A DNA stretch of 64,000 bases, taken from assembly GCA_049675585.1 (NCBI GenBank), contig JBAUAJ010000055.1, positions 55,025-119,024 of the forward strand. Direction: 5' to 3'. Origin of the DNA: Thermoplasmata archaeon (GTDB lineage: Archaea; Thermoplasmatota; Thermoplasmata; Lutacidiplasmatales; UBA184). The notes under the pieces are model-generated. The model saw nothing but the letters and a program-made list of their open reading frames with translations. It did not search any database and was not told the origin of the DNA. Shown here in pieces: positions 1-64,000 of the stretch. Numbering within the stretch: the first letter of the stretch is position 1; the number at the start of each line of letters is the position of its first letter. A program made the translations under genes and the position numbers.

Positions 1-196
1 GGGCCTCGTGGGGGAGGTTGACGGTCGCGCCGACCACGACGGCGCACCTGGGCACGAGTTAAGACCGTAGCGGCCGCGGGAGGGGACGGTCGGCCGAGCG
101 GACGGAGGCTCGTCGTCGAGGGTCGCCGAAAGGTCACCCGGGCCGTTATGGGGGGCCGGTGGTCGCCTCCCCAAGATTCCCTCTGGCCCGAAACCG

Positions 197-1690
197 ATGC
201 CCGACACATCCACCGTTCAATCCAGCATCCCGGCCGCCCCGTCATTCGACTCGACGCGGGAGGCCGCCCTGCTCCTCCTGACGACGCTGGGGACGGTCAT
301 GGTGGCGGTCGACAGCACGATCGTCATCCTCGCGCTTCCCACGATGTCGCGGGACCTCGGATCGCCCCTCCAGACGATCATCTGGACGATCCTCATCTAC
401 CTCCTGATCGCCGCCGCGCTCACGACCCAGTGCGGGCGGGTCGGCGATCTGCTCGGACGATCGCGGGTCTACAACTCCGGGTTCGCGATCTTCACCGTCG
501 GTTCTGCCCTCTGCGGGTTCGCCCCGAACGCTCTCGTCCTCATCGCCGCCCGGGCGATCCAGGCGATCGGCGGCTCGGTGATGATCGCCAACGCCGGCGC
601 GCTGATCGCCTATGTCTTCCCGCCACAACGTAGGGGACGGTCGTTCGGTTTCTTCGTGCTCGGCTGGAGCCTCGGCGCGATCCTGGGGATCCTCCTCGGC
701 GGAGTGATCACCACGACCCTCGGGTGGCGATACATCTTCTTCATCAACCTCCCGATCGGGATCGTTGCAACGGCCCTAGGCCTGCGCTTGCTCCCGGTGA
801 CCGTGGGGCGACCGGCCCGATTCGACATACCGGGGTGCGTCAGCTTCTCCGCCTCTCTCGCCCTTCTCTGCTACGGGGCGGTCGAGATCGCGGCCTCGGG
901 GGCGAGCACGTTCTACGTCGCCTGCGTCCTCACCGGCGTGGTTCTCCTCGCGCTGTTCGCCCTCATCGAGCTGCGCACACCCGACCCGATGCTCGACCTG
1001 CGGCAATTGCGGGGCCGACTCCTCGGGTTCTCCCTCGCCTCCGGTCTTCTCCAGAGCATCGGATACCTATCGGTGATCTTCCTGCTGACGCTGTATCTGC
1101 AGGGGATCCGCGGCCTCTCGCCGCTCGATGCCTCGCTGCTCCTGATCCCGGGCTACCTCGTCGGGGCGGTGATCGGCCCCATCACCGGACGGATGGTCGA
1201 CCGGATCGGTCCGCGAGCGCTGTCGACGGCGGGGATCGCGCTGATGGGCGTCTCGGTGATCGCCTATGCGCAGATGGGTCTCTCCACATGGCTCGGCTGG
1301 ATCCCGGTCGTCTCGACCGTGAGCGGATTCGGAATCGGGATGTTCTTCCCCGCGAACACGACCGCGATCATGAGCCAGGCGCGTCCGGAGACGTTCGGCT
1401 CGATCAGCGGGCTCCGCGGGACCTTGCTCAACGTGGGTACGCTCCTCAGCTTCGTCGTCACCCTGTCGATCGCTTCGGCGAGCGTCCCCCGGTACGTCGC
1501 CTATCAGGTGTTCCTCGGCGTCGGGACGCTATCGACCGCGTACGGTCATCAGTTCCTCGTCGGGCTGCACACCGCGCTCTACGGCTCGGCCCTCGTGCTG
1601 GTCGGCGCGGCCGCTTTCTCCTGGTTCCGGGGTCGACACGATCCGGCCCCTCCCGCCTGGCGCCCGGCGGGGAACTCCCCGAAGCCGTGA
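197..1690 (+). CDS. MFS transporter, DHA2/EmrB-QacA-like (14 TM predicted)
   Basis: 497 aa with about 14 hydrophobic segments. Has typical MFS motifs (GxLaDrxGrr-like 'GRVGDLLGRSR') and a long uninterrupted ORF. Confidence 0.8.
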   Translation: MPDTSTVQSSIPAAPSFDSTREAALLLLTTLGTVMVAVDSTIVILALPTMSRDLGSPLQTIIWTILIYLLIAAALTTQCGRVGDLLGRSRVYNSGFAIFTVGSALCGFAPNALVLIAARAIQAIGGSVMIANAGALIAYVFPPQRRGRSFGFFVLGWSLGAILGILLGGVITTTLGWRYIFFINLPIGIVATALGLRLLPVTVGRPARFDIPGCVSFSASLALLCYGAVEIAASGASTFYVACVLTGVVLLALFALIELRTPDPMLDLRQLRGRLLGFSLASGLLQSIGYLSVIFLLTLYLQGIRGLSPLDASLLLIPGYLVGAVIGPITGRMVDRIGPRALSTAGIALMGVSVIAYAQMGLSTWLGWIPVVSTVSGFGIGMFFPANTTAIMSQARPETFGSISGLRGTLLNVGTLLSFVVTLSIASASVPRYVAYQVFLGVGTLSTAYGHQFLVGLHTALYGSALVLVGAAAFSWFRGRHDPAPPAWRPAGNSPKP

Positions 1691-1724
1691 CCGGTCGGGT
1701 GCGGTTCGATTCGAGCGGCTCGGT

Positions 1725-2288
1725 CTAGCCGCAGCAGCCTTCCGTCGTGGAGAAGGACGGGTTGTAGGGGAACCCCTGGCAGGAGGAGCTTCCCTGCGCC
1801 GTGATCGTCACCTGGAACGAGGCCGTGACCTTCTCGCAGGAGTCTCCCGCCGCGGCGCTCAGCCCGTAGACCGCTTTGTAGGCGAACTTCTGGTTCTGAT
1901 CGAGCTGGACGTTGGGCGACGCCGAGAGCAGATTGTCGCTGTAGGTGAACACCGTGCAACCGGGCGGCAGCGTGGCGGCGATGTGGGGAACGAGCTGCTC
2001 GGGGCCGTTGCCGGTGTTCTCGAGCGTGCCGTTCAACCAGCATCGCGCTCCCGGGAACAGCCCGGTCGCGCTCGCGGTCAGCACGGAGCTCGTCACCGAG
2101 AACGAACAGTGCACCGTGTGGGGGCCGCCGGTCGTCGAAGTGGGGGTTACCCACGCGAGGCTCGGCTCGGTCTGGCACCGGTCGTCTTGACCGCGGCCCT
2201 CGTGGCATCCTCCGCCGCCCCAGGCGTAGGCTACCCCGCCGAGGGCGAGGAGGGCCGTGGCGAACGCGGCGATGACGACGAGCTTCAC
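1725..2288 (-). CDS. secreted Cys-rich hypothetical protein (N-terminal signal peptide, C-terminal GCCG)
   Basis: N-terminus MKLVVIAAFATALLALGGVAYAW is a hydrophobic signal and may be SipW-cognate-like. Ten Cys residues. Last gene of the minus-strand TasA/SipW-like operon. Confidence 0.5.
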   Translation of the reverse strand: MKLVVIAAFATALLALGGVAYAWGGGGCHEGRGQDDRCQTEPSLAWVTPTSTTGGPHTVHCSFSVTSSVLTASATGLFPGARCWLNGTLENTGNGPEQLVPHIAATLPPGCTVFTYSDNLLSASPNVQLDQNQKFAYKAVYGLSAAAGDSCEKVTASFQVTITAQGSSSCQGFPYNPSFSTTEGCCG

Positions 2289-2318
2289 TCGACCGGAGCT
2301 CCGGGGGGTCGGTTCGAT

Positions 2319-2852
2319 CTATTCGCCCGCCGTGGCGGTGAACGAGATCGTGAAGCTCATCCAGACGTCACCCGCGCAGGAGGTCGGGAACGCACCCGAA
2401 TGCAGGTACCAGTTCGTCCCGTAGGACGCCCCGGGGCCGAGGGTATCGCCCGGCGGGTCATTCGAGGTGAGCACCTCGGTGAACGCGCCGATGCTGCAGG
2501 TGGACGGCCCGTGGGTGCTGGTCGAGAGGCTCCAGGCGACGTCCTGCGCCGGAACGGTCCCGATGTTCTTCACCGTGACCGAGAGATTGAACAGGGTATG
2601 CGGCGGGGTGTTGTTGATCCAGACCTGAACGCTCGTCGAGGGGAGCGTCGTCGTCTTGAGCAGCACGTAGCCGGGCGCAGCGACCAGGCTCGCGCTCGTG
2701 ACGACGAGCCCGAACGACGCCGCGTGGGCGGAACCGTGGACGGTGGCGGAGGCCGCGAACGCCGAGAAGCCGACGCCGGCGGAGACGATCAGGACGGCCG
2801 CCACGACGAGCGGTAAGGCCCACCGGAGGCTACGCGAAGGGTTCATCGGCAC
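2319..2852 (-). CDS. TasA/camelysin-like secreted protein with SipW-cognate class signal peptide
   Basis: N-terminus ...VSAGVGFSAFAASATVHGS matches the SipW-cognate signal pattern G-x-G-aromatic-S/F-A-F-x-A-T. About 150 aa Thr/Ser-rich beta-type mature domain. Sits next to a paralog and a SipW-type peptidase. Confidence 0.6.
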   Translation of the reverse strand: MPMNPSRSLRWALPLVVAAVLIVSAGVGFSAFAASATVHGSAHAASFGLVVTSASLVAAPGYVLLKTTTLPSTSVQVWINNTPPHTLFNLSVTVKNIGTVPAQDVAWSLSTSTHGPSTCSIGAFTEVLTSNDPPGDTLGPGASYGTNWYLHSGAFPTSCAGDVWMSFTISFTATAGE

Positions 2853-2895
2853 CTCGGTGCGAGGCGCCGGGAAGCGCTCCTTCCGCGGGAGGCGT

Positions 2896-3444
2896 TCAGA
2901 TGCCCGCGCTCCCGATGTAGTAGATCGAGAAGATACCGGACGCCGGAGCGGAGGTCGACCCCGCCGGGATCCAGATGCTGATCATGTCGGTGTAGGGACC
3001 ACCGAGGGTGGTGATCGAATTCACGTTGTAGATCGGGGCGGTGGAGGTGAGCCCCGCGGTGTCGGAGACATCGTAGCAGTTGAGCGCAGCCCCGACGCAG
3101 ATCCCGGAGGTCGCGTTGAGCTGGTCGGAAAGGACGAGCGGAACCGAGCCGACGTTGGTGATGATCGCGCCCGTGGTGCAGACGCCGCCCGGCACGAGGT
3201 TCGATACGGTGAGCGTAAGGACGGTATACTTAGCATTCGAGGAGACGCCGACAATTCCCGGGGCGGGCGCTCCGGAGGCGTAGTTGCAGGACGCCGTGTA
3301 GGTCGAGGTGATCTGAAGCTGGACGTTCCCTGCCGTCGCCGTCCCGTTCACCGTCGCCGTCGCAGTGAACGCGGAGTATCCGACTCCGACGAGCCCCGCC
3401 ACGGCCAACACTGCCAACATGCCAACGACCCATCGGTTCGTCAT
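2896..3444 (-). CDS. TasA/camelysin-like secreted protein with SipW-cognate class signal peptide (putative pilin-like subunit)
   Basis: N-terminus MTNRWVVGMLAVLAVAGLVGVGYSAFTATATVNGTATAGN closely matches the TasA-type SipW-cognate signal (GxGTxAxFxDT...N.F.AG). Paralog of 2319..2852. Confidence 0.65.
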   Translation of the reverse strand: MTNRWVVGMLAVLAVAGLVGVGYSAFTATATVNGTATAGNVQLQITSTYTASCNYASGAPAPGIVGVSSNAKYTVLTLTVSNLVPGGVCTTGAIITNVGSVPLVLSDQLNATSGICVGAALNCYDVSDTAGLTSTAPIYNVNSITTLGGPYTDMISIWIPAGSTSAPASGIFSIYYIGSAGI

Positions 3445-3629
3445 AGGTTATCCCCGGGAGGCTCGCGCCTCGCAGGCCCATAGAGGGGGGAGTTTAAGGC
3501 GGGTCTGAATCGTCGGAAACGTTCGTCCGTAGCATTCGTTCGGATGGTACGCGGGCGTCGCCGGTTCGCGGATCTGCGAACTCCGGAGAGGAAACGCCCC
3601 GTACGAGCCACGGATTCCGGAAACTCGGC

Positions 3630-5045
3630 CTACTGGGCCGGCCCGGATCCCTTTGTCGCGGGCGGCCGGCTGGCTGGGGAGGGGGGCGACTTCGAAGTAT
3701 CCGACGCGGCGGCCTTCTTGTCGGGGACGTCCCAGGGGCCCAATCGCGAGTAGAGCTGGCCGAGCACGACCCACGCGGCGTCGATCCGGCCCCGCTGCGC
3801 GAGCCCGATCGCCCGCAGCAGGAGCTCCTCGGAGTCCTGGCGCAGCGAGCTCGACGGCCGGAACCAGCGCAGACGGTCGCTGATCCGGTCGGTCCATTGG
3901 ACGAAGGAGTCGAGGCTGGTCGTGTCGACGCCGGGGATGCGGGGGTACCGCTCGTGCCAGTCGCGCACCGCCGAGGTGAGCGGGCGCGCCGGGGTGGTCG
4001 TCGAGCTCTTCACGGGAACGTCGGCCGGCGAAGCGCCGCCCGAGCGTCCGCCGTGGACGAAGACGAAGGCGGTCGACCCGGAGACCACGTAGAATGAGGT
4101 GTACGCGGGATCGTTCGGCCCGGCCATGGACGTTCGCGCAACCCGCAGGATCGGAGCTCCGAGCGTGTCCGCGGCTTTGACGATGTCTTCCCAAGCACGG
4201 ACCGGAACGAGGTTGGTCGATGCGGGAGGCGCCCTCGCGTCGACGATCGCCTCCTCGTACGGTCGGGTGACCGCGGCGAGCTCGAGGGCGGGCTGCTCGT
4301 CGTGGCGGGAATCGTACGTGAGGTAGGCCATCGCACCGGCGCCGCCGAGCGCCCCGAAGAGGAGGAGGAAGGCGACGACCGAAACGTTCGCCTTTCCGAG
4401 GGTGGGGGGATCCCCCGGGAGGAAGAAGGCTCCGTTGCTGGAGAAGCTCAGTCTGGACGGAGTGATCTGGCTCTGGGTAAAGTTGAGCGAGAGAGATGGC
4501 ACGAAGCTGATCCCGGTCGCCGACTCGCCGAGCTGGGCGGAACTGTGGACGTTCGGCTCGATGATGACCGAGTAGGAACTCGGGGTGTACCCCGTCTGCT
4601 TCTCGATGGAGCTGGCAATGGAGGTGACGTTCGCCACGTTGAGGTTGTACGTGGCCCCCAGGATGAGGGTCGCTCCGTTGTGCACGGTCGTCCGGGCCGA
4701 CTCGGTGGCGATCGTCTTCGACCAATCGGGGGTCTGTATCAGGACGGAGATGGAGGCCACGCTCGTGGCGTTGATGGCGTGGTTCGCCGTGAGCCGGAAC
4801 GTGAAACTGAAGTTGACCCAGCTCGTGATCGCGGTGAATAGCGTGCCGTTCCCCGGGGTCAGGTGGGTCGTGTTGTACAGCGTGTTGTTCTTCAAGTCGG
4901 CGATGTATCCGAACTTGCCGCTCTGGGTGTAGGTGAACACCGGGGTCGGCTTGATTGTTGCCGGGTGGTCGGTCTCGGCGACCCAGTAGCCCGCGAACGC
5001 CGCGAGGCAGACGAAGACGACCAGGCCGATGACGACCGCTTTCAT
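3630..5045 (-). CDS. bitopic membrane glycoprotein of the TasA/SipW-like operon (N-terminal TM, sequon-rich ectodomain, second TM, about 200-aa cytoplasmic tail)
   Basis: Start taken at internal Met (MKAVVIGLVVFVCLAAFAGYWVA), which overlaps the upstream stop by 4 nt (ATGA). At least 9 N-x-S/T sequons in the ectodomain. Second TM is VVAFLLLFGALGGAGAMAYL. Confidence 0.55.
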   Translation of the reverse strand: MKAVVIGLVVFVCLAAFAGYWVAETDHPATIKPTPVFTYTQSGKFGYIADLKNNTLYNTTHLTPGNGTLFTAITSWVNFSFTFRLTANHAINATSVASISVLIQTPDWSKTIATESARTTVHNGATLILGATYNLNVANVTSIASSIEKQTGYTPSSYSVIIEPNVHSSAQLGESATGISFVPSLSLNFTQSQITPSRLSFSSNGAFFLPGDPPTLGKANVSVVAFLLLFGALGGAGAMAYLTYDSRHDEQPALELAAVTRPYEEAIVDARAPPASTNLVPVRAWEDIVKAADTLGAPILRVARTSMAGPNDPAYTSFYVVSGSTAFVFVHGGRSGGASPADVPVKSSTTTPARPLTSAVRDWHERYPRIPGVDTTSLDSFVQWTDRISDRLRWFRPSSSLRQDSEELLLRAIGLAQRGRIDAAWVVLGQLYSRLGPWDVPDKKAAASDTSKSPPSPASRPPATKGSGPAQ

Positions 5046-6391
5046 CCCGTGGGCCTCCGGTGAGGGAAGCGCCGAGAGCCACTGGGCCAGAAGAGGATTC
5101 CGAGGATGGCCGCCACCGCGATCGTGCCCGCGGTGAGCTCGGGGGAGAGGATGAAGAACCCCATGTACGGCACGATCACCGCGACCTTTCCGAGGACGGA
5201 GGAGTAGGGGACCGGACACGGGTCGGCCGACGGGTTCGCGTCGCCTTTGGTCGTGTAGACGGGGCCGGTCGGGCCGTTGGTGATCGCGATCACCCGATGG
5301 ACCACCGGAGACGGAAGGCAGGTCGTCGAGTAGGCGACGATCGTCCCGACCGTGATGGCGGATGCCGGGACGTGCTGGATCACGACCAGGGTGCCCCGGT
5401 GGAGGGTAGGAACCATGCTACCGGTCTCGATCGCGAGGAACGGGTGATCGGTCCCGAGGTAGTGGGGGACCCCGACGAGTACGGCGACCACCACGATCAC
5501 CGCGGCGACACCGACCCAGATCGATTCCCGCAGGGCCTTCTTCCGTCTCAACTGGCCCAGGAATCGGTCCCGTTTCGACCCAAAGGACTCGCCGAGATAC
5601 CGACGAGCGACGAGCCGGGGCTCCCGGAGCGAGGCGAGGATCAGGAGGAGCAGGACGGCGTCCGCGAAGAGGGCGATCAGGAAGACGTCGATCCAGCCCT
5701 GACTCAGCGCGACGAGCGGGAAGAAGCTCGCGACCAGGGCGCCCCCGGTGCGGAGGATGAACGGCCCGAGGATGTTGCGATTCGACTTGTAGTAGTAGAA
5801 TCCGAGCACGATCCCGAGGGTAAGCGCGAGCGCCGTGTTCGTGAGCAGGTAGCTCCCGAGCTCCACGGTCCCGAGCGAGTGGAGGACGGGGAAGTTCGTG
5901 GAGAGCAGCGCGAACATCACGGCGGAGATCCCCAGGGCCGAGGCGAAGCGGCGGGGGGCGAGCAGGCGTCCGAAGATGTAGCCGCGGAACACCGCCTCCT
6001 GACCGAGGGCGGTCAACGGGGCGAGCGCGAGGGCGTAGCCAAATGAAAGGGGAGGAAGCGGCGCGACCTTCGCGAATCCGAACGCGAATCCGGGCTCGAG
6101 CAGCACGATCGTCTGAATCAGGACCAGGCAGCCGGCGAGCCCGATCGCCGGGAGCCACGGCCTCGGGACGGAGAATCCGTACGAGGCGAGCGGAAGTCGG
6201 TCCCAGAGGGTGAACAGCAGGAAAAGACCGAACAGAGCGATCGGAACGACCAGGCCGAAGATCAGGTCGAGCCGGAGCGAGATCTTGGCGCTCTCGTAGA
6301 GGTACCCTTGTTCTATCGCGAACGCCCCAAGGAACAGCAGGAGCGGCTTCGCAAAGACGCGAGGGCGAGGGAGCCGTTCGGATCGTTCCAT
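5042..6391 (-). CDS. fusion protein: N-terminal CPBP (CAAX protease/Abi) intramembrane protease domain plus C-terminal archaeal SipW/Sec11-type signal peptidase I (S26)
   Basis: N-terminal about 280 aa is polytopic with CPBP motif 1 (GQEAVFRGYIFGRL, i.e. EExxFRG) and motif 2 FxxxH (FPVLH). C-terminal about 150 aa carries the S26 catalytic region LAIETGSMVPTL (Ser in the GSMxPT box), ...VHRVIAI..., GDAN, flanked by TM helices as in archaeal SipW. Confidence 0.6.
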   Translation of the reverse strand: MERSERLPRPRVFAKPLLLFLGAFAIEQGYLYESAKISLRLDLIFGLVVPIALFGLFLLFTLWDRLPLASYGFSVPRPWLPAIGLAGCLVLIQTIVLLEPGFAFGFAKVAPLPPLSFGYALALAPLTALGQEAVFRGYIFGRLLAPRRFASALGISAVMFALLSTNFPVLHSLGTVELGSYLLTNTALALTLGIVLGFYYYKSNRNILGPFILRTGGALVASFFPLVALSQGWIDVFLIALFADAVLLLLILASLREPRLVARRYLGESFGSKRDRFLGQLRRKKALRESIWVGVAAVIVVVAVLVGVPHYLGTDHPFLAIETGSMVPTLHRGTLVVIQHVPASAITVGTIVAYSTTCLPSPVVHRVIAITNGPTGPVYTTKGDANPSADPCPVPYSSVLGKVAVIVPYMGFFILSPELTAGTIAVAAILGILFWPSGSRRFPHRRPTG

Positions 6392-6421
6392 GGCGCCCCT
6401 CCGCCGGCGAGGGTCGTGGGT

Positions 6422-6919
6422 TCAGCGGCCCCGGCCGCTGGGACGCTTCATCGGTGGAAAGGCATCGCGAGGCGCGGTGTGTCGCGTCGGAGGCGTCCGA
6501 CCCGCCGAGATCGCCTGGGCGGATGGCCGAAGATCGGCCCACGCGAGGCGAGCGAGGAGCTGAACTGCGTCGTACGGCGGTTTCCCGCGGGCCGATCCGT
6601 TGCCACCGTTTCGAATGGGCGGCGTCAGTCGATAGAGCGTGTCGATCGCCGCGGCGACCTCCGAGCTCTTCGAGATGATCGTGTCGACGGCGCCGAGCCA
6701 CTCTTCCGCCGCAGGGGTCGCCGAAAGACCACTTCCGGTGGGCTGGAGTAGACCGAGGGATACGCCGAGCGAAGAGTACCTTTGGAACGAGACCTGGTTC
6801 AGGTTCGCCATCCCGATGATTCGGGTCTTGCGCTCCTCGTTGGTGGCGGCCCGGACGATGTCGCGGAGCACCTCGATCTTGGTCCGGTAGCGCGCGTTAT
6901 TCTCCCCGATTCTCGGCAT
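6422..6919 (-). CDS. winged-helix transcriptional regulator, HTH_45 family, with R/P-rich C-terminal tail
   Basis: Internal Met start MPRIGENNARYRTKIEVLRDIV...KTRIIGMANLNQVSFQRYSSLGVSLGLL matches the archaeal HTH_45 wHTH pattern. Immediately upstream of the SipW-fusion gene on the same strand. Confidence 0.55.
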   Translation of the reverse strand: MPRIGENNARYRTKIEVLRDIVRAATNEERKTRIIGMANLNQVSFQRYSSLGVSLGLLQPTGSGLSATPAAEEWLGAVDTIISKSSEVAAAIDTLYRLTPPIRNGGNGSARGKPPYDAVQLLARLAWADLRPSAQAISAGRTPPTRHTAPRDAFPPMKRPSGRGR

Positions 6920-7068
6920 TTCCCACCCGGGACCCGGTCCCGCCCCCTCCCTCGCAGAAGGGGACCGCCCATGGGATGTTGGGCGTATAACATCACCGGC
7001 TGTTCCGGAGCATCCGGGCGGTTCCGAATCCCGTTTTCGAGAACCGCGCCGGGCTCGCTTCGTTGGAT

Positions 7069-7539
7069 TCATTCGACCCTCCCGCCGTCCTTCCGCCGAA
7101 ACAGGCGGACCGCGTCCCGAACGATACGGTCGTGGTCAAACGCGAGGGGATGGGCCGATTTCACGGGAACCCAGCCCGCCCACGATGCGTCGTCGGCCCC
7201 TCGGGGAATACCCCCGGAGCCCTGGATGAGGAACGCCACGGTCGTCACGGGCTTCCGTGGGTCTCGGGTAGGCCCTGAATAAACTCCGACTATCTTCCCG
7301 GGTCGACCGACCAATCCGGTCTCTTCGCGGAGCTCCCGCGCCATAGCGGCCTCCACGGTCTCTTCCCGCTCGACGAAACCCCCCGGAAGCGCCCACATCC
7401 CCCGAAACGGGGCCCTACCTCTCCGTACCAGCAGGATCTTGCCCCGACGTATCCAGACCGCGTCCACGGTCAGGGCAGGCCCGCTCCGCCAACGGGGCAC
7501 GCCTGGCGGACCGGGGAGTCGATTATACCGATGACCCAA
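7069..7539 (-). CDS. NUDIX hydrolase
   Basis: Nudix box GGFVEREETVEAAMARELREETGL (Gx5Ex7REUxEExGU). Confidence 0.7.
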   Translation of the reverse strand: MGHRYNRLPGPPGVPRWRSGPALTVDAVWIRRGKILLVRRGRAPFRGMWALPGGFVEREETVEAAMARELREETGLVGRPGKIVGVYSGPTRDPRKPVTTVAFLIQGSGGIPRGADDASWAGWVPVKSAHPLAFDHDRIVRDAVRLFRRKDGGRVE

Positions 7540-7623
7540 ACCCGGCTATACTCCAAGGGAGCCCCTACGCAGGCCGCTCCCAAGCAAGGATTATCCTCCC
7601 GTCCGAAGTGGCACGATTCGTAG

Positions 7624-8667
7624 ATGCAGATCCTCCGGAGCAAGGCGCCCCTTCGGATCAGCTTCGCGGGTGGGGGGACCGACGTCTCTCCCTACCCGGA
7701 GGAGAAGGGGGGTGCCGTCCTCAACTGCACGATCGACAAGTTCGCCTACGCGACCCTGGAAGCGAATCCGGACGGGCTCGGGCAGACGTCGATCGAGTCG
7801 CTCGACTTCAACATGGTCGTCAATTTCCAGATGGCGGGGGACGTCGTTTACAACGGGGAGCTCGACCTCGTGAAGGCCGCGCTCAAAGTGCTTCGAAAAC
7901 CAAAGGGTCCGACCGGGCGAGATGACTCGCTCCGCCTGTTCCTTCACTCGGACGCTCCCGCAGGCACTGGGCTCGGCAGCTCTTCTGCGATGTGCGTGGC
8001 CCTCGTGGGCGTGTTCCAGCACTACCTGAAGGAGCCGTGGACCTCGTACGACGTCTCCGAGCTCGCTTACCACATCGAGCGAGAAGAACTCGGCCTGCAG
8101 GGGGGTCGGCAGGACATGTACGCCGCCGCGTTTGGCGGATTCAACTTCATGGAGTTCAACAAGGACCGGACGATCGTCAATCCGCTCAAGATCCACCCGG
8201 AGGTGGCGAACGAGCTCGCCTACCGCCTCCTCCTCTGCTACACGGGGACCGTTCGGTTCTCCGACCGGCTCATTCAGCGGCAGCAGCAACGGTACGCGGA
8301 GAAGTCGAGCCGCACGCTGGACGCCCTCGACGGCACCAAACAGCTAGCGGTCGACATGAAAAACGAGCTGCTGCGCGGCAACATCGACGAGATGGGCAGG
8401 CTCCTAGACCAGGGATGGCAACTCAAGAAGCAGTTCGCGGATGGCATGTCGACGGATCAGATCGACTCGATCTACTCTCACGCCAAGGAAGCGGGAGCCC
8501 TCGGCGGGAAGCTGACCGGGGCGGGCGGAGGGGGCTACCTCCTCCTGTTCTGTGACTTTGCGCGTCGGGCCAAGGTTGCGAAGGCGGTACAGGATCTTGG
8601 GGGCCGCGTCGAGGACTTCGCACTCGAACCGATGGGGCTGCAGTCCTGGTCGGTCCGATCCCACTAG
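7624..8667 (+). CDS. GHMP-family sugar kinase (HddA-like D-glycero-D-manno-heptose-7-phosphate kinase / sugar-1-kinase)
   Basis: N-terminus APLRISFAGGGTDV, a GHMP ATP-binding loop PAGTGLGSSSA, and C-terminus GGKLTGAGGGGYLL, as in HddA/fucokinase-type kinases. Confidence 0.65.
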   Translation: MQILRSKAPLRISFAGGGTDVSPYPEEKGGAVLNCTIDKFAYATLEANPDGLGQTSIESLDFNMVVNFQMAGDVVYNGELDLVKAALKVLRKPKGPTGRDDSLRLFLHSDAPAGTGLGSSSAMCVALVGVFQHYLKEPWTSYDVSELAYHIEREELGLQGGRQDMYAAAFGGFNFMEFNKDRTIVNPLKIHPEVANELAYRLLLCYTGTVRFSDRLIQRQQQRYAEKSSRTLDALDGTKQLAVDMKNELLRGNIDEMGRLLDQGWQLKKQFADGMSTDQIDSIYSHAKEAGALGGKLTGAGGGGYLLLFCDFARRAKVAKAVQDLGGRVEDFALEPMGLQSWSVRSH

Positions 8668-8710
8668 CGGGCCGGATAGCCCTGCGCTTTCCGCCGGCTC
8701 GGACCTCGCT

Positions 8711-9496
8711 TTAGATCTCAGCCGTTCCTTCGAGGTAGAAGACGCACTCGCCTTCGAGGTCAACCCGGTCGCCCCTCAATCGGAGGACGACCTCGCCTCC
8801 CCGCGGGGAGGCCTGGAATGCGCGGAACGACGTCTTCTGGAGGCGTGCAGCCCAGAATGGGGCGAGCATACAATGCGCCGCGCCCGTCACGGGATCCTCG
8901 GGAATCCCCTTGGCCGGGGCGAAGTAGCGGCTGATGAAGTCATATCCTTCGTCCCCGCGTGCGGTGACAATCACTCCGGGGCGATCCAAGCGAGCGATCG
9001 CGGCGAAGTCTGGTCTGAGGCCCCGTAGAGTACGGGGACCGTCAAGGAGCGCCAGAAAGTTGAACTCGTTCTCCGTAACCTGGGCCGGCGTCATTCCTAG
9101 CGCCTCCGTGAGCCCGATCGGAGGGGGAATCGGGCGAGAGGTTCGAGCGGGGAAGTCCATGAGATATTTCCCGTCCGATCGAGTGACCGAGAGCGGACCG
9201 CTCGCGGTATCAAACACCACCCTGGATCGACTCGGCTCCAGCCGTTCCATCACGACGGCCGCGCTCGCGAGCGTGCCGTGACCGCACAGCGGTACCTCCG
9301 TGGTTGGCGTGAACCAACGCAGTCGGTAATCTGTGCCTGATTTGACGAGGAACGCGGTTTCCGCGAGGTTGTTCTCGGCGGCGACTGCCTGAAGGTGAGC
9401 ATCGGGGAGGTACTGATCGAGGAGCATGACTGCGGCCGGGTTGCCGGCAAATCGACGGGTCGTGAACGCGTCGACCTGATAGATCGCGACTCTCAT
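8711..9496 (-). CDS. PhzF-family isomerase (phenazine biosynthesis-like protein)
   Basis: Start at MRVAIYQVDAFT (ATG verified at 9496). Has GNPAAV and CGHGTLA motifs of PhzF/DAP-epimerase-fold proteins. Confidence 0.7.
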   Translation of the reverse strand: MRVAIYQVDAFTTRRFAGNPAAVMLLDQYLPDAHLQAVAAENNLAETAFLVKSGTDYRLRWFTPTTEVPLCGHGTLASAAVVMERLEPSRSRVVFDTASGPLSVTRSDGKYLMDFPARTSRPIPPPIGLTEALGMTPAQVTENEFNFLALLDGPRTLRGLRPDFAAIARLDRPGVIVTARGDEGYDFISRYFAPAKGIPEDPVTGAAHCMLAPFWAARLQKTSFRAFQASPRGGEVVLRLRGDRVDLEGECVFYLEGTAEI

Positions 9497-9660
9497 GACG
9501 AGCCTCGTTACATATGGGGGCCTTTGAGCTTGCACCAATCTAGGGGTACGGGGCCGTCTCAAGTACGGAGCCGCTTGCGTCGCTGGCCAACAGTATTTAC
9601 CCGAAGCCCTAAAGGGGGCGAACCTCCACGTCCTATCGGAGAACGGGAGCACTGGGTTCG

Positions 9661-11181
9661 ATGAGTTCGCAAGACTCCACGCGTCCCGACGTCCTGCTGA
9701 TCGTCCTCGATTGTGTTCGGGCCGACCTCTTCAACGCCGAGGTCGACAACCCGCAAGCGATGCCTTTCCTGCACTCCCTGAGGAACCAGGTACTCGAGTT
9801 CCGAGGGGCCGTGAGTCCGGCGAGCTGGACCGTCCCGGGACACGCGAGCCTCTTCACGGGACTATACCCGTGGGACCACGGAGCCCACTACCGGCTGGGA
9901 CCGATCCTTACTCCAGAACCTGAGACGTTGGCGGAGTTCCTCCAACGCGAGGGGTACGCGACCTCCCTGTACTCCGCCAATGCCTACGTCCAGACGGCGA
10001 CCGGCCTGACGCGCGGATTCCAGGAGTCGTTGTGGGGGAGTGCCCGCGAACTGTTCCTTCGCTTCCTCTCCATTCAGAATCCGTCGCTTCCCAACCTGGG
10101 AGGACCCGCACTCGCCTGGAAGGGCCCGTCCGCTGACGCCGCCGCCCCGAAAGGGGAAGCTCCCTCCCCGTTGCGAGATTTCGCGCTGAAGTCGTTGTGT
10201 CAGGTTCCCTCGGTCTGGGACGCGATGAACCGGGTCGGCGGTAAGATCCGCGGCACCTACGACTTCGACATGCGGGCGGTCAGCCCCTGGATCGAAACCA
10301 AGCTCTCCAACTGGCTGGCGAAGCAGTCCGCTGGCCAGCCGGTGTTTTCGTTCGTCAACCTGTTCGAGGCCCACGCGCCATACCTCGCCGATGGGGGCTA
10401 CCCGGTGGGGCTTCCTCGGTGGCTTTCCTTCGCGATCCGTAGTCAGGATCCCTCTCGATGGGTGACCGGCCAGTGGAATCCCGGTCCGACTCAGATCGAG
10501 CAGCTTCGGACCGCGTACATCCGAGCCCTGTGGACCATGGACCGGCGGGTCCAGCAGATCGTCGAGCGGTTCTCGGCTCGCAGGAACTGGGAAAATACAA
10601 TCTTCATACTTACGAGCGATCACGGCCACGCGTTCCTCGAGCAGGATCTTCTCTACCACCGGTTTCGCGTGGACGAGCCCGTGGCCCGGATTCCCCTCTG
10701 GATACGATTGCCGGGGGCGAAGTCCGCCGGGCGTCGGTCGAACGAGTGGGCCAGTCTGATCGATGTGCCAAGAACCATCGCAAAGATCCTGGGCCGAGAT
10801 GCCTTCGGGGACCCGACCTCAAGGGATCTTCTCGCTACGGTGGAGACTCCCGACCCTCGAACCGTGTATTGCATGACGGACGGCATCCCCGACCGAGAAG
10901 CGCCAGGGATGTCCGCGAGTCGACGGGAATCGCTCAATTGGCTCGCGGTCGCGGCCTACCGGGGCCACACCAAGGCGATCGCCGGCGAGAGGACACCGAC
11001 TCGGGTCTTCCGGGTTTCTCCGGAGGACGCGCCCCATTCCCCGTCTCTCGTCCCAACCGACCCCGATGCGACTCGGGTGTCAGAGCTGGCCGAACAGGCA
11101 CTGGCCGCCGCCGCGCAACGAATAGCTTCGAGACAGTTTCACGGTGACGTGGAACAGCGGCTGGCGGGCTGGGGCTACTGA
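9661..11181 (+). CDS. sulfatase-fold (alkaline phosphatase superfamily) hydrolase/transferase with Thr-type nucleophile motif
   Basis: Metal-site motif LIVLDCVRAD, then SWTVPGHASLFTGLYP (TxPxH as in NPP/phosphotransferases, not the C/S-x-P-x-R FGly motif), then LTSDHGHAF. Paralog at 18485..20029. Confidence 0.65.
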   Translation: MSSQDSTRPDVLLIVLDCVRADLFNAEVDNPQAMPFLHSLRNQVLEFRGAVSPASWTVPGHASLFTGLYPWDHGAHYRLGPILTPEPETLAEFLQREGYATSLYSANAYVQTATGLTRGFQESLWGSARELFLRFLSIQNPSLPNLGGPALAWKGPSADAAAPKGEAPSPLRDFALKSLCQVPSVWDAMNRVGGKIRGTYDFDMRAVSPWIETKLSNWLAKQSAGQPVFSFVNLFEAHAPYLADGGYPVGLPRWLSFAIRSQDPSRWVTGQWNPGPTQIEQLRTAYIRALWTMDRRVQQIVERFSARRNWENTIFILTSDHGHAFLEQDLLYHRFRVDEPVARIPLWIRLPGAKSAGRRSNEWASLIDVPRTIAKILGRDAFGDPTSRDLLATVETPDPRTVYCMTDGIPDREAPGMSASRRESLNWLAVAAYRGHTKAIAGERTPTRVFRVSPEDAPHSPSLVPTDPDATRVSELAEQALAAAAQRIASRQFHGDVEQRLAGWGY

Positions 11182-11213
11182 GAGATTGTAAGACTCTGTC
11201 CTTCTGGATCCAC

Positions 11214-12173
11214 ATGAAAATACTGATAACCGGGGCGTCGGGCTTCATCGGACGTTACCTGAGTTCCCTAGCTGTGCAGCGGGGCCACGAAGTGGTCGGG
11301 ACTTATTTGACTGAGAACGATCTGAAAACCAGAACCCCGAAAAACCCGGCAATCAAATGGCTCCCGTTGGACATCCGTCAGAGGGCTGAAGTGAACTCAC
11401 TTATTGACAAAGTTCGTCCGGAAGCGGTATTTCATCTCGCAGCTCAGGCGTATGTGAAGCAGGCGTTGCTTGATCCCGCTGATACCTTTCTGACCAATGT
11501 ACTCGGAACTATCTATCTCTACGAAGCGCTGAAAACTCGCCCCCCGAGAGAGGGGATCCTCCTCGCGTCATCGTCCTCGGCCTATGGTCTGTCGAAGACA
11601 ATCCCCGCCACCGAGGACACCCCGCTTCGTCCAATGAATCCGTATGGCGTCTCGAAGGCCTGTCAAGATATGCTCTCAGGGCAGTACTCGATGAACTTCG
11701 GCCTCCGTATCGTGCGTGCGAGACTGTACATCACCACCGGGCCTGGGAAAGTGGGCGATGCGCTGAATGACTTTGCGAAGCAAGTGGCAGTCGCGGAGGT
11801 AAGCGGGGGACCTGGGATTCTGAAAGTTGGGAATCTGGAATCTCGCCGTGACATTTCAGACGTCCGAGATATCGTGGAAGGGCTATGGACGGTTTTCGAA
11901 AAGGGGACCTCTGAGGAGCCCGTCAATGTCGGGGCAGGCGAGAGCTACTCCATTCGAGACATAGTCGACAAGTTGAAGCTGCTCTCTATGGTCCCACTAA
12001 GCATCGTCAGAGACCCGGGGCTGGTTCGACCGTCAGATGAACCGGTGATAGAAGGAGACATCCGCCGCCTTCGGCAATTGGGGTATGTTCGCCGCGTTCC
12101 TTTTGAAATGACGATTGAAGATTCGCTCAACTACTGGCGAGAGGAAATGGCCAACCCGCACCCACTAGCGTAG
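11214..12173 (+). CDS. NAD-dependent epimerase/dehydratase (SDR family, UDP-sugar 4-epimerase-like)
   Basis: N-terminal Rossmann motif ILITGASGFIGRYL and a YxxxK catalytic region. 319 aa. Confidence 0.8.
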   Translation: MKILITGASGFIGRYLSSLAVQRGHEVVGTYLTENDLKTRTPKNPAIKWLPLDIRQRAEVNSLIDKVRPEAVFHLAAQAYVKQALLDPADTFLTNVLGTIYLYEALKTRPPREGILLASSSSAYGLSKTIPATEDTPLRPMNPYGVSKACQDMLSGQYSMNFGLRIVRARLYITTGPGKVGDALNDFAKQVAVAEVSGGPGILKVGNLESRRDISDVRDIVEGLWTVFEKGTSEEPVNVGAGESYSIRDIVDKLKLLSMVPLSIVRDPGLVRPSDEPVIEGDIRRLRQLGYVRRVPFEMTIEDSLNYWREEMANPHPLA

Positions 12174-12374
12174 GGAAACTGAGGCCGCGAAATGCAGTTA
12201 GTCGAAAGGTCAAGGCTGATTCCAGGTGCATTCCGAATCTATCCTGAGGAAGATCACGTCTGCCTCCCATCGATCGCGATCGAGAATCATGGCAATGGCA
12301 GGATTGTCTCCTGGATCGACCCGAGTCCTATCGCGGCTCGCGAGCATGCGGCTAGGTTCTGAGCCCCAAACCCG

Positions 12375-13229
12375 TTGGAAACCGCATTCTCTGTTTCCCG
12401 GTTTTTCGAAGTCAAATTGATAGAAACTCAGACGGGCGCCATATCTCGGTTCGCTGCCGCTTCCGTTGAGCAGGTAAGCCTAGTGATACCGACACTGAAC
12501 GAGATTGGAAATCTACCGAACCTAGTCGAAGGTCTCGACAGGCTGCTTCTGGGCAACCCGGATCTGAAAATCGCAGAAGTCATAATCGTGGACGATGGGA
12601 GCTCGGATGGAACCCTTGAGTACATCTCGCGACTATCGTCATCAGCAAAACCGTACTCTCTCGTGCTAATTTCCCGAGCTAAAAAGGGAGGATCCGGGAG
12701 CGCGGAAATTGTCGGAATTCAAAGGGCGACAACTCGATACGTTCTCAAGATGGACGCCGATGGGCAGCATCCGTTGTCGATGATACCAGCAATGATTGGT
12801 CGGATCTCAGACCATACTGACGTGGTGATTGGGTCGCGCTACGTGCCCGGCGGTTCAAACCAGTGGCCCGCCATTCGTGGACTGATCAGTAGACTCGCCA
12901 CCGCCGCTGCTTACATACTCATTCCGGAAGTAAGGCACATTCGAGACCCACTTTCGGGTTTCTACGTTGTTCGGAGGACTTCCACGAACGGGCTTGACCC
13001 CCGAAAATCGAAGTACAAGGCGCTCCTACACATCATGGCGGCAAATCATTCGCTTTCAGTGATTGAGATTCCCTTTGTGATGACTGGACGAACGGCCGGA
13101 GAGTCAAAAATTGTTGGTGTATCGGGTGAGTACATTTTCGCTTACACTGTAGAGTTACTAGGCTACATGCGGCTCGCCTCTAAGTTGCGGTTGAGCCGTC
13201 GCCATGCGCCAAGAGAGCGAGCCAGATAG
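12375..13229 (+). CDS. GT2 glycosyltransferase, dolichyl-phosphate sugar synthase-like
   Basis: VSLVIPTLNE...VIIVDDGSSDGT...DADGQH motifs (DxD / DPM1-like). Confidence 0.75.
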   Translation: METAFSVSRFFEVKLIETQTGAISRFAAASVEQVSLVIPTLNEIGNLPNLVEGLDRLLLGNPDLKIAEVIIVDDGSSDGTLEYISRLSSSAKPYSLVLISRAKKGGSGSAEIVGIQRATTRYVLKMDADGQHPLSMIPAMIGRISDHTDVVIGSRYVPGGSNQWPAIRGLISRLATAAAYILIPEVRHIRDPLSGFYVVRRTSTNGLDPRKSKYKALLHIMAANHSLSVIEIPFVMTGRTAGESKIVGVSGEYIFAYTVELLGYMRLASKLRLSRRHAPRERAR

Positions 13230-13331
13230 GTTACATCTCTCGAGACATTTCAAATCATTCCGGCGGGTGGGGCGTAATACAAGGAAGCCGTTCCAGAGGG
13301 CTGCGCGGTTCCAAACTCGACTCCCTCAAAC

Positions 13332-14258
13332 TCACGAAGGACGAATGGGGAGCTTCGTACTCTGGATCGGCTCCCATACAGAGTAGTCGTTCCCGGGGTG
13401 AAGTAGCGCGACTAACGCCAAGACTCTCAAAGTAATTTCTAACCACGTGAATGCTATCAGGCTGAACCACCGGTCTGGGTTTCTGCGGAACGCCCTCCCG
13501 ATAGCTGGAATGGCGTATCCCACGGTCTTAGTCGAGGTTCTCTTTCCCGTCAAGCGGAGGAGCTGAAGCGACTGCCGGTGAATTCTGAACCGCTGTCTCA
13601 GGTACTCCGGAATTGTGGTTGGGACACGATTGTAAACGACCGCCTCGGGAGAATACACCGATCGCCCTCCCCCTTCAAGCGTATGGTGCCCGATGTAAGC
13701 GTCGTCATCACTGACTCCCTTGGGAATTCTAAAACCGGGGCCTCTGAATGCCATTGCTTCGCCCGCGTTGGGGGCTTTACGGCTCACCTGATCGTGGACA
13801 TTCCAGAGTGTGAGACCTAGAGCTACGGCCCAGCTATTTTCGGTATTCGCAGGCACCGGCCTCGCACAGACTAAACCCACGCGGGGGTCTAAAAACGGCG
13901 CGGTTATCTGTCGGACAAAACATTTGCTGGGCACCGTGTCGGCGTTCTCTACTACTATTACCCTGCCAGTGGCTCGAAGTAACCCGATAGACATTGCACC
14001 GGCCTTTCCGGTTCTCTCGGGCTGGACAATCAATACAAGCTCCGGGAGCTCACCGCAAAGCCGCTGTAGGATGGGGACGGTATCGTCCGTGCAGCCGCTG
14101 GCCACGCAGATGATTTCGATAATGTTGTTCTCTGTGGACTTCTGCTTAGCGAGAGCGCGAACCAGAGATTCAATGGTTAAGGCTTCATTGAAAGCGCAGA
14201 TTACGACTGAGATGCTCGGCCGGGCCACGCTCTCCGAGAAAGATTCCATCACAACCAT
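13332..14258 (-). CDS. GT2 glycosyltransferase
   Basis: ISVVICAFNE...CVASGCTDDT...VENADT motifs of family-2 GT-A enzymes. Converges with the previous gene. Confidence 0.7.
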   Translation of the reverse strand: MVVMESFSESVARPSISVVICAFNEALTIESLVRALAKQKSTENNIIEIICVASGCTDDTVPILQRLCGELPELVLIVQPERTGKAGAMSIGLLRATGRVIVVENADTVPSKCFVRQITAPFLDPRVGLVCARPVPANTENSWAVALGLTLWNVHDQVSRKAPNAGEAMAFRGPGFRIPKGVSDDDAYIGHHTLEGGGRSVYSPEAVVYNRVPTTIPEYLRQRFRIHRQSLQLLRLTGKRTSTKTVGYAIPAIGRAFRRNPDRWFSLIAFTWLEITLRVLALVALLHPGNDYSVWEPIQSTKLPIRPS

Positions 14259-14366
14259 CGACGTGATCTATCTCCGGGCAGACTCGGTTAGGTCACAGTG
14301 TGGGCTGGGGGCATTCCTTAGCTCTCCGACTCCTCCAGTGAATTCTGGCAAGCCGGCTCCGGGGAC

Positions 14367-15515
14367 TCATGCAATCTGGTCGGACCACACGAAAAAGTAA
14401 GCCGGCCCAACAGAGCTTGTAACCAAGGCTACGACGTGTGAATAGCTCCCTGCCAGAACCAGAGTAACGTCAAGTTGCCCAAGATATCGGACGCTGACAT
14501 CACTCGACGTGGTCGGTCCAATTTCCGGACGGTACCCGATGCCAACCAATAAGCCCATGTCGCCGCTAAGAAGTGCATCCGCTTCGGGAACTACCCCGAA
14601 TCCTGTTCCCCAGATCGCGCCGCCAAAGAAGTAGACTCCGCCGCTCCCCACCGGAACGTAAGCTAAGGAGGTTCTCGGCGATTCCGCCCCACCGGCCGGT
14701 GAGTCGAATCCAAGATCTGTCCCATTGTGTAGGCCAAGTTCGCTAGTATTCGCCCCGTCCGCCGTTCCCGCATACGTTACTCCGAGCGATTCTCCCAACA
14801 GAGTTTCATTCTGGGAGAGGAGCGGACCCGATGAGTCCCTTGCGGGATTGCCAATCGGATCTTCGAGCTGGTATCCGACAAGGTCGATCTGGCCGTTCCA
14901 CCCGAGGTCAACATGTTGGAAGCCTCCTCCTGCGATTATGTGTCCTTCAAAGTATGCAAGAGGGCCGCCGGCCCAAAAGAGTAGACCACCGCCGTTGAGC
15001 CAGGATTTGAGAAGCGTAACATTGTGGGAGAACACTGAGTCGGGAAGTGTTCCGTAACCGAAGTCAACGAGTGCGGAGTGGGGATTGCTTGTCAGGGCGA
15101 CGGGGAGCTGGCTCGCGGAGACGAATGACACAGATATCGCGGGCGTGAGTGCGCCGAGATAGTCCGCCAGACGATTTCCCAATCCTATCACATCTGTTGG
15201 ATTCGCAAATCTCACGGAGTAACCGGGATCGTAAAAGACGAACACCTTTTCGATATCTGAGACTCGAGTTCCAGAGAGCAGCGCCAGGTGGGCTGCGATC
15301 GAACCCTCCGTGGCTTCAAGACGGAGCTCCGCTGAAAACTCTGACGGTCCAGCTTCGACGTTTGATATCGAAACACGGAGCGGAGCCTGGTGAACTCGAG
15401 TCTGAAGTAGGAGGCTTTCCGACGCGAGGAGCGCTACGATTAAGATTGAAAGAATTGCAGTCGATAGAAAAGTCCGGCGCAGTGGCCCTTTCCGACAGAT
15501 CCGGTCAAGGCTCAT
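14367..15515 (-). CDS. hypothetical membrane-anchored extracellular protein (glycan cluster)
   Basis: Long ORF in a roughly 50% GC region. N-terminal TM (FLSTAILSILIVALLA) and a Gly-rich extracellular region. No recognisable catalytic motif. Confidence 0.4.
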   Translation of the reverse strand: MSLDRICRKGPLRRTFLSTAILSILIVALLASESLLLQTRVHQAPLRVSISNVEAGPSEFSAELRLEATEGSIAAHLALLSGTRVSDIEKVFVFYDPGYSVRFANPTDVIGLGNRLADYLGALTPAISVSFVSASQLPVALTSNPHSALVDFGYGTLPDSVFSHNVTLLKSWLNGGGLLFWAGGPLAYFEGHIIAGGGFQHVDLGWNGQIDLVGYQLEDPIGNPARDSSGPLLSQNETLLGESLGVTYAGTADGANTSELGLHNGTDLGFDSPAGGAESPRTSLAYVPVGSGGVYFFGGAIWGTGFGVVPEADALLSGDMGLLVGIGYRPEIGPTTSSDVSVRYLGQLDVTLVLAGSYSHVVALVTSSVGPAYFFVWSDQIA

Positions 15516-17122
15516 GTGCTCGTCCTCCCCAGACCTCTGATACGTCGAATAGTGACTTCAAATGTGCGATAAATCGCTGCTATACACGTGCCGAGAATTG
15601 CACCACCACCTGTGATACCCGCGACGATCCAGAAGCTTCTGAGCGGTAGTACGCTATTCGAGTTGTAGTTAATCAGTATGTGGTTAATAGCAGAAATCCA
15701 CGAGTTACCTCCGAGGACCGCAAGCGGGTAGAAGAAAGCGAATGGTGTTAACAGTGTGAAGTAGAGAAGTAGACCTGCGGCTGATATGATGAAATACGCC
15801 GCTTTTGCCCACCGATTCCCATAGCATGAAAGTAACAGCAAGAACGGGAGTATTAGTAGTAGATTTTCAGACTGGGGGGATGGCTGGTAAAGGAGGACTC
15901 CGGTAAGGGGCAGGAGTATAGCGATAAAAAACGCCTCACCCGGAGCTCTCGAACCTACGCCGTCCTTGGGAGCGGCCAGTTCGGCCGAAATGACAGATGC
16001 TATCATGGAAATCACGAAAGTTACTACAAAGCCGTCGTGAACCAGTACTGCATTATGGAGACTAAACGTAGTGGCCAGGTGTTGAGCGCCGAATCTAAAA
16101 ATTCCGGGGTTGAAGAGAAGTAGGACATTGAACCCACCGTACGACGGTTGAGAGTAGAGTCCGCCATAAAGTGAGACGAGCTGTGGAAAGAACGCAACGA
16201 ATGGGAGAATGCCGAGGCCCAATCCCGCAAGAAATCTGACTGTTGGCCCGATAGGAGACGCAGCCCGATCAGATCGAGTGTGGTAGGAGACAAGTACTAC
16301 AGCCATAGGCAATAGCACTATGGGGTAAACCTTTGACATCACCCCGAGCGCGAGCGCGACCCCTGAGAAAAGATACCACTTTTCCAGAATCGCCACGAGA
16401 AATAGAAGCACCGCAGTTGTGGCCAGGATGTCGACTTCGCCGTGGACCGCGGTTGCCCAGATTAGAAGAGGATTCAGAATCCATGCGGCGGCGAAGAATC
16501 TCGCTCGGACTCGGCCCACGATCCTTTCACTCAAGTAGAGTACACATAGGGATGAGACGAGCGCAGAAAGGATCAACGGAGTCTTCAGGGCGAGTAGTGC
16601 CGGAAAGGTCGGAATCTGAGTCGAGATTCCGGTGGCGCTTGCCGCTGGGTTGATTGCACTGACTGAAACGATTAACGATTGGGGCGTAAACCAGATGGAG
16701 AGAAGAGCAAAGAGCGGAGCCTCCAGAAAGGGGCCCAGGGGTGCGTTGAAGAACTGATTCGCGGCATAAGGGCTCCCGTTGTAGATCAAAGATATTCCCG
16801 CACTCACAAAACCTGGAGTGTCGATGCTCCACGATGTGATCGGAGCTAGGACAAATTCCACAAGGAGTCCCACGATGATCATCCAGCGAAATCTACGGCT
16901 CTCAGGGCCTCGGAGGTGTCCTGAAATCCAGGATATCGAGTCTCCGATGTTGGCACTCCCCGGTTCCCCCAAGGGAATACGCTTCACACTCGCGACGAAT
17001 CTCCCCCATGGACCATTCGGTTGGCCCCTCAACTGCGTCGAATTGGTCACACGCTCAGTCAAGGGACATTCAACCTGATCGACCCGAATCGAATCTGAGA
17101 TCCGACTAAGCCGAATTCTCAC
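15512..17122 (-). CDS. polytopic GT-C-fold membrane glycosyltransferase (DUF2029/GT87-PMT-like)
   Basis: At least 11 predicted TM helices. Conserved acidic loop HGEVDIL near the N-terminal helices, typical of GT-C mannosyl/arabinosyl transferases. Exact start uncertain. Confidence 0.45.
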   Translation of the reverse strand: MRIRLSRISDSIRVDQVECPLTERVTNSTQLRGQPNGPWGRFVASVKRIPLGEPGSANIGDSISWISGHLRGPESRRFRWMIIVGLLVEFVLAPITSWSIDTPGFVSAGISLIYNGSPYAANQFFNAPLGPFLEAPLFALLSIWFTPQSLIVSVSAINPAASATGISTQIPTFPALLALKTPLILSALVSSLCVLYLSERIVGRVRARFFAAAWILNPLLIWATAVHGEVDILATTAVLLFLVAILEKWYLFSGVALALGVMSKVYPIVLLPMAVVLVSYHTRSDRAASPIGPTVRFLAGLGLGILPFVAFFPQLVSLYGGLYSQPSYGGFNVLLLFNPGIFRFGAQHLATTFSLHNAVLVHDGFVVTFVISMIASVISAELAAPKDGVGSRAPGEAFFIAILLPLTGVLLYQPSPQSENLLLILPFLLLLSCYGNRWAKAAYFIISAAGLLLYFTLLTPFAFFYPLAVLGGNSWISAINHILINYNSNSVLPLRSFWIVAGITGGGAILGTCIAAIYRTFEVTIRRIRGLGRTST

Positions 17123-18353
17123 CGAGTATCAATCTAACCATCGTCTGTAGCCCAGCTTCATTATCAGAGCGGAAATCCACTAAACGGGAACCTTTCACAA
17201 GCTCCTCTCGAAGGCTAGGCCGGGAAATCAGCTCCGAGATCCTTTCGCCGAGGGATTCTGAAACCGCCGGACCAAATGATAGGACTCCATGGCCGTGCGA
17301 ATAACGCGCGGTACTCGGGAGGGCTTCCGAGGCGATGACAGGGCACCCGTGACTTAAGGCTTCAATAATCACGAGTCCGAAGCCCTCTGTGTCTGAGGAT
17401 GACGGGACGATAAGCGCGTATGCCTCGTCGTATAACCGGCAGAGGTCCTGGTCCGAGACTCTACCCGCGAATGTTACAGTGTCGGCGCATCCCATCATAG
17501 AGACCATTTTCTCGAGGGCCGGCCTCCTATTACCATCCCCCACGAGCGTGAGATAAACGTCAATCCCCCGTTCCTTCAATCGGGCGACGGTCTCCAAAAG
17601 ATTCTCGGGTTGTTTGTACGAATGGGAGTCGTCAAGCCCCCCCACGAAGAGGAAGGGATGTTCAGTGCCGTGTGCCCAATCGGATGAGGATGCCGCAACT
17701 GGTGTCTGAGGCCCGAGCCTCGACTTCCAGGTAAACGGATTGACCACCGCGATCCGAGTTGAATCGAGACCTCGGCGTGCTAAGACCCGAGCGTAGTGTG
17801 ACGATGACACCTCGGTCACATCTGCAGATCGCAATACGAATGATTCGAACCTCGTGAACAATCGCCGAATGAGGTTGTCCTCAGCTAAATCCGCATGATA
17901 GGTCGCTATCCATCTTCGCCCTTTGAGTCTAGCGAAAATGCCGGCAGCTATCGAAGTGACTGATGGATGATTTGTCCAGATCGCGGTGGGTTTGAGACGA
18001 TAAAGGGCTGTGAATAATCCCCACGGGAGCACAAACTTTTCCTTGAGCAACAGTGTCGATGGTAGGTAATCGACGTCAACGAACTGTTCCTCTAACTGTA
18101 CCTTCCTAGAGGCCCGAGTTAGGTCAAAATGTGCCCCCGGACTAATGCAGAGCTTGGACGTCAAAACCCGAGTAGTTGCAAGCGTGGCGAGACGGTCCGC
18201 GACCAAAGCATGGTGGGTTTCGGCACCTCCAATCAAAGGAAGGAAACCATGCGTAACTATGGCAATCCGACGATCTGCGTTTGGCGGGCCCCTGAGGATA
18301 GAACGCGGGTTGGCCGAGGATGCGGTCTCATCTCGACTCGGTCGCGCTTTCAT
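17106..18353 (-). CDS. GT4 glycosyltransferase
   Basis: C-terminal EGFGLVIIEALSHGCPVIASE (E-x7-E GT4 motif). N-terminal GT-B domain. Confidence 0.75.
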   Translation of the reverse strand: MKARPSRDETASSANPRSILRGPPNADRRIAIVTHGFLPLIGGAETHHALVADRLATLATTRVLTSKLCISPGAHFDLTRASRKVQLEEQFVDVDYLPSTLLLKEKFVLPWGLFTALYRLKPTAIWTNHPSVTSIAAGIFARLKGRRWIATYHADLAEDNLIRRLFTRFESFVLRSADVTEVSSSHYARVLARRGLDSTRIAVVNPFTWKSRLGPQTPVAASSSDWAHGTEHPFLFVGGLDDSHSYKQPENLLETVARLKERGIDVYLTLVGDGNRRPALEKMVSMMGCADTVTFAGRVSDQDLCRLYDEAYALIVPSSSDTEGFGLVIIEALSHGCPVIASEALPSTARYSHGHGVLSFGPAVSESLGERISELISRPSLREELVKGSRLVDFRSDNEAGLQTMVRLILGENSA

Positions 18354-18484
18354 GGCCGAATTTCAGGGCAGGCTAATCGGTCAGCGATGCATTCCGCGAA
18401 TTAAACAGGTGACCTAACCGTCACAAGCGATTTTTGAGCTAGCTCTGGGCGCGCAAAAGAATGGCATGAATCGTACTCTCGGCG

Positions 18485-20029
18485 CTAGTAGCCCCAGCCA
18501 GACAGTCTCCCCTCAACTTCGTCAGCCTCGCCTAGGGATCGTCGGATAGAAGATAGTTGCTCGACCAAAATTCGAGACCCGGGAGTCTGATCAATCGGTA
18601 GAATGACGCGTTCTTCTCGGAAGGTCGAACCCTCCTCATTTGCAGGTGTGACTATACGAAACTCGGGGCGCCAGTCGGGCTGACTGATCTCAACACTTGT
18701 CTCGTCAAGGAAGCCGAGGAGGGTAACCCGGTCCCTTCCTGCGATCTCAACCTCGTCGGTGCGGGCTACTTCACGGAACAGAGTAATGCCGTCGCCGATT
18801 GCGAAAACTGGTTCTTCTCTCTTCGCTTGAATCAGTCCCGAGAGGGATATTCCATCGAAGTGGGTATCGGTTGACAAGCCGGCACTATCAAGAATTGTCG
18901 GAGCGATATCGACTAGACTCGCCCAACTATCTGAAACCAATCCGGCATGCTCGTGCGCGGGATATCCAACAACAAGTGGAACTCTCAGAAGTTGGCTTCC
19001 TGTATTTCGCCCGTGGAACAGGTGACCCCCTTCACCGAAACTTTGACCGTGATCGCTGGTAAGTATTGTCATCGACGAGTTAGGGTCCCTCTGAGAAGAG
19101 AAGATTTTCACAATTCCTCGAAGACGGTTGTCTAGCATCCGTATGGACTCGATGTAACGCCGTTCGAGCTCCCGAATTAGTTCCGAATCTCGGTTCGAAT
19201 CGAGTTTCCCCCTGTCAAGACCGTCCAGCAGAATCTTGGTAGTATACTCCTCGTCCACACTGGAGGACGGCAATCCCAGGTACGGTTCGTGGGCATCCAT
19301 AAGGTTCACAAAGCAACAAACGGGTTCGGAACCTCCGACCGAATCCAGCCAAAGCTTGAGACACGGTTCGATCCAAGGAGACGACAACCTCGGCCCGCCG
19401 CCGCTCCGGCTTCGTAGCCGTGACTCTAGCATGCTTGACCATTTCCAGATTTGAGGGAAACCGGAGTGAGCGGCGTTTACTGCTCCAACCGCCATTCTAC
19501 GGCCGAGTCCTTGAAGCCTTATGTCAGATCTTTCCTCCGGAGAGGTTGGAGCGAAACCTTCCGGCGGCTCCTCGGATCCGAGAAATCGCATGTAGTGACT
19601 TGCCCAGTCACCCCAGTACGCAGTGTCAAACCCCCGGGTTAGATCGGTCTTCCTTGAAATGAACGGGTTTGCCGAAAGACTGAGGGTACGATACCCGGCT
19701 TCAGCCAATCTCTCCGCGAGCGTAGAGAATCTAGAGTCGAGGGATCTCGCGCCCCGACCGAAGACTCTGTGGTTCCAAGGATACATTCCGGTGAACAGAG
19801 ACGCGTGGGCAGGAAGCGACCATGAGGCCACGGAAAGACAGCGTGTGTAGACAGTTGCGTTGTCTGATAACTCGTGGAGGAATGGGACCTGGATTCCCTC
19901 AGGATTCCAAGGGCTAACTGATTTGGATCTGACGCAATCAAGCACCACGACAAGAATATCCGGCTTTTTTCTTCCGGATGACTTCGAACCGATCACGTCG
20001 TCATCCTTCACCGGAGTACATCCAATCAT
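18485..20029 (-). CDS. sulfatase-fold (alkaline phosphatase superfamily) hydrolase/transferase, paralog of 9661..11181
   Basis: VVVLDCVRSK, SWSLPAHASLFTGMYP (TxPxH-like), ILTSDHGQSFGEGG. Confidence 0.65.
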   Translation of the reverse strand: MIGCTPVKDDDVIGSKSSGRKKPDILVVVLDCVRSKSVSPWNPEGIQVPFLHELSDNATVYTRCLSVASWSLPAHASLFTGMYPWNHRVFGRGARSLDSRFSTLAERLAEAGYRTLSLSANPFISRKTDLTRGFDTAYWGDWASHYMRFLGSEEPPEGFAPTSPEERSDIRLQGLGRRMAVGAVNAAHSGFPQIWKWSSMLESRLRSRSGGGPRLSSPWIEPCLKLWLDSVGGSEPVCCFVNLMDAHEPYLGLPSSSVDEEYTTKILLDGLDRGKLDSNRDSELIRELERRYIESIRMLDNRLRGIVKIFSSQRDPNSSMTILTSDHGQSFGEGGHLFHGRNTGSQLLRVPLVVGYPAHEHAGLVSDSWASLVDIAPTILDSAGLSTDTHFDGISLSGLIQAKREEPVFAIGDGITLFREVARTDEVEIAGRDRVTLLGFLDETSVEISQPDWRPEFRIVTPANEEGSTFREERVILPIDQTPGSRILVEQLSSIRRSLGEADEVEGRLSGWGY

Positions 20030-20321
20030 TGTCGCTTAAGGCCATCTAGTTAAGGGTCGAGCCCCCGTATCCACGATTTTTCGAGAGAGCTTGGAATTTC
20101 TGCGATCGGTTTTCGACCTGGATATGAAAACGCCTCTTCTTCAAATCAGTTGGGCCGTGCGACATCGGGATAGCAGTGCGGTCCCGATTCATTCAATTTT
20201 GGTTCATCCCGGATGACATGCTCCCCTGTTGAGGGTGAAATCTGTGATCCGAATAACTCCACCGAAGTGAGTAGCCTATGATGATTCGGCTGATTGAGGG
20301 GACGTCAGGGACTGGGCGAGA

Positions 20322-20663
20322 TTAGCGGGTCATGTGTTCAATAGCCATTGAACCTACCGCGGAAGTATCCGACGTAAAAGTCCGAAATCTAGTCCAATCA
20401 GGCGCCTTCCGACCGCTGAGCCCGGGTGCGGCCGTGACGGTGCTGGAGAACTCGTGCTGCAGGTCCGCGAGGACGTCAGCCGACGCGACCTTATCGCCAA
20501 AGTCCGCGGATTGGAGCCGGCCGCTGAGACTGTAGATCATCGAGCGCGTTGCCTTGTGGATGGGTGTAAACAAGTCCTCGGTCGCCGTCATTCGGGGGTC
20601 GTCTCGTTCCGCGACCAGATATGGCAGTGGCAGTTGATCCAAACCGGCACTACGGATACTCAA
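20322..20663 (-). CDS. hypothetical protein (uncertain)
   Basis: 113-aa ORF with non-repetitive composition. Its 3' end overlaps an instance of the island palindrome. No family recognised. Confidence 0.2.
   Translation of the reverse strand: MSIRSAGLDQLPLPYLVAERDDPRMTATEDLFTPIHKATRSMIYSLSGRLQSADFGDKVASADVLADLQHEFSSTVTAAPGLSGRKAPDWTRFRTFTSDTSAVGSMAIEHMTR
20336..20353. repeat. island inverted-repeat motif GTTCAAT-agcc-ATTGAAC
   Basis: Perfect 7-bp arms with a 4-nt NNCC spacer. About 310 bp upstream of the sulfatase-like gene and just before the vapBC module. Confidence 0.5.
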
Positions 20664-20725
20664 ACTGGCCGAACCGAGGGATGGGGAGTCTGTCTAAGCA
20701 CCCCCCCAGACGGCGACGGTCCCGG

Positions 20726-20743
20726 GTCCAATGCCCCTTGAAC
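20726..20743. repeat. degenerate motif instance GTCCAAT-gccc-CTTGAAC
   Basis: Imperfect arms. About 90 bp upstream of vapB. Confidence 0.3.
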
Positions 20744-20803
20744 CTCTTTCCTACGGCGTCCGGCTCCGGGAGCAAAGTCCAGCTACCACGAGCGAGCTAA
20801 CCC

Positions 20804-20825
20804 TTATACTGCATGCGCGCATGCA
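20804..20825 (+). promoter_or_regulatory. TATA-like box (TTATACT) plus perfect 16-bp palindrome TGCATGCGCGCATGCA upstream of vapB
   Basis: TATA centre is about 26 nt upstream of ATG 20833. The palindrome occupies -23..-8 and is a candidate antitoxin operator. Confidence 0.45.
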
Positions 20826-20832
20826 TCCCTCG

Positions 20833-21045
20833 ATGAGCAGGGCGGAAACCTCGGTCAGAGTCTCCAGAGACGTGCTCCAGCAGCTGGATCGCCTCAAAGA
20901 AACTTTCCATGTTCGAACCGCGGACGAGACCATTCGTGTGCTGATCCGCGAGCGGAGATCGCGCGCACTGACTCGGATGCTTGGCAGTGGGAAGGGGGTT
21001 GTTACTCCGTTCTCTGAGGAGGACCGTCTTGAGACTCACGATTGA
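20833..21045 (+). CDS. vapB: VapB-type antitoxin (type II TA)
   Basis: Start MSRAETSVRVSRDVLQQLDRLKE... (antitoxin-like) lies 26 nt downstream of a TTATACT TATA-like box. Overlaps the downstream PIN gene. Confidence 0.55.
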   Translation: MSRAETSVRVSRDVLQQLDRLKETFHVRTADETIRVLIRERRSRALTRMLGSGKGVVTPFSEEDRLETHD

Positions 21046-21436
21046 TACGTTTGCTTGGTTGGAACTGATTCGGGGGGGCGCGCCTGGGCGGCGTGTACGC
21101 AATCAACTCGAAGTAGCGGATAGTTGTCTTTGTCCCTCCATAGTCCTCGCCGAGATTGCCTCCAAACTTACGCGGCTCGGCGTGCCTGATCTGGTAATCG
21201 ACGGGCAGTTTCGGGCTATCCGGGAAGCCAGTCAGATTATCCCAATCGACGATGAAATCGCACTCGCGGGTGCGCATGCTCGGGAAGAGTTGCAGATGTC
21301 CGCGCGAGAACAACGAGCTCCTCTGCCGGGGCTCGCCGACGGGCTCATATTGGCGACCGCGAGGCTGACCCGTTCCCGATTATTGACCGGGGACCCCCAC
21401 TTTCGACATTGTCCTGAGACGATCTGGTTGGAGTAG
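21029..21436 (+). CDS. vapC: PIN-domain ribonuclease VapC (toxin)
   Basis: (M)RLTIDTFAWLELI... has acidic PIN residues (D..E..D..D). In-frame TTG start overlaps the vapB 3' end. Confidence 0.65.
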   Translation: MRLTIDTFAWLELIRGGAPGRRVRNQLEVADSCLCPSIVLAEIASKLTRLGVPDLVIDGQFRAIREASQIIPIDDEIALAGAHAREELQMSAREQRAPLPGLADGLILATARLTRSRLLTGDPHFRHCPETIWLE

Positions 21437-21668
21437 CTTGCAAGGAGCGGGCGCGGAGGACGGTCACCTCGACCTGGGTCCAAGAGCCCCAACCCGGGTG
21501 AACGCCGATAGTGTACAAGAGCCAGCGAACAGACGGGTCTCCGCGGAACGTACGGCTCCCCCCTGTGGAAACGCGAATGTCGCATTGCTACGAAATGGGT
21601 CCGAATCGATTTCGGTTGCTATCGTCCGAGTCGTGACGCCCGGTTCGCCGACCGTCTAGAACGCATGT

Positions 21669-22169
21669 GTGTTACCCCAAAGGGGTAATAATCCGAAACA
21701 ACCTGCTTCGGTCGTGGAGCCCGAGCTGGACCCCGGCGTCGTCGCGCTGTTCGGAAGCGAGACGCGAGTCCGTACCCTCGCGGTCCTCGCCAGTGCGCAT
21801 GCCCCCATGACCGCCTACCGGATCGGAAAGGTGGGGGGTATCTCGATGCCGAAGGCCTACCGGGAGGTCGCCCGACTCGAGAAGGCTGGGCTGGTCGGTG
21901 CGCGGAAGGCCGGGTGGATCCTGCTCGACCCGGACGTCCGCGCGCTCCTACGGAAGCGCGTTCGGGTTGCGTGGGCCAACGACTGGCTGGCGGAGCGGGC
22001 TCGCCGAGTGCCGGAGCAGCAGACTCTCTTCGACCGCTTGCAGCATACCGAGCACGCAAAGCCGCCCCGTGGGTGGAAGCCAAGGGAGCCGGAGCGGTTC
22101 CAGCGCTCGGCGTTCAAGGACGAGTTGCTACGCGGGATGGGTCTGAGGTCGTCAGACCATGCTGTCTAA
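21669..22169 (+). CDS. winged-helix protein, putative antitoxin of a reduced AbiE-like module (copy 1)
   Basis: Conserved GSETRVRTLAVLA...PMTAYRIGK...GW.LLD block is shared with 23348..23839 and 53666..54151. Start may be a downstream GTG. Confidence 0.5.
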   Translation: MLPQRGNNPKQPASVVEPELDPGVVALFGSETRVRTLAVLASAHAPMTAYRIGKVGGISMPKAYREVARLEKAGLVGARKAGWILLDPDVRALLRKRVRVAWANDWLAERARRVPEQQTLFDRLQHTEHAKPPRGWKPREPERFQRSAFKDELLRGMGLRSSDHAV

Positions 22170-22764
22170 ATCGGAGTTCGACGGGATACTCGGCCCGATC
22201 GCGGACCCGACTGCCAAGATCCAGACGCTCGGAGCGTTGCTGGCGAAGAACTCAGGCATGGGCTCTCGGCTCGTTATCGCCGGTGGTTCCGCGATTTCGA
22301 TCTACTCCCACGGTCGGTACACGTCAGGAGACATTGATGTTGTAGGCGATAAGGCGCGAATCGCGCCTATCCTGAGGCGGTGGGGCTTCGCGTCTGCAGA
22401 AGACCCCGATGGACGAGTCTACTGGACAAGAGAAGATCTCGGGCTGGTCATCGACATAATCCACCGATCTCCTAGTACTGGTTCGGGTCGATCAGGACGC
22501 CTTCGGAAAATCGTCACGGACTATGGCCCCGTCAGTGTGTCGGCAGTCGAGGACCTGATCGTCCGCCGCCTGGTCTTCTGGAGCCGGGATGGAAAACCTG
22601 AACTCATGGACCAGGCCGTCGCGCTGTACGTCGAGAACCGAGAGGAGATCGACGTCCCGTACCTCGAGGGCGAGATTGGGTGGGAGAGGGCCGACGCCGC
22701 ATACCGCGAGCTGCTACGGCTTGCCGGCCCCGGCTTCCGCGAGGAGTACGAGGGCGGCCCCTAG
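22159..22764 (+). CDS. minimal nucleotidyltransferase (AbiEii/DUF1814-like NTase fold, about 200 aa), putative toxin (copy 1)
   Basis: VIAGGSAISIYSHGRYTSGDIDVV (hG[GS]-x-Dh[DE]h), a third acidic VIDII, and conserved WGF and EDLIVRRL. Overlaps the upstream wHTH gene by 11 nt. Confidence 0.55.
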   Translation: MLSKSEFDGILGPIADPTAKIQTLGALLAKNSGMGSRLVIAGGSAISIYSHGRYTSGDIDVVGDKARIAPILRRWGFASAEDPDGRVYWTREDLGLVIDIIHRSPSTGSGRSGRLRKIVTDYGPVSVSAVEDLIVRRLVFWSRDGKPELMDQAVALYVENREEIDVPYLEGEIGWERADAAYRELLRLAGPGFREEYEGGP

Positions 22765-22936
22765 GAGTGCCAACCGATCTCGGTGAATGCGAAGGTTCCG
22801 GGTGAGCCTTCCAGCACGGCAATGGCCTTACGCAAAATGCCCGTTGTGTACTCAGAGGCCATTCAGTTGGCAGATCGGATCCTTTTGTAACGAGGGAATT
22901 GTCTAAGGACCCCTCCTGAGCGTGACGGTGTCGCGG

Positions 22937-22954
22937 GTTCAATGTCCATTGAGC
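22937..22954. repeat. island inverted-repeat motif GTTCAAT-gtcc-ATTGAGC (GGG-flanked)
   Basis: Lies in the 560-bp intergenic region between mini-AbiE module 1 and module 2. Confidence 0.5.
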
Positions 22955-23301
22955 ATTCTAGGCCAGATCTCGGCCCTTCGGCGAATCAGGATCATTTCCG
23001 CTTTACTTGAACCAAGGGTTCTTCATCGGGGTGCAAGTTACGACACCGGTGTATGCGGGAGTGGGTAGGTAAGGGGTAGGTAGCGTAACGGGGGGGCTGC
23101 GTCCTCTGAACCGGGTCGCGGCAGCTCGATTCCCGGAGTATTTTGACTGAATCGGAACTAAACTCCCCGACGACTCCCCTCTCGGCTTCCTCCCGGGGGC
23201 AGGCCGTGTGACCGAAGCGCTTCCGACCGCAAACCTGGATTCACTGCGCCGCGTTGGCGTCTGGCGCCGGGTGTTTGGCTTTCCACCCCTGGCCGTATGA
23301 T

Positions 23302-23320
23302 AGTCCCTTAGAAAGGGACT
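23302..23320 (+). promoter_or_regulatory. perfect inverted repeat AGTCCCTT-aga-AAGGGACT upstream of mini-AbiE module 2
   Basis: 8-bp arms. About 30 bp upstream of the wHTH start at 23348, so a candidate autoregulatory operator. Confidence 0.4.
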
Positions 23321-23347
23321 AATACTCCAGGTGAGGGTACTCCGACG

Positions 23348-23839
23348 ATGCGAGCCCGCCCCCCCCTGGACGTTGACCCAAAGGTCGAGGGGTTCATCGG
23401 AAGCGCCAATCGAGCTCGGACGTTGGCCCCTATCGCCAGCGCCCGGCAGCCGCTCACGGCGTACCGGATTGCGTGGCTCGCCCGAGTCCCGCGATCAAAG
23501 GTCTACGGCGAGCTCCGCCGCCTCAAGTCGCTCGGCTTGGTAGCCGAACGCGAGGACCCGAAAGGCGCTTCGACGTGGATCCTGCTAGATGAGGATGCGG
23601 CGGCCTACCTCCGGAAGAAGATGCGGGTGCTCTGGTCGGGGGACATCGGCCGGTCATCCGAGGAGATGGCCCGACGGGAGCGGTCTCGGTCGCGTCCAAG
23701 TTTCGCATGGTTCAACCGATCGAAGTACCAGCCAAACCCGAAGATCGCCGCTCGAATCGCAAAGGAAGTGACCCGGCCGGTCGGGAAGGGGGAGTTCCCC
23801 GGGATGCCGGAGGACCGCCGTTCCCGAAAGAACTCGTAA
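23348..23839 (+). CDS. winged-helix protein, putative antitoxin of a reduced AbiE-like module (copy 2)
   Basis: GSANRARTLAPIASARQPLTAYRIAWLA...TWILLD. A perfect 8-bp-arm palindrome lies about 30 bp upstream. Confidence 0.55.
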   Translation: MRARPPLDVDPKVEGFIGSANRARTLAPIASARQPLTAYRIAWLARVPRSKVYGELRRLKSLGLVAEREDPKGASTWILLDEDAAAYLRKKMRVLWSGDIGRSSEEMARRERSRSRPSFAWFNRSKYQPNPKIAARIAKEVTRPVGKGEFPGMPEDRRSRKNS

Positions 23840-24397
23840 ATGCGGATCTCCCGTGCGACGTTCGACCGCGCGATGGCCTCCGCGCCGAGCGAGGTCGAGC
23901 GGATACAGTACGTCGGCGCCCTCCTCGGGAAAGCAACAAATTCCGAGCCGATCATCGTCGGTGGGTCGGCAATCTACCTTCTCGCCCCTAGCCTGGAACC
24001 GTCGCTCGACGTCGACATCATTACGGACCGCTCTTCGGCACCGAATGTGGTCGAGTCGTGGGGTTTCGTCCGACGGAACGGCAGAGTGTGGCGCCGGGAG
24101 GACCTCCGGCTCGACATCGACCTGCTCCGCGAGTTCCGTGGGAGTCGGAAGCGGTCGCTGCTTGTTGAGACGCCACACGGGGCGGTCCGGGTCGCTTGCC
24201 CGGAGGACATGATCGTGAAGCGACTCGCGGAACTAAAGCACTGGCCGACGACCCCCGCGTGGCGCCGTCGTATCGGGGAGCAGGTGACGGTTCTCCTCGG
24301 TGAGTACGGCGGGAGCCTAGATGAGGAGTACCTCACGATTCGGGCTCGCCGCGAAGAGGTCGAAGACCTGCTGGCAGATTTCCGCAAGAACAGCTGA
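23840..24397 (+). CDS. minimal nucleotidyltransferase, AbiEii-like (copy 2)
   Basis: IIVGGSAIYLLAPSLEPSLDVDII, LDIDLL, WGF, EDMIVKRL. Immediately abuts the upstream wHTH gene. Confidence 0.55.
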   Translation: MRISRATFDRAMASAPSEVERIQYVGALLGKATNSEPIIVGGSAIYLLAPSLEPSLDVDIITDRSSAPNVVESWGFVRRNGRVWRREDLRLDIDLLREFRGSRKRSLLVETPHGAVRVACPEDMIVKRLAELKHWPTTPAWRRRIGEQVTVLLGEYGGSLDEEYLTIRARREEVEDLLADFRKNS

Positions 24398-25397
24398 TCC
24401 CTTCTCTCGCGTTTCGGGACTCCTCGCCTCCCCGAACCCTGAGGTGAACCTCCCAGGGTTTTCCCGCGGACCGTCCCATTTAGGGAATCGACTCCCGCTC
24501 CAATGGGGTGGGTTGTCTCCGTCAGGGCGTCAGCTAGCCACTTCGTGCGCGCCTTCCTTCTTCCCCTCGCATACATGTTGCGAAGGCTGGCTCGAACAAG
24601 ATTCCGGATAAGGACTCCCGGCGACGGGCGTTCTAGCGGCAGCTGGACCGCTGACTTCGTCGTCGTGTAGCCCTTGAGCTCCTTCCGGTGGTCCGCGATG
24701 GTCGGGGGCCGGAAGTACAAATCGACGTGCCGGCTCTGGAGGCGAAGCCACGTGATCATCCCCTTGTGCTCGGAACCTTCGTAGCCATGCCCCGGCATCC
24801 GACAGCCGGTCTCTTCCGTAGGATCCGGTGCAATCCCTCGGATCACGGAACGGACCCCCTTGAGGCGCGGTCTAACGCTCTGCGGGGAGCCGGCAATACA
24901 GGCATCGACTTTCGTGACCTAGGACTGGGGGAAGTCATCACCGCCGCATGGTTCGCCCGGTCAATCCGCTCGATGATTGCCAGACGACGTGGGGGGAGCT
25001 CTTCAAAGAGTGGCTACGCAAGGGCCAGATTCTGTTTCGTTCAGCGGCCTCTCTCCGATCCTGTGCGCGCACAGGAGAAGCCTCCCGAGACGAGCGGGAG
25101 CTGGTTCAACTTGTGGCCGGCCCCGGTGATCTTACCTGCTCGTCGGGCTACTGCTTGCCGCGTTAAGAATGCTCCTATTGGTCGGAGGTCTGGTCGCCGT
25201 CGTCGGGTATGATTCACCCGTCGCCGGCGTCCTAAGCTTTGGAGGCGCTGCGTTGCTCGGATGGGGAGCGTACAATCGTCTTAGGTTTGTCCTGTAACGA
25301 GCGTTTACGCTCCTCAAGCCCGCCAAATCGGCCGATCGCACCATTTTGTCGTGAGGGCTTTGTCCAAGGACCCCGCGGATGCGTGCGGCCGTCCTGG

Positions 25398-25415
25398 GTT
25401 CAGTATCCATTGAAC
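25398..25415. repeat. island inverted-repeat motif GTTCAGT-atcc-ATTGAAC
   Basis: Between module 2 and the PH-like membrane protein gene. Followed by CCACGGAACCCTAGCGG, similar to the flank at 54185. Confidence 0.5.
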
Positions 25416-25539
25416 CCACGGAACCCTAGCGGAATGCGTGCCCTCGCCCTGTGAAAACCCGATGGTCCCCGTCTACGAAATGTGTTTGAATCGTAATCTG
25501 CTCTGAAACCCTGCGCGCGCCTGAGGGGTTCCGCGGACT

Positions 25540-26079
25540 ATGAGCTTCTACCTCCCACGATGGCAGGACGGAGATCGCTGGACTCGAATCGACCCGCTCC
25601 AAATCGAATGGGTGAAGAGAACTAGGCCCCGATATCTACCATGGGTGGGCCTCGCCCTCGCCGCGGTCTTTCTCGCAGCGATTTACGTTGCCATTTCGGC
25701 GCTCATTCGATCCTGGTCAGCGTCGCTTTCTGCCCTGTGGCCCTCTCTCCTAATCGGCGGGATCGTAGTGGGCGGAGGGCTCGTCCTCGTCGCAAGGATT
25801 GCCCAGCCCTTGCTTGTGGGGGTCTCAGATCGGGGAGTGGTCTTCGGCCGGATCGGGGGCGAGGCCGTAGAGTGGAACCAGCTGATCCGCGTCCGTCCAT
25901 CGGCCTGGGGAATAGCCATCGATTATCCACTAAACTTAGGATGGTGGTTCCTGGTTCAGTGGTCCCCAAGTGCCATGATTTGGTCGGGCCAGGTTGCCAC
26001 TCGCTACATCGATGAGGGCCAGTTTCGAGCCATACTCCGACGGCCAGAATGTCCATCATGGCTTCGCCCCGATAGTTAG
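25540..26079 (+). CDS. membrane protein with 2 TM helices and PH-like C-terminal domain (hypothetical)
   Basis: Two consecutive hydrophobic helices followed by a roughly 90-aa soluble domain. No overlap with better ORFs. Confidence 0.4.
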   Translation: MSFYLPRWQDGDRWTRIDPLQIEWVKRTRPRYLPWVGLALAAVFLAAIYVAISALIRSWSASLSALWPSLLIGGIVVGGGLVLVARIAQPLLVGVSDRGVVFGRIGGEAVEWNQLIRVRPSAWGIAIDYPLNLGWWFLVQWSPSAMIWSGQVATRYIDEGQFRAILRRPECPSWLRPDS

Positions 26080-26177
26080 CGCCCTCCTGGGTTCGGGCAC
26101 TCGGACCTCTGACTAATCACCCGGAAGGCGTAGGTTTCTACCTACCCATTATGTACCAATAGGACACTAACTCGACA

Positions 26178-26915
26178 ATGCGTTGGGTCCCCGACTGGCT
26201 CGGAATTCGCCACGCCCACCTTTCGCGGTCGTTTGGGCATCGGACTTTCACTGCCCGAGATGCAAGAGACCTCCTGGCGGAGTCGGCGTCCTCAACAAAT
26301 CTGGTTCTATCCAGACTTGCTCGCGCGGGTTGGCTCGGCCATGTTTCCCAGGGGGTGTATGTGGCGATTCCGCCGGCTGCCATCCAGTCGGCACTTGTAA
26401 ACCGGTGGGATCTCCCCCTAATGGATCGTGCTTACTTTCCTTCCCTGGCTACGGCTGTAGGTCAGCTTCTGGAGCTGCTGGGAGATCGCCTCTACTCGGT
26501 GGCGCTCTTCGGATCGGCAGCGCGAGGTGAGGAACGACCCGAGAGCGACTTGGATCTAATCGTGGTAGCGGATTTTTCGTCGGGCGGCCCGGCTCGGTGG
26601 ATCGAGGAGCTGGGTTCCGTTCGGGCGGTATCTGAAGCGATTGCTTTCCGGCAGTGGGTTCAGAGCGGTGAGTACCACGCTGTGCAGTTGATACCGTATC
26701 GTCCGGAGGAGCTCACCGATCCGGGGCCCCTACTTCTCGATGCCACCGAGGACGCCATTCTCTTCGAGGATCGGGACGGTACACTTGCTTCTGCACTCTC
26801 GAATCTCCGAGGGGAGCTCCGGCGGCGGGGCGCCGTCAGATTACGGGACTCTCTAGGATTCCGGTACTGGGACCTAGGAATGCACGATCCATCCCAAGGA
26901 GAGGTACTGTCGTGA
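26178..26915 (+). CDS. wHTH-fused minimal nucleotidyltransferase (MntA-like antitoxin / NTase)
   Basis: N-terminal wHTH-like (LVLSRLARAGWLGHVSQGVYVAIP). NTase motif LFGSAARGEERPESDLDLIVV (GSxxRG...SDxDL). Confidence 0.6.
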   Translation: MRWVPDWLGIRHAHLSRSFGHRTFTARDARDLLAESASSTNLVLSRLARAGWLGHVSQGVYVAIPPAAIQSALVNRWDLPLMDRAYFPSLATAVGQLLELLGDRLYSVALFGSAARGEERPESDLDLIVVADFSSGGPARWIEELGSVRAVSEAIAFRQWVQSGEYHAVQLIPYRPEELTDPGPLLLDATEDAILFEDRDGTLASALSNLRGELRRRGAVRLRDSLGFRYWDLGMHDPSQGEVLS

Positions 26916-27403
26916 ACCTCGTCCCGGGTGCTGAATCCTTCCTTCGCCGAGCCTCCACGCGGCTGGACACCGCCGAACGGATGTTGGCTGAAGGAAATCT
27001 GCCCGAAGTAGTGCGGTTCTCCCAGGAGGCGACCGAGCACTCCCTCAAGGCCGCACTACGTCTGTTCGAAGTCGAGTATCCCAAGCGGCACGACCCAGCG
27101 GAGGCGCTTAAGGCGGGCCGTTCGAAATTTCCCCGATGGTTCCAGGTGGAGATCCCACGAATGGCCGCTCTATCCGCCATCCTTTCGGCCAACCGAGAAT
27201 TGGCGGTCTACGGAGACGAGAGAATCGGAAAAACCGCGGACGATCTCTTTTCCGATAAGGCGCAGGCCGCTGTCTGGTCGGCCGACGCACGGCGGGTCTA
27301 TCGTCTCTGCCTACGCCTCTCCAGAGCAACCCAATCGCAGAGGAAGGTGACATCGCCCTCGTCGAACCCGAAAGGGCGCAAACTCAAAGCCGGACTGGCG
27401 TAG
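26912..27403 (+). CDS. HEPN-domain protein (PF05168-like), partner of upstream NTase
   Basis: ...SQEATEHSLKAALRLFEVEYPKRHD matches the HEPN (kanamycin-NTase-associated) consensus QAaEkaLKAll...pktHd. GTGA start/stop overlap with the NTase gene. Confidence 0.55.
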   Translation: MNLVPGAESFLRRASTRLDTAERMLAEGNLPEVVRFSQEATEHSLKAALRLFEVEYPKRHDPAEALKAGRSKFPRWFQVEIPRMAALSAILSANRELAVYGDERIGKTADDLFSDKAQAAVWSADARRVYRLCLRLSRATQSQRKVTSPSSNPKGRKLKAGLA

Positions 27404-27431
27404 TTTTGGTGTTCTTCGAGCCGAAAACTGT

Positions 27432-27449
27432 GTTCAACGGCCATTGTAC
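27432..27449. repeat. island inverted-repeat motif GTTCAAC-ggcc-ATTGTAC
   Basis: Convergent intergenic region between the HEPN gene and hepT. Confidence 0.45.
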
Positions 27450-27562
27450 CCAACACCCGGCTATCGAGGGGGGTCACGACTCACAGACTGGAATTTCCAA
27501 ATCCGCACTCAAGAGGGGATAAACCTCCCGAGAGCGGGGCGACAATCAAAGTCTCATTCGCT

Positions 27563-27874
27563 TCACCGGGGAATCGACTCGATGCGCACTCTCGCCAATT
27601 TTCGCTCGAGGCCCCGTAACTCGGTCTGGACAAAATCCCAGGTATCCTTCAGGTTCAGACCACCGTATTCGTGTAGGAGCTCGTTCCGAAAGTTCGCAAG
27701 ATGCGACCACGGCACCGAGGGGTTCCGGCGTTGGGTCCGCTTCGGTACCCGCGAGGACGCCTCCCCGATGATCATGAGGTCGTACGCCACAACCTTCTGG
27801 AGGTCTCGGTCGCGTGCGAAGATCTCCCAGCCAACTCTCAGGTGTTCCCGAATATCCCGGAGCATGTCGAGCAT
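27563..27874 (-). CDS. hepT: HepT (DUF86) HEPN toxin
   Basis: IIGEASSRVPK and the Rx4-6H motif FRNELLHEY. Start taken at the internal Met (MLDMLRD). Confidence 0.65.
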   Translation of the reverse strand: MLDMLRDIREHLRVGWEIFARDRDLQKVVAYDLMIIGEASSRVPKRTQRRNPSVPWSHLANFRNELLHEYGGLNLKDTWDFVQTELRGLERKLARVRIESIPR

Positions 27875-27912
27875 GTCATCGACTCGGCCCTGGTCGGGCT
27901 CAATGGGCCGAG

Positions 27913-28359
27913 TCACAGGGCCACGGCATCCGCGAGGGCTTGGGCTCGAACGTACCACTTCAGGGACTCCTCCCTACACAGGTCGACGCTGCGACCTAGA
28001 ATGGTCTCGAGCTCTTCCTTAAACTCCGCTCGCCGCAGCAAGCCCAAGGGAGTTTCCGATTCAAAGAGAAGATCCACATCGCTTACCGCGGTCGCCTCTC
28101 CGCGGGCCACGGAACCAAAGACCCTGATTCGACTTACTTCAAATCGAGCGGCAAGTGGACGAATCCTCCGAATATGGGGCTGGATTATCTTATCCGTACC
28201 GAGACCGGTTGGTCGCATTGACTTGGGTTTGATTCGTGGAACGTTCCAAAGCTTGGACTTGCAACGGGGGCAAATCCGGACTCGATGGCCCCGAGGCCGC
28301 CAAGTGTAGACGCATCGGAAACAATGCACAAGGGCTCTCGCAGAACCAGCCATTGCCAA
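27913..28359 (-). CDS. mntA: MntA nucleotidyltransferase antitoxin with N-terminal CxxC...CxxC zinc ribbon
   Basis: VFGSVARGEATAVSDVDLLFE (GSxARG...SDVDL). N-terminal C-F-R-C-x14-C-P-R-C zinc-ribbon. Directly upstream of hepT. Confidence 0.65.
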   Translation of the reverse strand: MAMAGSARALVHCFRCVYTWRPRGHRVRICPRCKSKLWNVPRIKPKSMRPTGLGTDKIIQPHIRRIRPLAARFEVSRIRVFGSVARGEATAVSDVDLLFESETPLGLLRRAEFKEELETILGRSVDLCREESLKWYVRAQALADAVAL

Positions 28360-28410
28360 TGGTACTTCGCCGACGTACTTGACTTACCTTGCAGATTGGC
28401 ATTAAAGTAA

Positions 28411-28428
28411 GTTCAACAACAATTGAAC
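28411..28428. repeat. island inverted-repeat motif GTTCAAC-aaca-ATTGAAC
   Basis: Divergent region between mntA and the surface-protein gene. Confidence 0.5.
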
Positions 28429-28527
28429 CCACGGAGCCCTTCAGTAATGATTAAGCCCCTGAGTTCATTCTTCCCCTCGACATATTCCGAGGGTGGGGTG
28501 CCGAGAGAAACGCTGCTCGACATCGGA

Positions 28528-29136
28528 ATGGAGATGGGTCTGCGCAAGGTCACGGCGTGCGCAGCAGCTCTGGCGATTTTTGCCGCCGCCCTATCTATGG
28601 CCTCCCCCGCCAGCGCTGGGGTGCCACAGTTCAATCTAGAGTTCGGTACGCTGGAGGGATTCTCGGCGACTTCCCGGATTGCCCAAACCGCCACCCTGAC
28701 CGCCAACAGCACCCAGTTCGCCGAGGGCGCCTCGGCGCACCTTGATCTTACAATCACCGGAGTTTCTTGTGCGAGTAGTGGAGCTCACGCGAACGAAACC
28801 ATCCGTCAAATCCTGGTAAACTTCGGTGACGGTTACAATCTCAGCAGCGGTCCGGTCCGAGAACCGTCTTGTGAAGGAGGCCCCGGGACGGTCAATTTCG
28901 TTGTGGAACACCCGTACTACCGCCTCGGCGAGGCGACCGCCGTAGCCATCGTAAACTGGACCGATGGACATCTTACGACCTCGAACTTCCTGAACCTAAC
29001 GATCCAGCCTGCAGGTTCCTCGCTCGTTCAGCTGGAGTACTGGTTTATCGGGACCGCCGTCGCGGGAATCGCCATCGCGAGCATCGCGCTATGGGCTCTC
29101 CGGTCGGCGCCGACGCGCCCTCCCTTGGATGTGTAG
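28528..29136 (+). CDS. cell-surface protein with Sec signal peptide and C-terminal TM anchor (LEY-TM-R tail)
   Basis: MEMGLRKVTACAAALAIFAAALSMASPASA signal. C-terminus ...LVQLEYWFIGTAVAGIAIASIALWALRSAP. Confidence 0.45.
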   Translation: MEMGLRKVTACAAALAIFAAALSMASPASAGVPQFNLEFGTLEGFSATSRIAQTATLTANSTQFAEGASAHLDLTITGVSCASSGAHANETIRQILVNFGDGYNLSSGPVREPSCEGGPGTVNFVVEHPYYRLGEATAVAIVNWTDGHLTTSNFLNLTIQPAGSSLVQLEYWFIGTAVAGIAIASIALWALRSAPTRPPLDV

Positions 29137-29150
29137 AGGTTGAGGCCGAA

Positions 29151-29888
29151 ATGAAGGAGTATGTCACCTGGATGCGAGGCGGATTGGCGGCTGCTGCCGG
29201 GTTCGCTCTATTCGGCATCGGCCTCGTCACCGGCCTGGTGGGCCAACAGATCGGTTCGTCGGCAGTACTTTCGAATCTTGAACACTCGGGCCTCCCCGTA
29301 GGACCGAGCGCCTTGGGAATGGTTTGGGGCATACTGATTCTCGGGATTGTATTCATGGCGTTGGGGGCCGCCCTCGTCCTTTACTCTCAACCGTATCGGA
29401 AGAGGGAGGACGACGACCTGAGAGATCCGATGCTGTATCCCCCGACACGCCGGCGGCGCTGGTTCGGGGTACTGCTGTCCTCGGCGGTCGTCGTAATCGC
29501 CGCGACCGCGGTGCTGGGGCTCTACAGCCTCCCCGTCTCCCACCCAATGGGGGTGTCCTTCTCGGTCGGAGTCTGCGGCTCCGCCTATGAGGCGCATGGA
29601 GTCTCGTTGCCGGCGTTTTCAGAGGTCTCCCTCCACTGGAAGGCATCGGATGAGTACCCAATTGGACTGGTGTTTCTACCGGGGGCCCCCTCAACTGGCC
29701 GCGTCCTGGCAGGAGGGGGGAACGACACGATCTACGGCGCGTACAACAGTTCCGGCGGAACCGCCTGGTTGCTCGTCGGCCGGGGCGGTCTGCTAAACGT
29801 GACGGCGTGCGATTACCCGGGGTCTCCCGCCCTCGCTTCGGGTCAGTTGGTCGAGATTACAGGAACGTACTATTCGTCGATACTCTGA
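29151..29888 (+). CDS. integral membrane protein (hypothetical)
   Basis: Start at MKEYVTWMRG. Four predicted TM helices and a Gly-rich C-terminal ectodomain. Confidence 0.4.
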   Translation: MKEYVTWMRGGLAAAAGFALFGIGLVTGLVGQQIGSSAVLSNLEHSGLPVGPSALGMVWGILILGIVFMALGAALVLYSQPYRKREDDDLRDPMLYPPTRRRRWFGVLLSSAVVVIAATAVLGLYSLPVSHPMGVSFSVGVCGSAYEAHGVSLPAFSEVSLHWKASDEYPIGLVFLPGAPSTGRVLAGGGNDTIYGAYNSSGGTAWLLVGRGGLLNVTACDYPGSPALASGQLVEITGTYYSSIL

Positions 29889-30055
29889 CCCTACTCCCGC
29901 CACATGCGGCTGGTCTCCCGCGAACTTCCTTACCCCGGAACTGACCGGGACAACTGTCCGTTCGTTGCTCAATCCGAATCAAGGACCGCGGCCCTTCGGC
30001 TCGAACGACGTTCGGTGAAACTTGTTAAGCGAATTCTGGCTCCCCACTCGTCAAG

Positions 30056-30382
30056 GTGATGAACATGTCAAACACGTTTGGCACGGACATTCTGATCCAA
30101 TCTCTCGATCCGAAAAAGGCCGCGCAATTCTACGTTCGAAACCTGGGATTTTCAATCACCGGGAAGCAGCCGAATATGCTAACACTCCACGGAGAAAACA
30201 TCAACCTGTTTATCGAACGTGGGCCGGAGTTGGGCCCGGTTCTCGAGGTAACGGTCAACAGCGTCAGAGATGCCAGGGCTCGGCTCGTGAAGGACGGCTG
30301 CCAGGTGCTGAAGGACGAGCCCGAGGTCCCGAGATGTTATGTTCAGGACCCCAACGGACTAATCTACAATTTGACGGAATGA
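30056..30382 (+). CDS. VOC/glyoxalase-bleomycin resistance family protein
   Basis: 108 aa with the beta-alpha-beta-beta-beta pattern DILIQSLDPKKAAQFYVRNLGFSI. Confidence 0.6.
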   Translation: MMNMSNTFGTDILIQSLDPKKAAQFYVRNLGFSITGKQPNMLTLHGENINLFIERGPELGPVLEVTVNSVRDARARLVKDGCQVLKDEPEVPRCYVQDPNGLIYNLTE

Positions 30383-30446
30383 TTTCCGTCCTCCACAATC
30401 GCGAGCCAGCGAATGAGGGGAATCACTCCGGTTGTGAGGGACGCCC

Positions 30447-30761
30447 TCAGTGAGCCGGGGGTACGACTTTGAGACCAGCCGGACCGAACCAGGTGAATAG
30501 GTCGATCACGAGTCGGCCCTGCTTGATCGCCGGATCTTCCTCCAAGAGCTTACGAGCCTGTTCGATCGAGGCCCTCGAGAAAATCATGAGCCCCCTGTAG
30601 TCACCATCTCCTTCGAACGGGCCCGCCGTGATCAGTTCCCCTGTCTCCGTGAGTCGGCGGAGGTGACCCATGTGACCCTGTTGAAGTTGCTCGGCATCCT
30701 GATCTGAGACCGACGATCGGTGCGGCATCCGTCGGTATAGTCCGAGCACATAGTAGGTCAT
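30447..30761 (-). CDS. YciI-like protein
   Basis: MTYYVLGLYRR...HMGHLRRLTETGELITAGPF...GDYRGLMIF matches the YciI (PF03795) pattern. Start at the internal Met. Confidence 0.6.
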   Translation of the reverse strand: MTYYVLGLYRRMPHRSSVSDQDAEQLQQGHMGHLRRLTETGELITAGPFEGDGDYRGLMIFSRASIEQARKLLEEDPAIKQGRLVIDLFTWFGPAGLKVVPPAH

Positions 30762-30978
30762 TTCGGGCAGTCGATTGTATTCACTGTCAGCGGTTCCTGC
30801 GTGGTCGCCTATCGCCGTCATTGGTCTGGGTCCTCCGGGCCATAACCGATGGAGGGAAAAGGAGGCCTTCGGAACCCTGTTTTGGGCCTAAGGCTCAAAG
30901 GTTTGCTGGTTCGCGAGATTCACTCCGCGACGGCAAGTCCGGCAGGAGGCCGAACGTTGGAAGCAATTCCAGCCACAC

Positions 30979-30996
30979 GCCCAATCAAGATTGAAC
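30979..30996. repeat. degenerate motif instance GCCCAAT-caag-ATTGAAC
   Basis: Just downstream of the vapC (31059) 3' end, between the YciI-like gene and the vapBC module on the minus strand. Confidence 0.3.
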
Positions 30997-31058
30997 CCAG
31001 GGAGGATTCTGGATTGGGCTCGGAGAAAAGTGATGACCTGATTGCCGGCTTGTGATTT

Positions 31059-31466
31059 TCATGTGGGTTGAACCGAGAATCCCGCCTGGACAAAATCCTG
31101 ATCAAAGGCAAATGCGTCGCGCATTCCGAGCGCGCGCATTACGACGAAGCTGGTGCAGTCTGTGAGACTCCAGTTCTTGTCCTCGTGAACGGCCATCAAA
31201 TCAACCGCCTCATGGTGGTGGACAGGTTCGATCCAGAAGACCTGGATTTCACCGCCTCCGCGCACTTCGTTCGCGAACGCTATCGCCGGCCCTACTCCGA
31301 GGCGTCGCCGGGTGATTGTAACCGTCTCGGCAACCACATAATTCGTTGTGACCATCTTTCCAAATTCACCCTCCATGAGTCTTCGCTGGAAGCCGACGGC
31401 TCGAGGGTGGACGCGGTCCTTAGCGTCGGCCAGCGCAAGCCAAGCGCTGGTGTCAACAAAGATCAT
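31059..31466 (-). CDS. vapC: PIN-domain ribonuclease VapC
   Basis: MIFVDTSAWLALAD... and conserved acidic residues. 4-nt ATGA overlap with the upstream antitoxin. Confidence 0.7.
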   Translation of the reverse strand: MIFVDTSAWLALADAKDRVHPRAVGFQRRLMEGEFGKMVTTNYVVAETVTITRRRLGVGPAIAFANEVRGGGEIQVFWIEPVHHHEAVDLMAVHEDKNWSLTDCTSFVVMRALGMRDAFAFDQDFVQAGFSVQPT

Positions 31467-31702
31467 CGTGAGCGCCCGTACAGCTCGTCGTCATGATGCT
31501 CTGCGGTACGGTGGCCCTTCCGCCCGCTCGCGCCGAGCGGGAATAGCTTGAAAATCGCGGCATGGGGATCAACCTTCTCATCAGCGAGATAGGCGTGCAA
31601 GGCACGGCGGACTACCTCCTTCATCGGCTCGCCGGTGGCAGCCGCACGTTGCCGAAGAAGTCGATACTCTGATTCGGGAATCTGAGCCTGCACCAGCGTC
31701 AT
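31463..31702 (-). CDS. vapB: RHH/CopG-type antitoxin (VapB)
   Basis: 79 aa. YRLLRQRAAATGEPMKEVVRRALHAYL is a ribbon-helix-helix. ATG lies 27 nt downstream of an ATTATATAAT TATA box (leaderless). Confidence 0.6.
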   Translation of the reverse strand: MTLVQAQIPESEYRLLRQRAAATGEPMKEVVRRALHAYLADEKVDPHAAIFKLFPLGASGRKGHRTAEHHDDELYGRSR

Positions 31703-31723
31703 TTCACATATGACATTCTACAT

Positions 31724-31734
31724 ATTATATAATA
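31724..31734 (-). promoter_or_regulatory. archaeal TATA box (ATTATATAAT) for leaderless vapB at 31702
   Basis: AT-rich box centred about 27 nt upstream of the start codon in otherwise GC-rich DNA. Confidence 0.55.
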
Positions 31735-31876
31735 CATCAGAGTTCAATCCCCCCTGGAAGGTGAAGCGAGGCGAGGTATCGTCGATCGGCGCGAGGGGGG
31801 ATCTGCAGCCTTACGGCGCCCTGCGGCTGAAACTGTGTGCAACTGAGATTGAACCTTCCGGGCATCCCTTGGGCGA

Positions 31877-33931
31877 TCAGGGCGGCGGGGGGCTGTGACT
31901 CCCCGGCACACCGGGGTCTTTCCGGCGGCTGAGTACGAGAGCGACACAGATCGCAGCTAGCGCTACCACGACCCCGATCAGCGCGTATTCCAGAGGCGAG
32001 AGCTCGGCGGGATGACTCGAGCTCGCCGTGAACGTTACGGGCTCGGGAGCCGGCGCGATCCCGTCCACGGTCACGCGTCCAGTGACATTTCCAAATCCGG
32101 CCGTGGAGGCCGTGAAGCTGTACGTTCCATTTGGCTCTTCGAAGCTGAGGGACGGTCCGCTCGAACTCACGACGTTTCCGCCGATGTCGACCCACCAGAA
32201 TGCGCCGGTGGGAAGGCCACTGACGGCGAATGTCACGGAGTAGGTTACCGCAGTGTAGGCGAGATCTTCCGTCACCGAGCTTCCGGCGACAAGAACGCTT
32301 CCGGTAGGAGGTTGGGTCGATTGTTTCCAACCCGGGATGCTCGAGATCGAGTAGCTGTACGAACCATTCGGTTCGACCGCGGTTACGGAGGAGCTGCTGC
32401 TACTCAAGAGAGTCCCGTTCAGTGTGACCGCCCATTCGGTTCCGCTCGGGAGTCCTAGTTCCTCGAACGACACGATATAGGTTACACGGGCGAAAGCGAG
32501 CGAAGTCTCGATCACGGGGCCGCCGGCGATCGTGACCTCCCCATGGTACGGGAGACTCGCCTGGTGCCAGCCAGGAATGTCCGCTACCGTGTAGTCGTAG
32601 GTCCCGTTTGTTTCGCTGAAATCGAGAGTGTTAGCCGTGGAGTTTTCCTGAACTCCGTTCACCGTCACCGACCAGGAGGTCCCGGCCGGAAGTCCGGATT
32701 CGCTGAACCGAAGACCGTACGCCGTACCGTTTCCGGCCGGGTTGAAAACCCACGCGTCTCCAAAGTATTGGGCATAGACTTGGCCTGAACCTCCGAAGAG
32801 GAGTTGTTCTCCGTTCCGTTGATCGTCTACGACCGGCGCATTCAGTCGAGGGAGCGGCGCCGGTGTGACGCCCGGATAGATCTGGTGCCAGATTCCACCG
32901 GAGTACGACCAGACCTCGTTGCTCCAGGTCGTGCAGCCCGTGGTTAGATTCTCCTCGCTTTCGTAGTAGTAGGTGCGCCCGGTTTCGTTGTCGTACCAGA
33001 GTGACCCTCGGCCCGCGGAGGGAGCGGGGCTGGTGCCTGCCCTCTCCGACCAGTGCCCGTCCGCGAACATCCAGACGGCGCCGTACTCGAGCCCACAACT
33101 GAGTTGGTTCAGGTCGATCCCGCCCGTCAGCAGAACGTAGCCATCCGCCGCGTCGTACACCATCTGGTCGAGACGGTACGCCGCGGGAGGCGGGGCTCCC
33201 GCACTAGCGGTGATATTCGTCCAAACCCCCGCGTGGTAGGTCCAGGTGTCGTTGTAGAACGTATCCGGAACACCCTCTCCCGGGGGAATGTTTCCGCTGC
33301 GACCGCCGAAGAGCAGGACCTCGCCCGCCGCCGCGTCATAGACTAAGCCGAATCCATCTCGGGGGGACGGCGCGTGCGACGCAGAGAGGTTTTTCCATCC
33401 GCTCTGGTTGTAGACCCAGGTGTCATTGAACTCCTGAGTGTTGTTTCGCCCGCCGAACATCAACAGGTAGTGGTCGGCCGCATCCCACACCATGCTCCCA
33501 GAGACCCGCGCGGTCGGTCCTGTTCCCGCAGAAAGCTGCGTCCAGGAGCCTTGGCTGTACTGCCACATGTCCCGATACTCGTAGTTGCCGCCGAAACCGA
33601 AGTAGCCACCCCAAAGTAGAATGGATTGAGACGGTGGGTAGTAGGCCTCGTACTGAAACGCTCGAGGCGAAGGGCCGACACCCGCTGTTCCGGTGACGTT
33701 CGTCCAGGTTCCGTTCACCGTCGCTGGATGCGCTTGGCTAGTGCCGAGCTCCGGCGATCCGACCTGCTGGGCGGGCAGGGGGCCGGGGCGCGCAGGCACG
33801 ATCGCCGAATTCGCTTCGGTGTGAACTTGCAGGAGACCGGGTGAAGTGAGGACGAATAGCAGGATCGCGATGAGCGGGATCGTAGTCCACGAGGACGCGC
33901 CCGAACGACCGCGAGCCGCGCGCGAAATCAT
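31877..33931 (-). CDS. secreted Kelch-repeat beta-propeller protein with three thermopsin-like GLPxGTxW repeats and C-terminal TM anchor
   Basis: Signal MISRAARGRSGASSWTTIPLIAILLFVLTSPG. Multiple Kelch blades (WGGY, LFGG, YxxW). Three repeats Y.V.F.E.GLP.GT.W.V..NG...SS.....F.EPNGTYSY. C-terminus LEYALIGVVVALAAICVALVLSRRKD. Confidence 0.65.
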   Translation of the reverse strand: MISRAARGRSGASSWTTIPLIAILLFVLTSPGLLQVHTEANSAIVPARPGPLPAQQVGSPELGTSQAHPATVNGTWTNVTGTAGVGPSPRAFQYEAYYPPSQSILLWGGYFGFGGNYEYRDMWQYSQGSWTQLSAGTGPTARVSGSMVWDAADHYLLMFGGRNNTQEFNDTWVYNQSGWKNLSASHAPSPRDGFGLVYDAAAGEVLLFGGRSGNIPPGEGVPDTFYNDTWTYHAGVWTNITASAGAPPPAAYRLDQMVYDAADGYVLLTGGIDLNQLSCGLEYGAVWMFADGHWSERAGTSPAPSAGRGSLWYDNETGRTYYYESEENLTTGCTTWSNEVWSYSGGIWHQIYPGVTPAPLPRLNAPVVDDQRNGEQLLFGGSGQVYAQYFGDAWVFNPAGNGTAYGLRFSESGLPAGTSWSVTVNGVQENSTANTLDFSETNGTYDYTVADIPGWHQASLPYHGEVTIAGGPVIETSLAFARVTYIVSFEELGLPSGTEWAVTLNGTLLSSSSSSVTAVEPNGSYSYSISSIPGWKQSTQPPTGSVLVAGSSVTEDLAYTAVTYSVTFAVSGLPTGAFWWVDIGGNVVSSSGPSLSFEEPNGTYSFTASTAGFGNVTGRVTVDGIAPAPEPVTFTASSSHPAELSPLEYALIGVVVALAAICVALVLSRRKDPGVPGSHSPPPP

Positions 33932-34090
33932 TTTCTCCCCCTTCGCCAAAAGCTCAACGCCGAGTGCATTCGCCGTCGGGTGATAAGCGTCGTGCAAAAC
34001 CGTCGTGAGATACGGTGGTCGAGAAGAAAGCGCCGATCCTGCGTTCTTCGAAGTTCCTCTCGCCCCGCTCTTCCGACTTCCTATCTCAGG

Positions 34091-34108
34091 GCTCAATCAG
34101 GATTGAAC
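34091..34108. repeat. island inverted-repeat motif GCTCAAT-cagg-ATTGAAC
   Basis: In the upstream region of the Kelch surface-protein gene. Confidence 0.45.
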
Positions 34109-34214
34109 CCTTTGCGACTTGTACTCCGGTTGTCCGGTCGCCCGAAACGTTGAGCGAGAGCCTCGCAGAACTAGCCTCCACTAAGTCTCGATCAGGATGG
34201 GTCGGAGCAAAGGG

Positions 34215-34529
34215 CTATGGACGGTCTAACGCCGCGAGCAGGAATCCAAGTCCCAACACTATGACCCCGACTCCTCCCAGAATGAACGTCAGCGTGAAGT
34301 CGTTCGAGACCGCCTGGCCGTTGTTCTGACTCGCTGCATTTTCGGCAAGCCCGATCGCGATTACCCCAAACCCGATGAGAGCGATGCCGAGAAATTTTGC
34401 GATGCTCCCCGCCCGTCGCCAACCCGAACTCGCCGGAGGCGAGTTCTCGCGGGAAGGAGTCGATGAGTCCGCGGTAGGGGTGGTCGAGGCGGGTTTGACC
34501 GGATCAGTGGTCTGGACGCTTGCGGTCAA
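34215..34529 (-). CDS. small membrane protein (hypothetical)
   Basis: 104 aa. Thr/Ser-rich N-terminus followed by two TM helices. Confidence 0.3.
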   Translation of the reverse strand: MTASVQTTDPVKPASTTPTADSSTPSRENSPPASSGWRRAGSIAKFLGIALIGFGVIAIGLAENAASQNNGQAVSNDFTLTFILGGVGVIVLGLGFLLAALDRP

Positions 34530-34665
34530 CTTCCCCCTCCGTTGGTGACGGTCGAGAGAGCGGTAAGGAACTTCGAGTGATAAGCCGGGTCATCGACCCG
34601 GATGGTCCCAGTCGGGATTCTCCGGGGACGACCCAAGACAGGATAAGTAGGGATCAAGAGAACGA

Positions 34666-35070
34666 TCATAAGAGGGGCGAAGAAATGGACCCATCGTAGT
34701 GGATCGGAACGGCGCCATCGCTGTTATTTTCGTCCGAGAATACGATTTGGAATCCCCCGCCCAGCGATGTGAACGAGCAGCTCCCATCGGTTCCTCGTTC
34801 CCCACAGAAGGTTCCACCGTCGTAAACGATCAGATTCACCGATGCAGAGCTGCTCACCACGTTCCAGGAAAACTGGACGGGTGCGCCTTTCCCCGCCTCG
34901 AGATAGATGTAAACGGAATAGGCCGGCCCGCAGAAGGTGCAGCCGGCCGTCGACGTGGTCCCGGCGAATGGGCTGGCAATCGGAATCGTCGCGAAGACAA
35001 GGATGGCCCCCAACCCGATGATGACGCCGATGATGGCGCAGAGCTCCGCATCATGAGCCCGCGTCTTCAT
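34666..35070 (-). CDS. small membrane-anchored/secreted Cys-containing protein (hypothetical)
   Basis: Start MKTRAHDAELCAIIGVIIGLGAILVFATIP. About 110-aa ectodomain. Confidence 0.3.
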   Translation of the reverse strand: MKTRAHDAELCAIIGVIIGLGAILVFATIPIASPFAGTTSTAGCTFCGPAYSVYIYLEAGKGAPVQFSWNVVSSSASVNLIVYDGGTFCGERGTDGSCSFTSLGGGFQIVFSDENNSDGAVPIHYDGSISSPLL

Positions 35071-35213
35071 TCCTACTCCCATCGAGCGAACTCCGATCCG
35101 GGCTCGCAAGGAACCTCGGGAAGGTTACATCGTCTGAGAAGATAACGCCGGACTCGATGAGATTGGTCGACAATCATACTGAAGGCTGGAAAACCGAAAT
35201 GGCAGAACTATGT

Positions 35214-35231
35214 GTCCAACTGACATTGAAC
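35214..35231. repeat. motif instance GTCCAAC-tgac-ATTGAAC
   Basis: About 125 bp upstream of the AbrB-type vapB. Same tgac spacer as the instance at 36060 on the other side of the module. Confidence 0.4.
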
Positions 35232-35305
35232 CCGGAAGGTCCCCACCGCACCTCACCGGGGCCGATTGCGGCGGCGCAAAGTCCCAGATCAGCCGTCATT
35301 CCACT

Positions 35306-35333
35306 TTCTTTACTCAAAGTAAAGGGCATATAG
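35306..35333 (+). promoter_or_regulatory. palindrome CTTTACTCAAAGTAAAG followed by TATA-like CATATAG upstream of AbrB-type vapB
   Basis: TATA-like element is about 25 nt upstream of ATG 35355. The palindrome sits at the BRE-proximal position. Confidence 0.45.
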
Positions 35334-35354
35334 TCGAACCGGTTTCTTCTGATC

Positions 35355-35582
35355 ATGGCCCACTCTGTCACTATCAGCTCGAAGGGCCAGGTGACCCTGC
35401 CCAAAGAACTTCGGGACCGACACCATTTGGCCGAGGGCGAATTGGCCCTTGTCCTGGACTCGCCGGAAGGAATCCTGATTCGCCACGGGCGGTCCACACT
35501 GCGAGGGTTCCTGAAGGGAAAGTTGGACTCAAAGAAACTCGAGAAGGATCTTATTCGACTGAGGGCGGAGTGGAAACTGTGA
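35355..35582 (+). CDS. vapB: AbrB/MazE/SpoVT-type antitoxin (VapB)
   Basis: MAHSVTISSKGQVTLPKELRDRHHL is a swapped-hairpin motif. TATA-like CATATAG lies 25 nt upstream, with a palindrome just beyond it. Confidence 0.65.
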   Translation: MAHSVTISSKGQVTLPKELRDRHHLAEGELALVLDSPEGILIRHGRSTLRGFLKGKLDSKKLEKDLIRLRAEWKL

Positions 35583-35977
35583 CGGACTATGTCGTCGATA
35601 CAATGGCGCTCGCCAAGCACCTCGACGACACCCTGCCACCCAGACCCGCCCGAATCTTCCGGGAGGCCGAGGGAGGTGACGGACACCTGCTACTTCCCGA
35701 GATTGCGCTCGCAGAGTTTGTACATCTCTCGCTAAAGGGGAGGATTCCGGGGGTCCAGTCAGAGACCTCGATTCGTGAGGTCATTCATAATCTCCGAGCC
35801 TCGCCCTACCTGTCAATCTCGGCCATGTCCCCTCGTGCCTGGGAAGCATTTGTCGATCTCCCAATCCCAGAGATGCACAATCGAATGATTGCCGCGGATG
35901 CGCTGGCCCGAAGAATTCCTGTCATCTCGAACGATCCTGTGTTCTCCATGATCGAGCATTTGCGCGTCGTTTGGTAA
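35578..35977 (+). CDS. vapC: PIN-domain ribonuclease VapC
   Basis: (M)TDYVVDTMALAKHL... GTG start forms a GTGA overlap with the vapB stop. Acidic PIN residues present. Confidence 0.6.
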
Positions 35978-36059
35978 CCCCCGGAATCCGCGTACTGGCG
36001 GAAGTCTGGGGGGACTCGGCGACCGTGGTAGGATAAACCGCCGAATCGGCTCTGACTCA

Positions 36060-36077
36060 GTTAAATTGACATTGTAC
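36060..36077. repeat. degenerate motif instance GTTAAAT-tgac-ATTGTAC
   Basis: About 85 bp downstream of vapC (35977). Direct-orientation partner of the 35214 instance. Confidence 0.3.
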
Positions 36078-36221
36078 CCATCGGGGCGAGGGAAGGCGCC
36101 CCGGCGCCGCGCCTTGGATTTACCCCTGGCGAGTATTTGTGCAATCCTGGATAATCGATAATGCACTCCGACAGCTATTCAAGGAACGTGGAATGGGTCG
36201 ACTCGAACCGGGAGGTCCTCC

Positions 36222-36695
36222 ATGGCATCCACCAAATGGCCCGCACCGAAGTATGAAGCTCGAGTGATTTTCGACGCCCCCCTGAAATTCGTCTTCGAGT
36301 GGTGCACCGATTACAGCACCCAGGATGCCAAACTGGAGGGAGGAAAGTACTCCCGACGGATTCTGAGTCGAACTCCTCGCGAAGTAATCTATGAGGACCT
36401 GGAGGACTCGAAAGGCGGCTGGTTCTGGTCTCGCCATGTGGTACGGCTCTCGCCCCCCAAGCGCTGGCACTCCGACTCAATTGGGAGCCACCGTGCGTAC
36501 TCTCTCGACTACCGACTCTCCAAACTTTCCGGGGGCCGCACTCAACTTGTACTGAAAGGACGGCGTCGTCCTTCGGAAATCGGGGGCAAGAATCCCAAAG
36601 CGGCTCCGTGGGCTCGCTCAGTCGAGAAGGACTGGGGCCACTTCCGAAAGGCCCTCGAGCGCGATTTCAAGAAGTCACGACCGGCGAACCGCTGA
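36222..36695 (+). CDS. SRPBCC (START/Bet v1-like, polyketide cyclase-like) domain protein
   Basis: 157 aa. Beta-grip-like pattern ARVIFDAPLKFVFEWCTDYS... Confidence 0.5.
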   Translation: MASTKWPAPKYEARVIFDAPLKFVFEWCTDYSTQDAKLEGGKYSRRILSRTPREVIYEDLEDSKGGWFWSRHVVRLSPPKRWHSDSIGSHRAYSLDYRLSKLSGGRTQLVLKGRRRPSEIGGKNPKAAPWARSVEKDWGHFRKALERDFKKSRPANR

Positions 36696-36858
36696 CCTCG
36701 GCGGCGTCGGGAAGACGCCCCCACCGGTGCTCGTCCCGCGGTGAGCCGGCTCAAAGAGGGGGCGTCCGCTGAGGGGCACTCCCTGCCAGAGCCCAACTCT
36801 GTCCCGCGAGGAACCACAGCTCTTTGACCCTCCCCGGACTCCCAGCCTCCGACCCTCC

Positions 36859-37842
36859 ATGGACCAAGCCTACTCGATTCGTCCCGCCGTGGACGCCGAT
36901 TTCGAAGCCGAGGCGCGGATCCATCGCGAATTCGACGCCGCGCACGCGCCGACGGTGCCGGAGCTCCGCCACTGGGATGAGATATTGAGACTAGACCCCT
37001 CGCACGCAAACCTCCGGTTCGCGGTAGAGCAGCGCGCGACGGGCCTAGTCGTCGCCTACGGATCGTTGGCGCAGCCTTCGTTCAACTTCGACCCCGACCG
37101 GTATTGGATTTGGGTGGCCGTCGCACCCGGCCACCGGAGAAGGGGAATCGGTGCCGGGTTGTATGCCCAGATTGAGGCCGAAGCGCGATCGAGGCACGCC
37201 CTGGGGCTCTGGGCCGCGACGTGCGAGAGCTACCCCGACGGGGTCCGATTCCTCGATCGGCGAGGATTCACGGTCCGGCGGAAGATCTGGGAGTCACGCA
37301 TTGACCTAATGGAGCTCGACCTGTCGAACGTGCGTGATGGTTCCTCGTCGCCGCGTCTCGAAGGGCTTCGTCTTACTACCTTGGCGGAGGAGGGAGCGGA
37401 CTCCCCCGAAATCCGACGGAGCGTCTATGATCTTACCCGGGCATCCGGCGCCGATATTCCCCGCCTCGGGAACTTCCACCCATTCTCGTTCGAAGAATTC
37501 GTGGCGATCGATATCGAATCGCCCGGAGCGGTCCCCGAGGGATTCTTCCTCGCATGCAAGGGGAAGCAGGTGGTCGGGATGAGCAGCCTAGAGAAAGACC
37601 TCGCCCGCCTCGATACCGTGAAAGTAGGCTACACCGGGACGCTCCCCGAGTTCCGAGGGCGCGGGATCGCTACGGAGCTCAAACGGAGGGCGACCATGTA
37701 CGCAGCCTCCCGTGGCTACCGATACCTGGTGACGGGTAACGATTCGTCAAACGAACGGATAATTACGATCAATCGAAGATTTGGATTCCGTCCTGACGTG
37801 GTCTGGTTACAAGGCGAAAAGGTTCTCCAGCACCAGAAGTAG
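36859..37842 (+). CDS. tandem GNAT N-acetyltransferase
   Basis: Two acetyl-CoA motifs: VAPGHRRRGIGAGLY and TLPEFRGRGIATEL. Confidence 0.7.
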   Translation: MDQAYSIRPAVDADFEAEARIHREFDAAHAPTVPELRHWDEILRLDPSHANLRFAVEQRATGLVVAYGSLAQPSFNFDPDRYWIWVAVAPGHRRRGIGAGLYAQIEAEARSRHALGLWAATCESYPDGVRFLDRRGFTVRRKIWESRIDLMELDLSNVRDGSSSPRLEGLRLTTLAEEGADSPEIRRSVYDLTRASGADIPRLGNFHPFSFEEFVAIDIESPGAVPEGFFLACKGKQVVGMSSLEKDLARLDTVKVGYTGTLPEFRGRGIATELKRRATMYAASRGYRYLVTGNDSSNERIITINRRFGFRPDVVWLQGEKVLQHQK

Positions 37843-37929
37843 ACTGACCGGACGCGTCATCGATTTGGTCGACCCCGCGAGAGCCGGGCATTACCCCGGG
37901 TCGATTTTGGCCGGATGGGTCGAACGGGG

Positions 37930-38547
37930 TTAGGTCAGCTCTATCACCGCCGGGCCTGTCTCGCCGGGGTCGGCAATGTTAATCCAGAGGGTGTCCCCGG
38001 AGAGCGGGTCCGACGTAAGTCCTGTGTCGAGGACTATGGTGACCTGCGGCGAAACCGGCCAATTGGAGTGACCGGTCCAAGTGGCGTTAATCCACGTCGC
38101 ATTGGCTATGACTACTCCATTTGAGTTTAGAAAGTGGACTGAGGCATCTTTAGGCAGGGTGACGGGACTCCCGTACCCAGAGACACCCTCGGTTGCCCTG
38201 ACGCTCAAATAGAGATCGGAGACGACCAAGAAACTGGGTGTCCAGGATCCCGACACTGAGAGTTGGAACCTGTAGCATAGTTCCCCGAACTCCGCCCGGC
38301 ACCCGGCCGAGCCGCCGTCCGGACGTGCCAGGTCTGATATCTTGAGTTCGATACCGGATCCTGTCCCCGTTCCGGTGAAGCCAGAAGTAATGGTGTATAC
38401 GACAAATCCGGCAAATACGAGTACAAGGAATAATCCAATGGCCGATACGATCGTCAGAGTTGCCCAGAAATCGAGATCTTTCACTCGCACCCAAAACGTG
38501 AGCTTTGTGAGGGGAGTGGAGGGGCGGGACATGAGTGTACTTCTCAA
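37930..38547 (-). CDS. membrane-anchored extracellular protein (hypothetical)
   Basis: N-terminal TM (ATLTIVSAIGLFLVLVFAGFVVY) followed by a Gly/Thr-rich ectodomain. Confidence 0.4.
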   Translation of the reverse strand: MRSTLMSRPSTPLTKLTFWVRVKDLDFWATLTIVSAIGLFLVLVFAGFVVYTITSGFTGTGTGSGIELKISDLARPDGGSAGCRAEFGELCYRFQLSVSGSWTPSFLVVSDLYLSVRATEGVSGYGSPVTLPKDASVHFLNSNGVVIANATWINATWTGHSNWPVSPQVTIVLDTGLTSDPLSGDTLWINIADPGETGPAVIELT

Positions 38548-38811
38548 TACTCGAATTGGGGTTCTTTAACCTAGGCACCAATCTCGCCGCAACATCAGTC
38601 CCGATGCACCGATAGTCGCGCGACGGTTAGCCGGCTAGATGCCCGTATCTCGGGTCGTGGACATCGCCGCCAATCTCGAATTGTAGCCCCCCCCTCCGAC
38701 CTCGGAGAACGGTCGGCTGATAGGAGGTAGGTCCGATTTCGGACGTGGGCGCAATGGGTATTGCACCCCGGCCTCCGGAGCCCCGCCACTGGCTCCCGTG
38801 GGGGGCCCTGC

Positions 38812-41745
38812 TTACGTGAAACGCACGGAGAGGTTCAGATTTGACCCGAAGACCACCGCGTAGCCATGGGTCGGTGCTGCAGTGTATCCAGTCACCGGCG
38901 GAATTCGAAAGGCATACGAGCCGTTCATCAGATCGACGACGATGGTCGAATAGACCGCGTTCCAGGTCAATCCATCGATGTGGATCGTCCACGAGGTCCC
39001 GCTCGGTAGGCCCGTTTCGGTGAATGCTACGAAGTATTCGAATCTGACTTGGATCGTAACGGCATGCAACAACAGCCCGGCGGATCCGATGCTACCGAAC
39101 GAGAGGCCCTTCGAGATAAAGTGAGTGGACAGGGCACCGACGGTGCCGATCGAGAAAGCGTAGGTTGCCGGCGTAAGATGTGGAAATGAGACCCGGCCAG
39201 TGGTCGAACAACTAAATGAGATTAGGGAAACACACCAGCGAGTCCCTCGCCCAAGACCATGCTCGTGGAAGGTGAGAGTGTACGTCGCTCCGCGGACGAA
39301 CGGGATCGTCTCGCCCACGGCGCCTCCGGCGACGGTCAGCGAGCCGAAGGGGTAGGCTCGGGAGACTCGATATCCGCCTTCGCTCTGAATCAGGTAAGGA
39401 TAGGTTCCGTTCGGAACGGCCATGGCGATGGTGGGCGAGCTCGATATCTGCTCCGTTCCGTCGAACCACACCGCCCAGCTCTTGGAGGGCGGCAAGTTGA
39501 ATTCTTCGAAGCTTACAAGATAGGTCGGTGGAGCCGAAAGGATCGAGAGGGTCCCTTGGTAAGTGTTGGAAACGTAGATGACCCCCGAATTGCCATCGCA
39601 CGCCACACCCTCCGGGGACTCCCCGACAGTGATCGATTCTACGACTGTGTCGTTATGAGTGGAAATCACGTCGGCGCTACCCGAGGCAGAATTAGCCACG
39701 ATGATGGATCCTCCGAGGCTATCGTAGGCGATCGCATCGGGGAAATCCCCCACGGAGATTGTCGCTATCACCGCATCCCGCGGGCCGCACGGAAGACTGC
39801 CATCACAAATCACGCTCACCGAATCGCCGACGAAATTCGCGACGAACAGTTCGCCCTGCGCAGGGTCGTAGGTCAGGCTGGAGGGCTGGCCTCCCACCGA
39901 GACGCTGCCGAGAACATCGAGCGTGACTGCCGAGATCACCTGCACACTCTCCGAGTACGGACTCGTCACGAAGAGTTCGTTCGTTCCGCTATCGAAAGCG
40001 ATTGCGTCCGAGCCGCCCTCTACGGGGATAGTCGCAAGGAGCGAGTCGGTGGAGTCAGAGAACACCAGGACACTACCCGGGCCTATCGAATTGCCCTCGG
40101 CTACCACGTATATTTCACCCAGCGCGGGATTCATCGCCACTCCGAACGGGGCGATTCCCGCGGGAAGTGACCGAACCACGGAATCATCGGCCAGGGAGAT
40201 CACACTTAGGTTGTTGGAGTAGGTATTCGTGACGAATGCCTGGTCGGTTCGACTATCGAAGACCGCCTCGTTGGGGGAGATTCCGACGGGGATCGTGGCG
40301 ACTATGAGGTCAGTGGAATCCGAGACAACGTACACCTGGTTGAGATAACCATCGGTAACGATCAGATCCCCCATCGCGCTCGCCAGGGCCACGCCGGAGG
40401 GCCCGGGGCCGGTCTGGACGGCCGCTACCGCAAGAAACGTAGTGTCGGAGATCGCCACCACGGAATCGGAGCCGTAGTTTGGAAAGAACACTTCGGAATG
40501 TCCCGGGACATAGGTCGCCCAAAACGGCGTACTTCCCCCCGTGGAAACATTTGCTACGGCGGTATTGTTTCCCGTCGCGATGACGGTCGTGGTGTTCGAG
40601 TTGCCGTCGGCAACGAACACTTCGGCGGTCGACGGATCGTAGACCGCCGCTAGGGGTTCCCCTCCGGCACGCAGAGTCGTGATCAAATGACCATTTGAGT
40701 CATCAACGACCTGGAGTCCGAATTCACCCGGTACGAATAGCTCGCCCGCGGCACGATCGTAGGCAATCTCTCCGTCGTATCCCAGTCCGTAGATATTGTA
40801 GTTCGAGACCACGATCAGATTCGTTGCATCATCGATTGCCTCGAGAACGAATCCCCCGATCAGATTGGTGCTCGCGATAACCCAGACCTCGGCGCGCGCC
40901 GGGTCATACACGGGCGCGTTAGTGAATGGATCAAGTCCTTCCGAGGCGATTACCGAGGAGACGATCGAATCGGTAGCAGCCGAGATTACGGATACGTATG
41001 ACCCCGATCCAGTGACGAAGACCTCGTTCAGGGCGGTATCGACAGCGAGCCCCGAAGGCCGGTATCCGAGCGGTATCTGGGCGACGATCGTATCGCTCGT
41101 GTCATTGACAACACTGACGTTTCCGGTATGCGTGGGAACGCCGAGAGGAAGCACCGATCCGATGGCGACGAACACTTCCCCGGATTCATTGTCGTACGCA
41201 ACAGCGGTTGCCGGGCCCGATACTGGGATTTCGGTTAACACCCTCCCTGTCGTGACCGAAGCGACCAACACAAAGTCTGATTGGGTTGCGATGAACAGCT
41301 CGTCCTGACCGGAATCGTACGCGGTCGAGTCGGGCGCCACTCCGTCGGCTGCCGGATAATTTCCGGGAAGAAGGGTGTTGTTTCCGATTACCAGCGTCTT
41401 TCGCACCGAGGTCAGCGGCCGCGAATGTCCGGGTAGATCAAGGGATGCCGGTCCTTCCGGCAATCGTCCAGTCGACCCGCGCTCAGAGGCAGCCGGGACG
41501 GTCACGTGATCTGTTTCAGACTGACGGGTCGGGGACACGCCTACCGGCCGAGACATGCCTGAGTCGCGCCCAGAGCTGCCGGTGGAGCTGACGAAATTTC
41601 CAGAGGTAAGAAGTACCGCCAGTAGGCACAGGATCACGACACCCTCAATGCCCGGGAGGCCACGCCTCAAGGTCAGCAGACTCCTGTCGCCATTCGGGTA
41701 ATGTCTCCACGCTCTTACGCGCATCGGTAGAGGCTGTAGCGGCAA
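38812..41745 (-). CDS. large surface protein with YVTN-family beta-propeller repeats and C-terminal thermopsin-like GLPxGTxW repeats
   Basis: More than 12 repeats of ...GxxPxGxAYDxxxGEhFVxNxxSxxVSVI.... C-terminal repeats YLVSFEEFNLPPSKSWAV..., FVAFTETGLPSGTSWTI.... N-terminal hydrophobic signal; exact start uncertain. Confidence 0.7.
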   Translation of the reverse strand: MPLQPLPMRVRAWRHYPNGDRSLLTLRRGLPGIEGVVILCLLAVLLTSGNFVSSTGSSGRDSGMSRPVGVSPTRQSETDHVTVPAASERGSTGRLPEGPASLDLPGHSRPLTSVRKTLVIGNNTLLPGNYPAADGVAPDSTAYDSGQDELFIATQSDFVLVASVTTGRVLTEIPVSGPATAVAYDNESGEVFVAIGSVLPLGVPTHTGNVSVVNDTSDTIVAQIPLGYRPSGLAVDTALNEVFVTGSGSYVSVISAATDSIVSSVIASEGLDPFTNAPVYDPARAEVWVIASTNLIGGFVLEAIDDATNLIVVSNYNIYGLGYDGEIAYDRAAGELFVPGEFGLQVVDDSNGHLITTLRAGGEPLAAVYDPSTAEVFVADGNSNTTTVIATGNNTAVANVSTGGSTPFWATYVPGHSEVFFPNYGSDSVVAISDTTFLAVAAVQTGPGPSGVALASAMGDLIVTDGYLNQVYVVSDSTDLIVATIPVGISPNEAVFDSRTDQAFVTNTYSNNLSVISLADDSVVRSLPAGIAPFGVAMNPALGEIYVVAEGNSIGPGSVLVFSDSTDSLLATIPVEGGSDAIAFDSGTNELFVTSPYSESVQVISAVTLDVLGSVSVGGQPSSLTYDPAQGELFVANFVGDSVSVICDGSLPCGPRDAVIATISVGDFPDAIAYDSLGGSIIVANSASGSADVISTHNDTVVESITVGESPEGVACDGNSGVIYVSNTYQGTLSILSAPPTYLVSFEEFNLPPSKSWAVWFDGTEQISSSPTIAMAVPNGTYPYLIQSEGGYRVSRAYPFGSLTVAGGAVGETIPFVRGATYTLTFHEHGLGRGTRWCVSLISFSCSTTGRVSFPHLTPATYAFSIGTVGALSTHFISKGLSFGSIGSAGLLLHAVTIQVRFEYFVAFTETGLPSGTSWTIHIDGLTWNAVYSTIVVDLMNGSYAFRIPPVTGYTAAPTHGYAVVFGSNLNLSVRFT

Positions 41746-41941
41746 CCATAGCCACCCATTACTGCGGAATCGCTAGAGAGATCGTCGCGTAACTGATCGT
41801 CGGCCGGTCTCAATGCCCTGCATTCGGAGGCCTCTGCGGCCCGTCTGCCCAAGTTACATCGCGAACCGTTGCATCGCTCCTCAACCAGTTGAGCCCGTCG
41901 GGGGGCCCTCCCCTCTCTTCCAGCGAAAATTCTGTCGCGAG

Positions 41942-42484
41942 TCACCCCGCCCGCTTCGGCCGAGCCGGTCTCTTCGTCGTCGATTCTTTCGGAGGCGAGT
42001 ACTTCTCGGTCCAGGTATCCGATAGGTCGTCCCGACGGGGCTTATAAACCGACTCGTAGAAACGAGGGCCGGACTCTAGAACAGATCGATCGAATTCGCG
42101 AAGGATCCTGGTAGCTTCTTCCCACGCCGCAAGGAAATTGGCTTGCGTGCCGAATCGTGATTTTACATCCCGCTCGAACCGGTCTGGGGTCTGAATCTGA
42201 TCACCGATCGTGAACAACGGATCTCCGCCTCCGGGAACCCTCTGAGCCTCGTCACTTCCGAGCCGGAAGTACTCGAGAGCGCGGGCTCGCTCGGGTTCCG
42301 TGGGCTGGCCCGCTTCCCGGCTCGGGCCCTCGGAGAACCCCCGCTTCGCTGCCGCATAGAAGATTGCCCGATTTAGCCCCCATGAATACGCAGACGACTC
42401 GCTAAGTCCGAGGAGCCGCGCACGGGCGGCCTGTAGCGTCGCCATCACAACGAAGCGTGTGACTCTTCCCGCGTTCCGGACCAT
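41942..42484 (-). CDS. hypothetical protein
   Basis: 180-aa ORF with balanced composition. No recognisable motif. Confidence 0.3.
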   Translation of the reverse strand: MVRNAGRVTRFVVMATLQAARARLLGLSESSAYSWGLNRAIFYAAAKRGFSEGPSREAGQPTEPERARALEYFRLGSDEAQRVPGGGDPLFTIGDQIQTPDRFERDVKSRFGTQANFLAAWEEATRILREFDRSVLESGPRFYESVYKPRRDDLSDTWTEKYSPPKESTTKRPARPKRAG

Positions 42485-42549
42485 GACGAGTCCCCTGCCC
42501 GAGGGCCAGATCCGACGGTATCCGGCCCTCGGACCTGTCGGGTCCGCTC

Positions 42550-42954
42550 TTACATCCCCGCGGCGGGCTGCCAGAGCATGAGCAGATTTCCTTCCGTGTC
42601 CTTAAAGAACGCCGCGGCTCCAAACGGCTCGAACGCGATCGGCCCCTCGATTCGGGTCTCGCTGTTCATCCGCTCGGGGCGAGTGAACTTGACCCGGCTG
42701 CGGGCCAGTTGCTTCACCGTCGATCGAATGTTCTTGACCACGAGGGTCGTGTAGGCCAACGTACGCTTCTCGTGCTTCGAAGGGGAAATCAACCAAATCT
42801 CGGAACCGCCGAGTTGCAGGGAGGCCCAAAAATTCCTCATGGAACCTGTGCCCCGGAAGCTGAGCTTAGCGCCCAGAGTCTTTGTGTAAAATCGAATCCC
42901 TCGGGTCATGTTTCGAATTGGAATCAATGTCGCCAACTGTGTCTTCATCGCCAT
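42550..42954 (-). CDS. VOC/glyoxalase family protein
   Basis: IRFYTKTLGAKLSF...EPFGAAAFFKDTEGNLLML. Confidence 0.55.
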   Translation of the reverse strand: MAMKTQLATLIPIRNMTRGIRFYTKTLGAKLSFRGTGSMRNFWASLQLGGSEIWLISPSKHEKRTLAYTTLVVKNIRSTVKQLARSRVKFTRPERMNSETRIEGPIAFEPFGAAAFFKDTEGNLLMLWQPAAGM

Positions 42955-43102
42955 CGTTGTTACCTCAGCCTTTCCCTCTCGGGACTCTGCCTAGTTGGCA
43001 GGTCGATTTGAACCTGCCTACTCGGATGTTTCTGTTGCCGCGGTGGGAATCTCAACTCCACGACCGCGTACCGTTGCACGTTGGGACGTCTGCTCTTAGT
43101 GG

Positions 43103-43120
43103 GTTCAACCCAGTTTGAAC
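43103..43120. repeat. motif instance GTTCAAC-ccag-TTTGAAC
   Basis: Intergenic between the VOC gene and the small membrane protein gene. Confidence 0.4.
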
Positions 43121-43189
43121 ACAATCGGACCGAGCCGACCTCGGTCGTTCCGGACGCCCCCGAGGTCCCGACGTAAGGCGCCTTCCCCG

Positions 43190-43624
43190 TTACTCGAATT
43201 CGTAGAGGAGCCCGCGGTCGGCCGCTGGCTGCCCCTGATGCACGAGCCACCAGTATGAGACAGATCCGATCCCAGCCATCAACCCCCCGAAGGTACATCC
43301 GAAGATCAGTAGAGTGCCGGGCACTCCGTTCGCCAGAACAACTGTCACGCCCGCAATCAACACACCCGCGACAATCATTCCGATCGATCCGAGTTTACGA
43401 TGAGCCAATGCATCTGACGCAGGTAGAAGGGGCTCCTCGAAACGCGTCGAGGGGATCCCACGCGACGCTGAGAAGCGGCCTCGATGTGTCGGGTCCATCT
43501 CCCAGGCGCGGGCGGAATGGGGGTCGTTGACGTCGCTGCGTTCCGGATTTTCGAGTGCGGCCTTCCGGGCCCGCTCGAACTGTTGAAGGTGCTCGGGGGG
43601 GACATCCTTGTCGTCGCGGTTCAT
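43190..43624 (-). CDS. small membrane protein (2 C-terminal TM), hypothetical
   Basis: Start at internal MNRDDKD. C-terminal helices GMIVAGVLIAGVTVVLA and LLIFGCTFGGLMAGIGSV. Confidence 0.35.
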   Translation of the reverse strand: MNRDDKDVPPEHLQQFERARKAALENPERSDVNDPHSARAWEMDPTHRGRFSASRGIPSTRFEEPLLPASDALAHRKLGSIGMIVAGVLIAGVTVVLANGVPGTLLIFGCTFGGLMAGIGSVSYWWLVHQGQPAADRGLLYEFE

Positions 43625-43780
43625 CGGCCGAGAGGCTCCGCGCCTCGGACGAGGGAATCGACGCGGCATAGATACATTGTCGCAGGGGACGGCTCCGCCG
43701 GAATCGCCGCGGAGGGTGCGCTGCAAATCGGGAGGAGGGCGACGCCGAGCTTTGGTTAGGTCCGTCCCTCCCGTGCGCCC

Positions 43781-44689
43781 TCAGGTAAACAGGTCCTCGA
43801 GCGGGTTGTCCATCTCCCGCACTTCCCGAAGCTTTACGCCTTGGGACTCGAGTTCCCGAATGAGCGTAGGGACCTCCGCGGGGCCGGGGAGTTCTCGAAG
43901 GTAGTAGTCTCCTTGGCGCCGCAGGCCCTCCAGCGCCGGATGGGGTTCGATTACTCGGAGGCCTACAAGATAGCGCGTACCCCGTACATTTTCGATCCGA
44001 TCGAACATGGAGATGCGCCCCGCTTTGATCGCGATCACGAATCGACCGATCTCTCGCGCTTCGAACAGATTGTGAGACGAGTATAGGACGACCTTCTCCT
44101 GACTTAACGCGAGCACGAGAGTTCGGATCTCGCGGGCCAGTTTTGGGTCGAGGTTGGCGGTCGGTTCGTCCAGCAGATAGATGTCCCTCGGGCGGAGGAA
44201 AACGCGCGCGATCGAGACGCGCTTCTTCTGACCGGCACTCAACTGCGCGAGATAGCTCGCACTCAGGTCGCGGATCCCGAGCAGGTCCAGGACCCGTTCT
44301 ACGTCAGAAGCGTCCGCGCGTTCAACCCGCGCGTAGTACTCGAGCGCCTCCCGAACGCGCAGTCCATCGGGAATCCCGTCCATGTGGGAGATGTAGTGCA
44401 GACGGTTCCGCGAAATCTGGCGTTCGATCGAGGTCCCCCCGATGAGCACTTCCCCCTGAGTTGGCCGAAGGATCCCCGCCAGCGTTCGGAACAGCGTCGT
44501 CTTACCGGCCCCGTTCGGGCCGAGCACGACATAGATGCCGGGCTCCTCGATCGCGAACGAGACGTCCTGCAGCACCTTCTTTCCGAGATACCCGGATGTC
44601 ACGGAGCGGCAAGCAACGCCCGATCCCTTCGCCGATGTCACCGCTCCCCCAAGCGCGGCGGACTCGGATCGGGGTGCGCTCATCTTCAA
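43781..44689 (-). CDS. ABC transporter ATP-binding protein
   Basis: Walker A GPNGAGKTT, signature LSAGQKKRVSIA, Walker B IYLLDEPTANLD. Confidence 0.8.
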   Translation of the reverse strand: MKMSAPRSESAALGGAVTSAKGSGVACRSVTSGYLGKKVLQDVSFAIEEPGIYVVLGPNGAGKTTLFRTLAGILRPTQGEVLIGGTSIERQISRNRLHYISHMDGIPDGLRVREALEYYARVERADASDVERVLDLLGIRDLSASYLAQLSAGQKKRVSIARVFLRPRDIYLLDEPTANLDPKLAREIRTLVLALSQEKVVLYSSHNLFEAREIGRFVIAIKAGRISMFDRIENVRGTRYLVGLRVIEPHPALEGLRRQGDYYLRELPGPAEVPTLIRELESQGVKLREVREMDNPLEDLFT

Positions 44690-45397
44690 TTACGCCTGGG
44701 AAAGCAGCCTCTCGGAAGGCAGAAGTCGGCCGATGGAGGTCAGTAGCGCGAGAGTCAGCGCCGTGAGGAACACCACGGCACCGACGACGACGTAGAGCGC
44801 ATTCGCCCCGACCGTCTCGGCGATCGAAAGAGTAAGGATCGAAGGTGCGATTCCCACGATCGGAAGGAGGCCGACCGACCCCGTCATTCCGGATCGGGGC
44901 GAGGAGAGGGACGTCCAGAACATGCCCACCATGGCCGCAAATGCCACGGACGCGAAGCTCATGGGAAGGGAGTACACTACGAGAAGCTCGATGCCGTAGG
45001 TGCTGGGGGCCGCTCCGATCGATACCGACAACCCCACCACATCGATCATCGTAACGCCGAGGATTATCGCGGCCATCGCGACGCAGGCAAGCAGCACGTT
45101 CGAGAAGATTCGGCGCGGCGAGATGCCGTAGGCGATCAGATACTCGAATACTCCCTTCAATCGATCGTTCGTGAACACCATCATCCCCCCCATCGAGCCG
45201 ACGACGGCAAAGATCGGCAGGAAAAGGTCCACGCCCGCCAAGAAGTTCACACCGGAGGTGGCGCGAAGTACCACGGACAGGAAAACGATGTAGCCAGTCC
45301 CGATCACCAGGTAGATTCGACCGACGACGATCGAACGGCGAATGTTATCCCGGAGCAGCGACGGGGGGCTTTCGTCGACTCCGACCGGTCGATTCAC
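44690..45397 (-). CDS. ABC-2 type transporter permease
   Basis: 235 aa with six TM helices. Immediately upstream of the ATPase on the same strand. Confidence 0.6.
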   Translation of the reverse strand: MNRPVGVDESPPSLLRDNIRRSIVVGRIYLVIGTGYIVFLSVVLRATSGVNFLAGVDLFLPIFAVVGSMGGMMVFTNDRLKGVFEYLIAYGISPRRIFSNVLLACVAMAAIILGVTMIDVVGLSVSIGAAPSTYGIELLVVYSLPMSFASVAFAAMVGMFWTSLSSPRSGMTGSVGLLPIVGIAPSILTLSIAETVGANALYVVVGAVVFLTALTLALLTSIGRLLPSERLLSQA

Positions 45398-45728
45398 ACG
45401 GAATCCAGCTCGAACCTCCCGATAAGTCTCGCGGCGGCCCAGGCACTACTGGACTCCCGCCCCGACCTCCCCAAGGCTTCGAAGTGGGTCCGTCGAGAGC
45501 GCGACCGGATCTGGTTTCAGTAGAGTTTGAACCGGGCGACTCCAGGACCCTGTGTCCCTGCGGAGCCACGGACTCGGCCCTCGGCGGTGTGCCCACCACC
45601 GTGTCACCGCGGCCACACTATCGCTCACAGGCTCCGTTCAGAAGAGCGAACCCTATCCCGCTCGCAGGAACGAAGGCTTTGGAAAAAAAAGTGAACGCAC
45701 TCGTCGGAATCCGTTCCCATCTCGTCAA

Positions 45729-48700
45729 TCAGGCCGAGTCCGTGAACTGTCCCGCCGTGAGGATGTATCCGGCCGAATCGCCTTCGAAGATGTCCACGTA
45801 GTACGACCCGGGGGCGTCGGGCCCAAAGAATGCGAGTCCACTGACGCTGCCGTTGTCGTCCGCTGTGAACTCGGTGGCGTACAGTCCATGGTATCCGTCC
45901 CCTTGCGTGAAGTCCAGGTAAACGACGTACCCGACTCCCGGCGCCAGTCCGGTCACCGATAGATTGACGATGGTGTCGTTCGGGCCCGAGGTGGGACTGA
46001 TCATCCCGATCGGCGTCGTCACCTCGAACGGAGTGGTCGCGTTGGCGGCGTACGAATTGTTGGCCGCCGAATCGAAGAGGTCCACGTAGTACGTCCCCTC
46101 CGAGGTGTTGGAGGATACGTTGAACGTCCCGAAGAAGCTCCCGTTGATGTCGGACGTAAGCCGGTCGACGACGGGGCCGGAAGAGTACCATACTCCCGGG
46201 GCCGTGTCGAGCTCGAGTGCATACTCCGTCCTCGGCACGAGTCCGGTGGCCCGCAGAAAGACCATCGTGTTCGGAGGGCCAGAGAGAGAGGGTAAGCCCG
46301 AGTCCAGGGAGATCTCCAGGCTCGGCGCCGTCAGTGTGAACTGGTTCGTGGCCGTCGCCGCGTACGAAAAGTTGTCCGCCGCATCAAAGAGGTCGACGAA
46401 ATACTTGCCGGCGGGGTCGCCGAATGGGGCTGTGAAATTCCCTTCGTAGCTCCCGTTCGGATCCGACATGAAGAGGGTGAACCCGTACGAGGCTGATTCT
46501 ACTCCGCGGACTGGATCTACCTCGACGGAGTACATCGTGTTTGGAAGGAGGCCGGACGCCAGCAAGTAGACGTCGGTGCCGGACGGGCCCGAAGACGGGT
46601 AGATCTCCGCGTACGCGGTCGTCACCGTGAACTGTTCCGACGCGGTGACGAGGTACGTGCCGTTCGAGAATTGCAGGTCGACGTAGTAAGTCCCGGCCGG
46701 TATGTCGGAAGGCACATTCATCGTCCCACTGTAGTTCCCGTGCGCGTCGGTGGGAAGAGCCCACACGAAGGAGAAGTCCACCACCCCCTTCGTCGTGTCG
46801 AAGGCGACCGGGTATAGCGACGTCGGCCGGAGACCCGTCGCCTGAAGCGTTACGCCCGTGCCGACCGGGCCCGAGGTGGGAGTAATCGTCACGTTCGGTG
46901 AGGTGACCGTGAAGATTCCCGCGGAGGCGACGAACCCCTGGGATCCGTAGACGCCCACGATATAGCGCACGTCCGTGGGTTGGAGCGGAACGCCGGTCAA
47001 CGGGAACTTCCCCGTAAAGTTCCCGTTCACATCCGTCGTGAACGTCCTCTCGGTGTAGACAAGGAATGTGGCCGTCGATGTGAAGTTTAGGGTGTACGAC
47101 GTGCTGGGAATCAGACCGTTCGCCGAAATCGTGATCGAGCTGTTGACCGGGCCAGAGGTCGGGCTGAGCGACACATTCCCCGCTCCCAGGGTGAAGTTCG
47201 TCCTCGCGGTGTCCCCTTCTCCACCTACCACACTTCCTACTGCGGTGATGGTGTACGGACCGAAATGTGGCGCTGAACCGACCTCGAAAGTGCAACCGCC
47301 AGTGACCTTTCCGTCGAGCAGCTCGCACGGAACGAGATCTTGTACGATGGCGCCGCTGACACCGAGGGACGAATCCGCCGCGGAAAAGCCGCTACCGGAA
47401 ATGGTCACGATATCCCCGACGACCCCCTCCGCGGGGAACAGGGTGATCGTCGGTTCTCGTACAAAGAACGAGGTCGAGGTCGTGTCTCCGGGCCCACCTA
47501 CCACGTTCCCTTTCGCGGTAATCTCGTACGATCCGTTTTCCACGGACGCCACGACAAATCTGCAACCCGTCGAGATCACACCGTCGCTGACGGGGCAGTG
47601 GATGGTGCCGAGTACATCCCCTGTGATAGTCACGGACGTGTCGGTCACGGAGAAGTTGTATCCCGAGACGGTCACGGAGTCTCCCACGACCCCCGCGTTG
47701 GGCGCGAGCGACAGAGTCGGCTCCGTCAGTACAAAGAGAGTCGTCGCCGTGTCTCCCGCCCCGCCCACGACGTTGCCGATTGCGGTGATCGTGTACGGCC
47801 CAGGGACAATCAACTCGGCCACGAAGGCGCACGGTCCAGTAATCGTCCCCGCCGTGAGCGCGCAGGCCATCGGGGCTGGTAAAACCGGGCTGTCGACGGA
47901 CACTGACACATCGGAAAGAGAAAACCCGCGCCCGCCGACGGTGATCGTATCTCCAGAAATCCCTGTTCCTGGCGAAGCCGTGATCGACGGAGACGTGAGG
48001 GTGAATGTTGCGGCCCCCGTGTCCAAAACGCCTCCCAGTGTTCCGATACCTGTTACAACGTACGGTCCCGGTGCCGCGGACCCGACCACGAAATCGCAAA
48101 CGCCGGTGATCCCGCCGACTACCAGGGAGCATACGAGCGGGATGGAGAGAATCGCTCCGGCAATCGAAACGGAGGAATCGGATGGAACGAACCCGCTACC
48201 GGTCACGGAAACAGTGTCTCCCGCTACCCCGGTCGAGGGGGTGAGCGCAAGAGAAGGAGATGTCGAAGTGACGCGAAACGAAGCGGAGGCGGTGTGGCCC
48301 TGCAGATCCGTCGCTTTGACGGTGGTCCCGCTGGTTCCGAGAGGGACCAGGAAGGAACAGCTGAACGCCCCCAAAGAATCCGTCGTGAGCGATCCACTTC
48401 GGCAGACGGTGATCGCCACCGAATCAAAGATCAGCGATTCCAATCCCGCGGATGCGGAGAAACCCGATCCTGAGACCACGACGAAGGTTCCCACGGGGCC
48501 ACTCGTCGGGGTCACGTTCAGAGAGGGTGATGCCGGATTCCCCGCTCCCCCAAAGTGAATGATCCCGAGGGCTGCCAGTCCACCGACCACCGCGAGGGCC
48601 TCGACCGCGATTACGACTCCGGCCACGACGGCCGGGGCCACCGCGAGACGCGATCGGCGGATCGAGCGGCAGCGGCCCGCGCGTCGCACCACCTTTGGCG

Positions 48701-48830
48701 CAGGGCCTCCGCCGCCTTCAAGCCTTCGGAATTTCGAGTCTGCGCCTCGAGTGCGTGATACGCCTTCCTCGAACGGCGGCGACCCTGATTTTGTTCGTTT
48801 CGACGACCGCTGCGATTCTCCTGGGTTCAA
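45729..48830 (-). CDS. giant (about 1000 aa) cell-surface protein with tandem IPT/TIG-like Ig-fold repeats and a second series of about 90-aa repeats
   Basis: N-terminal hydrophobic anchor/signal (LAVAPAVVAGVVIAVEALAVVGG). At least 5 repeats P..G..GD.VTVSG.GF.......V....L....C......C.F. Later repeats T..P.SGP.GT.V.L.A.GL.P...Y..E.D.. Many sequons. TTG/GTG start uncertain. Confidence 0.65.
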   Translation of the reverse strand: MNPGESQRSSKRTKSGSPPFEEGVSRTRGADSKFRRLEGGGGPAPKVVRRAGRCRSIRRSRLAVAPAVVAGVVIAVEALAVVGGLAALGIIHFGGAGNPASPSLNVTPTSGPVGTFVVVSGSGFSASAGLESLIFDSVAITVCRSGSLTTDSLGAFSCSFLVPLGTSGTTVKATDLQGHTASASFRVTSTSPSLALTPSTGVAGDTVSVTGSGFVPSDSSVSIAGAILSIPLVCSLVVGGITGVCDFVVGSAAPGPYVVTGIGTLGGVLDTGAATFTLTSPSITASPGTGISGDTITVGGRGFSLSDVSVSVDSPVLPAPMACALTAGTITGPCAFVAELIVPGPYTITAIGNVVGGAGDTATTLFVLTEPTLSLAPNAGVVGDSVTVSGYNFSVTDTSVTITGDVLGTIHCPVSDGVISTGCRFVVASVENGSYEITAKGNVVGGPGDTTSTSFFVREPTITLFPAEGVVGDIVTISGSGFSAADSSLGVSGAIVQDLVPCELLDGKVTGGCTFEVGSAPHFGPYTITAVGSVVGGEGDTARTNFTLGAGNVSLSPTSGPVNSSITISANGLIPSTSYTLNFTSTATFLVYTERTFTTDVNGNFTGKFPLTGVPLQPTDVRYIVGVYGSQGFVASAGIFTVTSPNVTITPTSGPVGTGVTLQATGLRPTSLYPVAFDTTKGVVDFSFVWALPTDAHGNYSGTMNVPSDIPAGTYYVDLQFSNGTYLVTASEQFTVTTAYAEIYPSSGPSGTDVYLLASGLLPNTMYSVEVDPVRGVESASYGFTLFMSDPNGSYEGNFTAPFGDPAGKYFVDLFDAADNFSYAATATNQFTLTAPSLEISLDSGLPSLSGPPNTMVFLRATGLVPRTEYALELDTAPGVWYSSGPVVDRLTSDINGSFFGTFNVSSNTSEGTYYVDLFDSAANNSYAANATTPFEVTTPIGMISPTSGPNDTIVNLSVTGLAPGVGYVVYLDFTQGDGYHGLYATEFTADDNGSVSGLAFFGPDAPGSYYVDIFEGDSAGYILTAGQFTDSA

Positions 48831-48842
48831 TACAAGTTGAGC
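48825..48842. repeat. island inverted-repeat motif GTTCAAT-acaa-GTTGAGC
   Basis: Overlaps the annotated TTG start / promoter region of the giant surface protein and lies downstream of abiEii. Confidence 0.5.
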
Positions 48843-48942
48843 GTAACGAACGCATCGGATCTCCGTGGTACTCCCTCCCTCTGGATGGGTGAATTTCTCG
48901 GGGGGCCGACGCCCCGGCCCCGAAATCGTCCCGACCGCACGT

Positions 48943-49842
48943 TCAATCTTGTCGAGGGGTCTTTGCGCTTGACAGGATGTGTTTCGAAAACGCCGACATG
49001 AGCGGATCGCGAAGGGAGTGCCGTCGGACGTCCGCGATCAATTCGTGTTCAAACGGAGTGAGCTCTCGAAGGAAACCAAACCGTTTTGCCGCCTCCCGGG
49101 CATCCTTGTTCCAATCCCGTTGACGACTCCGCCCAATCAGTCGTTCGAGGTCAGGCCATTCCCGGCGACCTTCGGACAAGGTACGAAGTATCTGCTCCGG
49201 ATCGAACGCCTCACGGTCGTTCCAGAGTTTGGCAACGGCGAGGAGGCGCACCAAGCCCGTGTCGAAACCCTTTCGGCCGTAGCGCATGGCATCGTAGAGG
49301 TCTCTTTCCGTGGCTCGCTGCTGAACGGCTCTCAGTTTCTCCGAGAGAGCCTCCTCAACTCGTAGGGAGAGTATCTCCGGGGGACGGAACGGAAGGGCCG
49401 AGAAGTACGGCTGGGGGAGGGGGGCCCATTGTGCCGGTGGAAGGAACGGTGCCTCTCGATAACTGACCTCGAATCGAAAAATCCCCGAGTCCCACTCGTG
49501 GGAGTAGGTCACCCGACACCCCCAGTTCTTCCGGCTTGTGCGGTACGGCTCTTGGACCTCGAATCGAACCCCGAAGTGAGCGGCATTGAACGCTTCGTTG
49601 AGCTGAGGTTCGGGATCCTCGGGCAGATTCCGATTCGTGAAGTCGAGGTCTTCGGAAAGCCGTCCCACATCTCCGGTAACCATCATGCGCAAGTAGGTGC
49701 CGCCCTTGAACACCATCCGGTCGAGCACGCCGCGGGCCGAGAGGGCATCCAGCGCGTAGAGCAGGACGATCTCTTGCTGAGCGATGTGCAGATCCACGCC
49801 CATCACGTTCGCGAACCGGTTGGCAACCGTCCGAGGGATCAT
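48943..49842 (-). CDS. abiEii: AbiEii/DUF1814 nucleotidyltransferase toxin (type IV TA / abortive infection)
   Basis: FKGGTYLRMMVTGDVGRLSEDLDF (GGTxL...R.SxDhD). Internal Met start gives a 4-nt ATGA overlap with the abiEi stop. Confidence 0.75.
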   Translation of the reverse strand: MIPRTVANRFANVMGVDLHIAQQEIVLLYALDALSARGVLDRMVFKGGTYLRMMVTGDVGRLSEDLDFTNRNLPEDPEPQLNEAFNAAHFGVRFEVQEPYRTSRKNWGCRVTYSHEWDSGIFRFEVSYREAPFLPPAQWAPLPQPYFSALPFRPPEILSLRVEEALSEKLRAVQQRATERDLYDAMRYGRKGFDTGLVRLLAVAKLWNDREAFDPEQILRTLSEGRREWPDLERLIGRSRQRDWNKDAREAAKRFGFLRELTPFEHELIADVRRHSLRDPLMSAFSKHILSSAKTPRQD

Positions 49843-50666
49843 CGGTGGTCCGTTTCGGAAAATAGCACCCGATCGGGCACGTTTCGGACAATATGCCACC
49901 GTAGGTCGTGAGGCCCGCGGCGACCGTACGTACGTGTGGCTCCGAGGGGCACCCACGGCTCCTCCGAGGTAGCTCGCCATCGGTCCGTCCACCCTCGGGG
50001 CGGGAGTTTCGAGGGATGGACTTGTTCGAGTAGGTACCCGGTTCGCAAGGCGAGGCTCCGATTCTTCATGCGCTCCAGATACCCAGACAATCGATCCCAG
50101 TCGAGACGCGGTTTAGCCCTCGCCAAGATCTGGACTGCGCCTCCCAACCCCCCTGAGAGTTCCGGACGTTCCACGCAATCGATGACGGTTCGCTCTGGAT
50201 CGCTTACTCGGACGGTCTCGCCACGTCGTCGGATGGCCTGCGTTCCAAAGAACTTGGTCGACCCAACCCGAACAATCTGGAAGTGGGCCGGGTGCGTGAG
50301 CCGCATCGAAGTGCGGGCCGTCGTTACGAGGTAGTAGACGGGGCCCGCCTGCAGAAGAAAACCCCAAAGCTCCGCGGCCGAGGCGTAGCCGAAATAGTAG
50401 GGGTGGACCAGGTGGCTCCCGAACCGCAGCGGATCTGTGTCGGGTATCGCGTCCGGCCCGTGTCGACCCGGGTTAAGCAGGTACCGTCCTCTGCCTACCC
50501 GCTGAATCCAGTCCTTACGGACTAGGTCGTGAGTCAGCTTACGGGCGAACCCCCGACTGACACCGGCCAAAGTCTGCACATCATCCAGTGACAGCTCCTC
50601 CTTTCCCTCTGATTCGAGGGAGAGGACGACGCGAGCTTCCTTCGCCGAAAGCGAACGCTGGGACAC
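49839..50666 (-). CDS. abiEi: AbiEi antitoxin (wHTH, AbiEi_4-like)
   Basis: N-terminal EARVVLSLESEGKEELSLDDVQTLAGVSRGFARKLTHDLVRKDWIQRVGRGRYLL plus a C-terminal domain. Directly upstream of abiEii. Confidence 0.7.
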   Translation of the reverse strand: MSQRSLSAKEARVVLSLESEGKEELSLDDVQTLAGVSRGFARKLTHDLVRKDWIQRVGRGRYLLNPGRHGPDAIPDTDPLRFGSHLVHPYYFGYASAAELWGFLLQAGPVYYLVTTARTSMRLTHPAHFQIVRVGSTKFFGTQAIRRRGETVRVSDPERTVIDCVERPELSGGLGGAVQILARAKPRLDWDRLSGYLERMKNRSLALRTGYLLEQVHPSKLPPRGWTDRWRATSEEPWVPLGATRTYGRRGPHDLRWHIVRNVPDRVLFSETDHR

Positions 50667-50841
50667 GAGAACGACATGTGTTCAGTATACCATATAGTTA
50701 CTGATTCGGTAACAGTGACGTATTGCGACCACTCCCCGGAGTATCGTCGGTCGACTCACCTCGTGTCGGACGGCCGGCGTACCGTGAAACCCTCCGTCGC
50801 GGAGGCGAGGCCGCATCGCGTCCGCCTCTCGGGTGTTCTGG

Positions 50842-50859
50842 GTTCAATGGAAATTGAGC
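50842..50859. repeat. island inverted-repeat motif GTTCAAT-ggaa-ATTGAGC (GGG-flanked)
   Basis: Between the fic 3' end and the abiEi start. Together with the 48825 instance it brackets the AbiE module. Confidence 0.5.
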
Positions 50860-50912
50860 ACACCACTCCGTGAATTGCGCGGCTCGACGACTCTCGCTTC
50901 GGACGCGAGTCC

Positions 50913-52175
50913 CTACTGGGTGGACGATTCGTTTCGATTTCTCGGAAAGCTGTCAAGTTGAAGTACGTCGATGTACGGTTGGTAGCGGAAGAATCGATTG
51001 CGTTTCTGACCGGTGACCTCTACAAGCAGCTTCATTTCGACGAATCGATCCACGAGGGCGTTCGCCGGTGGGTAGGTAGTTCCGATCGCGGTCGCCACGT
51101 CTTTCACTGTGATGACGGGTCTGTGGAACAGTTGTCCGAGCAGCCTGAGTCCCGCGCCCGACCTCTTCCCGAGCTCCCCCCCGACGAGGCTCTCATGTTC
51201 GGACTTTATGGACAGGACGGAGCGCGCAGTATCCGTCGCCTGAATCGAGGTTTCCCGGACTCCCCGCAAGAAAAACTCGATCCAACCTTCCCAATCCCCG
51301 TCATCTCGCACGCGTTGAAGTCGTCGGGTGTACTCATCTCGGTTGCATAGAAAATAGTATGAGAGGTACAGGACCGGCCGGCGGAGGGCGCCACATTTTG
51401 TGAGCAGCAGCGTGACGAGGAGACGACCGATCCTACCGTTACCATCCAGGAATGGGTGGATGGTCTCAAACTGGGAGTGAGCGAGTCCTCCACGCAGCAG
51501 AGGTGGTTCCAGAGTATCGGCTTGGACGAACTCCATCAGCTCTCGCATCAGCTGCGGGGTCTCGTTGGGGGGCGGGGGTACATAGTCGGCGGTCGCGGGA
51601 CTGCTACCTCTCGGGCCAATCCAGTTCTGGCGGGACTTCAGCATCCCGGGCTCTGCCTCATCGCCACGAACTCGATGCAGCAGGATCTTGTGCGTATCCT
51701 GCAAGAGTTCAGTCGAGAGCGGGGCTCCCGCGCGGACTCGCTGAAGCGCGCCGTTGAGTGCTCGCACGTAGTTTGCAACCTCCAGGACGTCGCGAGGGTA
51801 TGATTCTCGTTTTGCACCGGCTTCAAAATCCAGGAGATCGATGAGCGTCGAGTGAGTCCCCTCGATCTGACTCGACAGCACGGCTTCCTTTCGAACATAA
51901 CTGTAGACAAAGAAGTCTGGATCGGGGACCACCTCGGCCGCACCGTCGAGCCGGCCCAATTCGGTCGACGCCGTTGCAAGCAGCCCCAGAATCGACGCAC
52001 TAAGTTGGAGCGGGGGATCTGGCGGCAATCCTTTGGGATGGAAGGCCCGCCATCCATCGGGTGTCGTGGCGTACACCCCCGCGCGGCCGGGATGGTACGG
52101 CGTCGAGCCCCCTACCTTTAACATAGAACGAACTCCACTCAGTGTGAAAGGTAAATCATATTCCCTATAATACAA
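50913..52175 (-). CDS. Fic-family protein (AMPylase/phosphocholine transferase fold) with C-terminal wHTH
   Basis: Fic motif HPFLDGNGRIGR. N-terminal inhibitory-like SSQIEGTHS motif. Start may be a downstream Met. Confidence 0.75.
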   Translation of the reverse strand: MYYREYDLPFTLSGVRSMLKVGGSTPYHPGRAGVYATTPDGWRAFHPKGLPPDPPLQLSASILGLLATASTELGRLDGAAEVVPDPDFFVYSYVRKEAVLSSQIEGTHSTLIDLLDFEAGAKRESYPRDVLEVANYVRALNGALQRVRAGAPLSTELLQDTHKILLHRVRGDEAEPGMLKSRQNWIGPRGSSPATADYVPPPPNETPQLMRELMEFVQADTLEPPLLRGGLAHSQFETIHPFLDGNGRIGRLLVTLLLTKCGALRRPVLYLSYYFLCNRDEYTRRLQRVRDDGDWEGWIEFFLRGVRETSIQATDTARSVLSIKSEHESLVGGELGKRSGAGLRLLGQLFHRPVITVKDVATAIGTTYPPANALVDRFVEMKLLVEVTGQKRNRFFRYQPYIDVLQLDSFPRNRNESSTQ

Positions 52176-52277
52176 TCCACGTCCGAACCGCTGCTATAGT
52201 TTGAACTCGCCCGATCCAGAGGCAACCGGCTGGAGGTCGGAGGGAGTGAACAAGCCCCGGACCCGTGAGACTGATGA

Positions 52278-53042
52278 ATGCCGACCGGACTGCCGACGAG
52301 CGAGGAGAGTGGTCCCGTGGCGCAATCTCAGGATTCGCCGGGTTCTAGTCCTGAAACGAATCCCGGCGTACGGACGAGAGATGCCCTCCTGATCGGCCTG
52401 ACACTCGCCGCCGGCGTAGTGGATGCGGTGAGCTACCTCGGCCTCGGTCAAATTTTCACGGCCAACATGACGGGGAACCTCGTCTTCCTTGCCCTGGCCG
52501 TCGGTCAGCGCAGCTTGCTCACGGCCCTCCACTCCATGGCCGCACTGATAGGGTTCTGCGTCGGAGCGATTCTAGCCGGTCGTGTGCTGCACCGGCCCCG
52601 GCCCCCTGGTGTCTGGCCGCGCCGAACGACGTGGGTCCTGTGGGGTGTTTTGGCGTGCATGGCAGCTTTCGCTGGGATCTGGGCAGCCGTGGGAGGCCGG
52701 CCGGAACCCGCCGAGCTGTACCTCCTGATCGTCCTCAGCTCGCTCGGAATGGGAATGCAAAACGCGACAGCGCGGCATCTTGCGGTCCCGGGTCTGACGA
52801 CTACGGTCATCACTACCGCCTTGACTGGATTCATGGTAGACCTACCCGCCCTCGGAATATCCGGCCCGACACAGCGGCGAGGAGGAGTGGCCGTGCTCGC
52901 CCTGTTCACGGGGGCGGCCGTTGGTGCGGCCCTTATCGTGCTTGCTCGGGTTTCCGCTCCGCTCCTCACGGTTGCGACGTTGATGATCGTGGCGACAACT
53001 GCGTTTTGGTTCTTCGACCGGGTTCCTCGCACCGATTCTTGA
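52278..53042 (+). CDS. YoaK/DUF1275-family membrane protein
   Basis: VDAVSYLGLGQIFTANMTGNLVFLAL and six TM helices. Confidence 0.6.
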   Translation: MPTGLPTSEESGPVAQSQDSPGSSPETNPGVRTRDALLIGLTLAAGVVDAVSYLGLGQIFTANMTGNLVFLALAVGQRSLLTALHSMAALIGFCVGAILAGRVLHRPRPPGVWPRRTTWVLWGVLACMAAFAGIWAAVGGRPEPAELYLLIVLSSLGMGMQNATARHLAVPGLTTTVITTALTGFMVDLPALGISGPTQRRGGVAVLALFTGAAVGAALIVLARVSAPLLTVATLMIVATTAFWFFDRVPRTDS

Positions 53043-53058
53043 TTCTCTACTCGCGAAG

Positions 53059-53076
53059 GTTCAACGGGGATTGAAC
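53059..53076. repeat. island inverted-repeat motif GTTCAAC-gggg-ATTGAAC
   Basis: Convergent region between the YoaK gene and mini-AbiE module 3. Confidence 0.5.
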
Positions 53077-53102
53077 CTCCGGGCAGCCCTCGCCCCAGAG
53101 AA

Positions 53103-53669
53103 TCACTTCTCGTGAGACGAATTTTTGGCCATGGTCTCTCGCAAGCTTGCCAATTCGGCCTCGAGATTTTCTTGCCGAGCGCGGTGGGTCAGGTACTCCC
53201 AGTCAAGCTTCGGCAATGCAACTAAGAGGAGCGCGTTGGGATACTCGTCTGGTTCGTTCCAGAATTTGATGAGGGCAAGTCGCCCAATGATCAGGTCCTC
53301 GATAGATCCGACTCGAACTTGACCATAGGGAGTACTGACCACTCGTGAGAGACGCATCGAGCCGCTGACTCTCGGGCCGACGACGTCAAGAACTATTTTC
53401 CAGTCAAGGCGAGCCCACTCTCGGCCGGGCTGGTTGAATCCCCACCGCTCCAGGACGGCCGCGATCGTATCGCGCGGCCCACAAACGTCGATGTCACCAG
53501 AAACGTAGGCGCCCTCGGTGTAGATTTCCATTGCGGAACCGCCGACGACCACTAGATCATCTGGGCCGAGGCCGGCCTCCTTTCTCAAGAGCGCCGCGAA
53601 GTATAGGATTCTTCGGTCGTCTTCCTCAATCTTTTCGAGAATCGCCTGAATCTCATCTGAAGTGGTCAT
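53103..53669 (-). CDS. minimal nucleotidyltransferase, AbiEii-like (copy 3)
   Basis: LVVVGGSAMEIYTEGAYVSGDIDVCG, VLDVV, WGF, EDLIIGRL. 4-nt overlap with the upstream wHTH gene. Confidence 0.55.
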   Translation of the reverse strand: MTTSDEIQAILEKIEEDDRRILYFAALLRKEAGLGPDDLVVVGGSAMEIYTEGAYVSGDIDVCGPRDTIAAVLERWGFNQPGREWARLDWKIVLDVVGPRVSGSMRLSRVVSTPYGQVRVGSIEDLIIGRLALIKFWNEPDEYPNALLLVALPKLDWEYLTHRARQENLEAELASLRETMAKNSSHEK

Positions 53670-54151
53670 CGCCCTTTGTGCCTCGAGACTCGGAGACCAG
53701 CAGCTCGAAGCAGTTCGTTCTTGGTTCGAGACTGGCTGAACTCCCGCAACACCTTCGGTAGCTTACCAGTCCTGCTCGAACTTATTCGACTCAATTTCTT
53801 TGATACACGAACAGATTCGCTAGAATTGGGCTCGCCGGAGGTCCCCTCCGACTGAATTGGTAGCGAACCCTCGAACAACGGTCCCTGCCCCTCGCAAAAC
53901 GCCCGAACTCTATCGTCCAAGAGTACCCAGCCCCCGTCGCGAAGTCCCACAATGCCTGTCGCTGACAAGTTCTTCAATTCTAGGTAGACGTTGGGTGGTG
54001 AAAGGTCGGCGAGCTTTGCGATCCGGTACGCAGTCATCGGGATTCGTGTGCCCGCCAAGATAGCGAGCGTGTACGCACGCGTCCGACTGCCAATTACAGG
54101 AATGAGCGAGTCGCCCACGGTTGGGCCAGACGCACTTAGTAGTAATAACAA
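53666..54151 (-). CDS. winged-helix protein, putative antitoxin of a reduced AbiE-like module (copy 3)
   Basis: VIGSRTRAYTLAILAGTRIPMTAYRIAKLADL...GWVLLD. Annotated TTG start; true start uncertain. Confidence 0.5.
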   Translation of the reverse strand: MLLLLSASGPTVGDSLIPVIGSRTRAYTLAILAGTRIPMTAYRIAKLADLSPPNVYLELKNLSATGIVGLRDGGWVLLDDRVRAFCEGQGPLFEGSLPIQSEGTSGEPNSSESVRVSKKLSRISSSRTGKLPKVLREFSQSRTKNELLRAAGLRVSRHKGR

Positions 54152-54173
54152 TAATGGTGAAACACACTACTAT

Positions 54174-54191
54174 GCGCAACGACGATCGAAC
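54174..54191. repeat. motif instance GCGCAAC-gacg-ATCGAAC
   Basis: 23-40 bp upstream of the module-3 wHTH start, just beyond an AT-rich TATA-like segment. Confidence 0.35.
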
Positions 54192-54331
54192 CTAGCGGTT
54201 ACTGGGATCAAGCCGTCAGGCACCCCGGAATTCTGCAATAAACGGTTCGACCGATCACCAGACGGCGTTCCGTAAGATCCCGTGGGGGACGGATCGGAGA
54301 CGCCTAGCTGCCTGTGGTGACTTTGCGCCCT

Positions 54332-55474
54332 TCAAACGAGCTTGCCCGCATCTACCAACGTTTTTCCATCCACTCGGAGCGTCGCTCCTCGGAGAGACTG
54401 ATACGCGGTGAAACGCGGAGAGTGGGTAGCTCCGCCGTGGTACGAATTGCGTCCCACGGCCAGGGTAATCCGGCCCCGTTCTTGATCGAATACCAGTGGT
54501 ATCGAGGAAATCCGCGGATTCAGCCCGACGGTAAGAAGGCCGGGACGCTCCTTGCCCACTCCCAGCTTCGGATACACTCGAAGGAACTCCTCGCCTCCCG
54601 TTGCGAAGGAGTAGGCGACAAGCCGTCCCTCCCTGAAGGTCCAATCGCAGGCCGGCAGGGGAATTTCGCGCTCTTGATAGAACATCACTCCCGGCGTGTT
54701 CGCGACAAATTTGCCCTCAGCGAACTTCTCGTCCACGGTGACCATGGTGTCGCCGCTCGGAACCACGGTCCACACGTTGCCGGAGCGAATATCGGCGTCG
54801 TCCACTACCCCATCGTCGACCTTGGGAACGCGATGCGCGAGGCGTAATCTCAGATCGGTCCCGTTGGGGTGGGAGATGATGACTTCCTTACCGCGCTGAA
54901 GGAATCCCGCTACCCGAAGGCCGTCCCGACTCAGTTTTCGCGAATCGTAGGTCGTCGCCTCGATGAGCTCGTTCCTCCATTGTTCGAGATTTACACCGTA
55001 TCGTTGGGCCCACTGTTCGCTGGTTCGCCCCAAATCCCAGCGGACCATGCGCACGTGGTATTTCTGAGTCAATCGGAAGAACTCGTGATCGACGGCTTCG
55101 ATGCGACGCTTTAGCCGAGGGGAGCGCGCGTCTTCCCGAGCTGCGTCTCCCGGCCCCCAGAGATGCACGAAGCCGTGCGCTTCCTTGATGGACGCCCACT
55201 CGTGGCTCCCGACCTGACCGAGATTCGCCTCCGGCGCCTCATCGAGGCTTTTCCAGTACGTCGCCTCGTCCTCAACCCAGAGCAAGGGGCGAACTCCAAG
55301 TATGCGAGCCTCGAGCACCAGGCTTTCGGCCCAAGGCAGGGTTCCGCTCCATGTTTCGATGATCAGGTTTTCTCCGCGCTTCATTCGGAGCGCACCGCGC
55401 AAGATGCTCCGCGCTAGCTTTCGCCGAACGGATTCGGGATAGTCCGGGATCGGGTGCATCGTGACCTCTTTCAT
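54332..55474 (-). CDS. putative M29-family aminopeptidase (AmpS/PepS-like)
   Basis: 380 aa. Segments NGTDLRLRL, HGGATH and the overall length resemble thermophilic aminopeptidase T. Assignment made from memory of the family, not from a search. Confidence 0.45.
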   Translation of the reverse strand: MKEVTMHPIPDYPESVRRKLARSILRGALRMKRGENLIIETWSGTLPWAESLVLEARILGVRPLLWVEDEATYWKSLDEAPEANLGQVGSHEWASIKEAHGFVHLWGPGDAAREDARSPRLKRRIEAVDHEFFRLTQKYHVRMVRWDLGRTSEQWAQRYGVNLEQWRNELIEATTYDSRKLSRDGLRVAGFLQRGKEVIISHPNGTDLRLRLAHRVPKVDDGVVDDADIRSGNVWTVVPSGDTMVTVDEKFAEGKFVANTPGVMFYQEREIPLPACDWTFREGRLVAYSFATGGEEFLRVYPKLGVGKERPGLLTVGLNPRISSIPLVFDQERGRITLAVGRNSYHGGATHSPRFTAYQSLRGATLRVDGKTLVDAGKLV

Positions 55475-55724
55475 GGCTATGCACGCGAGGTCAAAATCAA
55501 TGTTGGTCTCCGGCCAAATCCGGGGAGGAATTTGGCCGGAGGGGGATTGTGGCCGATAGAACCGAATCGCACTTCCGTCCTGTTCGGGCCTCTCGGAGCC
55601 TCAGGAGAAGGTAGACATCTCTCCGCCGAGATTCCGAGCAGGGCGGGGTCTCTTCCAGCGGGGCCAGGAGCATGACGAGTAGATTGCGGGCAGTGGTATT
55701 TAGCTACAAACAGTATTAGTATTC

Positions 55725-55742
55725 TAAATCATACATAATGAA
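55725..55742 (+). promoter_or_regulatory. AT-rich TATA-like box (ATACATAAT) upstream of GTG start at 55764
   Basis: Only AT-rich patch in the region, about 28 nt from the start codon. Confidence 0.4.
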
Positions 55743-55763
55743 CGGAATCCAGGGGGTGAGGAA

Positions 55764-56006
55764 GTGCGGATCCACAAGGTGATCAACCGAGTCCACGAGG
55801 GGACGGTCTACTACCGTTGGGTACTCTCGATCCCGCCGAAGCAAGTGCGGGATCTAGGGTGGGTGAACGGACAGGAAGTCGAAGGGCTCGTTCGGGGGTC
55901 AAGCCTTTGGATCCAACCCGATGTTCGGCCCCGTCCACGTCACCGCGCAACCTCCAAGAAGCAGCTTGAGGACGCCGTGGAACGCATGAGCGTTACACGA
56001 GGGTAG
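55764..56006 (+). CDS. AbrB/SpoVT-like small DNA-binding protein (hypothetical)
   Basis: GTG start 28 nt downstream of an AT-rich TATA-like box. VINRVHEGTVYYRWVLSIPPKQVRDLGWVNGQEV is a swapped-hairpin-like motif. Confidence 0.4.
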   Translation: MRIHKVINRVHEGTVYYRWVLSIPPKQVRDLGWVNGQEVEGLVRGSSLWIQPDVRPRPRHRATSKKQLEDAVERMSVTRG

Positions 56007-56119
56007 CGCTCGCGACCTCCGAGTCACCCGCGACGCGCTTCCTCGGTGTATCCCCAGTTCTCGAGGAGATACGGCGACCCGAGAAGCGGACGTTGGGTGC
56101 ACAGAACCTCAGAGCCGGT

Positions 56120-56137
56120 GTGCAACGGCGATTGAAC
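56120..56137. repeat. motif instance GTGCAAC-ggcg-ATTGAAC
   Basis: About 90 bp upstream of vapB at 56226. Confidence 0.4.
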
Positions 56138-56225
56138 CGATATTCGATGTATCGTACCGAGTTGACCCCACCTCATCGTGCTTGGCCGGAGAGACTTTAA
56201 TAAGTGTGTTGATATCAACACGTGT

Positions 56226-56480
56226 ATGTCGGTGAAGACGGTTACCCTCTCCTCCGATGCCTACGACTCGCTTGCCCGTCTCAAGCGGGATGGCGAGAGT
56301 TTCAGTGAGGTCGTCAGGAGAATCACCGGCTCGCAGGTCCTCTTGACCTCCTTCGCTGGCGCATGGAGCGGTGCCCCGAAAGCCCAACTCGAAGAGATTC
56401 GGAAATCGATCCAAGCCGCCGATCGGCAGTCGAAAGCGAAGGTTTTGAGACTATCCCTCGAGGGTACCAACGGTGGTTAG
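56226..56480 (+). CDS. vapB: VapB-type antitoxin
   Basis: MSVKTVTLSSDAYDSLARLKRDGESFSEVVRRI (ATG verified at 56226). Overlaps the downstream PIN gene. Confidence 0.55.
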   Translation: MSVKTVTLSSDAYDSLARLKRDGESFSEVVRRITGSQVLLTSFAGAWSGAPKAQLEEIRKSIQAADRQSKAKVLRLSLEGTNGG

Positions 56481-56859
56481 CCTCGATAGCTCCTTCCTCA
56501 TTGATCTACTCGCGGGCGAGCGAAGAGCGGTCGAGAAGGCCCGGTCCCTCGATGACTCGGGCGAGCCGAGATACATCACCCCGCCTGCGGCCGCGGAAGT
56601 TCTCCTGGGAGCGTACCGGCTCGGAGGTCCGTACCTTGCCAGGACCGAGTTCCTGATCAACGCCCTTCCCCTCCTCCCGTTCGACTCCCGAGCATGCCAT
56701 GAGGCGGGAAGAATCGGAGCGGAACTTGCTCGACGAGGGACTCCGCTCGGGCAAGGTGACCTATTCATCGGAGCGATCACGCTCCGCCACGGGCAGCGGC
56801 TCTTGACGAGGGATAGATCATTCCGCCTTGTTCCTAACCTCACGACCGAGAGCTACTGA
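56473..56859 (+). CDS. vapC: PIN-domain ribonuclease VapC
   Basis: (M)VSLDSSFLIDLLAGE... with acidic PIN residues. GTG start overlapping the vapB stop. Confidence 0.65.
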   Translation: MVSLDSSFLIDLLAGERRAVEKARSLDDSGEPRYITPPAAAEVLLGAYRLGGPYLARTEFLINALPLLPFDSRACHEAGRIGAELARRGTPLGQGDLFIGAITLRHGQRLLTRDRSFRLVPNLTTESY

Positions 56860-57012
56860 ATCGGGTTCCGCCTACCCGTGGGCTCATGAGTTACTGGATC
56901 CGCTACGAGCCCGCACGTCGACGAATCTCAAGTCAGCGACCCACGTCCTTTCCAAGCGCCTCGAACTCGAGCCATAGGTGGATGTATTTCCATGAAATAG
57001 AGTCCGCAGCTC

Positions 57013-57369
57013 ATGAGTCAGAACAAGACATCCGTAGAAGCGCATATGGCCGCAGCGGACCCTACGAAAGCGGCCGAATTTTTGACCGACGATTTCGAGT
57101 GGATTGAGTGGGGTGACGGGGTTCCGGCCTCGGGAGTTCGTGTCCGAGGGAAGGCCGGATTCGTCCAGAACTTCGGCGACGATGAAGTACGTGCCAAGAT
57201 CGACCGGACAGTGGAGGAGAATAACGTAGTGATGGTCGAAGGCACGGCGCACGTTCGCAAGAAAGACGGCGGTCGACTCGCCGTGCACTTTTGCAACATC
57301 TTTGAGCTGGAGAACGGAAAGATCAAACGCAAGTCCTCTTTCGGTGCATTGCTGAAGGACTCCACATAG
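57013..57369 (+). CDS. NTF2-like/SnoaL-like (ketosteroid isomerase-fold) protein
   Basis: 118 aa with alpha+beta cone pattern DDFEWIEWGDG...VVMVEGTAHVRKKDGGRLAVHFCNIFELENGKI. Confidence 0.5.
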   Translation: MSQNKTSVEAHMAAADPTKAAEFLTDDFEWIEWGDGVPASGVRVRGKAGFVQNFGDDEVRAKIDRTVEENNVVMVEGTAHVRKKDGGRLAVHFCNIFELENGKIKRKSSFGALLKDST

Positions 57370-57390
57370 CGATCGGCCGTTCCACGGTAG

Positions 57391-57408
57391 GCACAATACC
57401 AGTTGAGC
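57391..57408. repeat. motif instance GCACAAT-acca-GTTGAGC
   Basis: About 90 bp upstream of the YVTN protein gene. Confidence 0.4.
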
Positions 57409-57494
57409 CCAGCCGCTGGGGTCCGCTTGAGCTCGGTGCCGCTCGTACCGGCAATCTACTTTACCTGAGTTAGATGGGGTAGGCTGAGGCGCGA

Positions 57495-58691
57495 ATGTCC
57501 TACAAGATTTCCGGGTTCGACTCTCGAAACAACCGGATTCGGTCTCGGCGCATCGGGAGCTTCGCGTTGGCTGTGCTCACCGGGCTCCTCCTCCTGTGCC
57601 CTTGGATCGGAGGGTTCTCGCTCGCCCACCCCGCCACTCTTGGGGCGACCCCTTTACTCCGCTCGGACTCGGGGAGTACCAACGTACCCGTGGGGACCGG
57701 CCCCGAGGGCATGGCGTATGATGCTGAGCTCGGAGAGATCTTCGTCACGAATTCCTATTCTAACAACGTCAGCGTGATCTCGGATCTCACCAACACCGTG
57801 ATCGCGACGATTCCGGTCGGGATGCAGCCACAGGACGCTGCCTACGACGACGGCCTCGGCGAAATTTTCGTTTCGAACTACCTGTCGGGCAATGTCAGTG
57901 TGATATCGGATGCGACCAACGCCGTCGTGTCGAGCATTCCCGCCGACGGCTACCCCCTCGGATTGGCCTACGATGGATCTATCGGAGCAGTCTTCGTCGC
58001 CACGGTCGAGGAGTCAGGTACCGGAAACCTCAGTGTGATTTCCCATGCGCTCGACACGGTTGTGGAATTGATCCCCGTCGGCTTTGACCCGTACGGCGTG
58101 GCGTTCGACAGCGGCAGGGGAGAGATCTTTGTCACTAACTCCGGTTCGAGCAATGTCAGTGTCATCTCCGACTCCACGCTGAGCGTGGTCGCCACCATCC
58201 CCACCAACACGACACCTACCGGCATCGTGTACGACGCCGGGAAGGGCGAGCTGTTCGTCACGAGCTTCATTAGCGGCATTATGAATGTGATTTCGGACGC
58301 CACCAACACGGTGGTCTCGACGTTCAATGTTACCGGGGGTCCGCAGCGGCCCTCGTACGACCCGGCGACCGGCGAGGTGTTCCTTCCGAACTTCGACCAC
58401 CACAACGTGACCGTGATATCCGACTCGACCAACCGGCCGGTGGGGACGCTCGCTGCCAACGCCGCCCCGCTAGGTTCCGTCTACGACAGCGGAAAGAAGG
58501 AGCTCTTCGTCTCGAACGGGGCCGCCAACAACGTGATCGTGATACCCATCGCGAGTCCGCCGCCCAACGGAGCCAGCGGAGGTCTGCCTGGTTGGACGGG
58601 GGAGCTCGTCCTCTCCGCGATCATCGTGTCCGTAGTGGTGGCCGGTATCGCAGTTCTGCTTAGAATACGCGCGACGCGCCGGCCCCCATGA
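57495..58691 (+). CDS. secreted YVTN-family beta-propeller repeat protein with C-terminal PGW-TM-basic anchor
   Basis: Signal peptide, eight YVTN repeats (G.EIFVTNS.S.NVSVISD.TN.VV.TIPVG..P.G.AYD). C-terminus GGLPGWTGELVLSAIIVSVVVAGIAVLLRIRATRR resembles PGF-CTERM-type sorting tails. Confidence 0.7.
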   Translation: MSYKISGFDSRNNRIRSRRIGSFALAVLTGLLLLCPWIGGFSLAHPATLGATPLLRSDSGSTNVPVGTGPEGMAYDAELGEIFVTNSYSNNVSVISDLTNTVIATIPVGMQPQDAAYDDGLGEIFVSNYLSGNVSVISDATNAVVSSIPADGYPLGLAYDGSIGAVFVATVEESGTGNLSVISHALDTVVELIPVGFDPYGVAFDSGRGEIFVTNSGSSNVSVISDSTLSVVATIPTNTTPTGIVYDAGKGELFVTSFISGIMNVISDATNTVVSTFNVTGGPQRPSYDPATGEVFLPNFDHHNVTVISDSTNRPVGTLAANAAPLGSVYDSGKKELFVSNGAANNVIVIPIASPPPNGASGGLPGWTGELVLSAIIVSVVVAGIAVLLRIRATRRPP

Positions 58692-58878
58692 ACAGCGCCC
58701 GCCGGGCCCCCGCCCGGTGCCTCCGGATGAACCGGACAGGGCTTGGAAGTTCACCCGGAACCTTCCCTGAAAGTGTTCCGGCTGGCTAGACCGTACCGAC
58801 AGACCTGCGCAACGACTCTCCCGGCGTGCGTCCCCTATTAATACTGTTATCGATTTCTCGATATCGGTAAATCGACTC

Positions 58879-59280
58879 ATGTGGGGGATGCGAAAGAAGC
58901 GGGGGCTTCGCAACTGGGTACTCATGATCATCAGCCGTTCTCCCCGAAACGGCGTCGAGATTATCGCGGACATGGAAGTGATGACCCACGGCTGGTGGCG
59001 GCCGTCGCCCGGTTCGGTCTACCCCCTGCTCGAAGAGATGGTCAAGGAAGGGTCCATCAAGAAGCGAGAGGACAGCCGCTACGAACTCGCCCAGCCGTCC
59101 GACGCGATCTGGTCGTGGCACCCCCCGTCGAGCCCCCGCACTCCGGCAGATGTTCTTCGGGAGATCTCGGGTCTCACCGCTTATCTCGAGGACATCGCTC
59201 GTTCCGACCCGAGCGCGCTCTCTACTATCCTGACGGAAGTGGATCCGGTCGCCGACCGGCTTCGCCGTCTCAAGAACTAG
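58879..59280 (+). CDS. PadR-family transcriptional regulator
   Basis: wHTH with HGWWRPSPGSVYPLLEEMVKEGSIKKRE (PadR pattern P.HGYEI...SPGTLYPLLKRLE.EGLI). Confidence 0.65.
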   Translation: MWGMRKKRGLRNWVLMIISRSPRNGVEIIADMEVMTHGWWRPSPGSVYPLLEEMVKEGSIKKREDSRYELAQPSDAIWSWHPPSSPRTPADVLREISGLTAYLEDIARSDPSALSTILTEVDPVADRLRRLKN

Positions 59281-59290
59281 GAACGAAACC

Positions 59291-60310
59291 ATGGAACAGA
59301 AGGGCAGCATCGTCGCGCAGAATCTGGTGAAGGTCTTCAACGGCAAGGTCCGCGCCGTGGATGACGTCAGCTTCCAGGTCGGACCCGGCGAAGTTTTTGG
59401 ATTCCTCGGCCCCAACGGTGCCGGAAAGACGACAACCGTCGCCATGCTCTCGGCTGGGCTCAAGCCGACGCAGGGCCGCGGTTTCGTCGACGGCCTCGAG
59501 GTGGGCCTCCATCCCGAGGAGGTCAAGCGTCACATCGGAGTCATCTTCCAAGAGTCGACCGCGGACGGGGATCTGACGGGCCGGGAGAATCTCGAGATCG
59601 CCGCCGGAACGTACGGTATCTCTTCCTCGGAAGGGAAGCGGCGTGCGGTCGCGTTGATCGACCAGATGAAGCTCAGCGACGCGGCGGACCGATACGCGAA
59701 GACCTACTCCGGGGGCATGCGCCGACGCCTCGAGCTCGCGGTGGGGCTGGTCCACCAGCCCCGAGTCATCTTCCTGGACGAGCCCACTCTAGGGCTCGAT
59801 CCGCAGGGACGCGCCGGCTTCTGGGAGTTCATCCAGAAGCTGCGTCAGGACCACGGTATGACGGTGTTCGTGACGACGCACTATCTCGACGAGGCGGACG
59901 GGATGTGCGATCGCATCGCCATCATCGATCACGGAAAGATCGTCGCCAGCGGGACTCCGAACCAGCTGAAAGATCGCCTGGGCGGAGATGTAGTGACGCT
60001 CAAGACCGGCTCGGGGGCGGGAGATATCGCCCACGTCCTGGAGGCACTTCCCGGCGTTACCTCGGTCCAGCATTCGGACGGGCAGTATCGGGTCAAGTGC
60101 TCCAGCGGCGAGACGTTCGTACCCGAAGCCGTTCAAGCGGCGACGAAGGCGGGAGCCGGGATCACCGGGGTGACCGTGAAGCGCCCCAGTCTCGATGAAG
60201 TGTTCCTCGAATTCACGGGGCGCGAGTTCCGCGAGGACGAAGGACCGACCGCGACGGATCGAGCCGTGATGCTGAACCGGATCCAAGGGTCCCTGGGAGG
60301 TCGGCGCTAA
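59291..60310 (+). CDS. ABC transporter ATP-binding protein (ABC-2/DrrA-like)
   Basis: GFLGPNGAGKTTT, YSGGMRRRLELAV, IFLDEPTLGLDP. Confidence 0.85.
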   Translation: MEQKGSIVAQNLVKVFNGKVRAVDDVSFQVGPGEVFGFLGPNGAGKTTTVAMLSAGLKPTQGRGFVDGLEVGLHPEEVKRHIGVIFQESTADGDLTGRENLEIAAGTYGISSSEGKRRAVALIDQMKLSDAADRYAKTYSGGMRRRLELAVGLVHQPRVIFLDEPTLGLDPQGRAGFWEFIQKLRQDHGMTVFVTTHYLDEADGMCDRIAIIDHGKIVASGTPNQLKDRLGGDVVTLKTGSGAGDIAHVLEALPGVTSVQHSDGQYRVKCSSGETFVPEAVQAATKAGAGITGVTVKRPSLDEVFLEFTGREFREDEGPTATDRAVMLNRIQGSLGGRR

Positions 60311-61149
60311 TGTTGCGGGAACTGGCCGCCCTGACCCGGCGGGAGTACCTGAAGATCCTGCGGAACCCGCAGGCCGTCTTCACTGCGCTGACCCTTCCGC
60401 TGCTGTACCTGCTGCTGTTCGGACAAGGCTTCGGCTTCCAGCCGATCGCCACCTACCCGGGAGAGACGCACGCCCAGGCACTGGCGTACTGGTTCCGGGG
60501 TGCGCCGAGCTACTACTCGTACTTCACTGCGGGAATGGTCGGCTTCGTCGCCGTGACCGCGACGCTGTTCATCGGGGCGAACGTGATCTTCGACAAGCTG
60601 TTCGGCATCTTCAAGCGCACCCGGGGTACCCCCGCTCCATCCGCCGCAGTGTTCGGTTCCCGGTTGATAGCCGGTGCAACGCAACCGATCGCGTATGCGT
60701 TCCTCGTCCTTGGCCTGGCGCTCGCCTTCGCCCACATTCCCGGACTCACCGGGCTGACCGTTCCTTCCGCTCCCAGCCCCCTCGGCGTGGCGGAGATCGT
60801 CCTGGCGATCTTCCTTCTGTCGGGAATGTTTGCGACACTGTTCCTCACGATGGGGATTCTGATCGATGTGCCGCAGATGTACTTCGCGGCCGTCAATGTG
60901 CTGAACCTGCCGGTGCTTCTCACTTCGGACGCGCTCTACCCGTGGGGGACGATGCCGAGCTGGCTCAAGTCCATCTCCCAGTACAATCCGATTTCTCTCG
61001 CGGTTAACGTCATCCGGGAGAATCTGTTCGGCGCGTCGGCGTACCCGTACCCCCCCGAGATCTACCTGCTCGGCCTGTTCGCTTGGGCAGCGGTGTTGGT
61101 CGGGATTGCGATCTTCCTCGTCCGCCGAGCCCTCCGACCTCAGGACTGA
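60310..61149 (+). CDS. ABC-2 type transporter permease
   Basis: 279 aa with six TM helices. Start overlaps the ATPase stop. Confidence 0.65.
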   Translation: MLRELAALTRREYLKILRNPQAVFTALTLPLLYLLLFGQGFGFQPIATYPGETHAQALAYWFRGAPSYYSYFTAGMVGFVAVTATLFIGANVIFDKLFGIFKRTRGTPAPSAAVFGSRLIAGATQPIAYAFLVLGLALAFAHIPGLTGLTVPSAPSPLGVAEIVLAIFLLSGMFATLFLTMGILIDVPQMYFAAVNVLNLPVLLTSDALYPWGTMPSWLKSISQYNPISLAVNVIRENLFGASAYPYPPEIYLLGLFAWAAVLVGIAIFLVRRALRPQD

Positions 61150-61213
61150 AGGGAGCCCGACCTCCCTTACGCGAGACCAACCCTTTCCCACCTTAGATCA
61201 CACCGCGAGGTCG

Positions 61214-61231
61214 GCACAATGCTCATTGTAC
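61214..61231. repeat. motif instance GCACAAT-gctc-ATTGTAC
   Basis: Between the ABC-2 permease end and the tandem-repeat protein gene. Confidence 0.4.
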
Positions 61232-61441
61232 CTACCGGACAGAGGTCTGTTCACTTTCGAGTCCATTCTTGAGTCGGCTCCTTTAGGGAGTCTTCAGTTC
61301 TGACGAGTGCACTGTTCCCTGACCTGGCCGAGTCTGAGCTACACGATCGGTCCCGAGTCTTGTCGCGCCAGCGGAGTCCGGGAACTCGCCGGAGTTCACC
61401 CTGTCGATCGCCAAAGTCTGATTGCACTCCATTTCGAGTGA

Positions 61442-62344
61442 TTGTCTGGGTGGAAGGCTGGGCGAGAAAAATCGCCTCTCGAATGTGGAACGCCCTTCCG
61501 CGTTTGTTACGAGGAAGTTTACGAAACTGAGATTAAGCCCGACACCTTTCGGGGAGCGAGGTGGGACTGGATCCTCATCCGGAGTTTCGACCAGAAGATG
61601 ACCGCAATTCCACCGGACAAACGGAGAGCCGAGGACCTGAGATCTGAGGCTGATACCTTGAATGCCAGGGCCGATTTGCATCATCAAGAAGCAGACAACA
61701 TACGGAGCAGTCTGCCGCCTCCGGGTGAACGGAATGCAGAAGAGCGGGAGATGGCGGCCGGGAGATCCGGTGATCCTAACATGGCCGCGAGCGCCATGGA
61801 GCTCGATCATCTTGCTCAACGCGAGCAAAACGAAGCGATCGACAAGAGAGCTATAGCTAACGAACTTGATCCGCCTCAGCACGACGCCTTCCAGCCAGTC
61901 GACCAGGCCCGCACAGACCCACGCCAAGACCCCGATCGGATCAAGGAAAGCGGTGAGCGAGAAATCGGACCTCGCCCAGACCCGGGGAGCGCCGAACGCG
62001 ATATTGGGCCGCACACGGATTCGGAAAGTGCTAGGCGAGACCTCGGACCCCACCAAGATGAGGGTGGCGCAGAGCGAGATCTCGGGCCACACCAGGACCA
62101 ACGGAGCGCTGAAAGAGACATCGGATCGCATCCGGAACGGGGCACGGGCGGGCACGACCTGGGCCCCCACCAAGATACGCATAAGGAGGGTCAGGAGTCA
62201 GAGGCAGGCTCATCCAAATCCGGTGAAGGGCCGCGTGAGGGAGAGGCACCGCGCAAGGAGCAGGGCCAATCGCCGGGGGCGTCCCCAAATCAAGAAAGTG
62301 GAGGGCACCAGGCAGGGTCCTCTGGGGAGTCGCATTCCGAATAA
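61442..62344 (+). CDS. acidic low-complexity protein with five to six tandem 11-aa repeats (consensus SAERDIGPHQD)
   Basis: Protein repeats are encoded by 33-bp DNA tandem repeats at about 61955..62165. True start may be an internal Met (MTAIPPDK). Adjacent to a TraD-like ATPase. Confidence 0.4.
   Translation: MSGWKAGREKSPLECGTPFRVCYEEVYETEIKPDTFRGARWDWILIRSFDQKMTAIPPDKRRAEDLRSEADTLNARADLHHQEADNIRSSLPPPGERNAEEREMAAGRSGDPNMAASAMELDHLAQREQNEAIDKRAIANELDPPQHDAFQPVDQARTDPRQDPDRIKESGEREIGPRPDPGSAERDIGPHTDSESARRDLGPHQDEGGAERDLGPHQDQRSAERDIGSHPERGTGGHDLGPHQDTHKEGQESEAGSSKSGEGPREGEAPRKEQGQSPGASPNQESGGHQAGSSGESHSE
61955..62165. repeat. 33-bp tandem DNA repeat, about 6 units, inside ORF 61442..62344
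   Basis: Units such as agcgccgaacgcgatattgggccgcacacggat, agtgctaggcgagacctcggaccccaccaagat and ggcgcagagcgagatctcgggccacaccaggac encode ERDIGPHxD-type peptide repeats. Confidence 0.6.
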
Positions 62345-62377
62345 GGTGCTTGGTCTGTCGGCGATTATCGCCTCCGG

Positions 62378-63937
62378 ATGGTGACGATGAGTGCACCGAA
62401 TCCTTCGAGGAGTCAGCGGTACAAGCCTCCGGTCACTATCGAGGGCGGATGGCTGCACTCGGAACCTAAACTGGATCCGCAAACTCAACGGCCACTCCGC
62501 GAGGTGATCGGGAGGGCGCCGGTCGAGCCGCCTTGGGTCGCCCTTGATACAGTTCCATTTCCTGTCGAACTGACGGACCGCCATCTGAGCACCCACGTGC
62601 TTTTCCTGGGGGGAATCGGCACCGGCAAGACCGTCGCCATTTCTCATCTGGTGGAGAGAATTCGCCAAGCGGAGAAGGGTCGACCGTACTCGATGGTTAT
62701 CTTCGACACGAAAGGGGACTATCTCGAAAAGTTCGGTAACGAGGACGACTTGGTCCTCACTAACAACCCCCGGCTCCAGGGGGACCGGTATCCGCGATGG
62801 AATCTGTTCGACGACATCGGGTTCGGCCTATCCGACACTCCCTCTCTGGTCGCCGATCGACTGCTCTGTGACACCGCGTACGAGGTCTCGCAGACGCTCT
62901 TTCAAGAGCAGATTCGTCGAACCAATCAGCCGTTCTTTGCGCAGGCCGCCAGCGAGATATTTTTTTCGTTCATTGCGCTCAAAGCCCGTTGGCGCCGCTG
63001 GTATCGGGACCGCGGTGGTGCAAACATCGGTAACCACGAGATTGCCGCGCTCGCGCGGCAGGACACGAGGGCCGCACTCGCGTCGGTCCTGGCAGCCTTC
63101 GAGAACTCCGCGAATCCCGATCCCGGCGGGGCGAGGGGCTACCTGTATGGCGATGAAAAGCTCACCCACAACATCCTCACCGAATTCCGCCAGGTTGTCA
63201 CCAAGACGTTCCGCGGAAATTTTCAGGAATCCGGGAGCTTCTCGATCCGAGACTATGTCAAGAGTCGGCCCGGCAAAGCGTTGTTTGTCGAGTACGATAT
63301 TCAACAAGGATACCTCCTTCGCTGCGCGTACCAAGTGCTCTTGGACCTGGCCATCACTCAGGCGCTGGGCCGGGAGGATGAGGGCTCGTCGCAGGGTAGG
63401 CGACCGAACGCTTACTTCGTGATCGATGAGTTCGCCCTGCTCCCTGCACTCCAGCATCTGGACGCAGGAATCAATTTCGGTCGGTCGCTCGGCGTCAAGT
63501 TCGTTCTCGGTGCCCAGAACGTGGGCCAAGTGATCGAGAACTATGGAGAAGGTGTCGGATACGGAATACTGGGAGGGATAGGGAACGTCTTCGAGTTCCG
63601 ACTTTACGACTCTGTGTCCCGGGACTGGGTCAAGGGGCGCTACGGTCAGAGCTTCAAGGCGCGCACGTTCCGACCGCCGTCGGGGGAATCCGACCAAGTG
63701 GAACTGGGCCCGGGATTCGTGATCGAGGACTGGGACGTATCCGGGCTGCGGCCCGGCTACGCCATCGCCGCGATCGGGAATCTTGACCCGTACGTCGTAA
63801 AGTTCCCGGCCCCGACCGAGCATGGGGACCCTCGTCGCAGCCCCGGCTCAGAAACCCCCGTACGCACGCCGACCCCGAACGCGCGGTCCATGTCGCCTCA
63901 GGCCCGACCGGCTGGCTCTTCCTCGGGACCGGTGTGA
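62378..63937 (+). CDS. P-loop ATPase of the FtsK/HerA/TraD (type IV coupling protein-like) superfamily
   Basis: Walker A FLGGIGTGKTVA, IFDTKGDY box, Walker B YFVIDEFALL. 519 aa with no N-terminal TM. Resembles archaeal conjugative-plasmid TraG/HerA-like ATPases. Confidence 0.55.
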   Translation: MVTMSAPNPSRSQRYKPPVTIEGGWLHSEPKLDPQTQRPLREVIGRAPVEPPWVALDTVPFPVELTDRHLSTHVLFLGGIGTGKTVAISHLVERIRQAEKGRPYSMVIFDTKGDYLEKFGNEDDLVLTNNPRLQGDRYPRWNLFDDIGFGLSDTPSLVADRLLCDTAYEVSQTLFQEQIRRTNQPFFAQAASEIFFSFIALKARWRRWYRDRGGANIGNHEIAALARQDTRAALASVLAAFENSANPDPGGARGYLYGDEKLTHNILTEFRQVVTKTFRGNFQESGSFSIRDYVKSRPGKALFVEYDIQQGYLLRCAYQVLLDLAITQALGREDEGSSQGRRPNAYFVIDEFALLPALQHLDAGINFGRSLGVKFVLGAQNVGQVIENYGEGVGYGILGGIGNVFEFRLYDSVSRDWVKGRYGQSFKARTFRPPSGESDQVELGPGFVIEDWDVSGLRPGYAIAAIGNLDPYVVKFPAPTEHGDPRRSPGSETPVRTPTPNARSMSPQARPAGSSSGPV

Positions 63938-64000
63938 GCCGTGACGAAGTCTATCGTCCGCTGATACTCCTCGTCGTAGAGCGGGCGCGTCCGTTCTCCA

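Follow-up and report, generated by a model that had tools for sequence, protein, structure and literature searches.

A putative surface-filament operon of Thermoplasmata with a signal peptidase fused to a degenerate CPBP-fold membrane domain

Archaeal TasA-superfamily loci that have a dedicated type I signal peptidase (SPase I), a DUF5305 protein and a regulator are already known. In the Tafi loci (TafA-G) of haloarchaea, to which clusters in Thermococcales and Archaeoglobales are related, deletion of the peptidase gene tafD has shown its need in pilin processing, and the subunits assemble by strand donation (PMC11821415, PMC12337348). In the AbpX loci of Pyrodictium abyssi and homologs, the TIGR02228-type SPase I is said to have ten TM helices (bioRxiv 10.64898/2026.01.04.697558), and DUF5305 proteins have been proposed as SPase accessory subunits (PMC11821415; 10.64898/2026.01.04.697558). 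The tapA-sipW-tasA operon of Bacillus subtilis combines an ER-type dedicated peptidase with beta-sandwich subunits, and Pyrobaculum calidifontis has the beta-sandwich pilus subunits AbpA and AbpB, whose ABP locus has no dedicated peptidase (PMC9245690). In Staphylococcus aureus, the degenerate CAAX-like protein SpbR (motifs HELYMR, FIYLD and QIVAI) binds and regulates the signal peptidase SpsB (PNAS 2025, PMC12260438); it has no protease activity, contacts the TM helix and ectodomain of SpsB, and modulates substrate cleavage as an inhibitor (PMC12260438). SpdC-SagB and LnsB-LnsA of the same species are also pairs of a non-catalytic CAAX-like polytopic protein with another envelope enzyme (a glucosaminidase and an acyltransferase, respectively).

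The window analyzed here is a stretch of 64,000 nucleotides from an uncultured archaeon of the Thermoplasmata that lives in soil (contig JBAUAJ010000055.1). The co-directional minus-strand genes that a preliminary description had placed in it were found at the same coordinates, as six ORFs (Table 1). The order of HTH_45 regulator, fusion protein, DUF5305 protein and one to three small secreted proteins is kept across related loci, and the gene order of the window was seen again in five other loci. The stop codon of the fusion gene and the ATG of the DUF5305 gene (5045) overlap as ATGA, and this overlap is kept in loci L001, L002, L003 and L005. Our preferred reading, which we hold with moderate confidence, is that the locus is a surface-filament (TasA-superfamily-type) biogenesis operon of Thermoplasmata, of a kind already described as Tafi and AbpX, in which the peptidase has a dead CPBP domain as its partner. 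The TasA-like logic proposed earlier is supported in that the operon has a dedicated ER/archaeal-type signal peptidase (SipW-like in a broad sense) together with small secreted beta-rich proteins, whose signal peptides and N-termini are TasA-like.

Table 1. Features of the locus, with positions in the window
Feature	Position	Strand	Assignment
wHTH protein	6422..6919	-	HTH_45 / Sso10a-like putative transcription regulator
Fusion protein, 449 aa	5042..6391	-	CPBP-fold domain, linker and signal peptidase I
Fusion residues 1-254	5630..6391	-	Membrane domain of eight helices with the CPBP/Rce1 fold; catalytic motifs degenerate (probable pseudoprotease domain)
Fusion residues 255-284	5540..5629	-	Strongly basic cytoplasmic linker, conserved
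Fusion residues 285-449	5042..5539	-	ER/archaeal-type signal peptidase I
DUF5305 protein, 471 aa	3630..5045	-	PF17231; putative signal-peptidase accessory subunit
Pilin-like secreted protein A, 182 aa	2896..3444	-	Signal peptide and beta-sandwich core; candidate major subunit
Pilin-like secreted protein B, 177 aa	2319..2852	-	Paralog of protein A
Cys-rich secreted pilin-fold paralog, 187 aa	1725..2288	-	Candidate tip or minor subunit

The fusion of a CPBP domain with a signal peptidase, as announced in the preliminary description, is real and under selection. The protein scores above the curated cut-offs for both domains: 36.3 bits against 22.4 for PF02517 of Pfam (Rce1-like; residues 117-213), and 94.9 bits against 51.85 for TIGR02228 of NCBIfam (archaeal signal peptidase I; residues 291-434). 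With 65 homologs that cover its full length (about 450 aa) at identities down to 35%, and with the gene order recurring in the five other loci, the fusion is not a frameshift that joins two genes. A search of 1.84e9 proteins gave about 21 representatives at 50% identity, and the full-length matches all came from Thermoplasmata MAGs, of about 27 species. Locus L090 carries the two parts as adjacent genes: first that of P0130, an N-domain protein that stands alone and scores above the PF02517 cut-off, then, after 2 nt, that of an SPase I. By analogy with these adjacent genes and with the SpbR-SpsB pair, the N-domain and the peptidase would be functional partners.

The N-domain is homologous to CPBP/Rce1. 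Its AF2 model (pLDDT 85.7, 8 TM helices) matched Rce1 (4CAD; prob 1.0, E 1.5e-4, TMt 0.54-0.60) and SpdC (6U0O_A; prob 1.0, E 6e-4, TMt 0.66) in Foldseek, and Rce1 was the only match of the N-domain profile among PDB sequences. The domain shares the eight-helix fold of M. maripaludis Rce1 (PDB 4CAD), with detectable sequence homology, but lacks all four catalytic residues: Q131, S164, R214 and A218 stand at the positions of Rce1 E140, H173, H227 and N231 in the profile alignment to 4CAD, a weak match (E 0.016) that is consistent with the range matched by Pfam and with the match in structure. Because all four are substituted, the domain, which had been called complete, should not be called a protease. 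Motif 1, previously given as EExxFRG, is actually QEAVFRG, and the motif-2 and motif-3 positions are S164 and R214. Structural residues that are invariant or nearly so in the N-domain are G72, P100, G101, F106, G137, S156, F160, T165, N166, G209, P210 and W233.

The peptidase part has its catalytic domain outside the cell, between a TM anchor and a C-terminal TM helix. It was aligned by phmmer to human SEC11A/C (E 1.7e-9) with the GSM Ser, VHRV His and GDxN..D motifs in register, its structure matched SEC11C (7p2q_A, TMt 0.70) in Foldseek, and S325, H365, D384, N386 and D390 are invariant in all 65 homologs. From these invariant residues and their alignment to the SEC11 motifs, the peptidase looks active. 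The SipW equivalog model gave 47.6, far under its cut-off of 190. For the whole fusion, AF2 helices together with the positive-inside rule and charge bias predict ten TM helices with both termini inside and the peptidase domain outside. After the eight N-terminal helices come the basic linker on the cytoplasmic side, the TM anchor of the peptidase, its Ser/His/Asp domain on the outside and the last TM helix. The linker (residues 255-284; REPRLVARRYLGE...) has at least 6 K+R and is more conserved than the N-domain (mean pairwise identity 0.57 vs 0.40); its motif also ends the stand-alone N-domain proteins P0108-P0145 (...EPxxxRRRYGLEG).

The membrane protein encoded next, which had been taken as bitopic, has two TM segments (4-22 and 221-239 in a hydropathy scan) and is a member of the DUF5305 family (PF17231, 43.2 bits, cut-off 29). 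Its first TM segment is an N-terminal anchor, after which follow an extracellular domain rich in sequons (the protein has 8 N-X-S/T sequons), the second TM segment and a cytoplasmic C-terminal domain. The protein may serve as an accessory subunit of the peptidase.

The small secreted proteins are presumably substrates of the signal peptidase. The strings GVGYSAFTATATV and GVGFSAFAASATV, which had been quoted as SipW-cognate signal peptides, are both present in the window proteins. The signal peptide of protein A ends ...GVGYS before AFTATATVNGT, and that of protein B ends ...GVGFS before AFAASATVHGS. Protein B, an ortholog of which is present in L002, has 28-29% identity to the protein A family, with a common N-terminal motif and C-terminal TA(T/S)AG. 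Conservation of the pilin signal peptide and N-terminal motif includes W5, G20 and A30-T31-V32, all invariant or near-invariant. The Cys-rich protein has 9 Cys in its mature part and no AFTATATV-type N-terminus; its family nevertheless matches the pilin family in hhalign (97.6%, E 3e-12), and orthologs occur in L002, L003 and L005, the L003 one having about 240 extra C-terminal residues with repeated domains. The C-terminus of the window protein is ...EGCCG. The assignment to known families made earlier was not confirmed: camelysin (PF12389) had no match among the small proteins of the window, and the SipW-cognate model TIGR04088 matched only one of them, at 16 bits, under the cut-off of 19. 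In the wider subunit family, sub-threshold matches were obtained for 8 (PF12389) and 5 (TIGR04088) of 21 members.

Compared with described systems, the locus resembles Tafi in its dedicated SPase I (TafD), DUF5305 protein (TafG), regulator (TafB) and several paralogous pilin-like subunits. TafD, however, with its four TM helices, carries an Ig-like domain at the C-terminus, while the fusion has an N-terminal CPBP-like domain; haloarchaeal Tafi subunits differ from those of the window in using the Tat pathway, and no sequence similarity was detected between the two sets of subunits. AbpX loci likewise have a TasA-superfamily subunit, a dedicated SPase I, a DUF5305 accessory, minor and tip subunits and occasional transcription factors. 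Their SPase I, as described, is like the fusion in having ten TM helices. AbpX has about 15% D/E and an acidic mature position 4, whereas the D/E share of the window subunits is 2.5-6.7% and protein A carries Ala at this position. The likeness to tapA-sipW-tasA lies in the ER-type dedicated peptidase and in beta-sandwich subunits with a TasA-like signal peptide and N-terminus, and that to AbpA/AbpB in the beta-sandwich subunits; SipW lacks a polytopic N-domain, and the failure of the window subunits to match PF12389 sets them apart from both. The preliminary description knew of no SipW-CPBP fusion, and the main text of the AbpX preprint has no occurrence of CPBP or CAAX and does not mention Thermoplasmata (10.64898/2026.01.04.697558). 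The novelty claimed in the preliminary description was overstated, however, as the cluster type, a ten-TM SPase I and the SpbR-SpsB pair were already known, and if the AbpX ten-TM SPase I has the same domain, part of the present observation is already in the literature.

In the preferred reading, a surface-filament operon with a dead CPBP partner domain, the mature N-terminus "A-F-x-A-x-A-x-V" of the two subunits would act as donor strand and filaments would assemble by donor-strand complementation, with the Cys-rich paralog, which lacks a donor-type N-terminus, as the likely tip or minor subunit. The DUF5305 accessory would be translationally coupled to the peptidase. The CPBP domain would cleave nothing and would be a built-in membrane partner that keeps both the TM helix and the catalytic domain of the peptidase in position; it would probably decide which precursors reach the active site, either by docking the signal peptide conserved among the pilins or by gating access. 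By analogy, the fusion would be a covalent equivalent of the S. aureus SpbR-SpsB complex, where a polytopic degenerate CAAX/CPBP-like protein also partners a type I signal peptidase, and where motif 1 has likewise lost the first Glu and kept the second Glu and Arg (HELYMR vs QEAVFR). SpbR and SpsB are, however, two separate proteins, and SpsB is a housekeeping, bacterial P-type Ser/Lys enzyme, whereas the fused peptidase is of the ER/archaeal Ser/His type in a dedicated surface-structure operon. SpdC-SagB offers a parallel, and SpdC, one of the closest matches to the N-domain in structure, and LnsB resemble the proposed N-domain in role, although they are unfused and their partners are not signal peptidases. 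Unlike the inhibitor SpbR, a domain fused within a biogenesis operon might activate or target the peptidase.

The preliminary description instead proposed a bifunctional protease, whose S26 domain removes the signal peptide and whose active, glutamate-dependent CPBP domain makes a second intramembrane cut in the fibre subunits or the DUF5305 protein, for example in C-terminal maturation or anchoring. The PF02517 score and the Rce1 fold match favor this, as do E132 and R136 of motif 1, which the window protein and 44 of the 65 homologs keep, and the EGCCG end of the Cys-rich protein; sorting of surface proteins with C-terminal tags by CPBP proteases is known from myxosortase (PMC11980579). The equivalent of Rce1 E140 is, however, Q131, none of the 65 homologs has a His within three residues of either catalytic His position, the Asn (N231) equivalent is absent in all of them, and a full EExxxR is found in only two. 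Both E132 and R136 are lost in a third of the family (21/65), where the rest of the domain is still conserved, and motif 1 is wholly lost in a distant fused clade (P0124, P0154, P0189 and P0201; hhalign 97%, E 8e-11). The FxxxH motif cited for this activity (FPVLH, residues 167-171) is a chance match off the motif-2 position, its His being present in 7 of the 65. No protein of the locus was found to carry a TM segment or a tripartite sorting tag at its C-terminus, and the predicted topology puts motif 1 in the cytoplasmic half of TM4, away from the extracellular subunits. SpdC, LnsB and SpbR, which are similarly degenerate CAAX-like proteins, were characterized experimentally as non-catalytic (PMC12260438). 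We consider such a second cleavage very improbable. Because the catalytic residues are lost, the N-domain is probably a helper or regulator and not a second protease, that is, a CPBP pseudoprotease with a scaffolding or gating role for the peptidase; given E132 and R136 in 44/65 and the nearly invariant T165 and N166, it may have non-canonical chemistry or bind a ligand.

The N-domain might also be a platform for substrate handling and assembly, which keeps hold of the signal peptide after cleavage, or of the newly formed N-terminus of the pilin, and passes the donor strand on to the growing filament; cleavage would then be coupled to polymerization, and the fusion and DUF5305 protein would together make up a minimal machine for pilus assembly. 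The conserved cluster encodes neither a chaperone nor anything like an usher, and the subunit signal peptide and first ~10 mature residues are unusually conserved. The best-conserved part of the N-domain is the extracellular loop E99-P-G-F-x-F-G-F106, beside the expected site of the peptidase ectodomain, which is itself distantly similar in Foldseek to SipA (4n31_A), a peptidase homologue needed for pilus polymerization in S. pyogenes. SipA-type proteins are inactive peptidases, however, while the fusion keeps its catalytic residues; TasA, AbpX and cannula subunits polymerize in vitro without a chaperone according to the literature, and filament formation by the window subunits is itself only predicted. 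This purely inferential idea we give a low probability. It is also rather unlikely that the small proteins are not filament subunits but ordinary surface or matrix beta-sandwich proteins (such as adhesins or S-layer-associated proteins) and the locus simply a dedicated secretion-processing module for them. The absence of PF12389 and TIGR04088 matches above threshold fits this, as does the lack of AbpX's defining traits, an acidic composition and an acidic position 4. Fold matches are weak, with generic beta-sandwiches scoring as high as pilins; for protein A, AbpA is the best of them. On the other hand, the gene content (SPase I, DUF5305, regulator, and several paralogous subunits of 150-200 aa including a divergent "tip-like" one) is the one known from the experimentally characterized Tafi loci and from the AbpX loci as described, and the mature N-terminus of protein A type is like the TasA donor strand and disordered in the monomer model. 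The donor strand of TasA is AFNDIK.

The ORF of the wHTH protein is open up to 7072, but translation probably starts from the ATG at 6919 (MPRIGENN...). Its earlier assignment to HTH_45 was not confirmed by score, as the window protein stays just under the Pfam cut-off (23.8 bits against 25.5; residues 62-121 of the long ORF) and also under that of the NCBIfam model Sso10a_fam (32 bits), although the orthologs that directly precede the fusion gene in L002, L003, L005 and L088 are recorded as HTH_45. In L002 and L005, the ortholog overlaps the start of the fusion gene by 4 nt.

Six co-directional open reading frames (ORFs) were found on the minus strand at 1725-6919, at the positions given in the preliminary description, and the peptide strings quoted there were recovered from the translated ORFs. 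Their coordinates are listed in the table together with those of neighbouring genes and of a second class of peptidases. The G+C content of the locus region is approximately 67%. The same order, namely an HTH_45 protein, the fusion of a polytopic domain with a signal peptidase, a DUF5305 protein and one to three small secreted proteins, was found in five further homologous loci, and the 4-nt overlap between the fusion and the DUF5305 gene is kept in four of the five.

Features of the locus, its neighbours and the second class of peptidases (positions refer to the window or, where a locus is named, to that homologous locus)
Feature	Position	Strand	Remarks
Winged-helix protein	6422-6919	-	ORF open to 7072; likely start ATG at 6919
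Fusion protein, polytopic	5042-6391	-	449 aa
DUF5305 membrane protein	3630-5045	-	471 aa; ATG overlaps fusion stop as ATGA
Small secreted protein A	2896-3444	-	182 aa; 185-nt gap before the A/B pair
Small secreted protein B	2319-2852	-	177 aa
Cys-rich secreted protein	1725-2288	-	187 aa
Nudix-like ORF, upstream	7069-7539	-	
MFS transporter gene	197-1690	+	converges on cluster end
GHMP-kinase-like gene	7624-8667	+	just upstream of cluster
Second-class peptidase	L045:1486-2676		
Second-class peptidase	L057:5317-6447		
Second-class peptidase	L064:5362-6570		
Second-class peptidase	L077:1343-2518		
Second-class peptidase	L079:5167-6297		
Second-class peptidase	L082:1365-2540		
Second-class peptidase	L084:3024-4145		

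The winged-helix protein scores 23.8 bits against HTH_45 (PF14947), just under the Pfam cut-off of 25.5, and its syntenic orthologs in the loci L003 and L005 are recorded as HTH_45. The start at 6919 seems more likely than the long form of the ORF; the ATG of the long form, at 7069-7072, would overlap the stop of the Nudix-like ORF as ATGA, and its first 51 codons are of low complexity. In two homologous loci, L001 and L002, an MFS gene adjoins the cluster too, and in L002 a GHMP kinase and glycosyltransferases also adjoin it. From these gene neighbourhoods, there are hints that the wider synteny is partly conserved and possibly tied to glycosylation.

Both parts of the fusion were identified by profile searches as had been proposed. 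The N-terminal part matches CPBP (PF02517) with 36.3 bits against a cut-off of 22.4 at residues 117-213, a cut-off also passed by the proteins of the loci L022 and L026 and by stand-alone relatives of the N-domain, and the C-terminal part matches the archaeal/ER-type signal peptidase I (S26B; TIGR02228) with 94.9 bits against 51.85 at residues 291-434. The name SipW in the strict sense has to be dropped, since the score against the equivalog NF046067 is 47.6 bits and the cut-off is 190; judged by these profiles, the peptidase is SipW-like only as a member of the same ER-type class.

A search of 5.8 billion proteins gave 67 clusters of approximately 450 aa with the same architecture and identity down to 38%, and among 1.84 billion representatives a profile search found about 21 of full length at the 50% identity level. 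When one genome per GTDB species was scanned, the full-length fusion was found in about 27 species, all of them Thermoplasmata metagenome-assembled genomes (MAGs), and every match outside Thermoplasmata MAGs covered the peptidase part only. The nearest database relatives of the locus are likewise all MAGs named Thermoplasmata archaeon. A frameshift or mis-assembly joining two separate genes is excluded by the 65 full-length homologs, their spread over about 27 species and the conserved gene order, and we regard the fusion as practically certain to be real.

An AlphaFold2 model of the fusion, built on the 65 homologs (mean pLDDT 85.7), predicts eight helices over residues 10-254, then a short one (259-266) and a long one (275-312, hydrophobic at 285-312), followed by a beta domain at 318-407 and a last helix at 417-434. 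The loop charges obey the positive-inside rule for a 10-TM protein, placing the N-terminus, the basic linker of residues 255-284 (at least six K+R) and the C-terminus inside and the peptidase domain outside. In Foldseek searches, the C-terminal part of the model matched SEC11C in the PDB (7p2q_A, TMt 0.70), and the N-terminal part matched Rce1, the CAAX protease of M. maripaludis (4CAD, E 1.5e-4, prob 1.0, approximately 270 columns, TMt 0.54-0.60), and SpdC (6U0O_A, TMt 0.66). Since these two folds are recovered, the N-domain is taken as a true CPBP-fold domain; the simpler reading that it consists of extra SipW TM helices is excluded by the Pfam cut-off together with the Foldseek match. We have little doubt of its CPBP ancestry.

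The preliminary description regarded this domain as a complete CPBP protease providing a second, glutamate-type intramembrane cleavage. The catalytic set of Rce1, following the 2013 work of Manolaridis and co-workers, is said to be E140, H173, H227 and N231. A profile of the N-domain (A3) had no match among PDB sequences, and with a broader profile including fused and stand-alone N-domains (A7) the sole PDB match was Rce1 (4cad_C), weak at an E of 0.016 though spanning residues 11-258. In this weak profile match, which is corroborated by where the Pfam match lies and by the similarity in fold, E140, E141, R145, H173, H227 and N231 of Rce1 correspond to Q131, E132, R136, S164, R214 and A218 of the window protein, respectively.

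Active CAAX/CPBP proteases are defined by the motifs EExxxR, FxxxH and HxxxN/D (PMC12260438). Motif 1, which had been given as EExxFRG, reads QEAVFR in the window protein with Q131 in place of the catalytic first Glu; among the 65 homologs, 41 have Q at position 131, 14 have E and five have G, the full EExxxR is present in only two, and E132 and R136 have been lost together in 21. Motif 2 reads FALLS with S164 at the His place, a position occupied by S, T, A, L, G, N, V or Q and by His in none of the 65. The FxxxH cited earlier is FPVLH at residues 167-171; it lies off the motif position and its His is present in only seven homologs. In motif 3, R214 and A218 stand at the His and Asn places, and position 214 is R in 47 of the 65 homologs, the rest being L, A and others, again with no His. 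In none of the 65 homologs does a His lie three residues or fewer from either His position. A distant fused clade (P0124, P0154, P0189 and P0201 in the profile search) has a homologous N-domain (hhalign 97%, E 8e-11) in which motif 1 is wholly erased, e.g. LLFNLNTKKL. A canonical CPBP gene carrying EExxxR, FxxxH and HxxxN/D was found neither in the window nor in the 85 loci.

The members of this distant clade are 367-422 aa in length, and the GDAN motif of their peptidase reads G(V/I)(A/N)N. One member, P0201 (L087:6001-7233), has an HTH_45 gene and small unannotated ORFs nearby, its neighbours being at 4254-5879, 7230-7742 and 7997-8281, and DUF5305 is not among the annotations recorded at L087.

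The N-domain is conserved in other respects. Pairwise identity within it averages 0.40, and numerous Gly, Pro and aromatic residues do not vary, the most conserved stretch being the extracellular EPGFxFGF loop at 99-106; judging from the alignment, it is clearly under purifying selection. In the peptidase part, S325, H365, D384, N386 and D390 are invariant in all 65 homologs, and S325 (SGSM), H365 (VHRV) and D384/D390 (GDxN..D, in the window GDAN...D) align with the motifs of human SEC11A/C, so that by its motifs the enzyme uses a catalytic Ser and His, not Lys, plus a conserved Asp. As far as residues can tell, this is how a conserved pseudoenzyme joined to an active enzyme would look. The second cleavage is thus unsupported by the sequence, since the CPBP motif residues are substituted, and there is a high probability that the domain lacks CPBP-type catalysis.

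Stand-alone N-domain proteins of 271-291 aa were also obtained by the profile search (P0108, P0111, P0112, P0115, P0130 and P0145), the first five of which are above the PF02517 cut-off. All are without the catalytic His residues, and all end in a basic ...EPxxxRRRYGLEG, which is the linker motif of the fusion. The stop of P0112 is genuine, its contig ending 58 nt further on; P0105 was discarded from this group because it is cut by a contig end. At L090:242-1368, a separate signal peptidase I gene lies 2 nt after that of the 291-aa P0130; its product starts MKTRHHKKRR...AISGQSMNPTLEDGDL, and the contig ends inside this peptidase gene. The occurrence of fused and split forms of one pair is classic evidence of physical partnership. 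Since both forms exist here, the CPBP-like domain and the signal peptidase are regarded as probable functional partners; the 65 proteins in which they are covalently joined, and the adjacent genes of L090, imply that they associate.

The 471-aa membrane protein had been described as sequon-rich and bitopic. It does carry eight N-X-S/T sequons, seven in the extracellular part and the eighth at the edge of the second TM, while in topology it has two TM segments and belongs to the DUF5305 family (PF17231, 43.2 bits against a gathering threshold of 29). Hydropathy places the segments at 4-22, as an N-terminal anchor, and at approximately 221-239, and the second is followed by a cytoplasmic domain of approximately 230 aa. 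This is the same architecture (TM, extracellular domain, TM, cytoplasmic domain) as given for DUF5305 in the AbpX preprint, where its occasional fusion to signal peptidase I (SPase I) is the ground for proposing that DUF5305 is an accessory of the signal peptidase (10.64898/2026.01.04.697558). In the Tafi system, the DUF5305 counterpart is TafG, which adjoins the peptidase TafD, and deletion of TafD blocks pilin processing (PMC11821415).

The signal peptide of proteins A and B is conserved, W5 and G20 varying hardly or not at all, and their likely cleavage site, from sequence, is GVG(Y/F)S/AF. The mature N-terminus is conserved and alternating (AFTATATVNGT in A and AFAASATVHGS in B) and resembles that of TasA, which reads ...TWA/AFNDIK. 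An AlphaFold2 monomer model of A, based on a shallow alignment of 17 sequences, predicts a beta-sandwich core at residues 40-180 with pLDDT above 90 and disorder at residues 16-35 with pLDDT below 50, which fits an unpaired donor strand. Foldseek matched the model of A to the PapG pilin domain (prob 0.92-0.96) and to the TasA fibre (8aur_A, prob 0.93, E 1.6e-2). The proposed profile memberships were not borne out: the window proteins had no hit to camelysin/TasA PF12389 (Peptidase_M73) at E <= 1, and for the SipW-cognate signal TIGR04088 protein A scored 16 bits against 19 and B had no match. Among the 21 family members, these are the only recurrent families, with sub-threshold matches to PF12389 in eight (best E 0.031) and to TIGR04088 in five. 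A profile search with the pilin family added only three sequences, none with Pfam annotation. On the basis of gene context and these weak convergent signals, the subunits are likely members of the TasA superfamily, and we see a slightly better than even chance that they form a donor-strand filament.

AbpX proteins are characterised by approximately 15% D/E, a pI of about 4, an aromatic residue at mature position 2 and an acidic one at position 4. Protein A has a pI of 4.05 with 2.5% D+E, F at position 2, fitting AbpX, and Ala at position 4; the composition of the subunits (2.5-6.7% D+E) and this Ala place them outside AbpX.

The Cys-rich protein is a third paralog with the same fold (hhalign 97.6%, E 3e-12), without the donor-strand-like N-terminus, which fits a putative tip or minor subunit. 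Its ortholog at L003:9145-10434 has 429 aa with at least three tandem repeats of approximately 75 aa (YSVTFSESGLP...NGTYAYSIAG...) after the pilin-like domain, and this suggests an adhesin-type tip protein. A Gly/Cys-rich run (GGGGCHEG...DRC) follows the signal peptide, and the C-terminus reads ...EGCCG in the window (1725-1745) and ...GDCCH in L002:12238-12810; neither L003 nor L005 retains the C-terminal di-Cys. These Cys residues may form disulfides or bind metal. We considered the ...EGCCG end as a CAAX-like substrate tail for the N-domain and set this aside, since the domain has no catalytic residues and conservation of the tail does not extend to L003 or L005.

These features suggest a mechanism, which as an overall picture of the operon we hold to be reasonably probable. 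The regulator would control the operon, production of the peptidase would be coupled to that of the DUF5305 protein, and the two would form a membrane complex. The subunits would be exported by Sec and then cut after GVG(Y/F)S by the Ser/His/Asp ectodomain, and the mature N-terminal strand would drive polymerisation. The dead CPBP domain would serve as the membrane partner of the peptidase, anchoring and orienting the enzyme, and by analogy with the S. aureus pair SpbR-SpsB and the accessory subunits that belong to the eukaryotic signal peptidase complex it would probably restrict or promote access of cognate signal peptides. The balance leans narrowly toward such a scaffold or gating role. 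A more ambitious possibility, which we think improbable, is that the CPBP domain is the substrate-selecting, assembly-coupling half of a minimal archaeal pilus machine, in which the conserved signal peptide of the pilins would dock in the former active-site cavity and be offered there to the fused peptidase, and the new N-terminal donor strand would be released directly to the growing fibre. If this were true, the pairing of a CPBP pseudoprotease with a signal peptidase would be an ancient, cross-domain source of peptidase substrate specificity, comparable in function to the eukaryotic complex's accessory subunits.

One bacterial case of a CAAX pseudoprotease partnering a signal peptidase is known, and it has been established experimentally. 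SpbR of S. aureus is a polytopic CAAX-like protein whose motifs are degenerate (they read HELYMR, FIYLD and QIVAI) and which has no protease role. It contacts the TM helix and ectodomain of SpsB and inhibits signal-peptidase cleavage in vitro as well as in vivo; two more CAAX-like proteins that lack catalysis, SpdC and LnsB, are likewise partners of envelope enzymes (PMC12260438). Neither fusions nor archaea are mentioned in that paper. SpbR and SpsB are separate bacterial proteins and the enzyme is of Ser/Lys type, whereas the archaeal pair is fused or split and its peptidase is of another class. The conserved archaeal fusion is independent "Rosetta-stone" evidence that the CAAX pseudoprotease partnership is widespread, and it shows that the partnership is not tied to the bacterial Ser/Lys signal peptidase.

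The cluster type itself is already known from Tafi and AbpX loci, and a dedicated "ten-TM" SPase I has been noted in the January 2026 preprint, the main text of which does not say what the extra helices are and contains neither "CPBP" nor "CAAX" (10.64898/2026.01.04.697558). In the literature searched, three points appear to be new: the recognition of the polytopic part of the archaeal peptidase as a degenerate CPBP domain, the pairing in Thermoplasmata, both as a conserved fusion and as two split genes, and the uncharged subunit family of this Thermoplasmata lineage. In place of the second-protease reading stands a testable one, in which a CPBP pseudoprotease and a signal peptidase are fused in nature and also occur split; the fusion is a single-chain object for structural study of the way access to a signal peptidase is shaped by its polytopic partner. 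The archaeal loci of donor-strand-filament type are joined by a lineage of soil Thermoplasmata whose subunit family is uncharged and contains Cys, and the result suggests that the extra eight helices of a dedicated ten-TM peptidase in a TasA-superfamily locus can be CPBP-like.

A second class of polytopic signal peptidase I, of 374-403 aa, was found at seven loci in Clostridia, Bacilli, Syntrophomonas, Saccharibacteria and one Thermoplasmatota MAG. Its N-terminal part had no Pfam hit and aligned to the CPBP-like domain with hhalign values of 4% and 0.1%; common descent with that domain was undetectable, and these proteins were counted as a separate class. They have approximately eight hydrophobic segments before the S26 domain, without a C-terminal TM, and may correspond to the ten-TM SPase I of bacterial AbpX loci.

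Follow-up and report, generated by a model that had tools for sequence, protein, structure and literature searches.

A short inverted repeat recurs between the genes of an accessory array of defence, toxin–antitoxin (TA) and surface-protein genes in an uncultured high-GC Thermoplasmata archaeon, and we tentatively read its copies as insertion or recombination joints that may be recognised by a dimeric trans-acting protein, working in a manner comparable to integrons or pdif modules. The array is a member of neither of these families, and we found no description of a cassette-like arrangement of this sort in archaea in the literature. The window referred to below is the whole 64,000-nucleotide stretch of DNA that was analysed.

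A 24-bp dyad in the accessory-gene array

The original prediction described a recurrent intergenic palindrome absent from the first 20 kb of the window, and this observation is real. Exact matches to GTTCAAYN4ATTGARC occur at six positions in the window (seven strand-matches) against 0.00 expected, while allowing up to two mismatches gives 36 strand-matches, or about 20 sites, against 0.70 expected. The sole match in the first 20 kb is a two-mismatch copy inside a gene at 2031, which is at chance level. Alignment of the sites widens the motif, which becomes the core of a 24-bp dyad, TGGGTTCAAT-N4-ATTGAACCCA, with the consensus ccTGgGTtCAATggc.ATTGAACCcA and nearly symmetric 10-4-10 arms. The GGG/CCC flanks noticed earlier belong to this dyad, and only the first five sites in a row have NNCC spacers; the flanks of the dyads themselves are not conserved. 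A position weight matrix trained on the aligned sites and scored over the whole window gives the dyads 20–34 bits; the runner-up, at 45512 and likewise intergenic, reaches 12.4 bits, a separation that is partly circular because the matrix was built from those same sites.

The window contains 20 strong copies and one weak copy, listed here with the other features; the dyads and the array are given without strand.

20333–61234: whole array, GC about 0.60; modules of one to five genes with dyads between them
20333–20356: dyad TGTGTTCAAT-AGCC-ATTGAACCTA, 33.8 bits, opening the array; located 306 nt from the start of the sulfatase gene, in a divergent gap
20668–20722, + strand: conserved extension of about 55–65 nt, copy 1, GAGGG..TTGTCTAAGGACCCC..GACGG.GTCCCGG, immediately left of a dyad
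20723–20746: dyad with weaker arms, preceded by the conserved extension of about 65 nt
22877–22933, + strand: conserved extension, copy 2, left of a dyad
22934–22957: dyad, 172 nt past the NTase stop of wHTH/NTase pair 1; extension of about 65 nt precedes
25338–25394, + strand: conserved extension, copy 3, left of a dyad
25395–25418: dyad following wHTH/NTase pair 2; extension of about 65 nt precedes
27429–27452: dyad separating the convergent HEPN (+) and HepT (−) genes
28408–28431: dyad 49 nt upstream of the MNT start of the MNT-HepT operon (− strand)
30976–30999: dyad with weak left and perfect right arm, 60 nt past the PIN (vapC-2) stop
31834–31857: dyad with the vapB-2 start on one side and the stop of the Kelch protein on the other
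34088–34111: dyad at the 5' end of the Kelch surface-protein gene
35211–35234: dyad, spacer TGAC, left junction of the MazE-like/PIN pair (vapBC-3)
36057–36080: dyad, same TGAC spacer as at 35211, right junction of vapBC-3
38746–38769: dyad with arms GCGCAAT/ATTGCAC, 45 nt past the stop of a 977-aa beta-propeller protein
43100–43123: dyad between a glyoxalase-family gene and a 178-aa ORF
45512–45535: weak candidate dyad, 12.4 bits, in the 331-nt gap 45398–45728
48822–48845: dyad 100 nt past the AbiEii stop, at the 5' end of a 1033-aa surface protein
50839–50862: dyad, 53 nt from the Fic stop and 175 nt from the AbiEi start
53056–53079: dyad filling most of a 60-nt convergent gap between DUF1275 (+) and the pair-3 NTase (−)
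54171–54194: dyad between the pair-3 wHTH and an M29/NicX-like peptidase
56117–56140: dyad upstream of vapBC-4
57388–57411: dyad 21 nt past a SnoaL-like stop, upstream of an NHL beta-propeller gene
61211–61234: dyad 64 nt past the stop of a PadR-ABC-ABC2 operon

A further copy lies 3.9 kb beyond the window end, and the array runs on to at least window-equivalent position 67909. Two good sites, at 31837 and 38749, had been overlooked; the first is the full vapBC-2 site, so the half-site proposed for that module at 31743 is superfluous. The earlier list of perfect copies needs one exchange: 25398 is imperfect (GTTCAGT), and 34091 is perfect on the minus strand instead.

The centres of the half-sites TTCAAT and ATTGAA are 10 bp apart, and the spacer between them is free. 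Arm-to-arm pairing is 76.7% compared with 74.5% in shuffles, and either arm is conserved by itself; we therefore read the element as a dyad in DNA and not as a hairpin. We found no selected hairpin and no fold longer than the dyad at the sites, and an Rfam search gave no match.

The genes between the dyads comprise three wHTH/DUF6036-NTase pairs, MNT/HEPN, HepT/MNT, four PIN pairs, AbiEi/AbiEii, Fic, two VOC, YCII, GNAT, SnoaL, DUF1275, an M29 peptidase, two ABC transporters and Kelch, NHL and TIG surface proteins. Genes point in both directions, and it is common for a module to contain two to five genes with their own promoters. Bracketing of TA and defence modules, as first proposed, does occur, but the description is too narrow, as peptidase, transporter, surface-protein, DinB and aquaporin genes are flanked as well, and homologous TA modules (AbiE and vapBC) are also found elsewhere with no flanking dyads.

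Distribution in core and accessory DNA

The dyad is restricted to accessory DNA, with a GC content of 0.60 in the dyad-bearing stretch compared with 0.67 in core DNA. None of the 15 gaps of at least 30 nt in the first 20 kb of the window has a dyad, nor do the 2.4 kb to the left of the window or 2 × 21 kb of core DNA (GC 0.67) from the two closest relatives, in which several dyad-free gaps are 75–200 nt long; together these dyad-free regions make up about 64 kb of core sequence from this genome and those relatives. More distant relatives and viral contigs also have none. The dyad or a variant with TGCAA arms punctuates accessory-gene arrays with unrelated cargo in seven other Thermoplasmata contigs. 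These include L065, with six sites in 8 kb (Fic, DinB, membrane proteins, helicase, Vsr), and L241, with ten sites in 12.5 kb (DpnII restriction–modification, HNH, DinB, NHL protein, aquaporin); the dyad also occurs in L216, L223, L258 and L238/L260, while L191 and L194 carry the TGCAA variant. Both arms shift together between lineages, TTCAA in some and TGCAA in others. In L241 there are dyad doublets 30–42 nt apart and a weak site that separates the M gene of one restriction–modification system from its R gene.

Position of the sites relative to genes

All 20 strong sites in the window are intergenic, as are the weak copy and the one beyond the window end, although the sites at 20726, 34091 and 48825 overlap by up to 6 nt a called ORF whose 5' end is uncertain. 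With an intergenic share of about 18% in the 20–64 kb stretch, the probability that all 20 would fall there by chance is about 1e-15 by our own arithmetic. About half of the intergenic gaps across the 48-kb accessory stretch contain a dyad, and within arrays overall 39 of 91 gaps do, with similar occupancy whatever the gap type (9/18 convergent, 7/20 divergent, 23/53 tandem). Distances to start codons range from about 15 to about 390 nt, and we found no TATA/BRE-like or AT-rich box at a fixed offset from the sites. The similar occupancy and the lack of a fixed promoter offset indicate that the dyad is not tied to transcription. Sites in tandem gaps are nearer the stop than the start in 16 of 24 cases (median 74 and 131 nt), and gaps with a site are longer than those without (220 compared with 136 nt). 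No jump in composition occurs at the sites, and site polarity shows no significant organisation along the array.

Relatedness of neighbouring sites

Most sites differ in spacer, yet neighbouring spacers resemble each other (p=0.001 for the window with L065; p=0.056 in independent arrays). Identical spacers are found in 3 of 48 adjacent pairs compared with 0.19 expected (P about 9e-4; within-array permutation 0.01), and each such pair encloses a single module, namely vapBC-3, MNT-HepT in L191 and the helicase in L065. The comparison of related genomes suggested previously yielded a single case of presence and absence, in a 7.5-kb region over which L194 and L190 share 79% identity. Sites at 12435 and 13468 in L194 exactly enclose an additional 294-aa gene, and at the orthologous offset L190 has a single decayed dyad, so that the "empty" site of this one case is degenerate.

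The gap-type rates, the lack of a fixed promoter offset, the unconserved flanks, the spacers and the bounded extra gene fit the proposed boundary role better than a regulatory one. The enrichment in intergenic DNA, the restriction to accessory arrays and the recurrence of the dyad between unrelated cargo in other contigs also speak for joints. As joints of a modular array, the dyads would be double-stranded recognition sites of a dimeric enzyme that binds DNA and whose gene lies elsewhere in the genome, for which a site-specific recombinase or a target-specific transposase is a candidate. A module with one site, or with a pair of ends, would enter the 4-bp centre of an existing dyad and regenerate the dyad on either side with the same spacer; the array would then gain one site per joint whatever the gene direction inside the modules, and later recombination between sites could delete or invert modules. 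We infer this enzyme, the positions at which it would cut, and the continued activity of the sites, which would otherwise be scars. The sites of known tyrosine recombinases have a 6–8 bp overlap, longer than the 4-bp spacer of the dyad, and since spacers are unlike at most sites, conventional strand exchange between them would be blocked. Counting against joints, neither the 68 kb surrounding the array nor the remaining array fragments showed a recombinase or transposase. The single presence/absence case with its degenerate "empty" site, the p value of 0.056 in replication, the AbiE and vapBC homologues without sites, the even composition and the unorganised polarity also weigh against it, as does the weak site within the L241 restriction–modification system, a place where a cassette joint makes little sense.

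Alternative explanations

Bacterial REP, BIME and REPIN sequences are short, species-specific extragenic imperfect palindromes, mostly near gene 3' ends and sometimes in doublets; REPs are dispersed genome-wide and recognised as hairpins, and RAYT-type transposases provide the model for their copying in trans. It is possible, though unlikely, that the dyads are selfish or neutral palindromes of this kind, copied by a trans-acting enzyme into tolerant gaps and accumulating in accessory regions. They are likewise short, stand-alone, lineage-specific and extragenic with unconserved flanks; their arms drift in concert, they lie nearer stops and in longer gaps, the L241 doublets resemble REPIN pairs, and TA modules exist both with and without them. 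Their absence from all 15 core gaps of the window and from 42 kb of the relatives' core, despite gaps of 75–200 nt, argues against this, as does the near absence of stem covariation. Random dispersal predicts neither related neighbouring spacers nor identical ones around single modules, and a whole gene bounded by two sites in L194 does not fit it; no Y1 transposase was seen in the genome fragments available.

We consider it improbable that the dyads serve a single protein as operators or nucleation sites from which it controls or coats accessory and foreign genes; such a protein would be a global regulator or a sequence-specific silencer, for instance one of the many wHTH proteins. The 10-bp half-site geometry with a free spacer is that read by dimeric helix-turn-helix proteins, the arms are conserved independently and change between lineages as if co-evolving with a protein, and the islands are rich in wHTH proteins (TrmB-like, AbiEi, PadR, HxlR). 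Control by one island-wide regulator, as also proposed originally, is nevertheless disfavoured, since half of the convergent gaps have a site, including the 60-nt gap between two stop codons, start distances vary widely with no promoter-like signal at a fixed offset, and the upstream stop tends to be nearer to a site than the downstream start is. Moreover, no DNA-binding family is common to all arrays, the promoters of two of the three wHTH/NTase pairs have no nearby site, and the relatedness of neighbouring spacers is left unexplained.

RNA hairpins acting as bidirectional terminators or mRNA 3'-end stabilisers are very improbable: sites are often 12–110 nt past a stop codon and perfect copies could form a 7–9-bp stem with a 4-nt loop, but archaeal intrinsic termination needs oligo-T and none of the 20 window sites has a T5 or A5 tract within 40 nt, seven of 20 divergent gaps have a site, many copies carry uncompensated stem mismatches with pairing barely above shuffled controls, and Rfam has no match.

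Comparison with known mobile systems

MICs and MITE-like elements have IS-type terminal inverted repeats around passenger genes and are moved in trans. Viewed as an element, a module of the array starts with ATTGAACCCA and ends with TGGGTTCAAT, and in three cases a 4-nt direct repeat flanks it, giving the pattern of terminal repeats plus target duplication. Unlike such elements, both arms are present at every joint, even beside non-array DNA, neither a matching IS nor a transposase was found, and insertion would have to hit the centre of an existing dyad every time.

The pdif sites of Acinetobacter plasmids and chromosomes are 28 bp long (11-6-11) with distinct XerC and XerD arms and alternating orientation; host XerC/D act on them, the modules shuffle between replicons and the spacers vary (PMC13141974, PMC12907356, PMC7399989). 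The array described here likewise consists of discrete accessory modules, TA modules included, bounded by short double-stranded dyads with variable spacers, and the pdif recombinase is encoded elsewhere, as proposed for the dyads. The differences are the nearly symmetric 10-4-10 structure and the archaeal host. The archaeal Xer system has a single XerA that acts at a single-copy dif site (PMC2958812, PMC8371274).

Integron attC sites are 55–140 nt long, and integron arrays, including clusters of attC sites without an integrase (CALINs), are found in Bacteria and Archaea (PMC9668308). The likeness lies in short gene modules with one imperfect-palindromic site per joint and in an integrase that need not adjoin the array. 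The array is nevertheless not an integron: the dyads are 24 bp, with no long single-strand fold or extrahelical bases of an attC hairpin, their order GTT...AAC is the reverse of the attC order AAC...GTT (R''...R'), gene orientation is mixed in modules that are often multigenic with their own promoters, and no IntI was seen within 68 kb. The cargo (TA pairs, restriction–modification, GNAT acetyltransferases, small enzymes of the VOC, DinB and SnoaL types, tautomerase, cupin, and secreted proteins with signal peptides) matches that of integron cassettes (PMC9668308), which we count in favour of joints.

Sequence and location of the dyad

The original prediction of a recurrent palindrome, GTTCAAYN4ATTGARC, is borne out by exact matches at six positions, where 0 are expected. 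Allowing up to two mismatches gives 36 strand-matches, or about 20 sites, compared with 0.7 expected from dinucleotide-preserving shuffles. When the sites are aligned with their flanks, this pattern proves to be the core of a 24-bp dyad, TGGGTTCAAT-N4-ATTGAACCCA (TGGGTTCAATGGCCATTGAACCCA in probe form), with an uninformative spacer and a right arm conserved slightly better than the left. With a matrix trained on these same sites, which makes the separation partly circular (the shuffle and expectation tests of chance are not), the sites score 20–34 bits and the next best position in the 64 kb, at 45512 and also intergenic, scores 12.4 bits. No position in the first 20 kb of the window reaches 10 bits in the matrix scan. 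The weaker position is as follows, and it may be a decaying joint:

45512-45535: degenerate dyad scoring 12.4 bits, TGGTTTCAGTAGAGTTTGAACCGG, located in a gap of 331 nt that separates an ABC-2 permease from a 1033-aa surface protein

According to a rough gene call based on GC3 and refined with Pfam, all sites lie between genes, as had been stated; the intergenic share of the 20–64 kb stretch is about 18%. The earlier list of sites had missed those at 31837 and 38749, and the copy at 25398, which had been called perfect, is not. An additional strong site lies on the same contig 3.9 kb past the window end. A literature search found no description of the motif.

The GC content of the dyad-bearing stretch is approximately 0.60, compared with 0.63–0.68 in the left flank and 0.67 in the core of the two nearest relatives (kinase 88–89% identical), and because of this contrast we place the dyads in a compositionally distinct accessory region. 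The block at 12000-20000, containing glycosyltransferase, epimerase and sulfatase genes, has a GC content of 0.54 and no dyad. It differs between the window and L002 (assemblies with an identical kinase protein), and also from the closest relatives (L187–L189), and is therefore a second, dyad-free variable region. The flank encodes an archaeal-type signal peptidase, and a haloarchaeal origin was rejected because the proteome is not acidic. The left edge of the window is formed by VIT1-MFS genes, and in the closest relative these genes have a NicX/M29-like peptidase gene immediately to their left (L187/L188 1-652). The only peptidase copy seen in the source genome (54332-55474) is inside the dyad array, 50 kb away. 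This placement suggests a rearrangement between core and array.

Occurrence in other genomes

The dyad is not confined to this contig, and extends to several uncultured Thermoplasmata lineages. Among the matches listed from a genome-collection scan almost all were single chance matches in unrelated bacteria, besides one 8-kb piece of a different Thermoplasmata MAG (L065), where six dyads separate genes for Fic, DinB, two small membrane proteins, a wHTH pair, a helicase and Vsr. A scan of metagenomes, run to completion, gave 81 stretches, including six contigs of GC 0.60–0.63 with arrays; most of the single-match stretches are low in GC, as expected of chance matches to an AT-rich pattern. One Thermoplasmata contig, L241, has ten sites in 12.5 kb, among genes for DpnII restriction-modification, HNH, DinB, an NHL beta-propeller protein and an aquaporin. 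It also contains dyad doublets 30–42 nt apart with no gene between them (1983/2024, 7116/7158 and 12125/12155), and in the window the 390 nt from dyad 20333 to dyad 20723 contain no convincing gene. Such doublets could be empty joints or REPIN-like pairs.

Loci of close relatives of the window AbiEii carry a variant dyad with TGCAA arms, TAGGTGCAAG-N4-ATTGCACCCA, whose left arm is systematically degenerate. These contexts comprise one variant array (L191, six copies), one partial array (L194, three to four copies) and two loci without sites (L190 and L277). In L190 and L194 the AbiE module adjoins an aldo-keto reductase gene, but in L277 a 3.4-kb segment with a tyrosine integrase (2342-5232) lies between the two; this is an ordinary integrase-borne insertion in a lineage without the dyad, and was set aside as unrelated to it. 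The M29-like peptidase loci of more distant Thermoplasmata (63–68% identical) have neither the dyad nor another recurrent palindrome.

A viral or plasmid link was rejected: viral contigs gave 58 single matches to a 15.5-base version of the pattern, close to a rough chance estimate, and 0 to a 17-base version. The TGCAA-type pattern RGGTGCAAKN4RTTGCACCY was found in 119 viral-contig stretches (loci L283–L362), nearly all with a single site, compared with a rough chance estimate of about 65. The origin of many of these in similar sample series suggests a conserved site of one phage family that is unrelated to the arrays.

Genes between the sites

Each module between sites contains 1–5 genes. The cargo and associated features are listed below.

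Cargo and associated features of the dyad array
Array module: three TrmB-like wHTH and DUF6036-type nucleotidyltransferase pairs
Array module: AbiEi-like-MNT fusion with HEPN
Array module: HepT/MNT
Array modules: PIN pairs
Array module: AbiEi/AbiEii
Array cargo: Fic
Array cargo: two VOC/glyoxalase proteins; YCII
Array cargo: double GNAT; SnoaL-like protein; DUF1275
Array cargo: M29/NicX-like peptidase
Array cargo: two ABC transporters, one with PadR
Array cargo: several Kelch/NHL/TIG surface proteins
Window 62378-63937 and L062:13589-15829: VirD4/TraG/TraD-like coupling ATPase, then a 746-aa protein without family match
20668-20722, 22877-22933, 25338-25394: conserved left extension of the dyad, about 55–65 nt, GAGGG..TTGTCTAAGGACCCC..GACGG.GTCCCGG

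Independent arrays have in common only beta-propeller surface proteins, HepT, VapB, AbiEii, Fic, DinB and the M29/NicX-like peptidase, and no DNA-binding or recombinase family recurs among them. The coupling ATPase and the 746-aa protein, located between dyad 61211 and that at window-equivalent 67909, may be the remnant of a conjugative or plasmid-derived element. Two overlapping ORFs of about 300 codons lie on opposite strands at 61283-62344; the minus-strand translation is rich in R, S, P, V and L, does not look protein-like and has no family match (0.9-kb stretch). The 299-aa ORF at 61283-62182 was rejected as a candidate recombinase because its sequence looks non-coding.

The left extensions belong to three consecutive dyads, with no other copy in the window or any fetched locus. 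They are 73–77% identical to each other, while the adjoining NTase genes are just 32–37% identical as proteins, and they are able to form a small GGGG/CCCC hairpin. Tandem repeats of about 126 nt (42 aa) occur inside the NHL, YNCE and Kelch beta-propeller surface-protein genes (57708-58453, 39839-41319 and 33120-33490), and two of the beta-propeller genes share an 85% inverted match between arms 40196-40236 and 57741-57781.

Dyads as possible module joints

We consider it plausible, if somewhat short of probable, that the dyads are the joints of modules in an accessory array built by recombination or transposition. A more tentative proposal is that a Thermoplasmata clade has its own gene-cassette system, distinct from integrons, in which an enzyme supplied in trans would insert, excise and invert modules at a double-stranded dyad of 24 bp (10-4-10), so building long site-punctuated chromosomal arrays; the modules would be defence, TA, detoxification and surface-protein genes. 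To our knowledge, the assembly and reshuffling of defence and TA islands in archaea are largely uncharacterised. A dyad at nearly every module joint would allow mobile modules of uncultured archaea to be delimited by sequence and provide a bait for the enzyme or binding protein, and the arrays would possibly be a third independent case of accessory arrays on repeated recombination sites, after integron attC and Acinetobacter pdif.

Site density is about one per 2 kb in arrays and zero in core DNA, a restriction to arrays that is based on about 64 kb of core sequence, which in the closest relatives stops short of their islands. Sites occupy 39 of the 91 gaps within arrays compared with 0/15 in the first 20 kb of the window, and the core DNA of L001, L187, L188 and L189 has none. 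This distribution also bears on the possibility, which we think unlikely, that the dyads are REP-like repeats. As short, extragenic, species-specific imperfect palindromes they resemble REP and REPIN sequences, but in the core DNA covered they do not show the dispersal at high copy number through intergenic regions that is typical of such repeats. REP hairpins are maintained by stem covariation and have a cognate RAYT gene. The dyad does not look like a selected hairpin: its arms pair in 76.7% of cells compared with 74.5% in column shuffles (57 sites), and the single covarying arm pair largely reflects the TTCAA/TGCAA lineage difference.

The reading of dyads as joints also draws on their spacers. 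Those of neighbouring sites are more alike than permuted ones (p=0.001, window and L065), with p=0.056 on replication in the later-found arrays. Three of 48 adjacent pairs have identical spacers (0.19 expected). No array contains further identical pairs, and every one of the three encloses a single module: TGAC flanks vapBC-3, a MazE-like/PIN pair, CCTG flanks MNT-HepT in L191, and AGGA flanks the helicase in L065. Identical flanking spacers would be the exact outcome of conservative insertion at the centre of an existing dyad, by either a recombinase or, equally well, a transposase with a 4-bp staggered cut. The AbiE loci L190 and L194 are 79% identical over 7.5 kb, ending 65 nt before the first L194 dyad. 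An extra 294-aa gene lies exactly between the L194 dyads 12435 and 13468 and is absent in L190 (one presence/absence case). At the corresponding offset L190 has one decayed dyad, which is identical at 14/24 positions and has lost the ATTG core. At 50–180 nt inside the sites the homology of the AbiE module stops, in flanks too diverged to read.

Other observations count against joints. No enzyme was found in the DNA examined. A look for a recombinase gene just outside the window had been advised; called ORFs of window 20–64 kb and 4.5 kb beyond gave no Pfam match to Phage_integrase or another recombinase, and the 68 kb covered shows no sign of an integrase, a transposase or another recombinase. 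Known tyrosine-recombinase sites have overlap regions longer than 4 bp, and the spacer here is shorter than these. Because most spacers differ, sites picked at random would recombine inefficiently except by the single-strand exchange that has been proposed for pdif and attC. In L241 a weak site separates the M gene of one system from its R gene. There is no composition jump at sites, and organisation or clustering of site polarity along the array is not significant. In L190, L194, L277 and on the left side of L223, homologous AbiE and vapBC modules lack flanking dyads; the dyad therefore characterises arrays and not TA modules.

We find it more doubtful still that a regulator or silencer of accessory genes uses the dyads as binding sites. 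The half-site centres in TTCAAT-N4-ATTGAA are one helical turn (10 bp) apart, as an operator would have them. Together with the independent conservation of each arm, this spacing suggests that a dimeric protein reads the dyad as double-stranded DNA. However, the dyad is not positioned like an operator. Occupancy is alike in convergent (9/18) and tandem (23/53) gaps, site 53056-53079 takes up most of the 60 nt that separate two stop codons, and site-to-start distances range from about 15 to about 390 nt, with no AT-rich box at a fixed offset and no conserved column within 90 nt on either side (top flank information 0.07 bit). In tandem gaps the site is nearer the upstream stop in 16 of 24, with medians of 74 nt to the stop and 131 nt to the start. 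Even as operators or REP-like repeats, the dyads would be the first family of that kind reported from the lineage, and a practical marker of flexible genome regions.

It is highly improbable that the dyads function as RNA hairpins, and they are not terminators: the oligo-T characteristic of archaeal intrinsic terminators is lacking, with a T5/A5 tract within 40 nt at 0/20 window sites, and 7/20 divergent gaps carry a site. Fragments of att derived from a tRNA or T-arm, and known RNA families, were rejected as there is no tRNA and no Rfam match.

Comparison with integrons and pdif modules

Read as a set of module joints, the array would work like those of integrons, CALINs or pdif modules, yet its features place it in neither family. 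attC sites are imperfect palindromes of 55–140 nt, R''(RYYYAAC)-L''...L'-R'(GTTRRRY), whose single strands fold with extrahelical bases. In contrast, the sites here are 24 bp, with the order GTT...AAC, and have C/G in both core heptamers where attC needs R/Y. A long attC-like fold was rejected, with just a 7–9-bp stem and no common longer hairpin in 108 nt per site on both strands. Integrons have an IntI tyrosine integrase and attI at one array end, both absent in CALINs, and most of their cassettes consist of one promoterless ORF and share a common orientation, whereas the modules here have mixed orientation and 1–5 genes, including autoregulated TA operons. The cargo of TA, R-M, acetyltransferases, small enzymes and signal-peptide proteins is nevertheless that of typical cassettes (PMC9668308). 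The integron-like cassette boundaries of the original prediction fit the cargo but not the site structure, the lack of IntI within the DNA examined or the cassette orientation. Canonical integrons in archaeal MAGs were first reported in 2022, in a paper whose main text makes no mention of Thermoplasmata (PMC9668308).

The dif and pdif sites are 28 bp, with two 11-bp arms and a 6-bp centre, while the dyad has 10-bp arms and a free 4-bp spacer. Typical pdif sites are similar to the dif of the host chromosome and serve as substrates of its Xer recombinase, and their modules come and go as units with the sites at their edges. Archaeal dif has been reported as single-copy (PMC2958812, PMC8371274). 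The bases adjoining the spacer (Y, R) are moderately conserved, so that a 9-6-9 reading of the dyad is possible, which is still shorter than pdif.

Follow-up and report, generated by a model that had tools for sequence, protein, structure and literature searches.

Gene pairs encoding a winged-helix protein and a predicted MenT1-like nucleotidyltransferase are candidate toxin-antitoxin modules in an uncultured archaeon

Introduction

What is the function of a winged helix-turn-helix (wHTH) protein gene that is coupled, three times within one genomic region, to a gene for a small nucleotidyltransferase (NTase) of the DNA polymerase beta (Pol-beta) type, and to which known system does such a pair belong? 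The three pairs lie in a 64-kb stretch of DNA from an uncultured Thermoplasmata archaeon, hereafter called the window. A sequence-only reading of the window had described them as a compact, new variant of the type IV AbiE toxin-antitoxin (TA) architecture. We examined the pairs and their homologues with regard to protein fold, sequence conservation, upstream DNA and genomic context.

Results and Discussion

All three pairs were found as intact, translationally coupled open reading frames (ORFs), with a wHTH gene (about 150-163 aa) first and a Pol-beta-type NTase gene (185-201 aa) second. Pair 1 on the forward strand consists of wHTH-1 (151 aa, 21714..22169) and NTase-1 (201 aa, 22159..22764), which overlap by 11 nt. 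Pair 2, on the same strand, has the abutting genes (0 nt) for wHTH-2 (163 aa, 23348..23839; supported by the ORF, Pfam and paralogue comparison) and NTase-2 (185 aa, 23840..24397). Pair 3 on the reverse strand consists of wHTH-3 (150 aa, 53666..54118) and NTase-3 (188 aa, 53103..53669; supported by the ORF, paralogue alignment and HMM), joined by a 4-nt ATGA overlap. The starts initially assigned to wHTH-1 and wHTH-3 were too far upstream; orthologues and public gene calls placed them at GTG codons at 21714 and 54118, the latter by comparison with the orthologous locus L027. HMMs of each partner, when searched against the window, retrieved these three copies only. The copies are 32-37% identical among the NTases and 37-38% among the wHTH proteins, close to the earlier estimate of about 30%. 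The motifs read from the sequence also held as invariant columns, namely GS..R..TLA..A....P.TAYRI and W.LLD in the wHTH proteins, and GGSA, S.D.D, WGF and ED.I..RL in the NTases. A further invariant Asp, D99 in copy 1, follows S.D.D in the NTases.

The downstream protein had been read as a Pol-beta NTase, and both fold and motif agree with this. The AF2 model of NTase-1 (pLDDT 92.2) has a seven-strand sheet and a four-helix bundle; together with Foldseek matches and residue conservation, the model indicates that the protein is a bi-lobed Pol-beta NTase with the [S/T]-x-D-h-D motif of the MenT/AbiEii type. The key residues of NTase-1 are G42-G43-S44, S56-x-D58-x-D60, D99 and E131-D132...R137-L138, so that the metal-binding carboxylate set (D58, D60, D99) is complete. 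NTase-2 has S-L-D-V-D and the remaining invariant residues intact. The arrangement G-G-S...[S/T]-x-D-h-D...D is kept by all NTase homologues. In the NTase alignment, with copy-1 numbering, G43 and D60 are invariant, and conservation is 90% or higher at G42, S44 and D58. The second Asp of [S/T]-x-D-h-D is invariant in the 51 close and 62 wider sequences, and a Ser or Thr stands two residues ahead of the first Asp in 51/51 close homologues and 61/62 wider relatives. A natural variant with Gly in place of a catalytic Asp is kept in four contigs (L019-L022).

The best solved match of the NTase-1 model was MenT1/MenAT1 (Foldseek against the PDB: 8an4, 8an5; E=3.5e-5 to 6.5e-5, probability 1.00). 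The likeness is moderate (TM 0.39-0.54, rmsd 5-8 A) and no better than that to ANT(2'')-Ia (E=2e-4 to 1e-3, TM 0.54-0.61, rmsd 4.8 A). MenT1 (Rv0078A) of Mycobacterium tuberculosis is a toxin of about 190 aa in the MenT/AbiEii group, bi-lobed, with a seven-strand sheet with flanking helices and a four-helix bundle (PMC10435456). The compact size that had been taken as new is therefore already found in the best structural match. The window NTases share with MenAT1 this size (~190 aa) and architecture, a Ser/Thr at the second position ahead of the first catalytic Asp, an upstream partner gene, and a partner proposed to work via a short helix. They differ in that sequence similarity is undetectable and the hosts are archaea. 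From the MenT1 catalytic set (T39, D41, K137, D152), [S/T]-x-D is kept in the window NTases; K137 possibly corresponds to R137 of NTase-1 in a manual alignment, and none of the conserved residues could be matched to D152. MenA1 (Rv0078B), moreover, has 68 aa without a DNA-binding domain, whereas the partner here is a wHTH or a zinc ribbon with a tail. Since the NTase is most like MenT1, the pair is probably a previously unknown branch of a known kind of TA system. To our knowledge, few TA or defence systems have been described in uncultured Thermoplasmata, and the MenT/AbiEii-type group would reach these archaea if the assignment is true.

The structural matches also allow other functions for the enzyme. 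ANT(2'')-Ia is likewise compact (~177 aa) and two-lobed with a comparable fold-match score, and its place among the best matches (TM up to 0.61) would suit a wHTH-regulated NTase that acts on an antibiotic or metabolite, as do ANT(2'')-Ia, LinA and KNTase, under an ordinary repressor and with no toxin involved. Resistance genes are often under the control of MarR/ArsR-type repressors, which the wHTH partner resembles. Some TA-looking regulator-enzyme pairs are resistance modules, as Makarova et al. (2009) warned (PMC2701414). On the other hand, the [S/T]-x-D-h-D motif has the MenT/AbiEii form, and neither the window NTases nor their close homologues matched the Pfam aminoglycoside NTase families. 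ANT(2'')-Ia itself differs from the window NTases in having no partner protein, no sequence similarity, a small-molecule substrate and no paired, multi-copy occurrence. CCA-adding enzymes, which were among the weaker Foldseek matches, raise the further alternative of a non-toxic housekeeping enzyme that modifies or repairs RNA ends and is co-transcribed with a regulator by chance. The persistence of the Asp-to-Gly variant speaks against such a housekeeping role. Both alternatives are weighed again below, where partner and genomic context are considered.

By sequence, the nearest Pfam families of the NTases are DUF6036 (PF19502) and DUF2204 (PF09970), which comprise proteins of similar size and have no described function or partner. 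The window NTases scored 17.4, 15.9 and 19.5 bits against DUF6036, below the gathering cut-off of 23.6, while weak to moderate matches were obtained with 33 of the 51 close homologues and 39 of the 62 wider relatives (best E=2.6e-8); DUF2204 matched 25 of the 62 wider relatives. By these sequence scores, the relationship is real despite the sub-threshold values in the window. In the literature searched, DUF6036 was unmentioned and DUF2204 was mentioned only for the unrelated protein DolP. NCBIfam gave no match to the window proteins, and no curated family covers the pair.

We then compared the pairs with AbiE, for which the window offers an internal reference. The canonical pair that had been noted there was confirmed on the reverse strand: AbiEi antitoxin at 49839..50666 (Pfam AbiEi_1 E=6.7e-12; PADLOC AbiEi E=2e-49) and AbiEii toxin at 48943..49842 (299 aa; Pfam AbiEii E=3.9e-23; PADLOC E=9e-54), the latter matching PDB chain 6Y56 by sequence (E=6.8e-19). 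The three pairs resemble AbiE, including MenAT3 and MenAT4, in that a gene for a wHTH-containing regulator precedes a Pol-beta NTase gene and inverted repeats suited to autoregulation lie upstream of the operon. The G-G-[ST] and S-x-D-h-D motifs are also in register: hhalign aligned GGS/GGT and SxDhD of the NTases with GGT...SEDLD of AbiEii, the conserved Asp residues falling on the catalytic ones of AbiEii. In DUF1814 proteins, the catalytic aspartates lie in motifs I and II (hG[G/S]...DhD; Dy et al. 2014, PMC3985639), and both motifs are present in the window NTases, with a spacing two residues shorter than in AbiEii (x15 in DUF1814) that appears as a gap in hhalign.

The likeness to AbiEii ends with this generic NTase motif, beyond which no significant sequence or profile similarity was detected, and the proposed membership in AbiE was not upheld. 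PF08843 matched none of the three window NTases, only one of 51 close homologues (E=0.053) and none of 62 wider relatives; PADLOC gave a single weak AbiEii match, to copy 3 (E=1.6e-3). The hhalign comparison of the NTase alignments (A3 and A7) with that of AbiEii (A8) covered just 36-42 columns, comprising the N-terminal helix and motifs I-II, at a probability of 1-3%, with sensitivity limited by the low diversity of A8 (30 sequences, 69-82% identical). The motif II Arg is absent; a conserved Tyr lies four residues ahead of the first Asp, with no conserved Arg column nearby. Motif III of DUF1814 is a Lys between hydrophobic residues (KLxAaxxR). By manual alignment, the helix E131-D132-x4-R137-L138 could equal E-x4-K-L of AbiEii/MenT4, Arg then standing in place of the Lys. 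For motif IV (+DxxD), no conserved column follows the E-D...R-L helix in A3 or A7. The window NTases are also about 100 aa shorter than AbiEii, and their partners have a linker and a tail of ~20 aa in place of the AbiEi C-terminal domain. No partner matched AbiEi_1 or AbiEi_4, whereas the canonical AbiEi of the same window did. AbiEi was accordingly rejected as the identity of the partner, which lacks the AbiEi C-terminal domain and has a wHTH fold of the MarR/ArsR/TrmB type. The label "type IV" has no basis here either, and a 2026 preprint reclassifies AbiE itself as type VII (10.64898/2026.01.19.700257).

The upstream protein is, by computation, a wHTH DNA-binding domain protein. wHTH-1 gave weak Pfam matches to TrmB, HTH_20 and MarR, and its AF2 model (pLDDT 85.5) matched best MarR, SmtB and HlyU in Foldseek, with ArsR also among the fold matches. 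The wHTH domain is followed by a long helix, a variable helical linker and a short conserved C-terminal helix with the motif F-x-R-S-x-x-K-[DN]-x-L-L-x-x-x-G-L-R-x-S. This tail reads FQRSAFKDELLRGMGLRSS in wHTH-1 (22098..22154, forward strand), where a short helix is predicted, and FSQSRTKNELLRAAGLRVS in wHTH-3 (53684-53740, reverse strand); wHTH-2 has a divergent version, AKEVTRPVGKGEF...RRSRK (23765-23824, forward strand). Within a C-terminal half that otherwise varies, conservation of the tail reaches at least 90% at R131 and S147 and is complete at K135, the only column beyond the wHTH domain without any substitution.

In a sister clade, the tail is retained and a zinc ribbon replaces the wHTH. 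An HMM of the wHTH tail found the tails of the zinc-ribbon partners (E=2e-6 to 1e-3); among 4,006 ORFs at E<0.1, it otherwise found only one wHTH partner's own tail (L023). Tail subtypes follow NTase subtypes. Tail and NTase thus remain paired even where the DNA-binding domain is a different one, and from this co-inheritance alone we infer that the two are in contact. We propose, from the sequence pattern, that the tail is an NTase-binding module. The conserved tail motif and its sharing with zinc-ribbon partners are newly recognised here, and one ~20-residue tail on two unrelated DNA-binding domains amounts to a natural experiment in antitoxin modularity. A ligand-sensing repressor would need no tail that outlasts its wHTH, which argues against a small-molecule NTase.

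The claim that each copy has its own upstream palindrome held for pairs 1 and 2. In pair 1, the operator-like palindrome TTACCCC-aaa-GGGGTAA (21672..21688), followed by TAATA, ends 26 nt before the wHTH-1 start codon; it is upstream of the gene, and not within it, because the start has moved to 21714. Its right half-site GGGTAATA is kept at an equal distance from the start codon in the orthologous loci L012, L006, L007 and L008. The palindrome of pair 2, TAGTCCCTT-aga-AAGGGACTA (9+3+9 bp, 23301..23321), likewise ends 26 nt before the ATG. Pair 3 has no more than an imperfect inverted repeat upstream of wHTH-3 (54132..54177; core TAGTAGT ... ACTACTA), whose 12-nt arms are 83% complementary and stand as far as 22 nt apart; in the orthologous L027, the same half-sites lie close together as a 7+7+7 palindrome, and L011 and L037 have related palindromes. 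Across homologous loci, upstream palindromes are commoner than chance, with arms of at least 7 bp in 11 of 24 upstream regions, whereas sequence windows drawn at random from these loci had them in 13.5% of cases. The palindromes that include TAATA are found 18-40 nt ahead of the wHTH start. Members of an orthologous group share their half-sites, which differ from one paralogue to the next. With different tails and different operators, the three paralogues are probably insulated from one another, and would then make up a compact system, within one genome, for studying cognate-pair specificity.

Taken together, we favour, with somewhat better than even confidence, the interpretation that each pair is an autoregulated two-gene TA-like module with a compact, predicted MenT1-like NTase as its effector. 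The wHTH protein would bind its own palindrome, cover the TATA/BRE region and repress the operon, while its tail would bind and silence the NTase. MenA1 occupies the active-site cleft of MenT1, and auto-phosphorylation has been found at T39 of MenT1 and S78 of MenT3 (PMC10435456, PMC11375011, 10.64898/2026.01.19.700257). The tail might similarly fill the cleft, or it might cause the NTase to phosphorylate itself at the conserved Ser/Thr that precedes the first Asp by two residues. The universal presence of this Ser/Thr beside the catalytic Asp makes the antitoxin-induced auto-phosphorylation that has recently been proposed directly testable outside DUF1814. Once freed, the NTase would add nucleotides to RNA 3' ends, most likely the acceptor end of tRNA, and thereby arrest translation. 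That the tail is more than an inhibitory plug, being either a nucleotidylylated substrate of the NTase or an allosteric trigger of its Ser/Thr auto-phosphorylation, we regard as a doubtful extension. It would, if correct, reveal a portable control peptide of ~20 residues that fits a wHTH or a zinc ribbon, and antitoxin-induced auto-phosphorylation of NTases would then be known from archaea and from a non-DUF1814 family.

The conserved tail could instead be the target through which the NTase, by nucleotidylylation or phosphorylation, switches the DNA-binding protein, following the type VII logic of MntA-HepT with a transcription factor as the target. The invariant Lys and near-invariant Arg and Ser of the tail, and an SSSSD run conserved in the bacterial partner described below, are in line with this, and NTases that modify their own TA partner exist (MNT-HEPN). 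The operons, however, comprise two genes only, and a switch with no output gene but itself has no evident function; structural neighbours of known function act on RNA or small molecules, not on proteins. We therefore hold partner modification to be improbable. HEPN-MNT (HepT-MntA, type VII) is likewise a two-gene module with a minimal NTase and abundant in archaea, but the antitoxin of that module is the NTase, and its partner is a HEPN RNase, whereas the partner here is DNA-binding and the window NTases carry an added four-helix bundle. No HEPN domain was matched in the partners; a separate MNT-HEPN pair occurs elsewhere in the window.

Conserved pairing and genomic context are consistent with the favoured TA-like module. 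The pair occurs strictly together elsewhere, as the earlier reading had proposed to check: a tail-bearing partner lies directly upstream of the NTase in 35 of 35 evaluable close loci (28 wHTH, 7 zinc ribbon). Small size, overlap or abutment (11, 0 and 4 nt) and strict co-occurrence bear out the TA-like architecture that had been claimed. Generic type II-style traits were also seen, comprising multiple copies, a scattered occurrence close to TA or defence genes of other kinds, a DNA-binding domain with a separate conserved module, and, as a feature of the DNA sequence, operator-like palindromes upstream. The 64-kb window contains three copies and L006 two or three in tandem; neighbours include VapBC, MNT-HEPN, HepT-like, Fic and AbiE genes.

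Resistance genes do not typically occur as three to several diverged copies in one genome, each with an operator of its own, in a TA-dense region. Bacterial relatives, in turn, have as partner a basic protein of 70 aa that is no regulator. With these observations added to the motif form and the retained tail, a small-molecule NTase seems unlikely to us. A housekeeping RNA-end enzyme is very improbable, given the patchy, multi-copy occurrence of paralogues only about 33% identical, their TA-dense neighbourhood and the location of the bacterial copies, which sit in a small insertion between duplicated hisF 3' ends. If the TA assignment is true, the MenT/AbiEii-type NTase toxins gain a family not characterised before, which comprises about 1,500 clusters at 50% identity. 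In the bacterial relatives, the conserved ~70-aa gene, which encodes the SSSSD run, overlaps the NTase 3' end in 51 of 51 evaluable cases; a third, unrelated partner in reversed gene order thus provides a further contrast in modularity.

Three two-gene modules in the window

Each module consists of an upstream gene for a wHTH partner and a downstream gene for a compact Pol-beta-type nucleotidyltransferase (NTase). Pair 1 lies on the forward strand, where wHTH-1 (21714-22169, 151 aa) overlaps NTase-1 (22159-22764, 201 aa) by 11 nt. On the same strand in pair 2, the ATG of NTase-2 (23840-24397, 185 aa) abuts the stop codon of wHTH-2 (23348-23839, 163 aa). Pair 3 is on the reverse strand, and its wHTH-3 (53666-54118, 150 aa) and NTase-3 (53103-53669, 188 aa) genes share an ATGA overlap. 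The three NTases are 32-37% identical to one another, and the wHTH partners 37-38%. That these are three paralogous pairs, as the sequence-only reading had claimed, was borne out: HMMs built for the wHTH partner and for the NTase matched these three copies in the 64-kb window and no others, and all the motif blocks quoted in that reading proved to be invariant columns. The starts it gave for wHTH-1 (21669) and wHTH-3 (54151) were too early. Public gene calls give wHTH-1 as 151 aa, and orthologous loci start with M-E-P-E or M-x-D-S-L at positions equivalent to 21714 and 54118. The window is part of the metagenome-assembled genome of a Thermoplasmata archaeon, with locus tags WBG19_02645-02660 and WBG19_02790. 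No convincing ORF lies in the 536-nt gap that separates pair 1 from pair 2 (22765-23300), and neither Rfam nor tRNA scans detected an RNA gene there or elsewhere in the window.

Family and predicted fold of the NTases

The NTase family is uncharacterised. The window NTases scored 15.9-19.5 bits against Pfam DUF6036, below the cut-off of 23.6; an NCBIfam scan of them gave no match, and PADLOC gave a single weak AbiEii match, to copy 3. A word-indexed search yielded more than 1,159 matches, almost all unnamed and from Thermoplasmata, and an exhaustive search returned 1,481 clusters (50% identity) at E<=1e-3, 636 at 1e-10 and 78 at 1e-30, nearly all of 180-205 aa. Only seven loci, each from Thermoplasmata, were found by scanning the genome collection. 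Literature searches found nothing on DUF6036 or on NetFlax together with nucleotidyltransferases, and DUF2204 only in connection with the unrelated protein DolP; the wHTH-NTase pair is not described in the Thermoplasmata toxin-antitoxin literature examined for NTase-regulator pairs.

Alignment of 51 close relatives (numbering of NTase-1) revealed G43, A45, D60, W75, D99, E131, D132, R137 and L138 as invariant, and G42, S44 and D58 as nearly so. A Ser or Thr stands two residues ahead of the first Asp in 51/51 close and 61/62 wider relatives, at the position equivalent to T39 of MenT1, S78 of MenT3, S67 of MenT4 and the Ser of SEDLD in the window AbiEii. In four contigs from different samples (L019-L022) the motif reads YVSMDIGVV, with Gly replacing the otherwise invariant second catalytic Asp; these may be naturally inactivated copies that still accompany their partner gene.

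In the AlphaFold2 model of the NTase (pLDDT 92.2, pTM 0.86), helices flank seven strands, and a four-helix bundle follows. This predicted layout is the same as that of the M. tuberculosis toxin MenT1 (Rv0078A), a protein of about 190 aa with a seven-strand sheet, a four-helix bundle and the catalytic residues T39, D41, K137 and D152 (PMC10435456). MenT1 and its complex (8an4, 8an5) ranked first in a Foldseek search of the PDB (E=3.5e-5 to 6.5e-5), followed by a fungal NTase-like protein, ANT(2'')-Ia, the AbiEi C-terminal domain, JHP933, TM1012 and CCA-adding enzymes; a PDB sequence search with the NTase profile gave no match, even at E=10. The best-supported reading of the pair is an autoregulated MenT-like toxin-antitoxin module. 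Because ANT(2'')-Ia and MenT1 fit the model about equally well, the main rival is that the pair encodes a regulated small-molecule NTase.

Comparison with AbiEii

The sequence-only reading had regarded the pairs as a variant of AbiE, and had also reported a canonical AbiEi/AbiEii pair at 48943-50666, whose identity was confirmed by Pfam, by PADLOC and by a PDB sequence match to chain 6Y56. Alignment by hhalign placed the GGS/GGT and SxDhD motifs of the window NTases and AbiEii in register, in agreement with the proposed correspondence of the conserved Asp residues to the catalytic motif, with the spacer between motifs I and II two residues shorter in the window NTase. This region, however, was all that the profile-profile comparison aligned, with a probability of 1-3%. 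Among the 62 wider relatives, whose homology to the window family extends along the entire protein (hhalign 100%), Pfam matched DUF6036 in 39, DUF2204 in 25 and NTP_transf_5 in eight, and AbiEii in none. Judged by the DUF1814 motif definitions of Dy et al. 2014 (PMC3985639), the family has motifs I and II but lacks motif IV (+DxxD), the Arg of motif II and the x15 spacing. A form of motif III with Arg in place of Lys may be retained, E-D-x4-R-L against E-x4-K-L in a manual alignment. The window NTase therefore shares the broad fold class of AbiEii, with a shape nearest to the compact MenT1, and is not a member of PF08843. Membership of the AbiE family was thus not upheld, whereas the leading hypothesis is that the pair functions in the manner of a MenT/AbiE-type NTase module.

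The partner and its C-terminal tail

The wHTH partner has only weak Pfam matches (TrmB, HTH_20, MarR and IclR) and resembles MarR, SmtB, HlyU and NsrR in fold. In its AlphaFold2 model (pLDDT 85.5), the wHTH (residues 7-82) is followed by a long helix (88-111), then by a low-complexity linker and another, short helix (133-141); the C-terminal domain of AbiEi is absent. In an alignment of 51 partners (numbering of wHTH-1), K135 is the only invariant column outside the wHTH. It lies in a conserved C-terminal helix motif, the tail, which reads F-x-R-S-x-x-K-[DN]-x-[LI]-L-x-x-x-G-L-R-x-S and in which R131 and S147 are at least 90% conserved. Tail subtypes correlate with NTase subtypes.

We surveyed seven genome loci, 80 metagenome loci and those from an exact protein look-up for the pairing. 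It recurs elsewhere, since at every evaluable locus with a close relative of the NTase a partner gene ends at or overlaps the NTase start. This partner was a wHTH protein in 28 cases and a protein of about 95 aa in seven (L017-L022, L024). The latter carries an N-terminal CxxC...CxxC zinc ribbon and a C-terminus that reads RRRRAKDELLAKHGMRSS; this sister clade (for example L018, 1016-1300) has kept the tail of the wHTH partners. An HMM built from wHTH-partner tails only retrieved the zinc-ribbon partners at E=2e-6 to 1e-3 and, at E<0.1 among 4,006 ORFs, otherwise only the tail of the L023 wHTH partner itself. The tail thus travels with the NTase, whereas the DNA-binding domain can be exchanged. 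Because it is kept while the DNA-binding domain is swapped, the tail is a candidate NTase-interacting module, for which this is the strongest evidence, though indirect. Such a portable tail speaks against a regulated small-molecule NTase. The N-terminal domain may have been swapped recently in one wHTH partner, P0212, whose tail is almost identical to that of the zinc-ribbon type.

Bacterial relatives that are more distant (50-75 bits) lack a partner gene upstream. A conserved gene for a basic protein of about 70 aa overlaps the 3' end of the NTase gene in 51/51 evaluable loci, and it rules out that the hisF-linked relatives are solo NTases. That this partner is not a regulator is a further point against the small-molecule enzyme. 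Homology of the 70-aa protein to the archaeal tail was rejected (tail HMM E>1, hhalign probability 0.05%). A strict two-gene organization in which partners are interchangeable and gene order can go either way is typical of toxin-antitoxin modules.

Several minor features were seen at the surveyed loci. The hisF gene directly precedes the bacterial NTase and 70-aa genes in L079 (2136-3912), L084 (2136-3841), L039, L062 and L081. In L079 and L084 a second copy of its 3' end closely follows the two-gene cassette (85-148 nt, 79-91% identity), and Pfam detects a His_biosynth C-terminal fragment in the repeat; the cassette looks like an insertion of about 0.8-1 kb into the hisF 3' end that carried the module only and restored the gene end. 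The distant NTases P0297 and P0339 have a different overlapping small gene downstream (L095, 2272-2505; L098, 2208-2474), whose product of 77-88 aa ends in ...G(R/E)L(I/V)x(V/L)GPRR(Y/W) and is a possible fourth partner type. An apparent wHTH-NTase fusion in the metagenome contig L033 (2422-3576) is not a natural one, as it has a frameshift in the tail region relative to the near-identical two-gene locus L034 (675-1831); the fused frame is an assembly error or a pseudogene.

Upstream palindromes and proposed mechanism

The sequence-only reading had assigned each copy its own upstream palindrome. This held for pair 1 (TTACCCC-aaa-GGGGTAA, 21672-21688) and pair 2 (TAGTCCCTT-aga-AAGGGACTA, 23301-23321), each 26 nt from the start codon. 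Pair 3 has only an imperfect inverted repeat (54132-54177), with core TAGTAGT/ACTACTA elements 22 nt apart, about 14 nt from the start. Perfect inverted repeats with arms of at least 7 bp occur in 11 of 24 distinct upstream regions of homologous loci, against 13.5% of random windows from the same loci. Half-sites are kept inside orthologous groups (GGGTAATA for pair 1; TAGTAGT, TATTAGT and TAATAGT for pair 3) and are not alike between paralogous groups. Because many palindromes include TAATA/TATTA at a spacing suitable for the archaeal TATA box of a short-leader transcript, the wHTH may repress its own operon by promoter occlusion.

In the toxin-antitoxin reading, the wHTH would bind this putative operator and the tail would contact and silence the NTase, either by filling its cleft or by causing the conserved Ser/Thr to be auto-phosphorylated, for which precedents exist (PMC10435456, PMC11375011, preprint 10.64898/2026.01.19.700257). 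The free NTase would be toxic, presumably nucleotidylating RNA 3' ends. A less likely alternative is that the tail serves the enzyme as a substrate or as a trigger.

Genomic neighbourhood

Toxin-antitoxin genes abound in the region around the three pairs. Immediately upstream of pair 1 (20731-21436), a probable VapB-like gene without a Pfam match precedes a PIN-domain (VapC-like) gene. Besides the AbiE pair, the window contains an MNT (NTP_transf_2)-HEPN pair with a HepT-like gene, a Fic protein and two more PIN pairs, one with an RHH and one with a VapB partner; these remaining genes lie at about 26178-27874, about 31059-31702, 50913-52124 and about 56226-56859. Neighbouring genes were taken from gene calls on the same contig, from which all these coordinates except 20731-21436 and 50913-52124 were mapped. 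The presence of multiple copies in this setting also disfavours a small-molecule NTase. Ordinary metabolic and transporter genes are interspersed among the toxin-antitoxin genes. Near the window end, a TraG/VirD4-like coupling protein fragment (TrwB_AAD_bind, T4SS-DNA_transf; about 62387-63669) hints at an integrated conjugative element. The AbiE pair is adjoined by a reverse-strand gene (45729-48830) for a highly repetitive Ser/Thr/Gly-rich protein of 1,033 aa with faint TIG/MG2 matches, probably a surface protein, and an ORF of 496 aa runs antisense to it.
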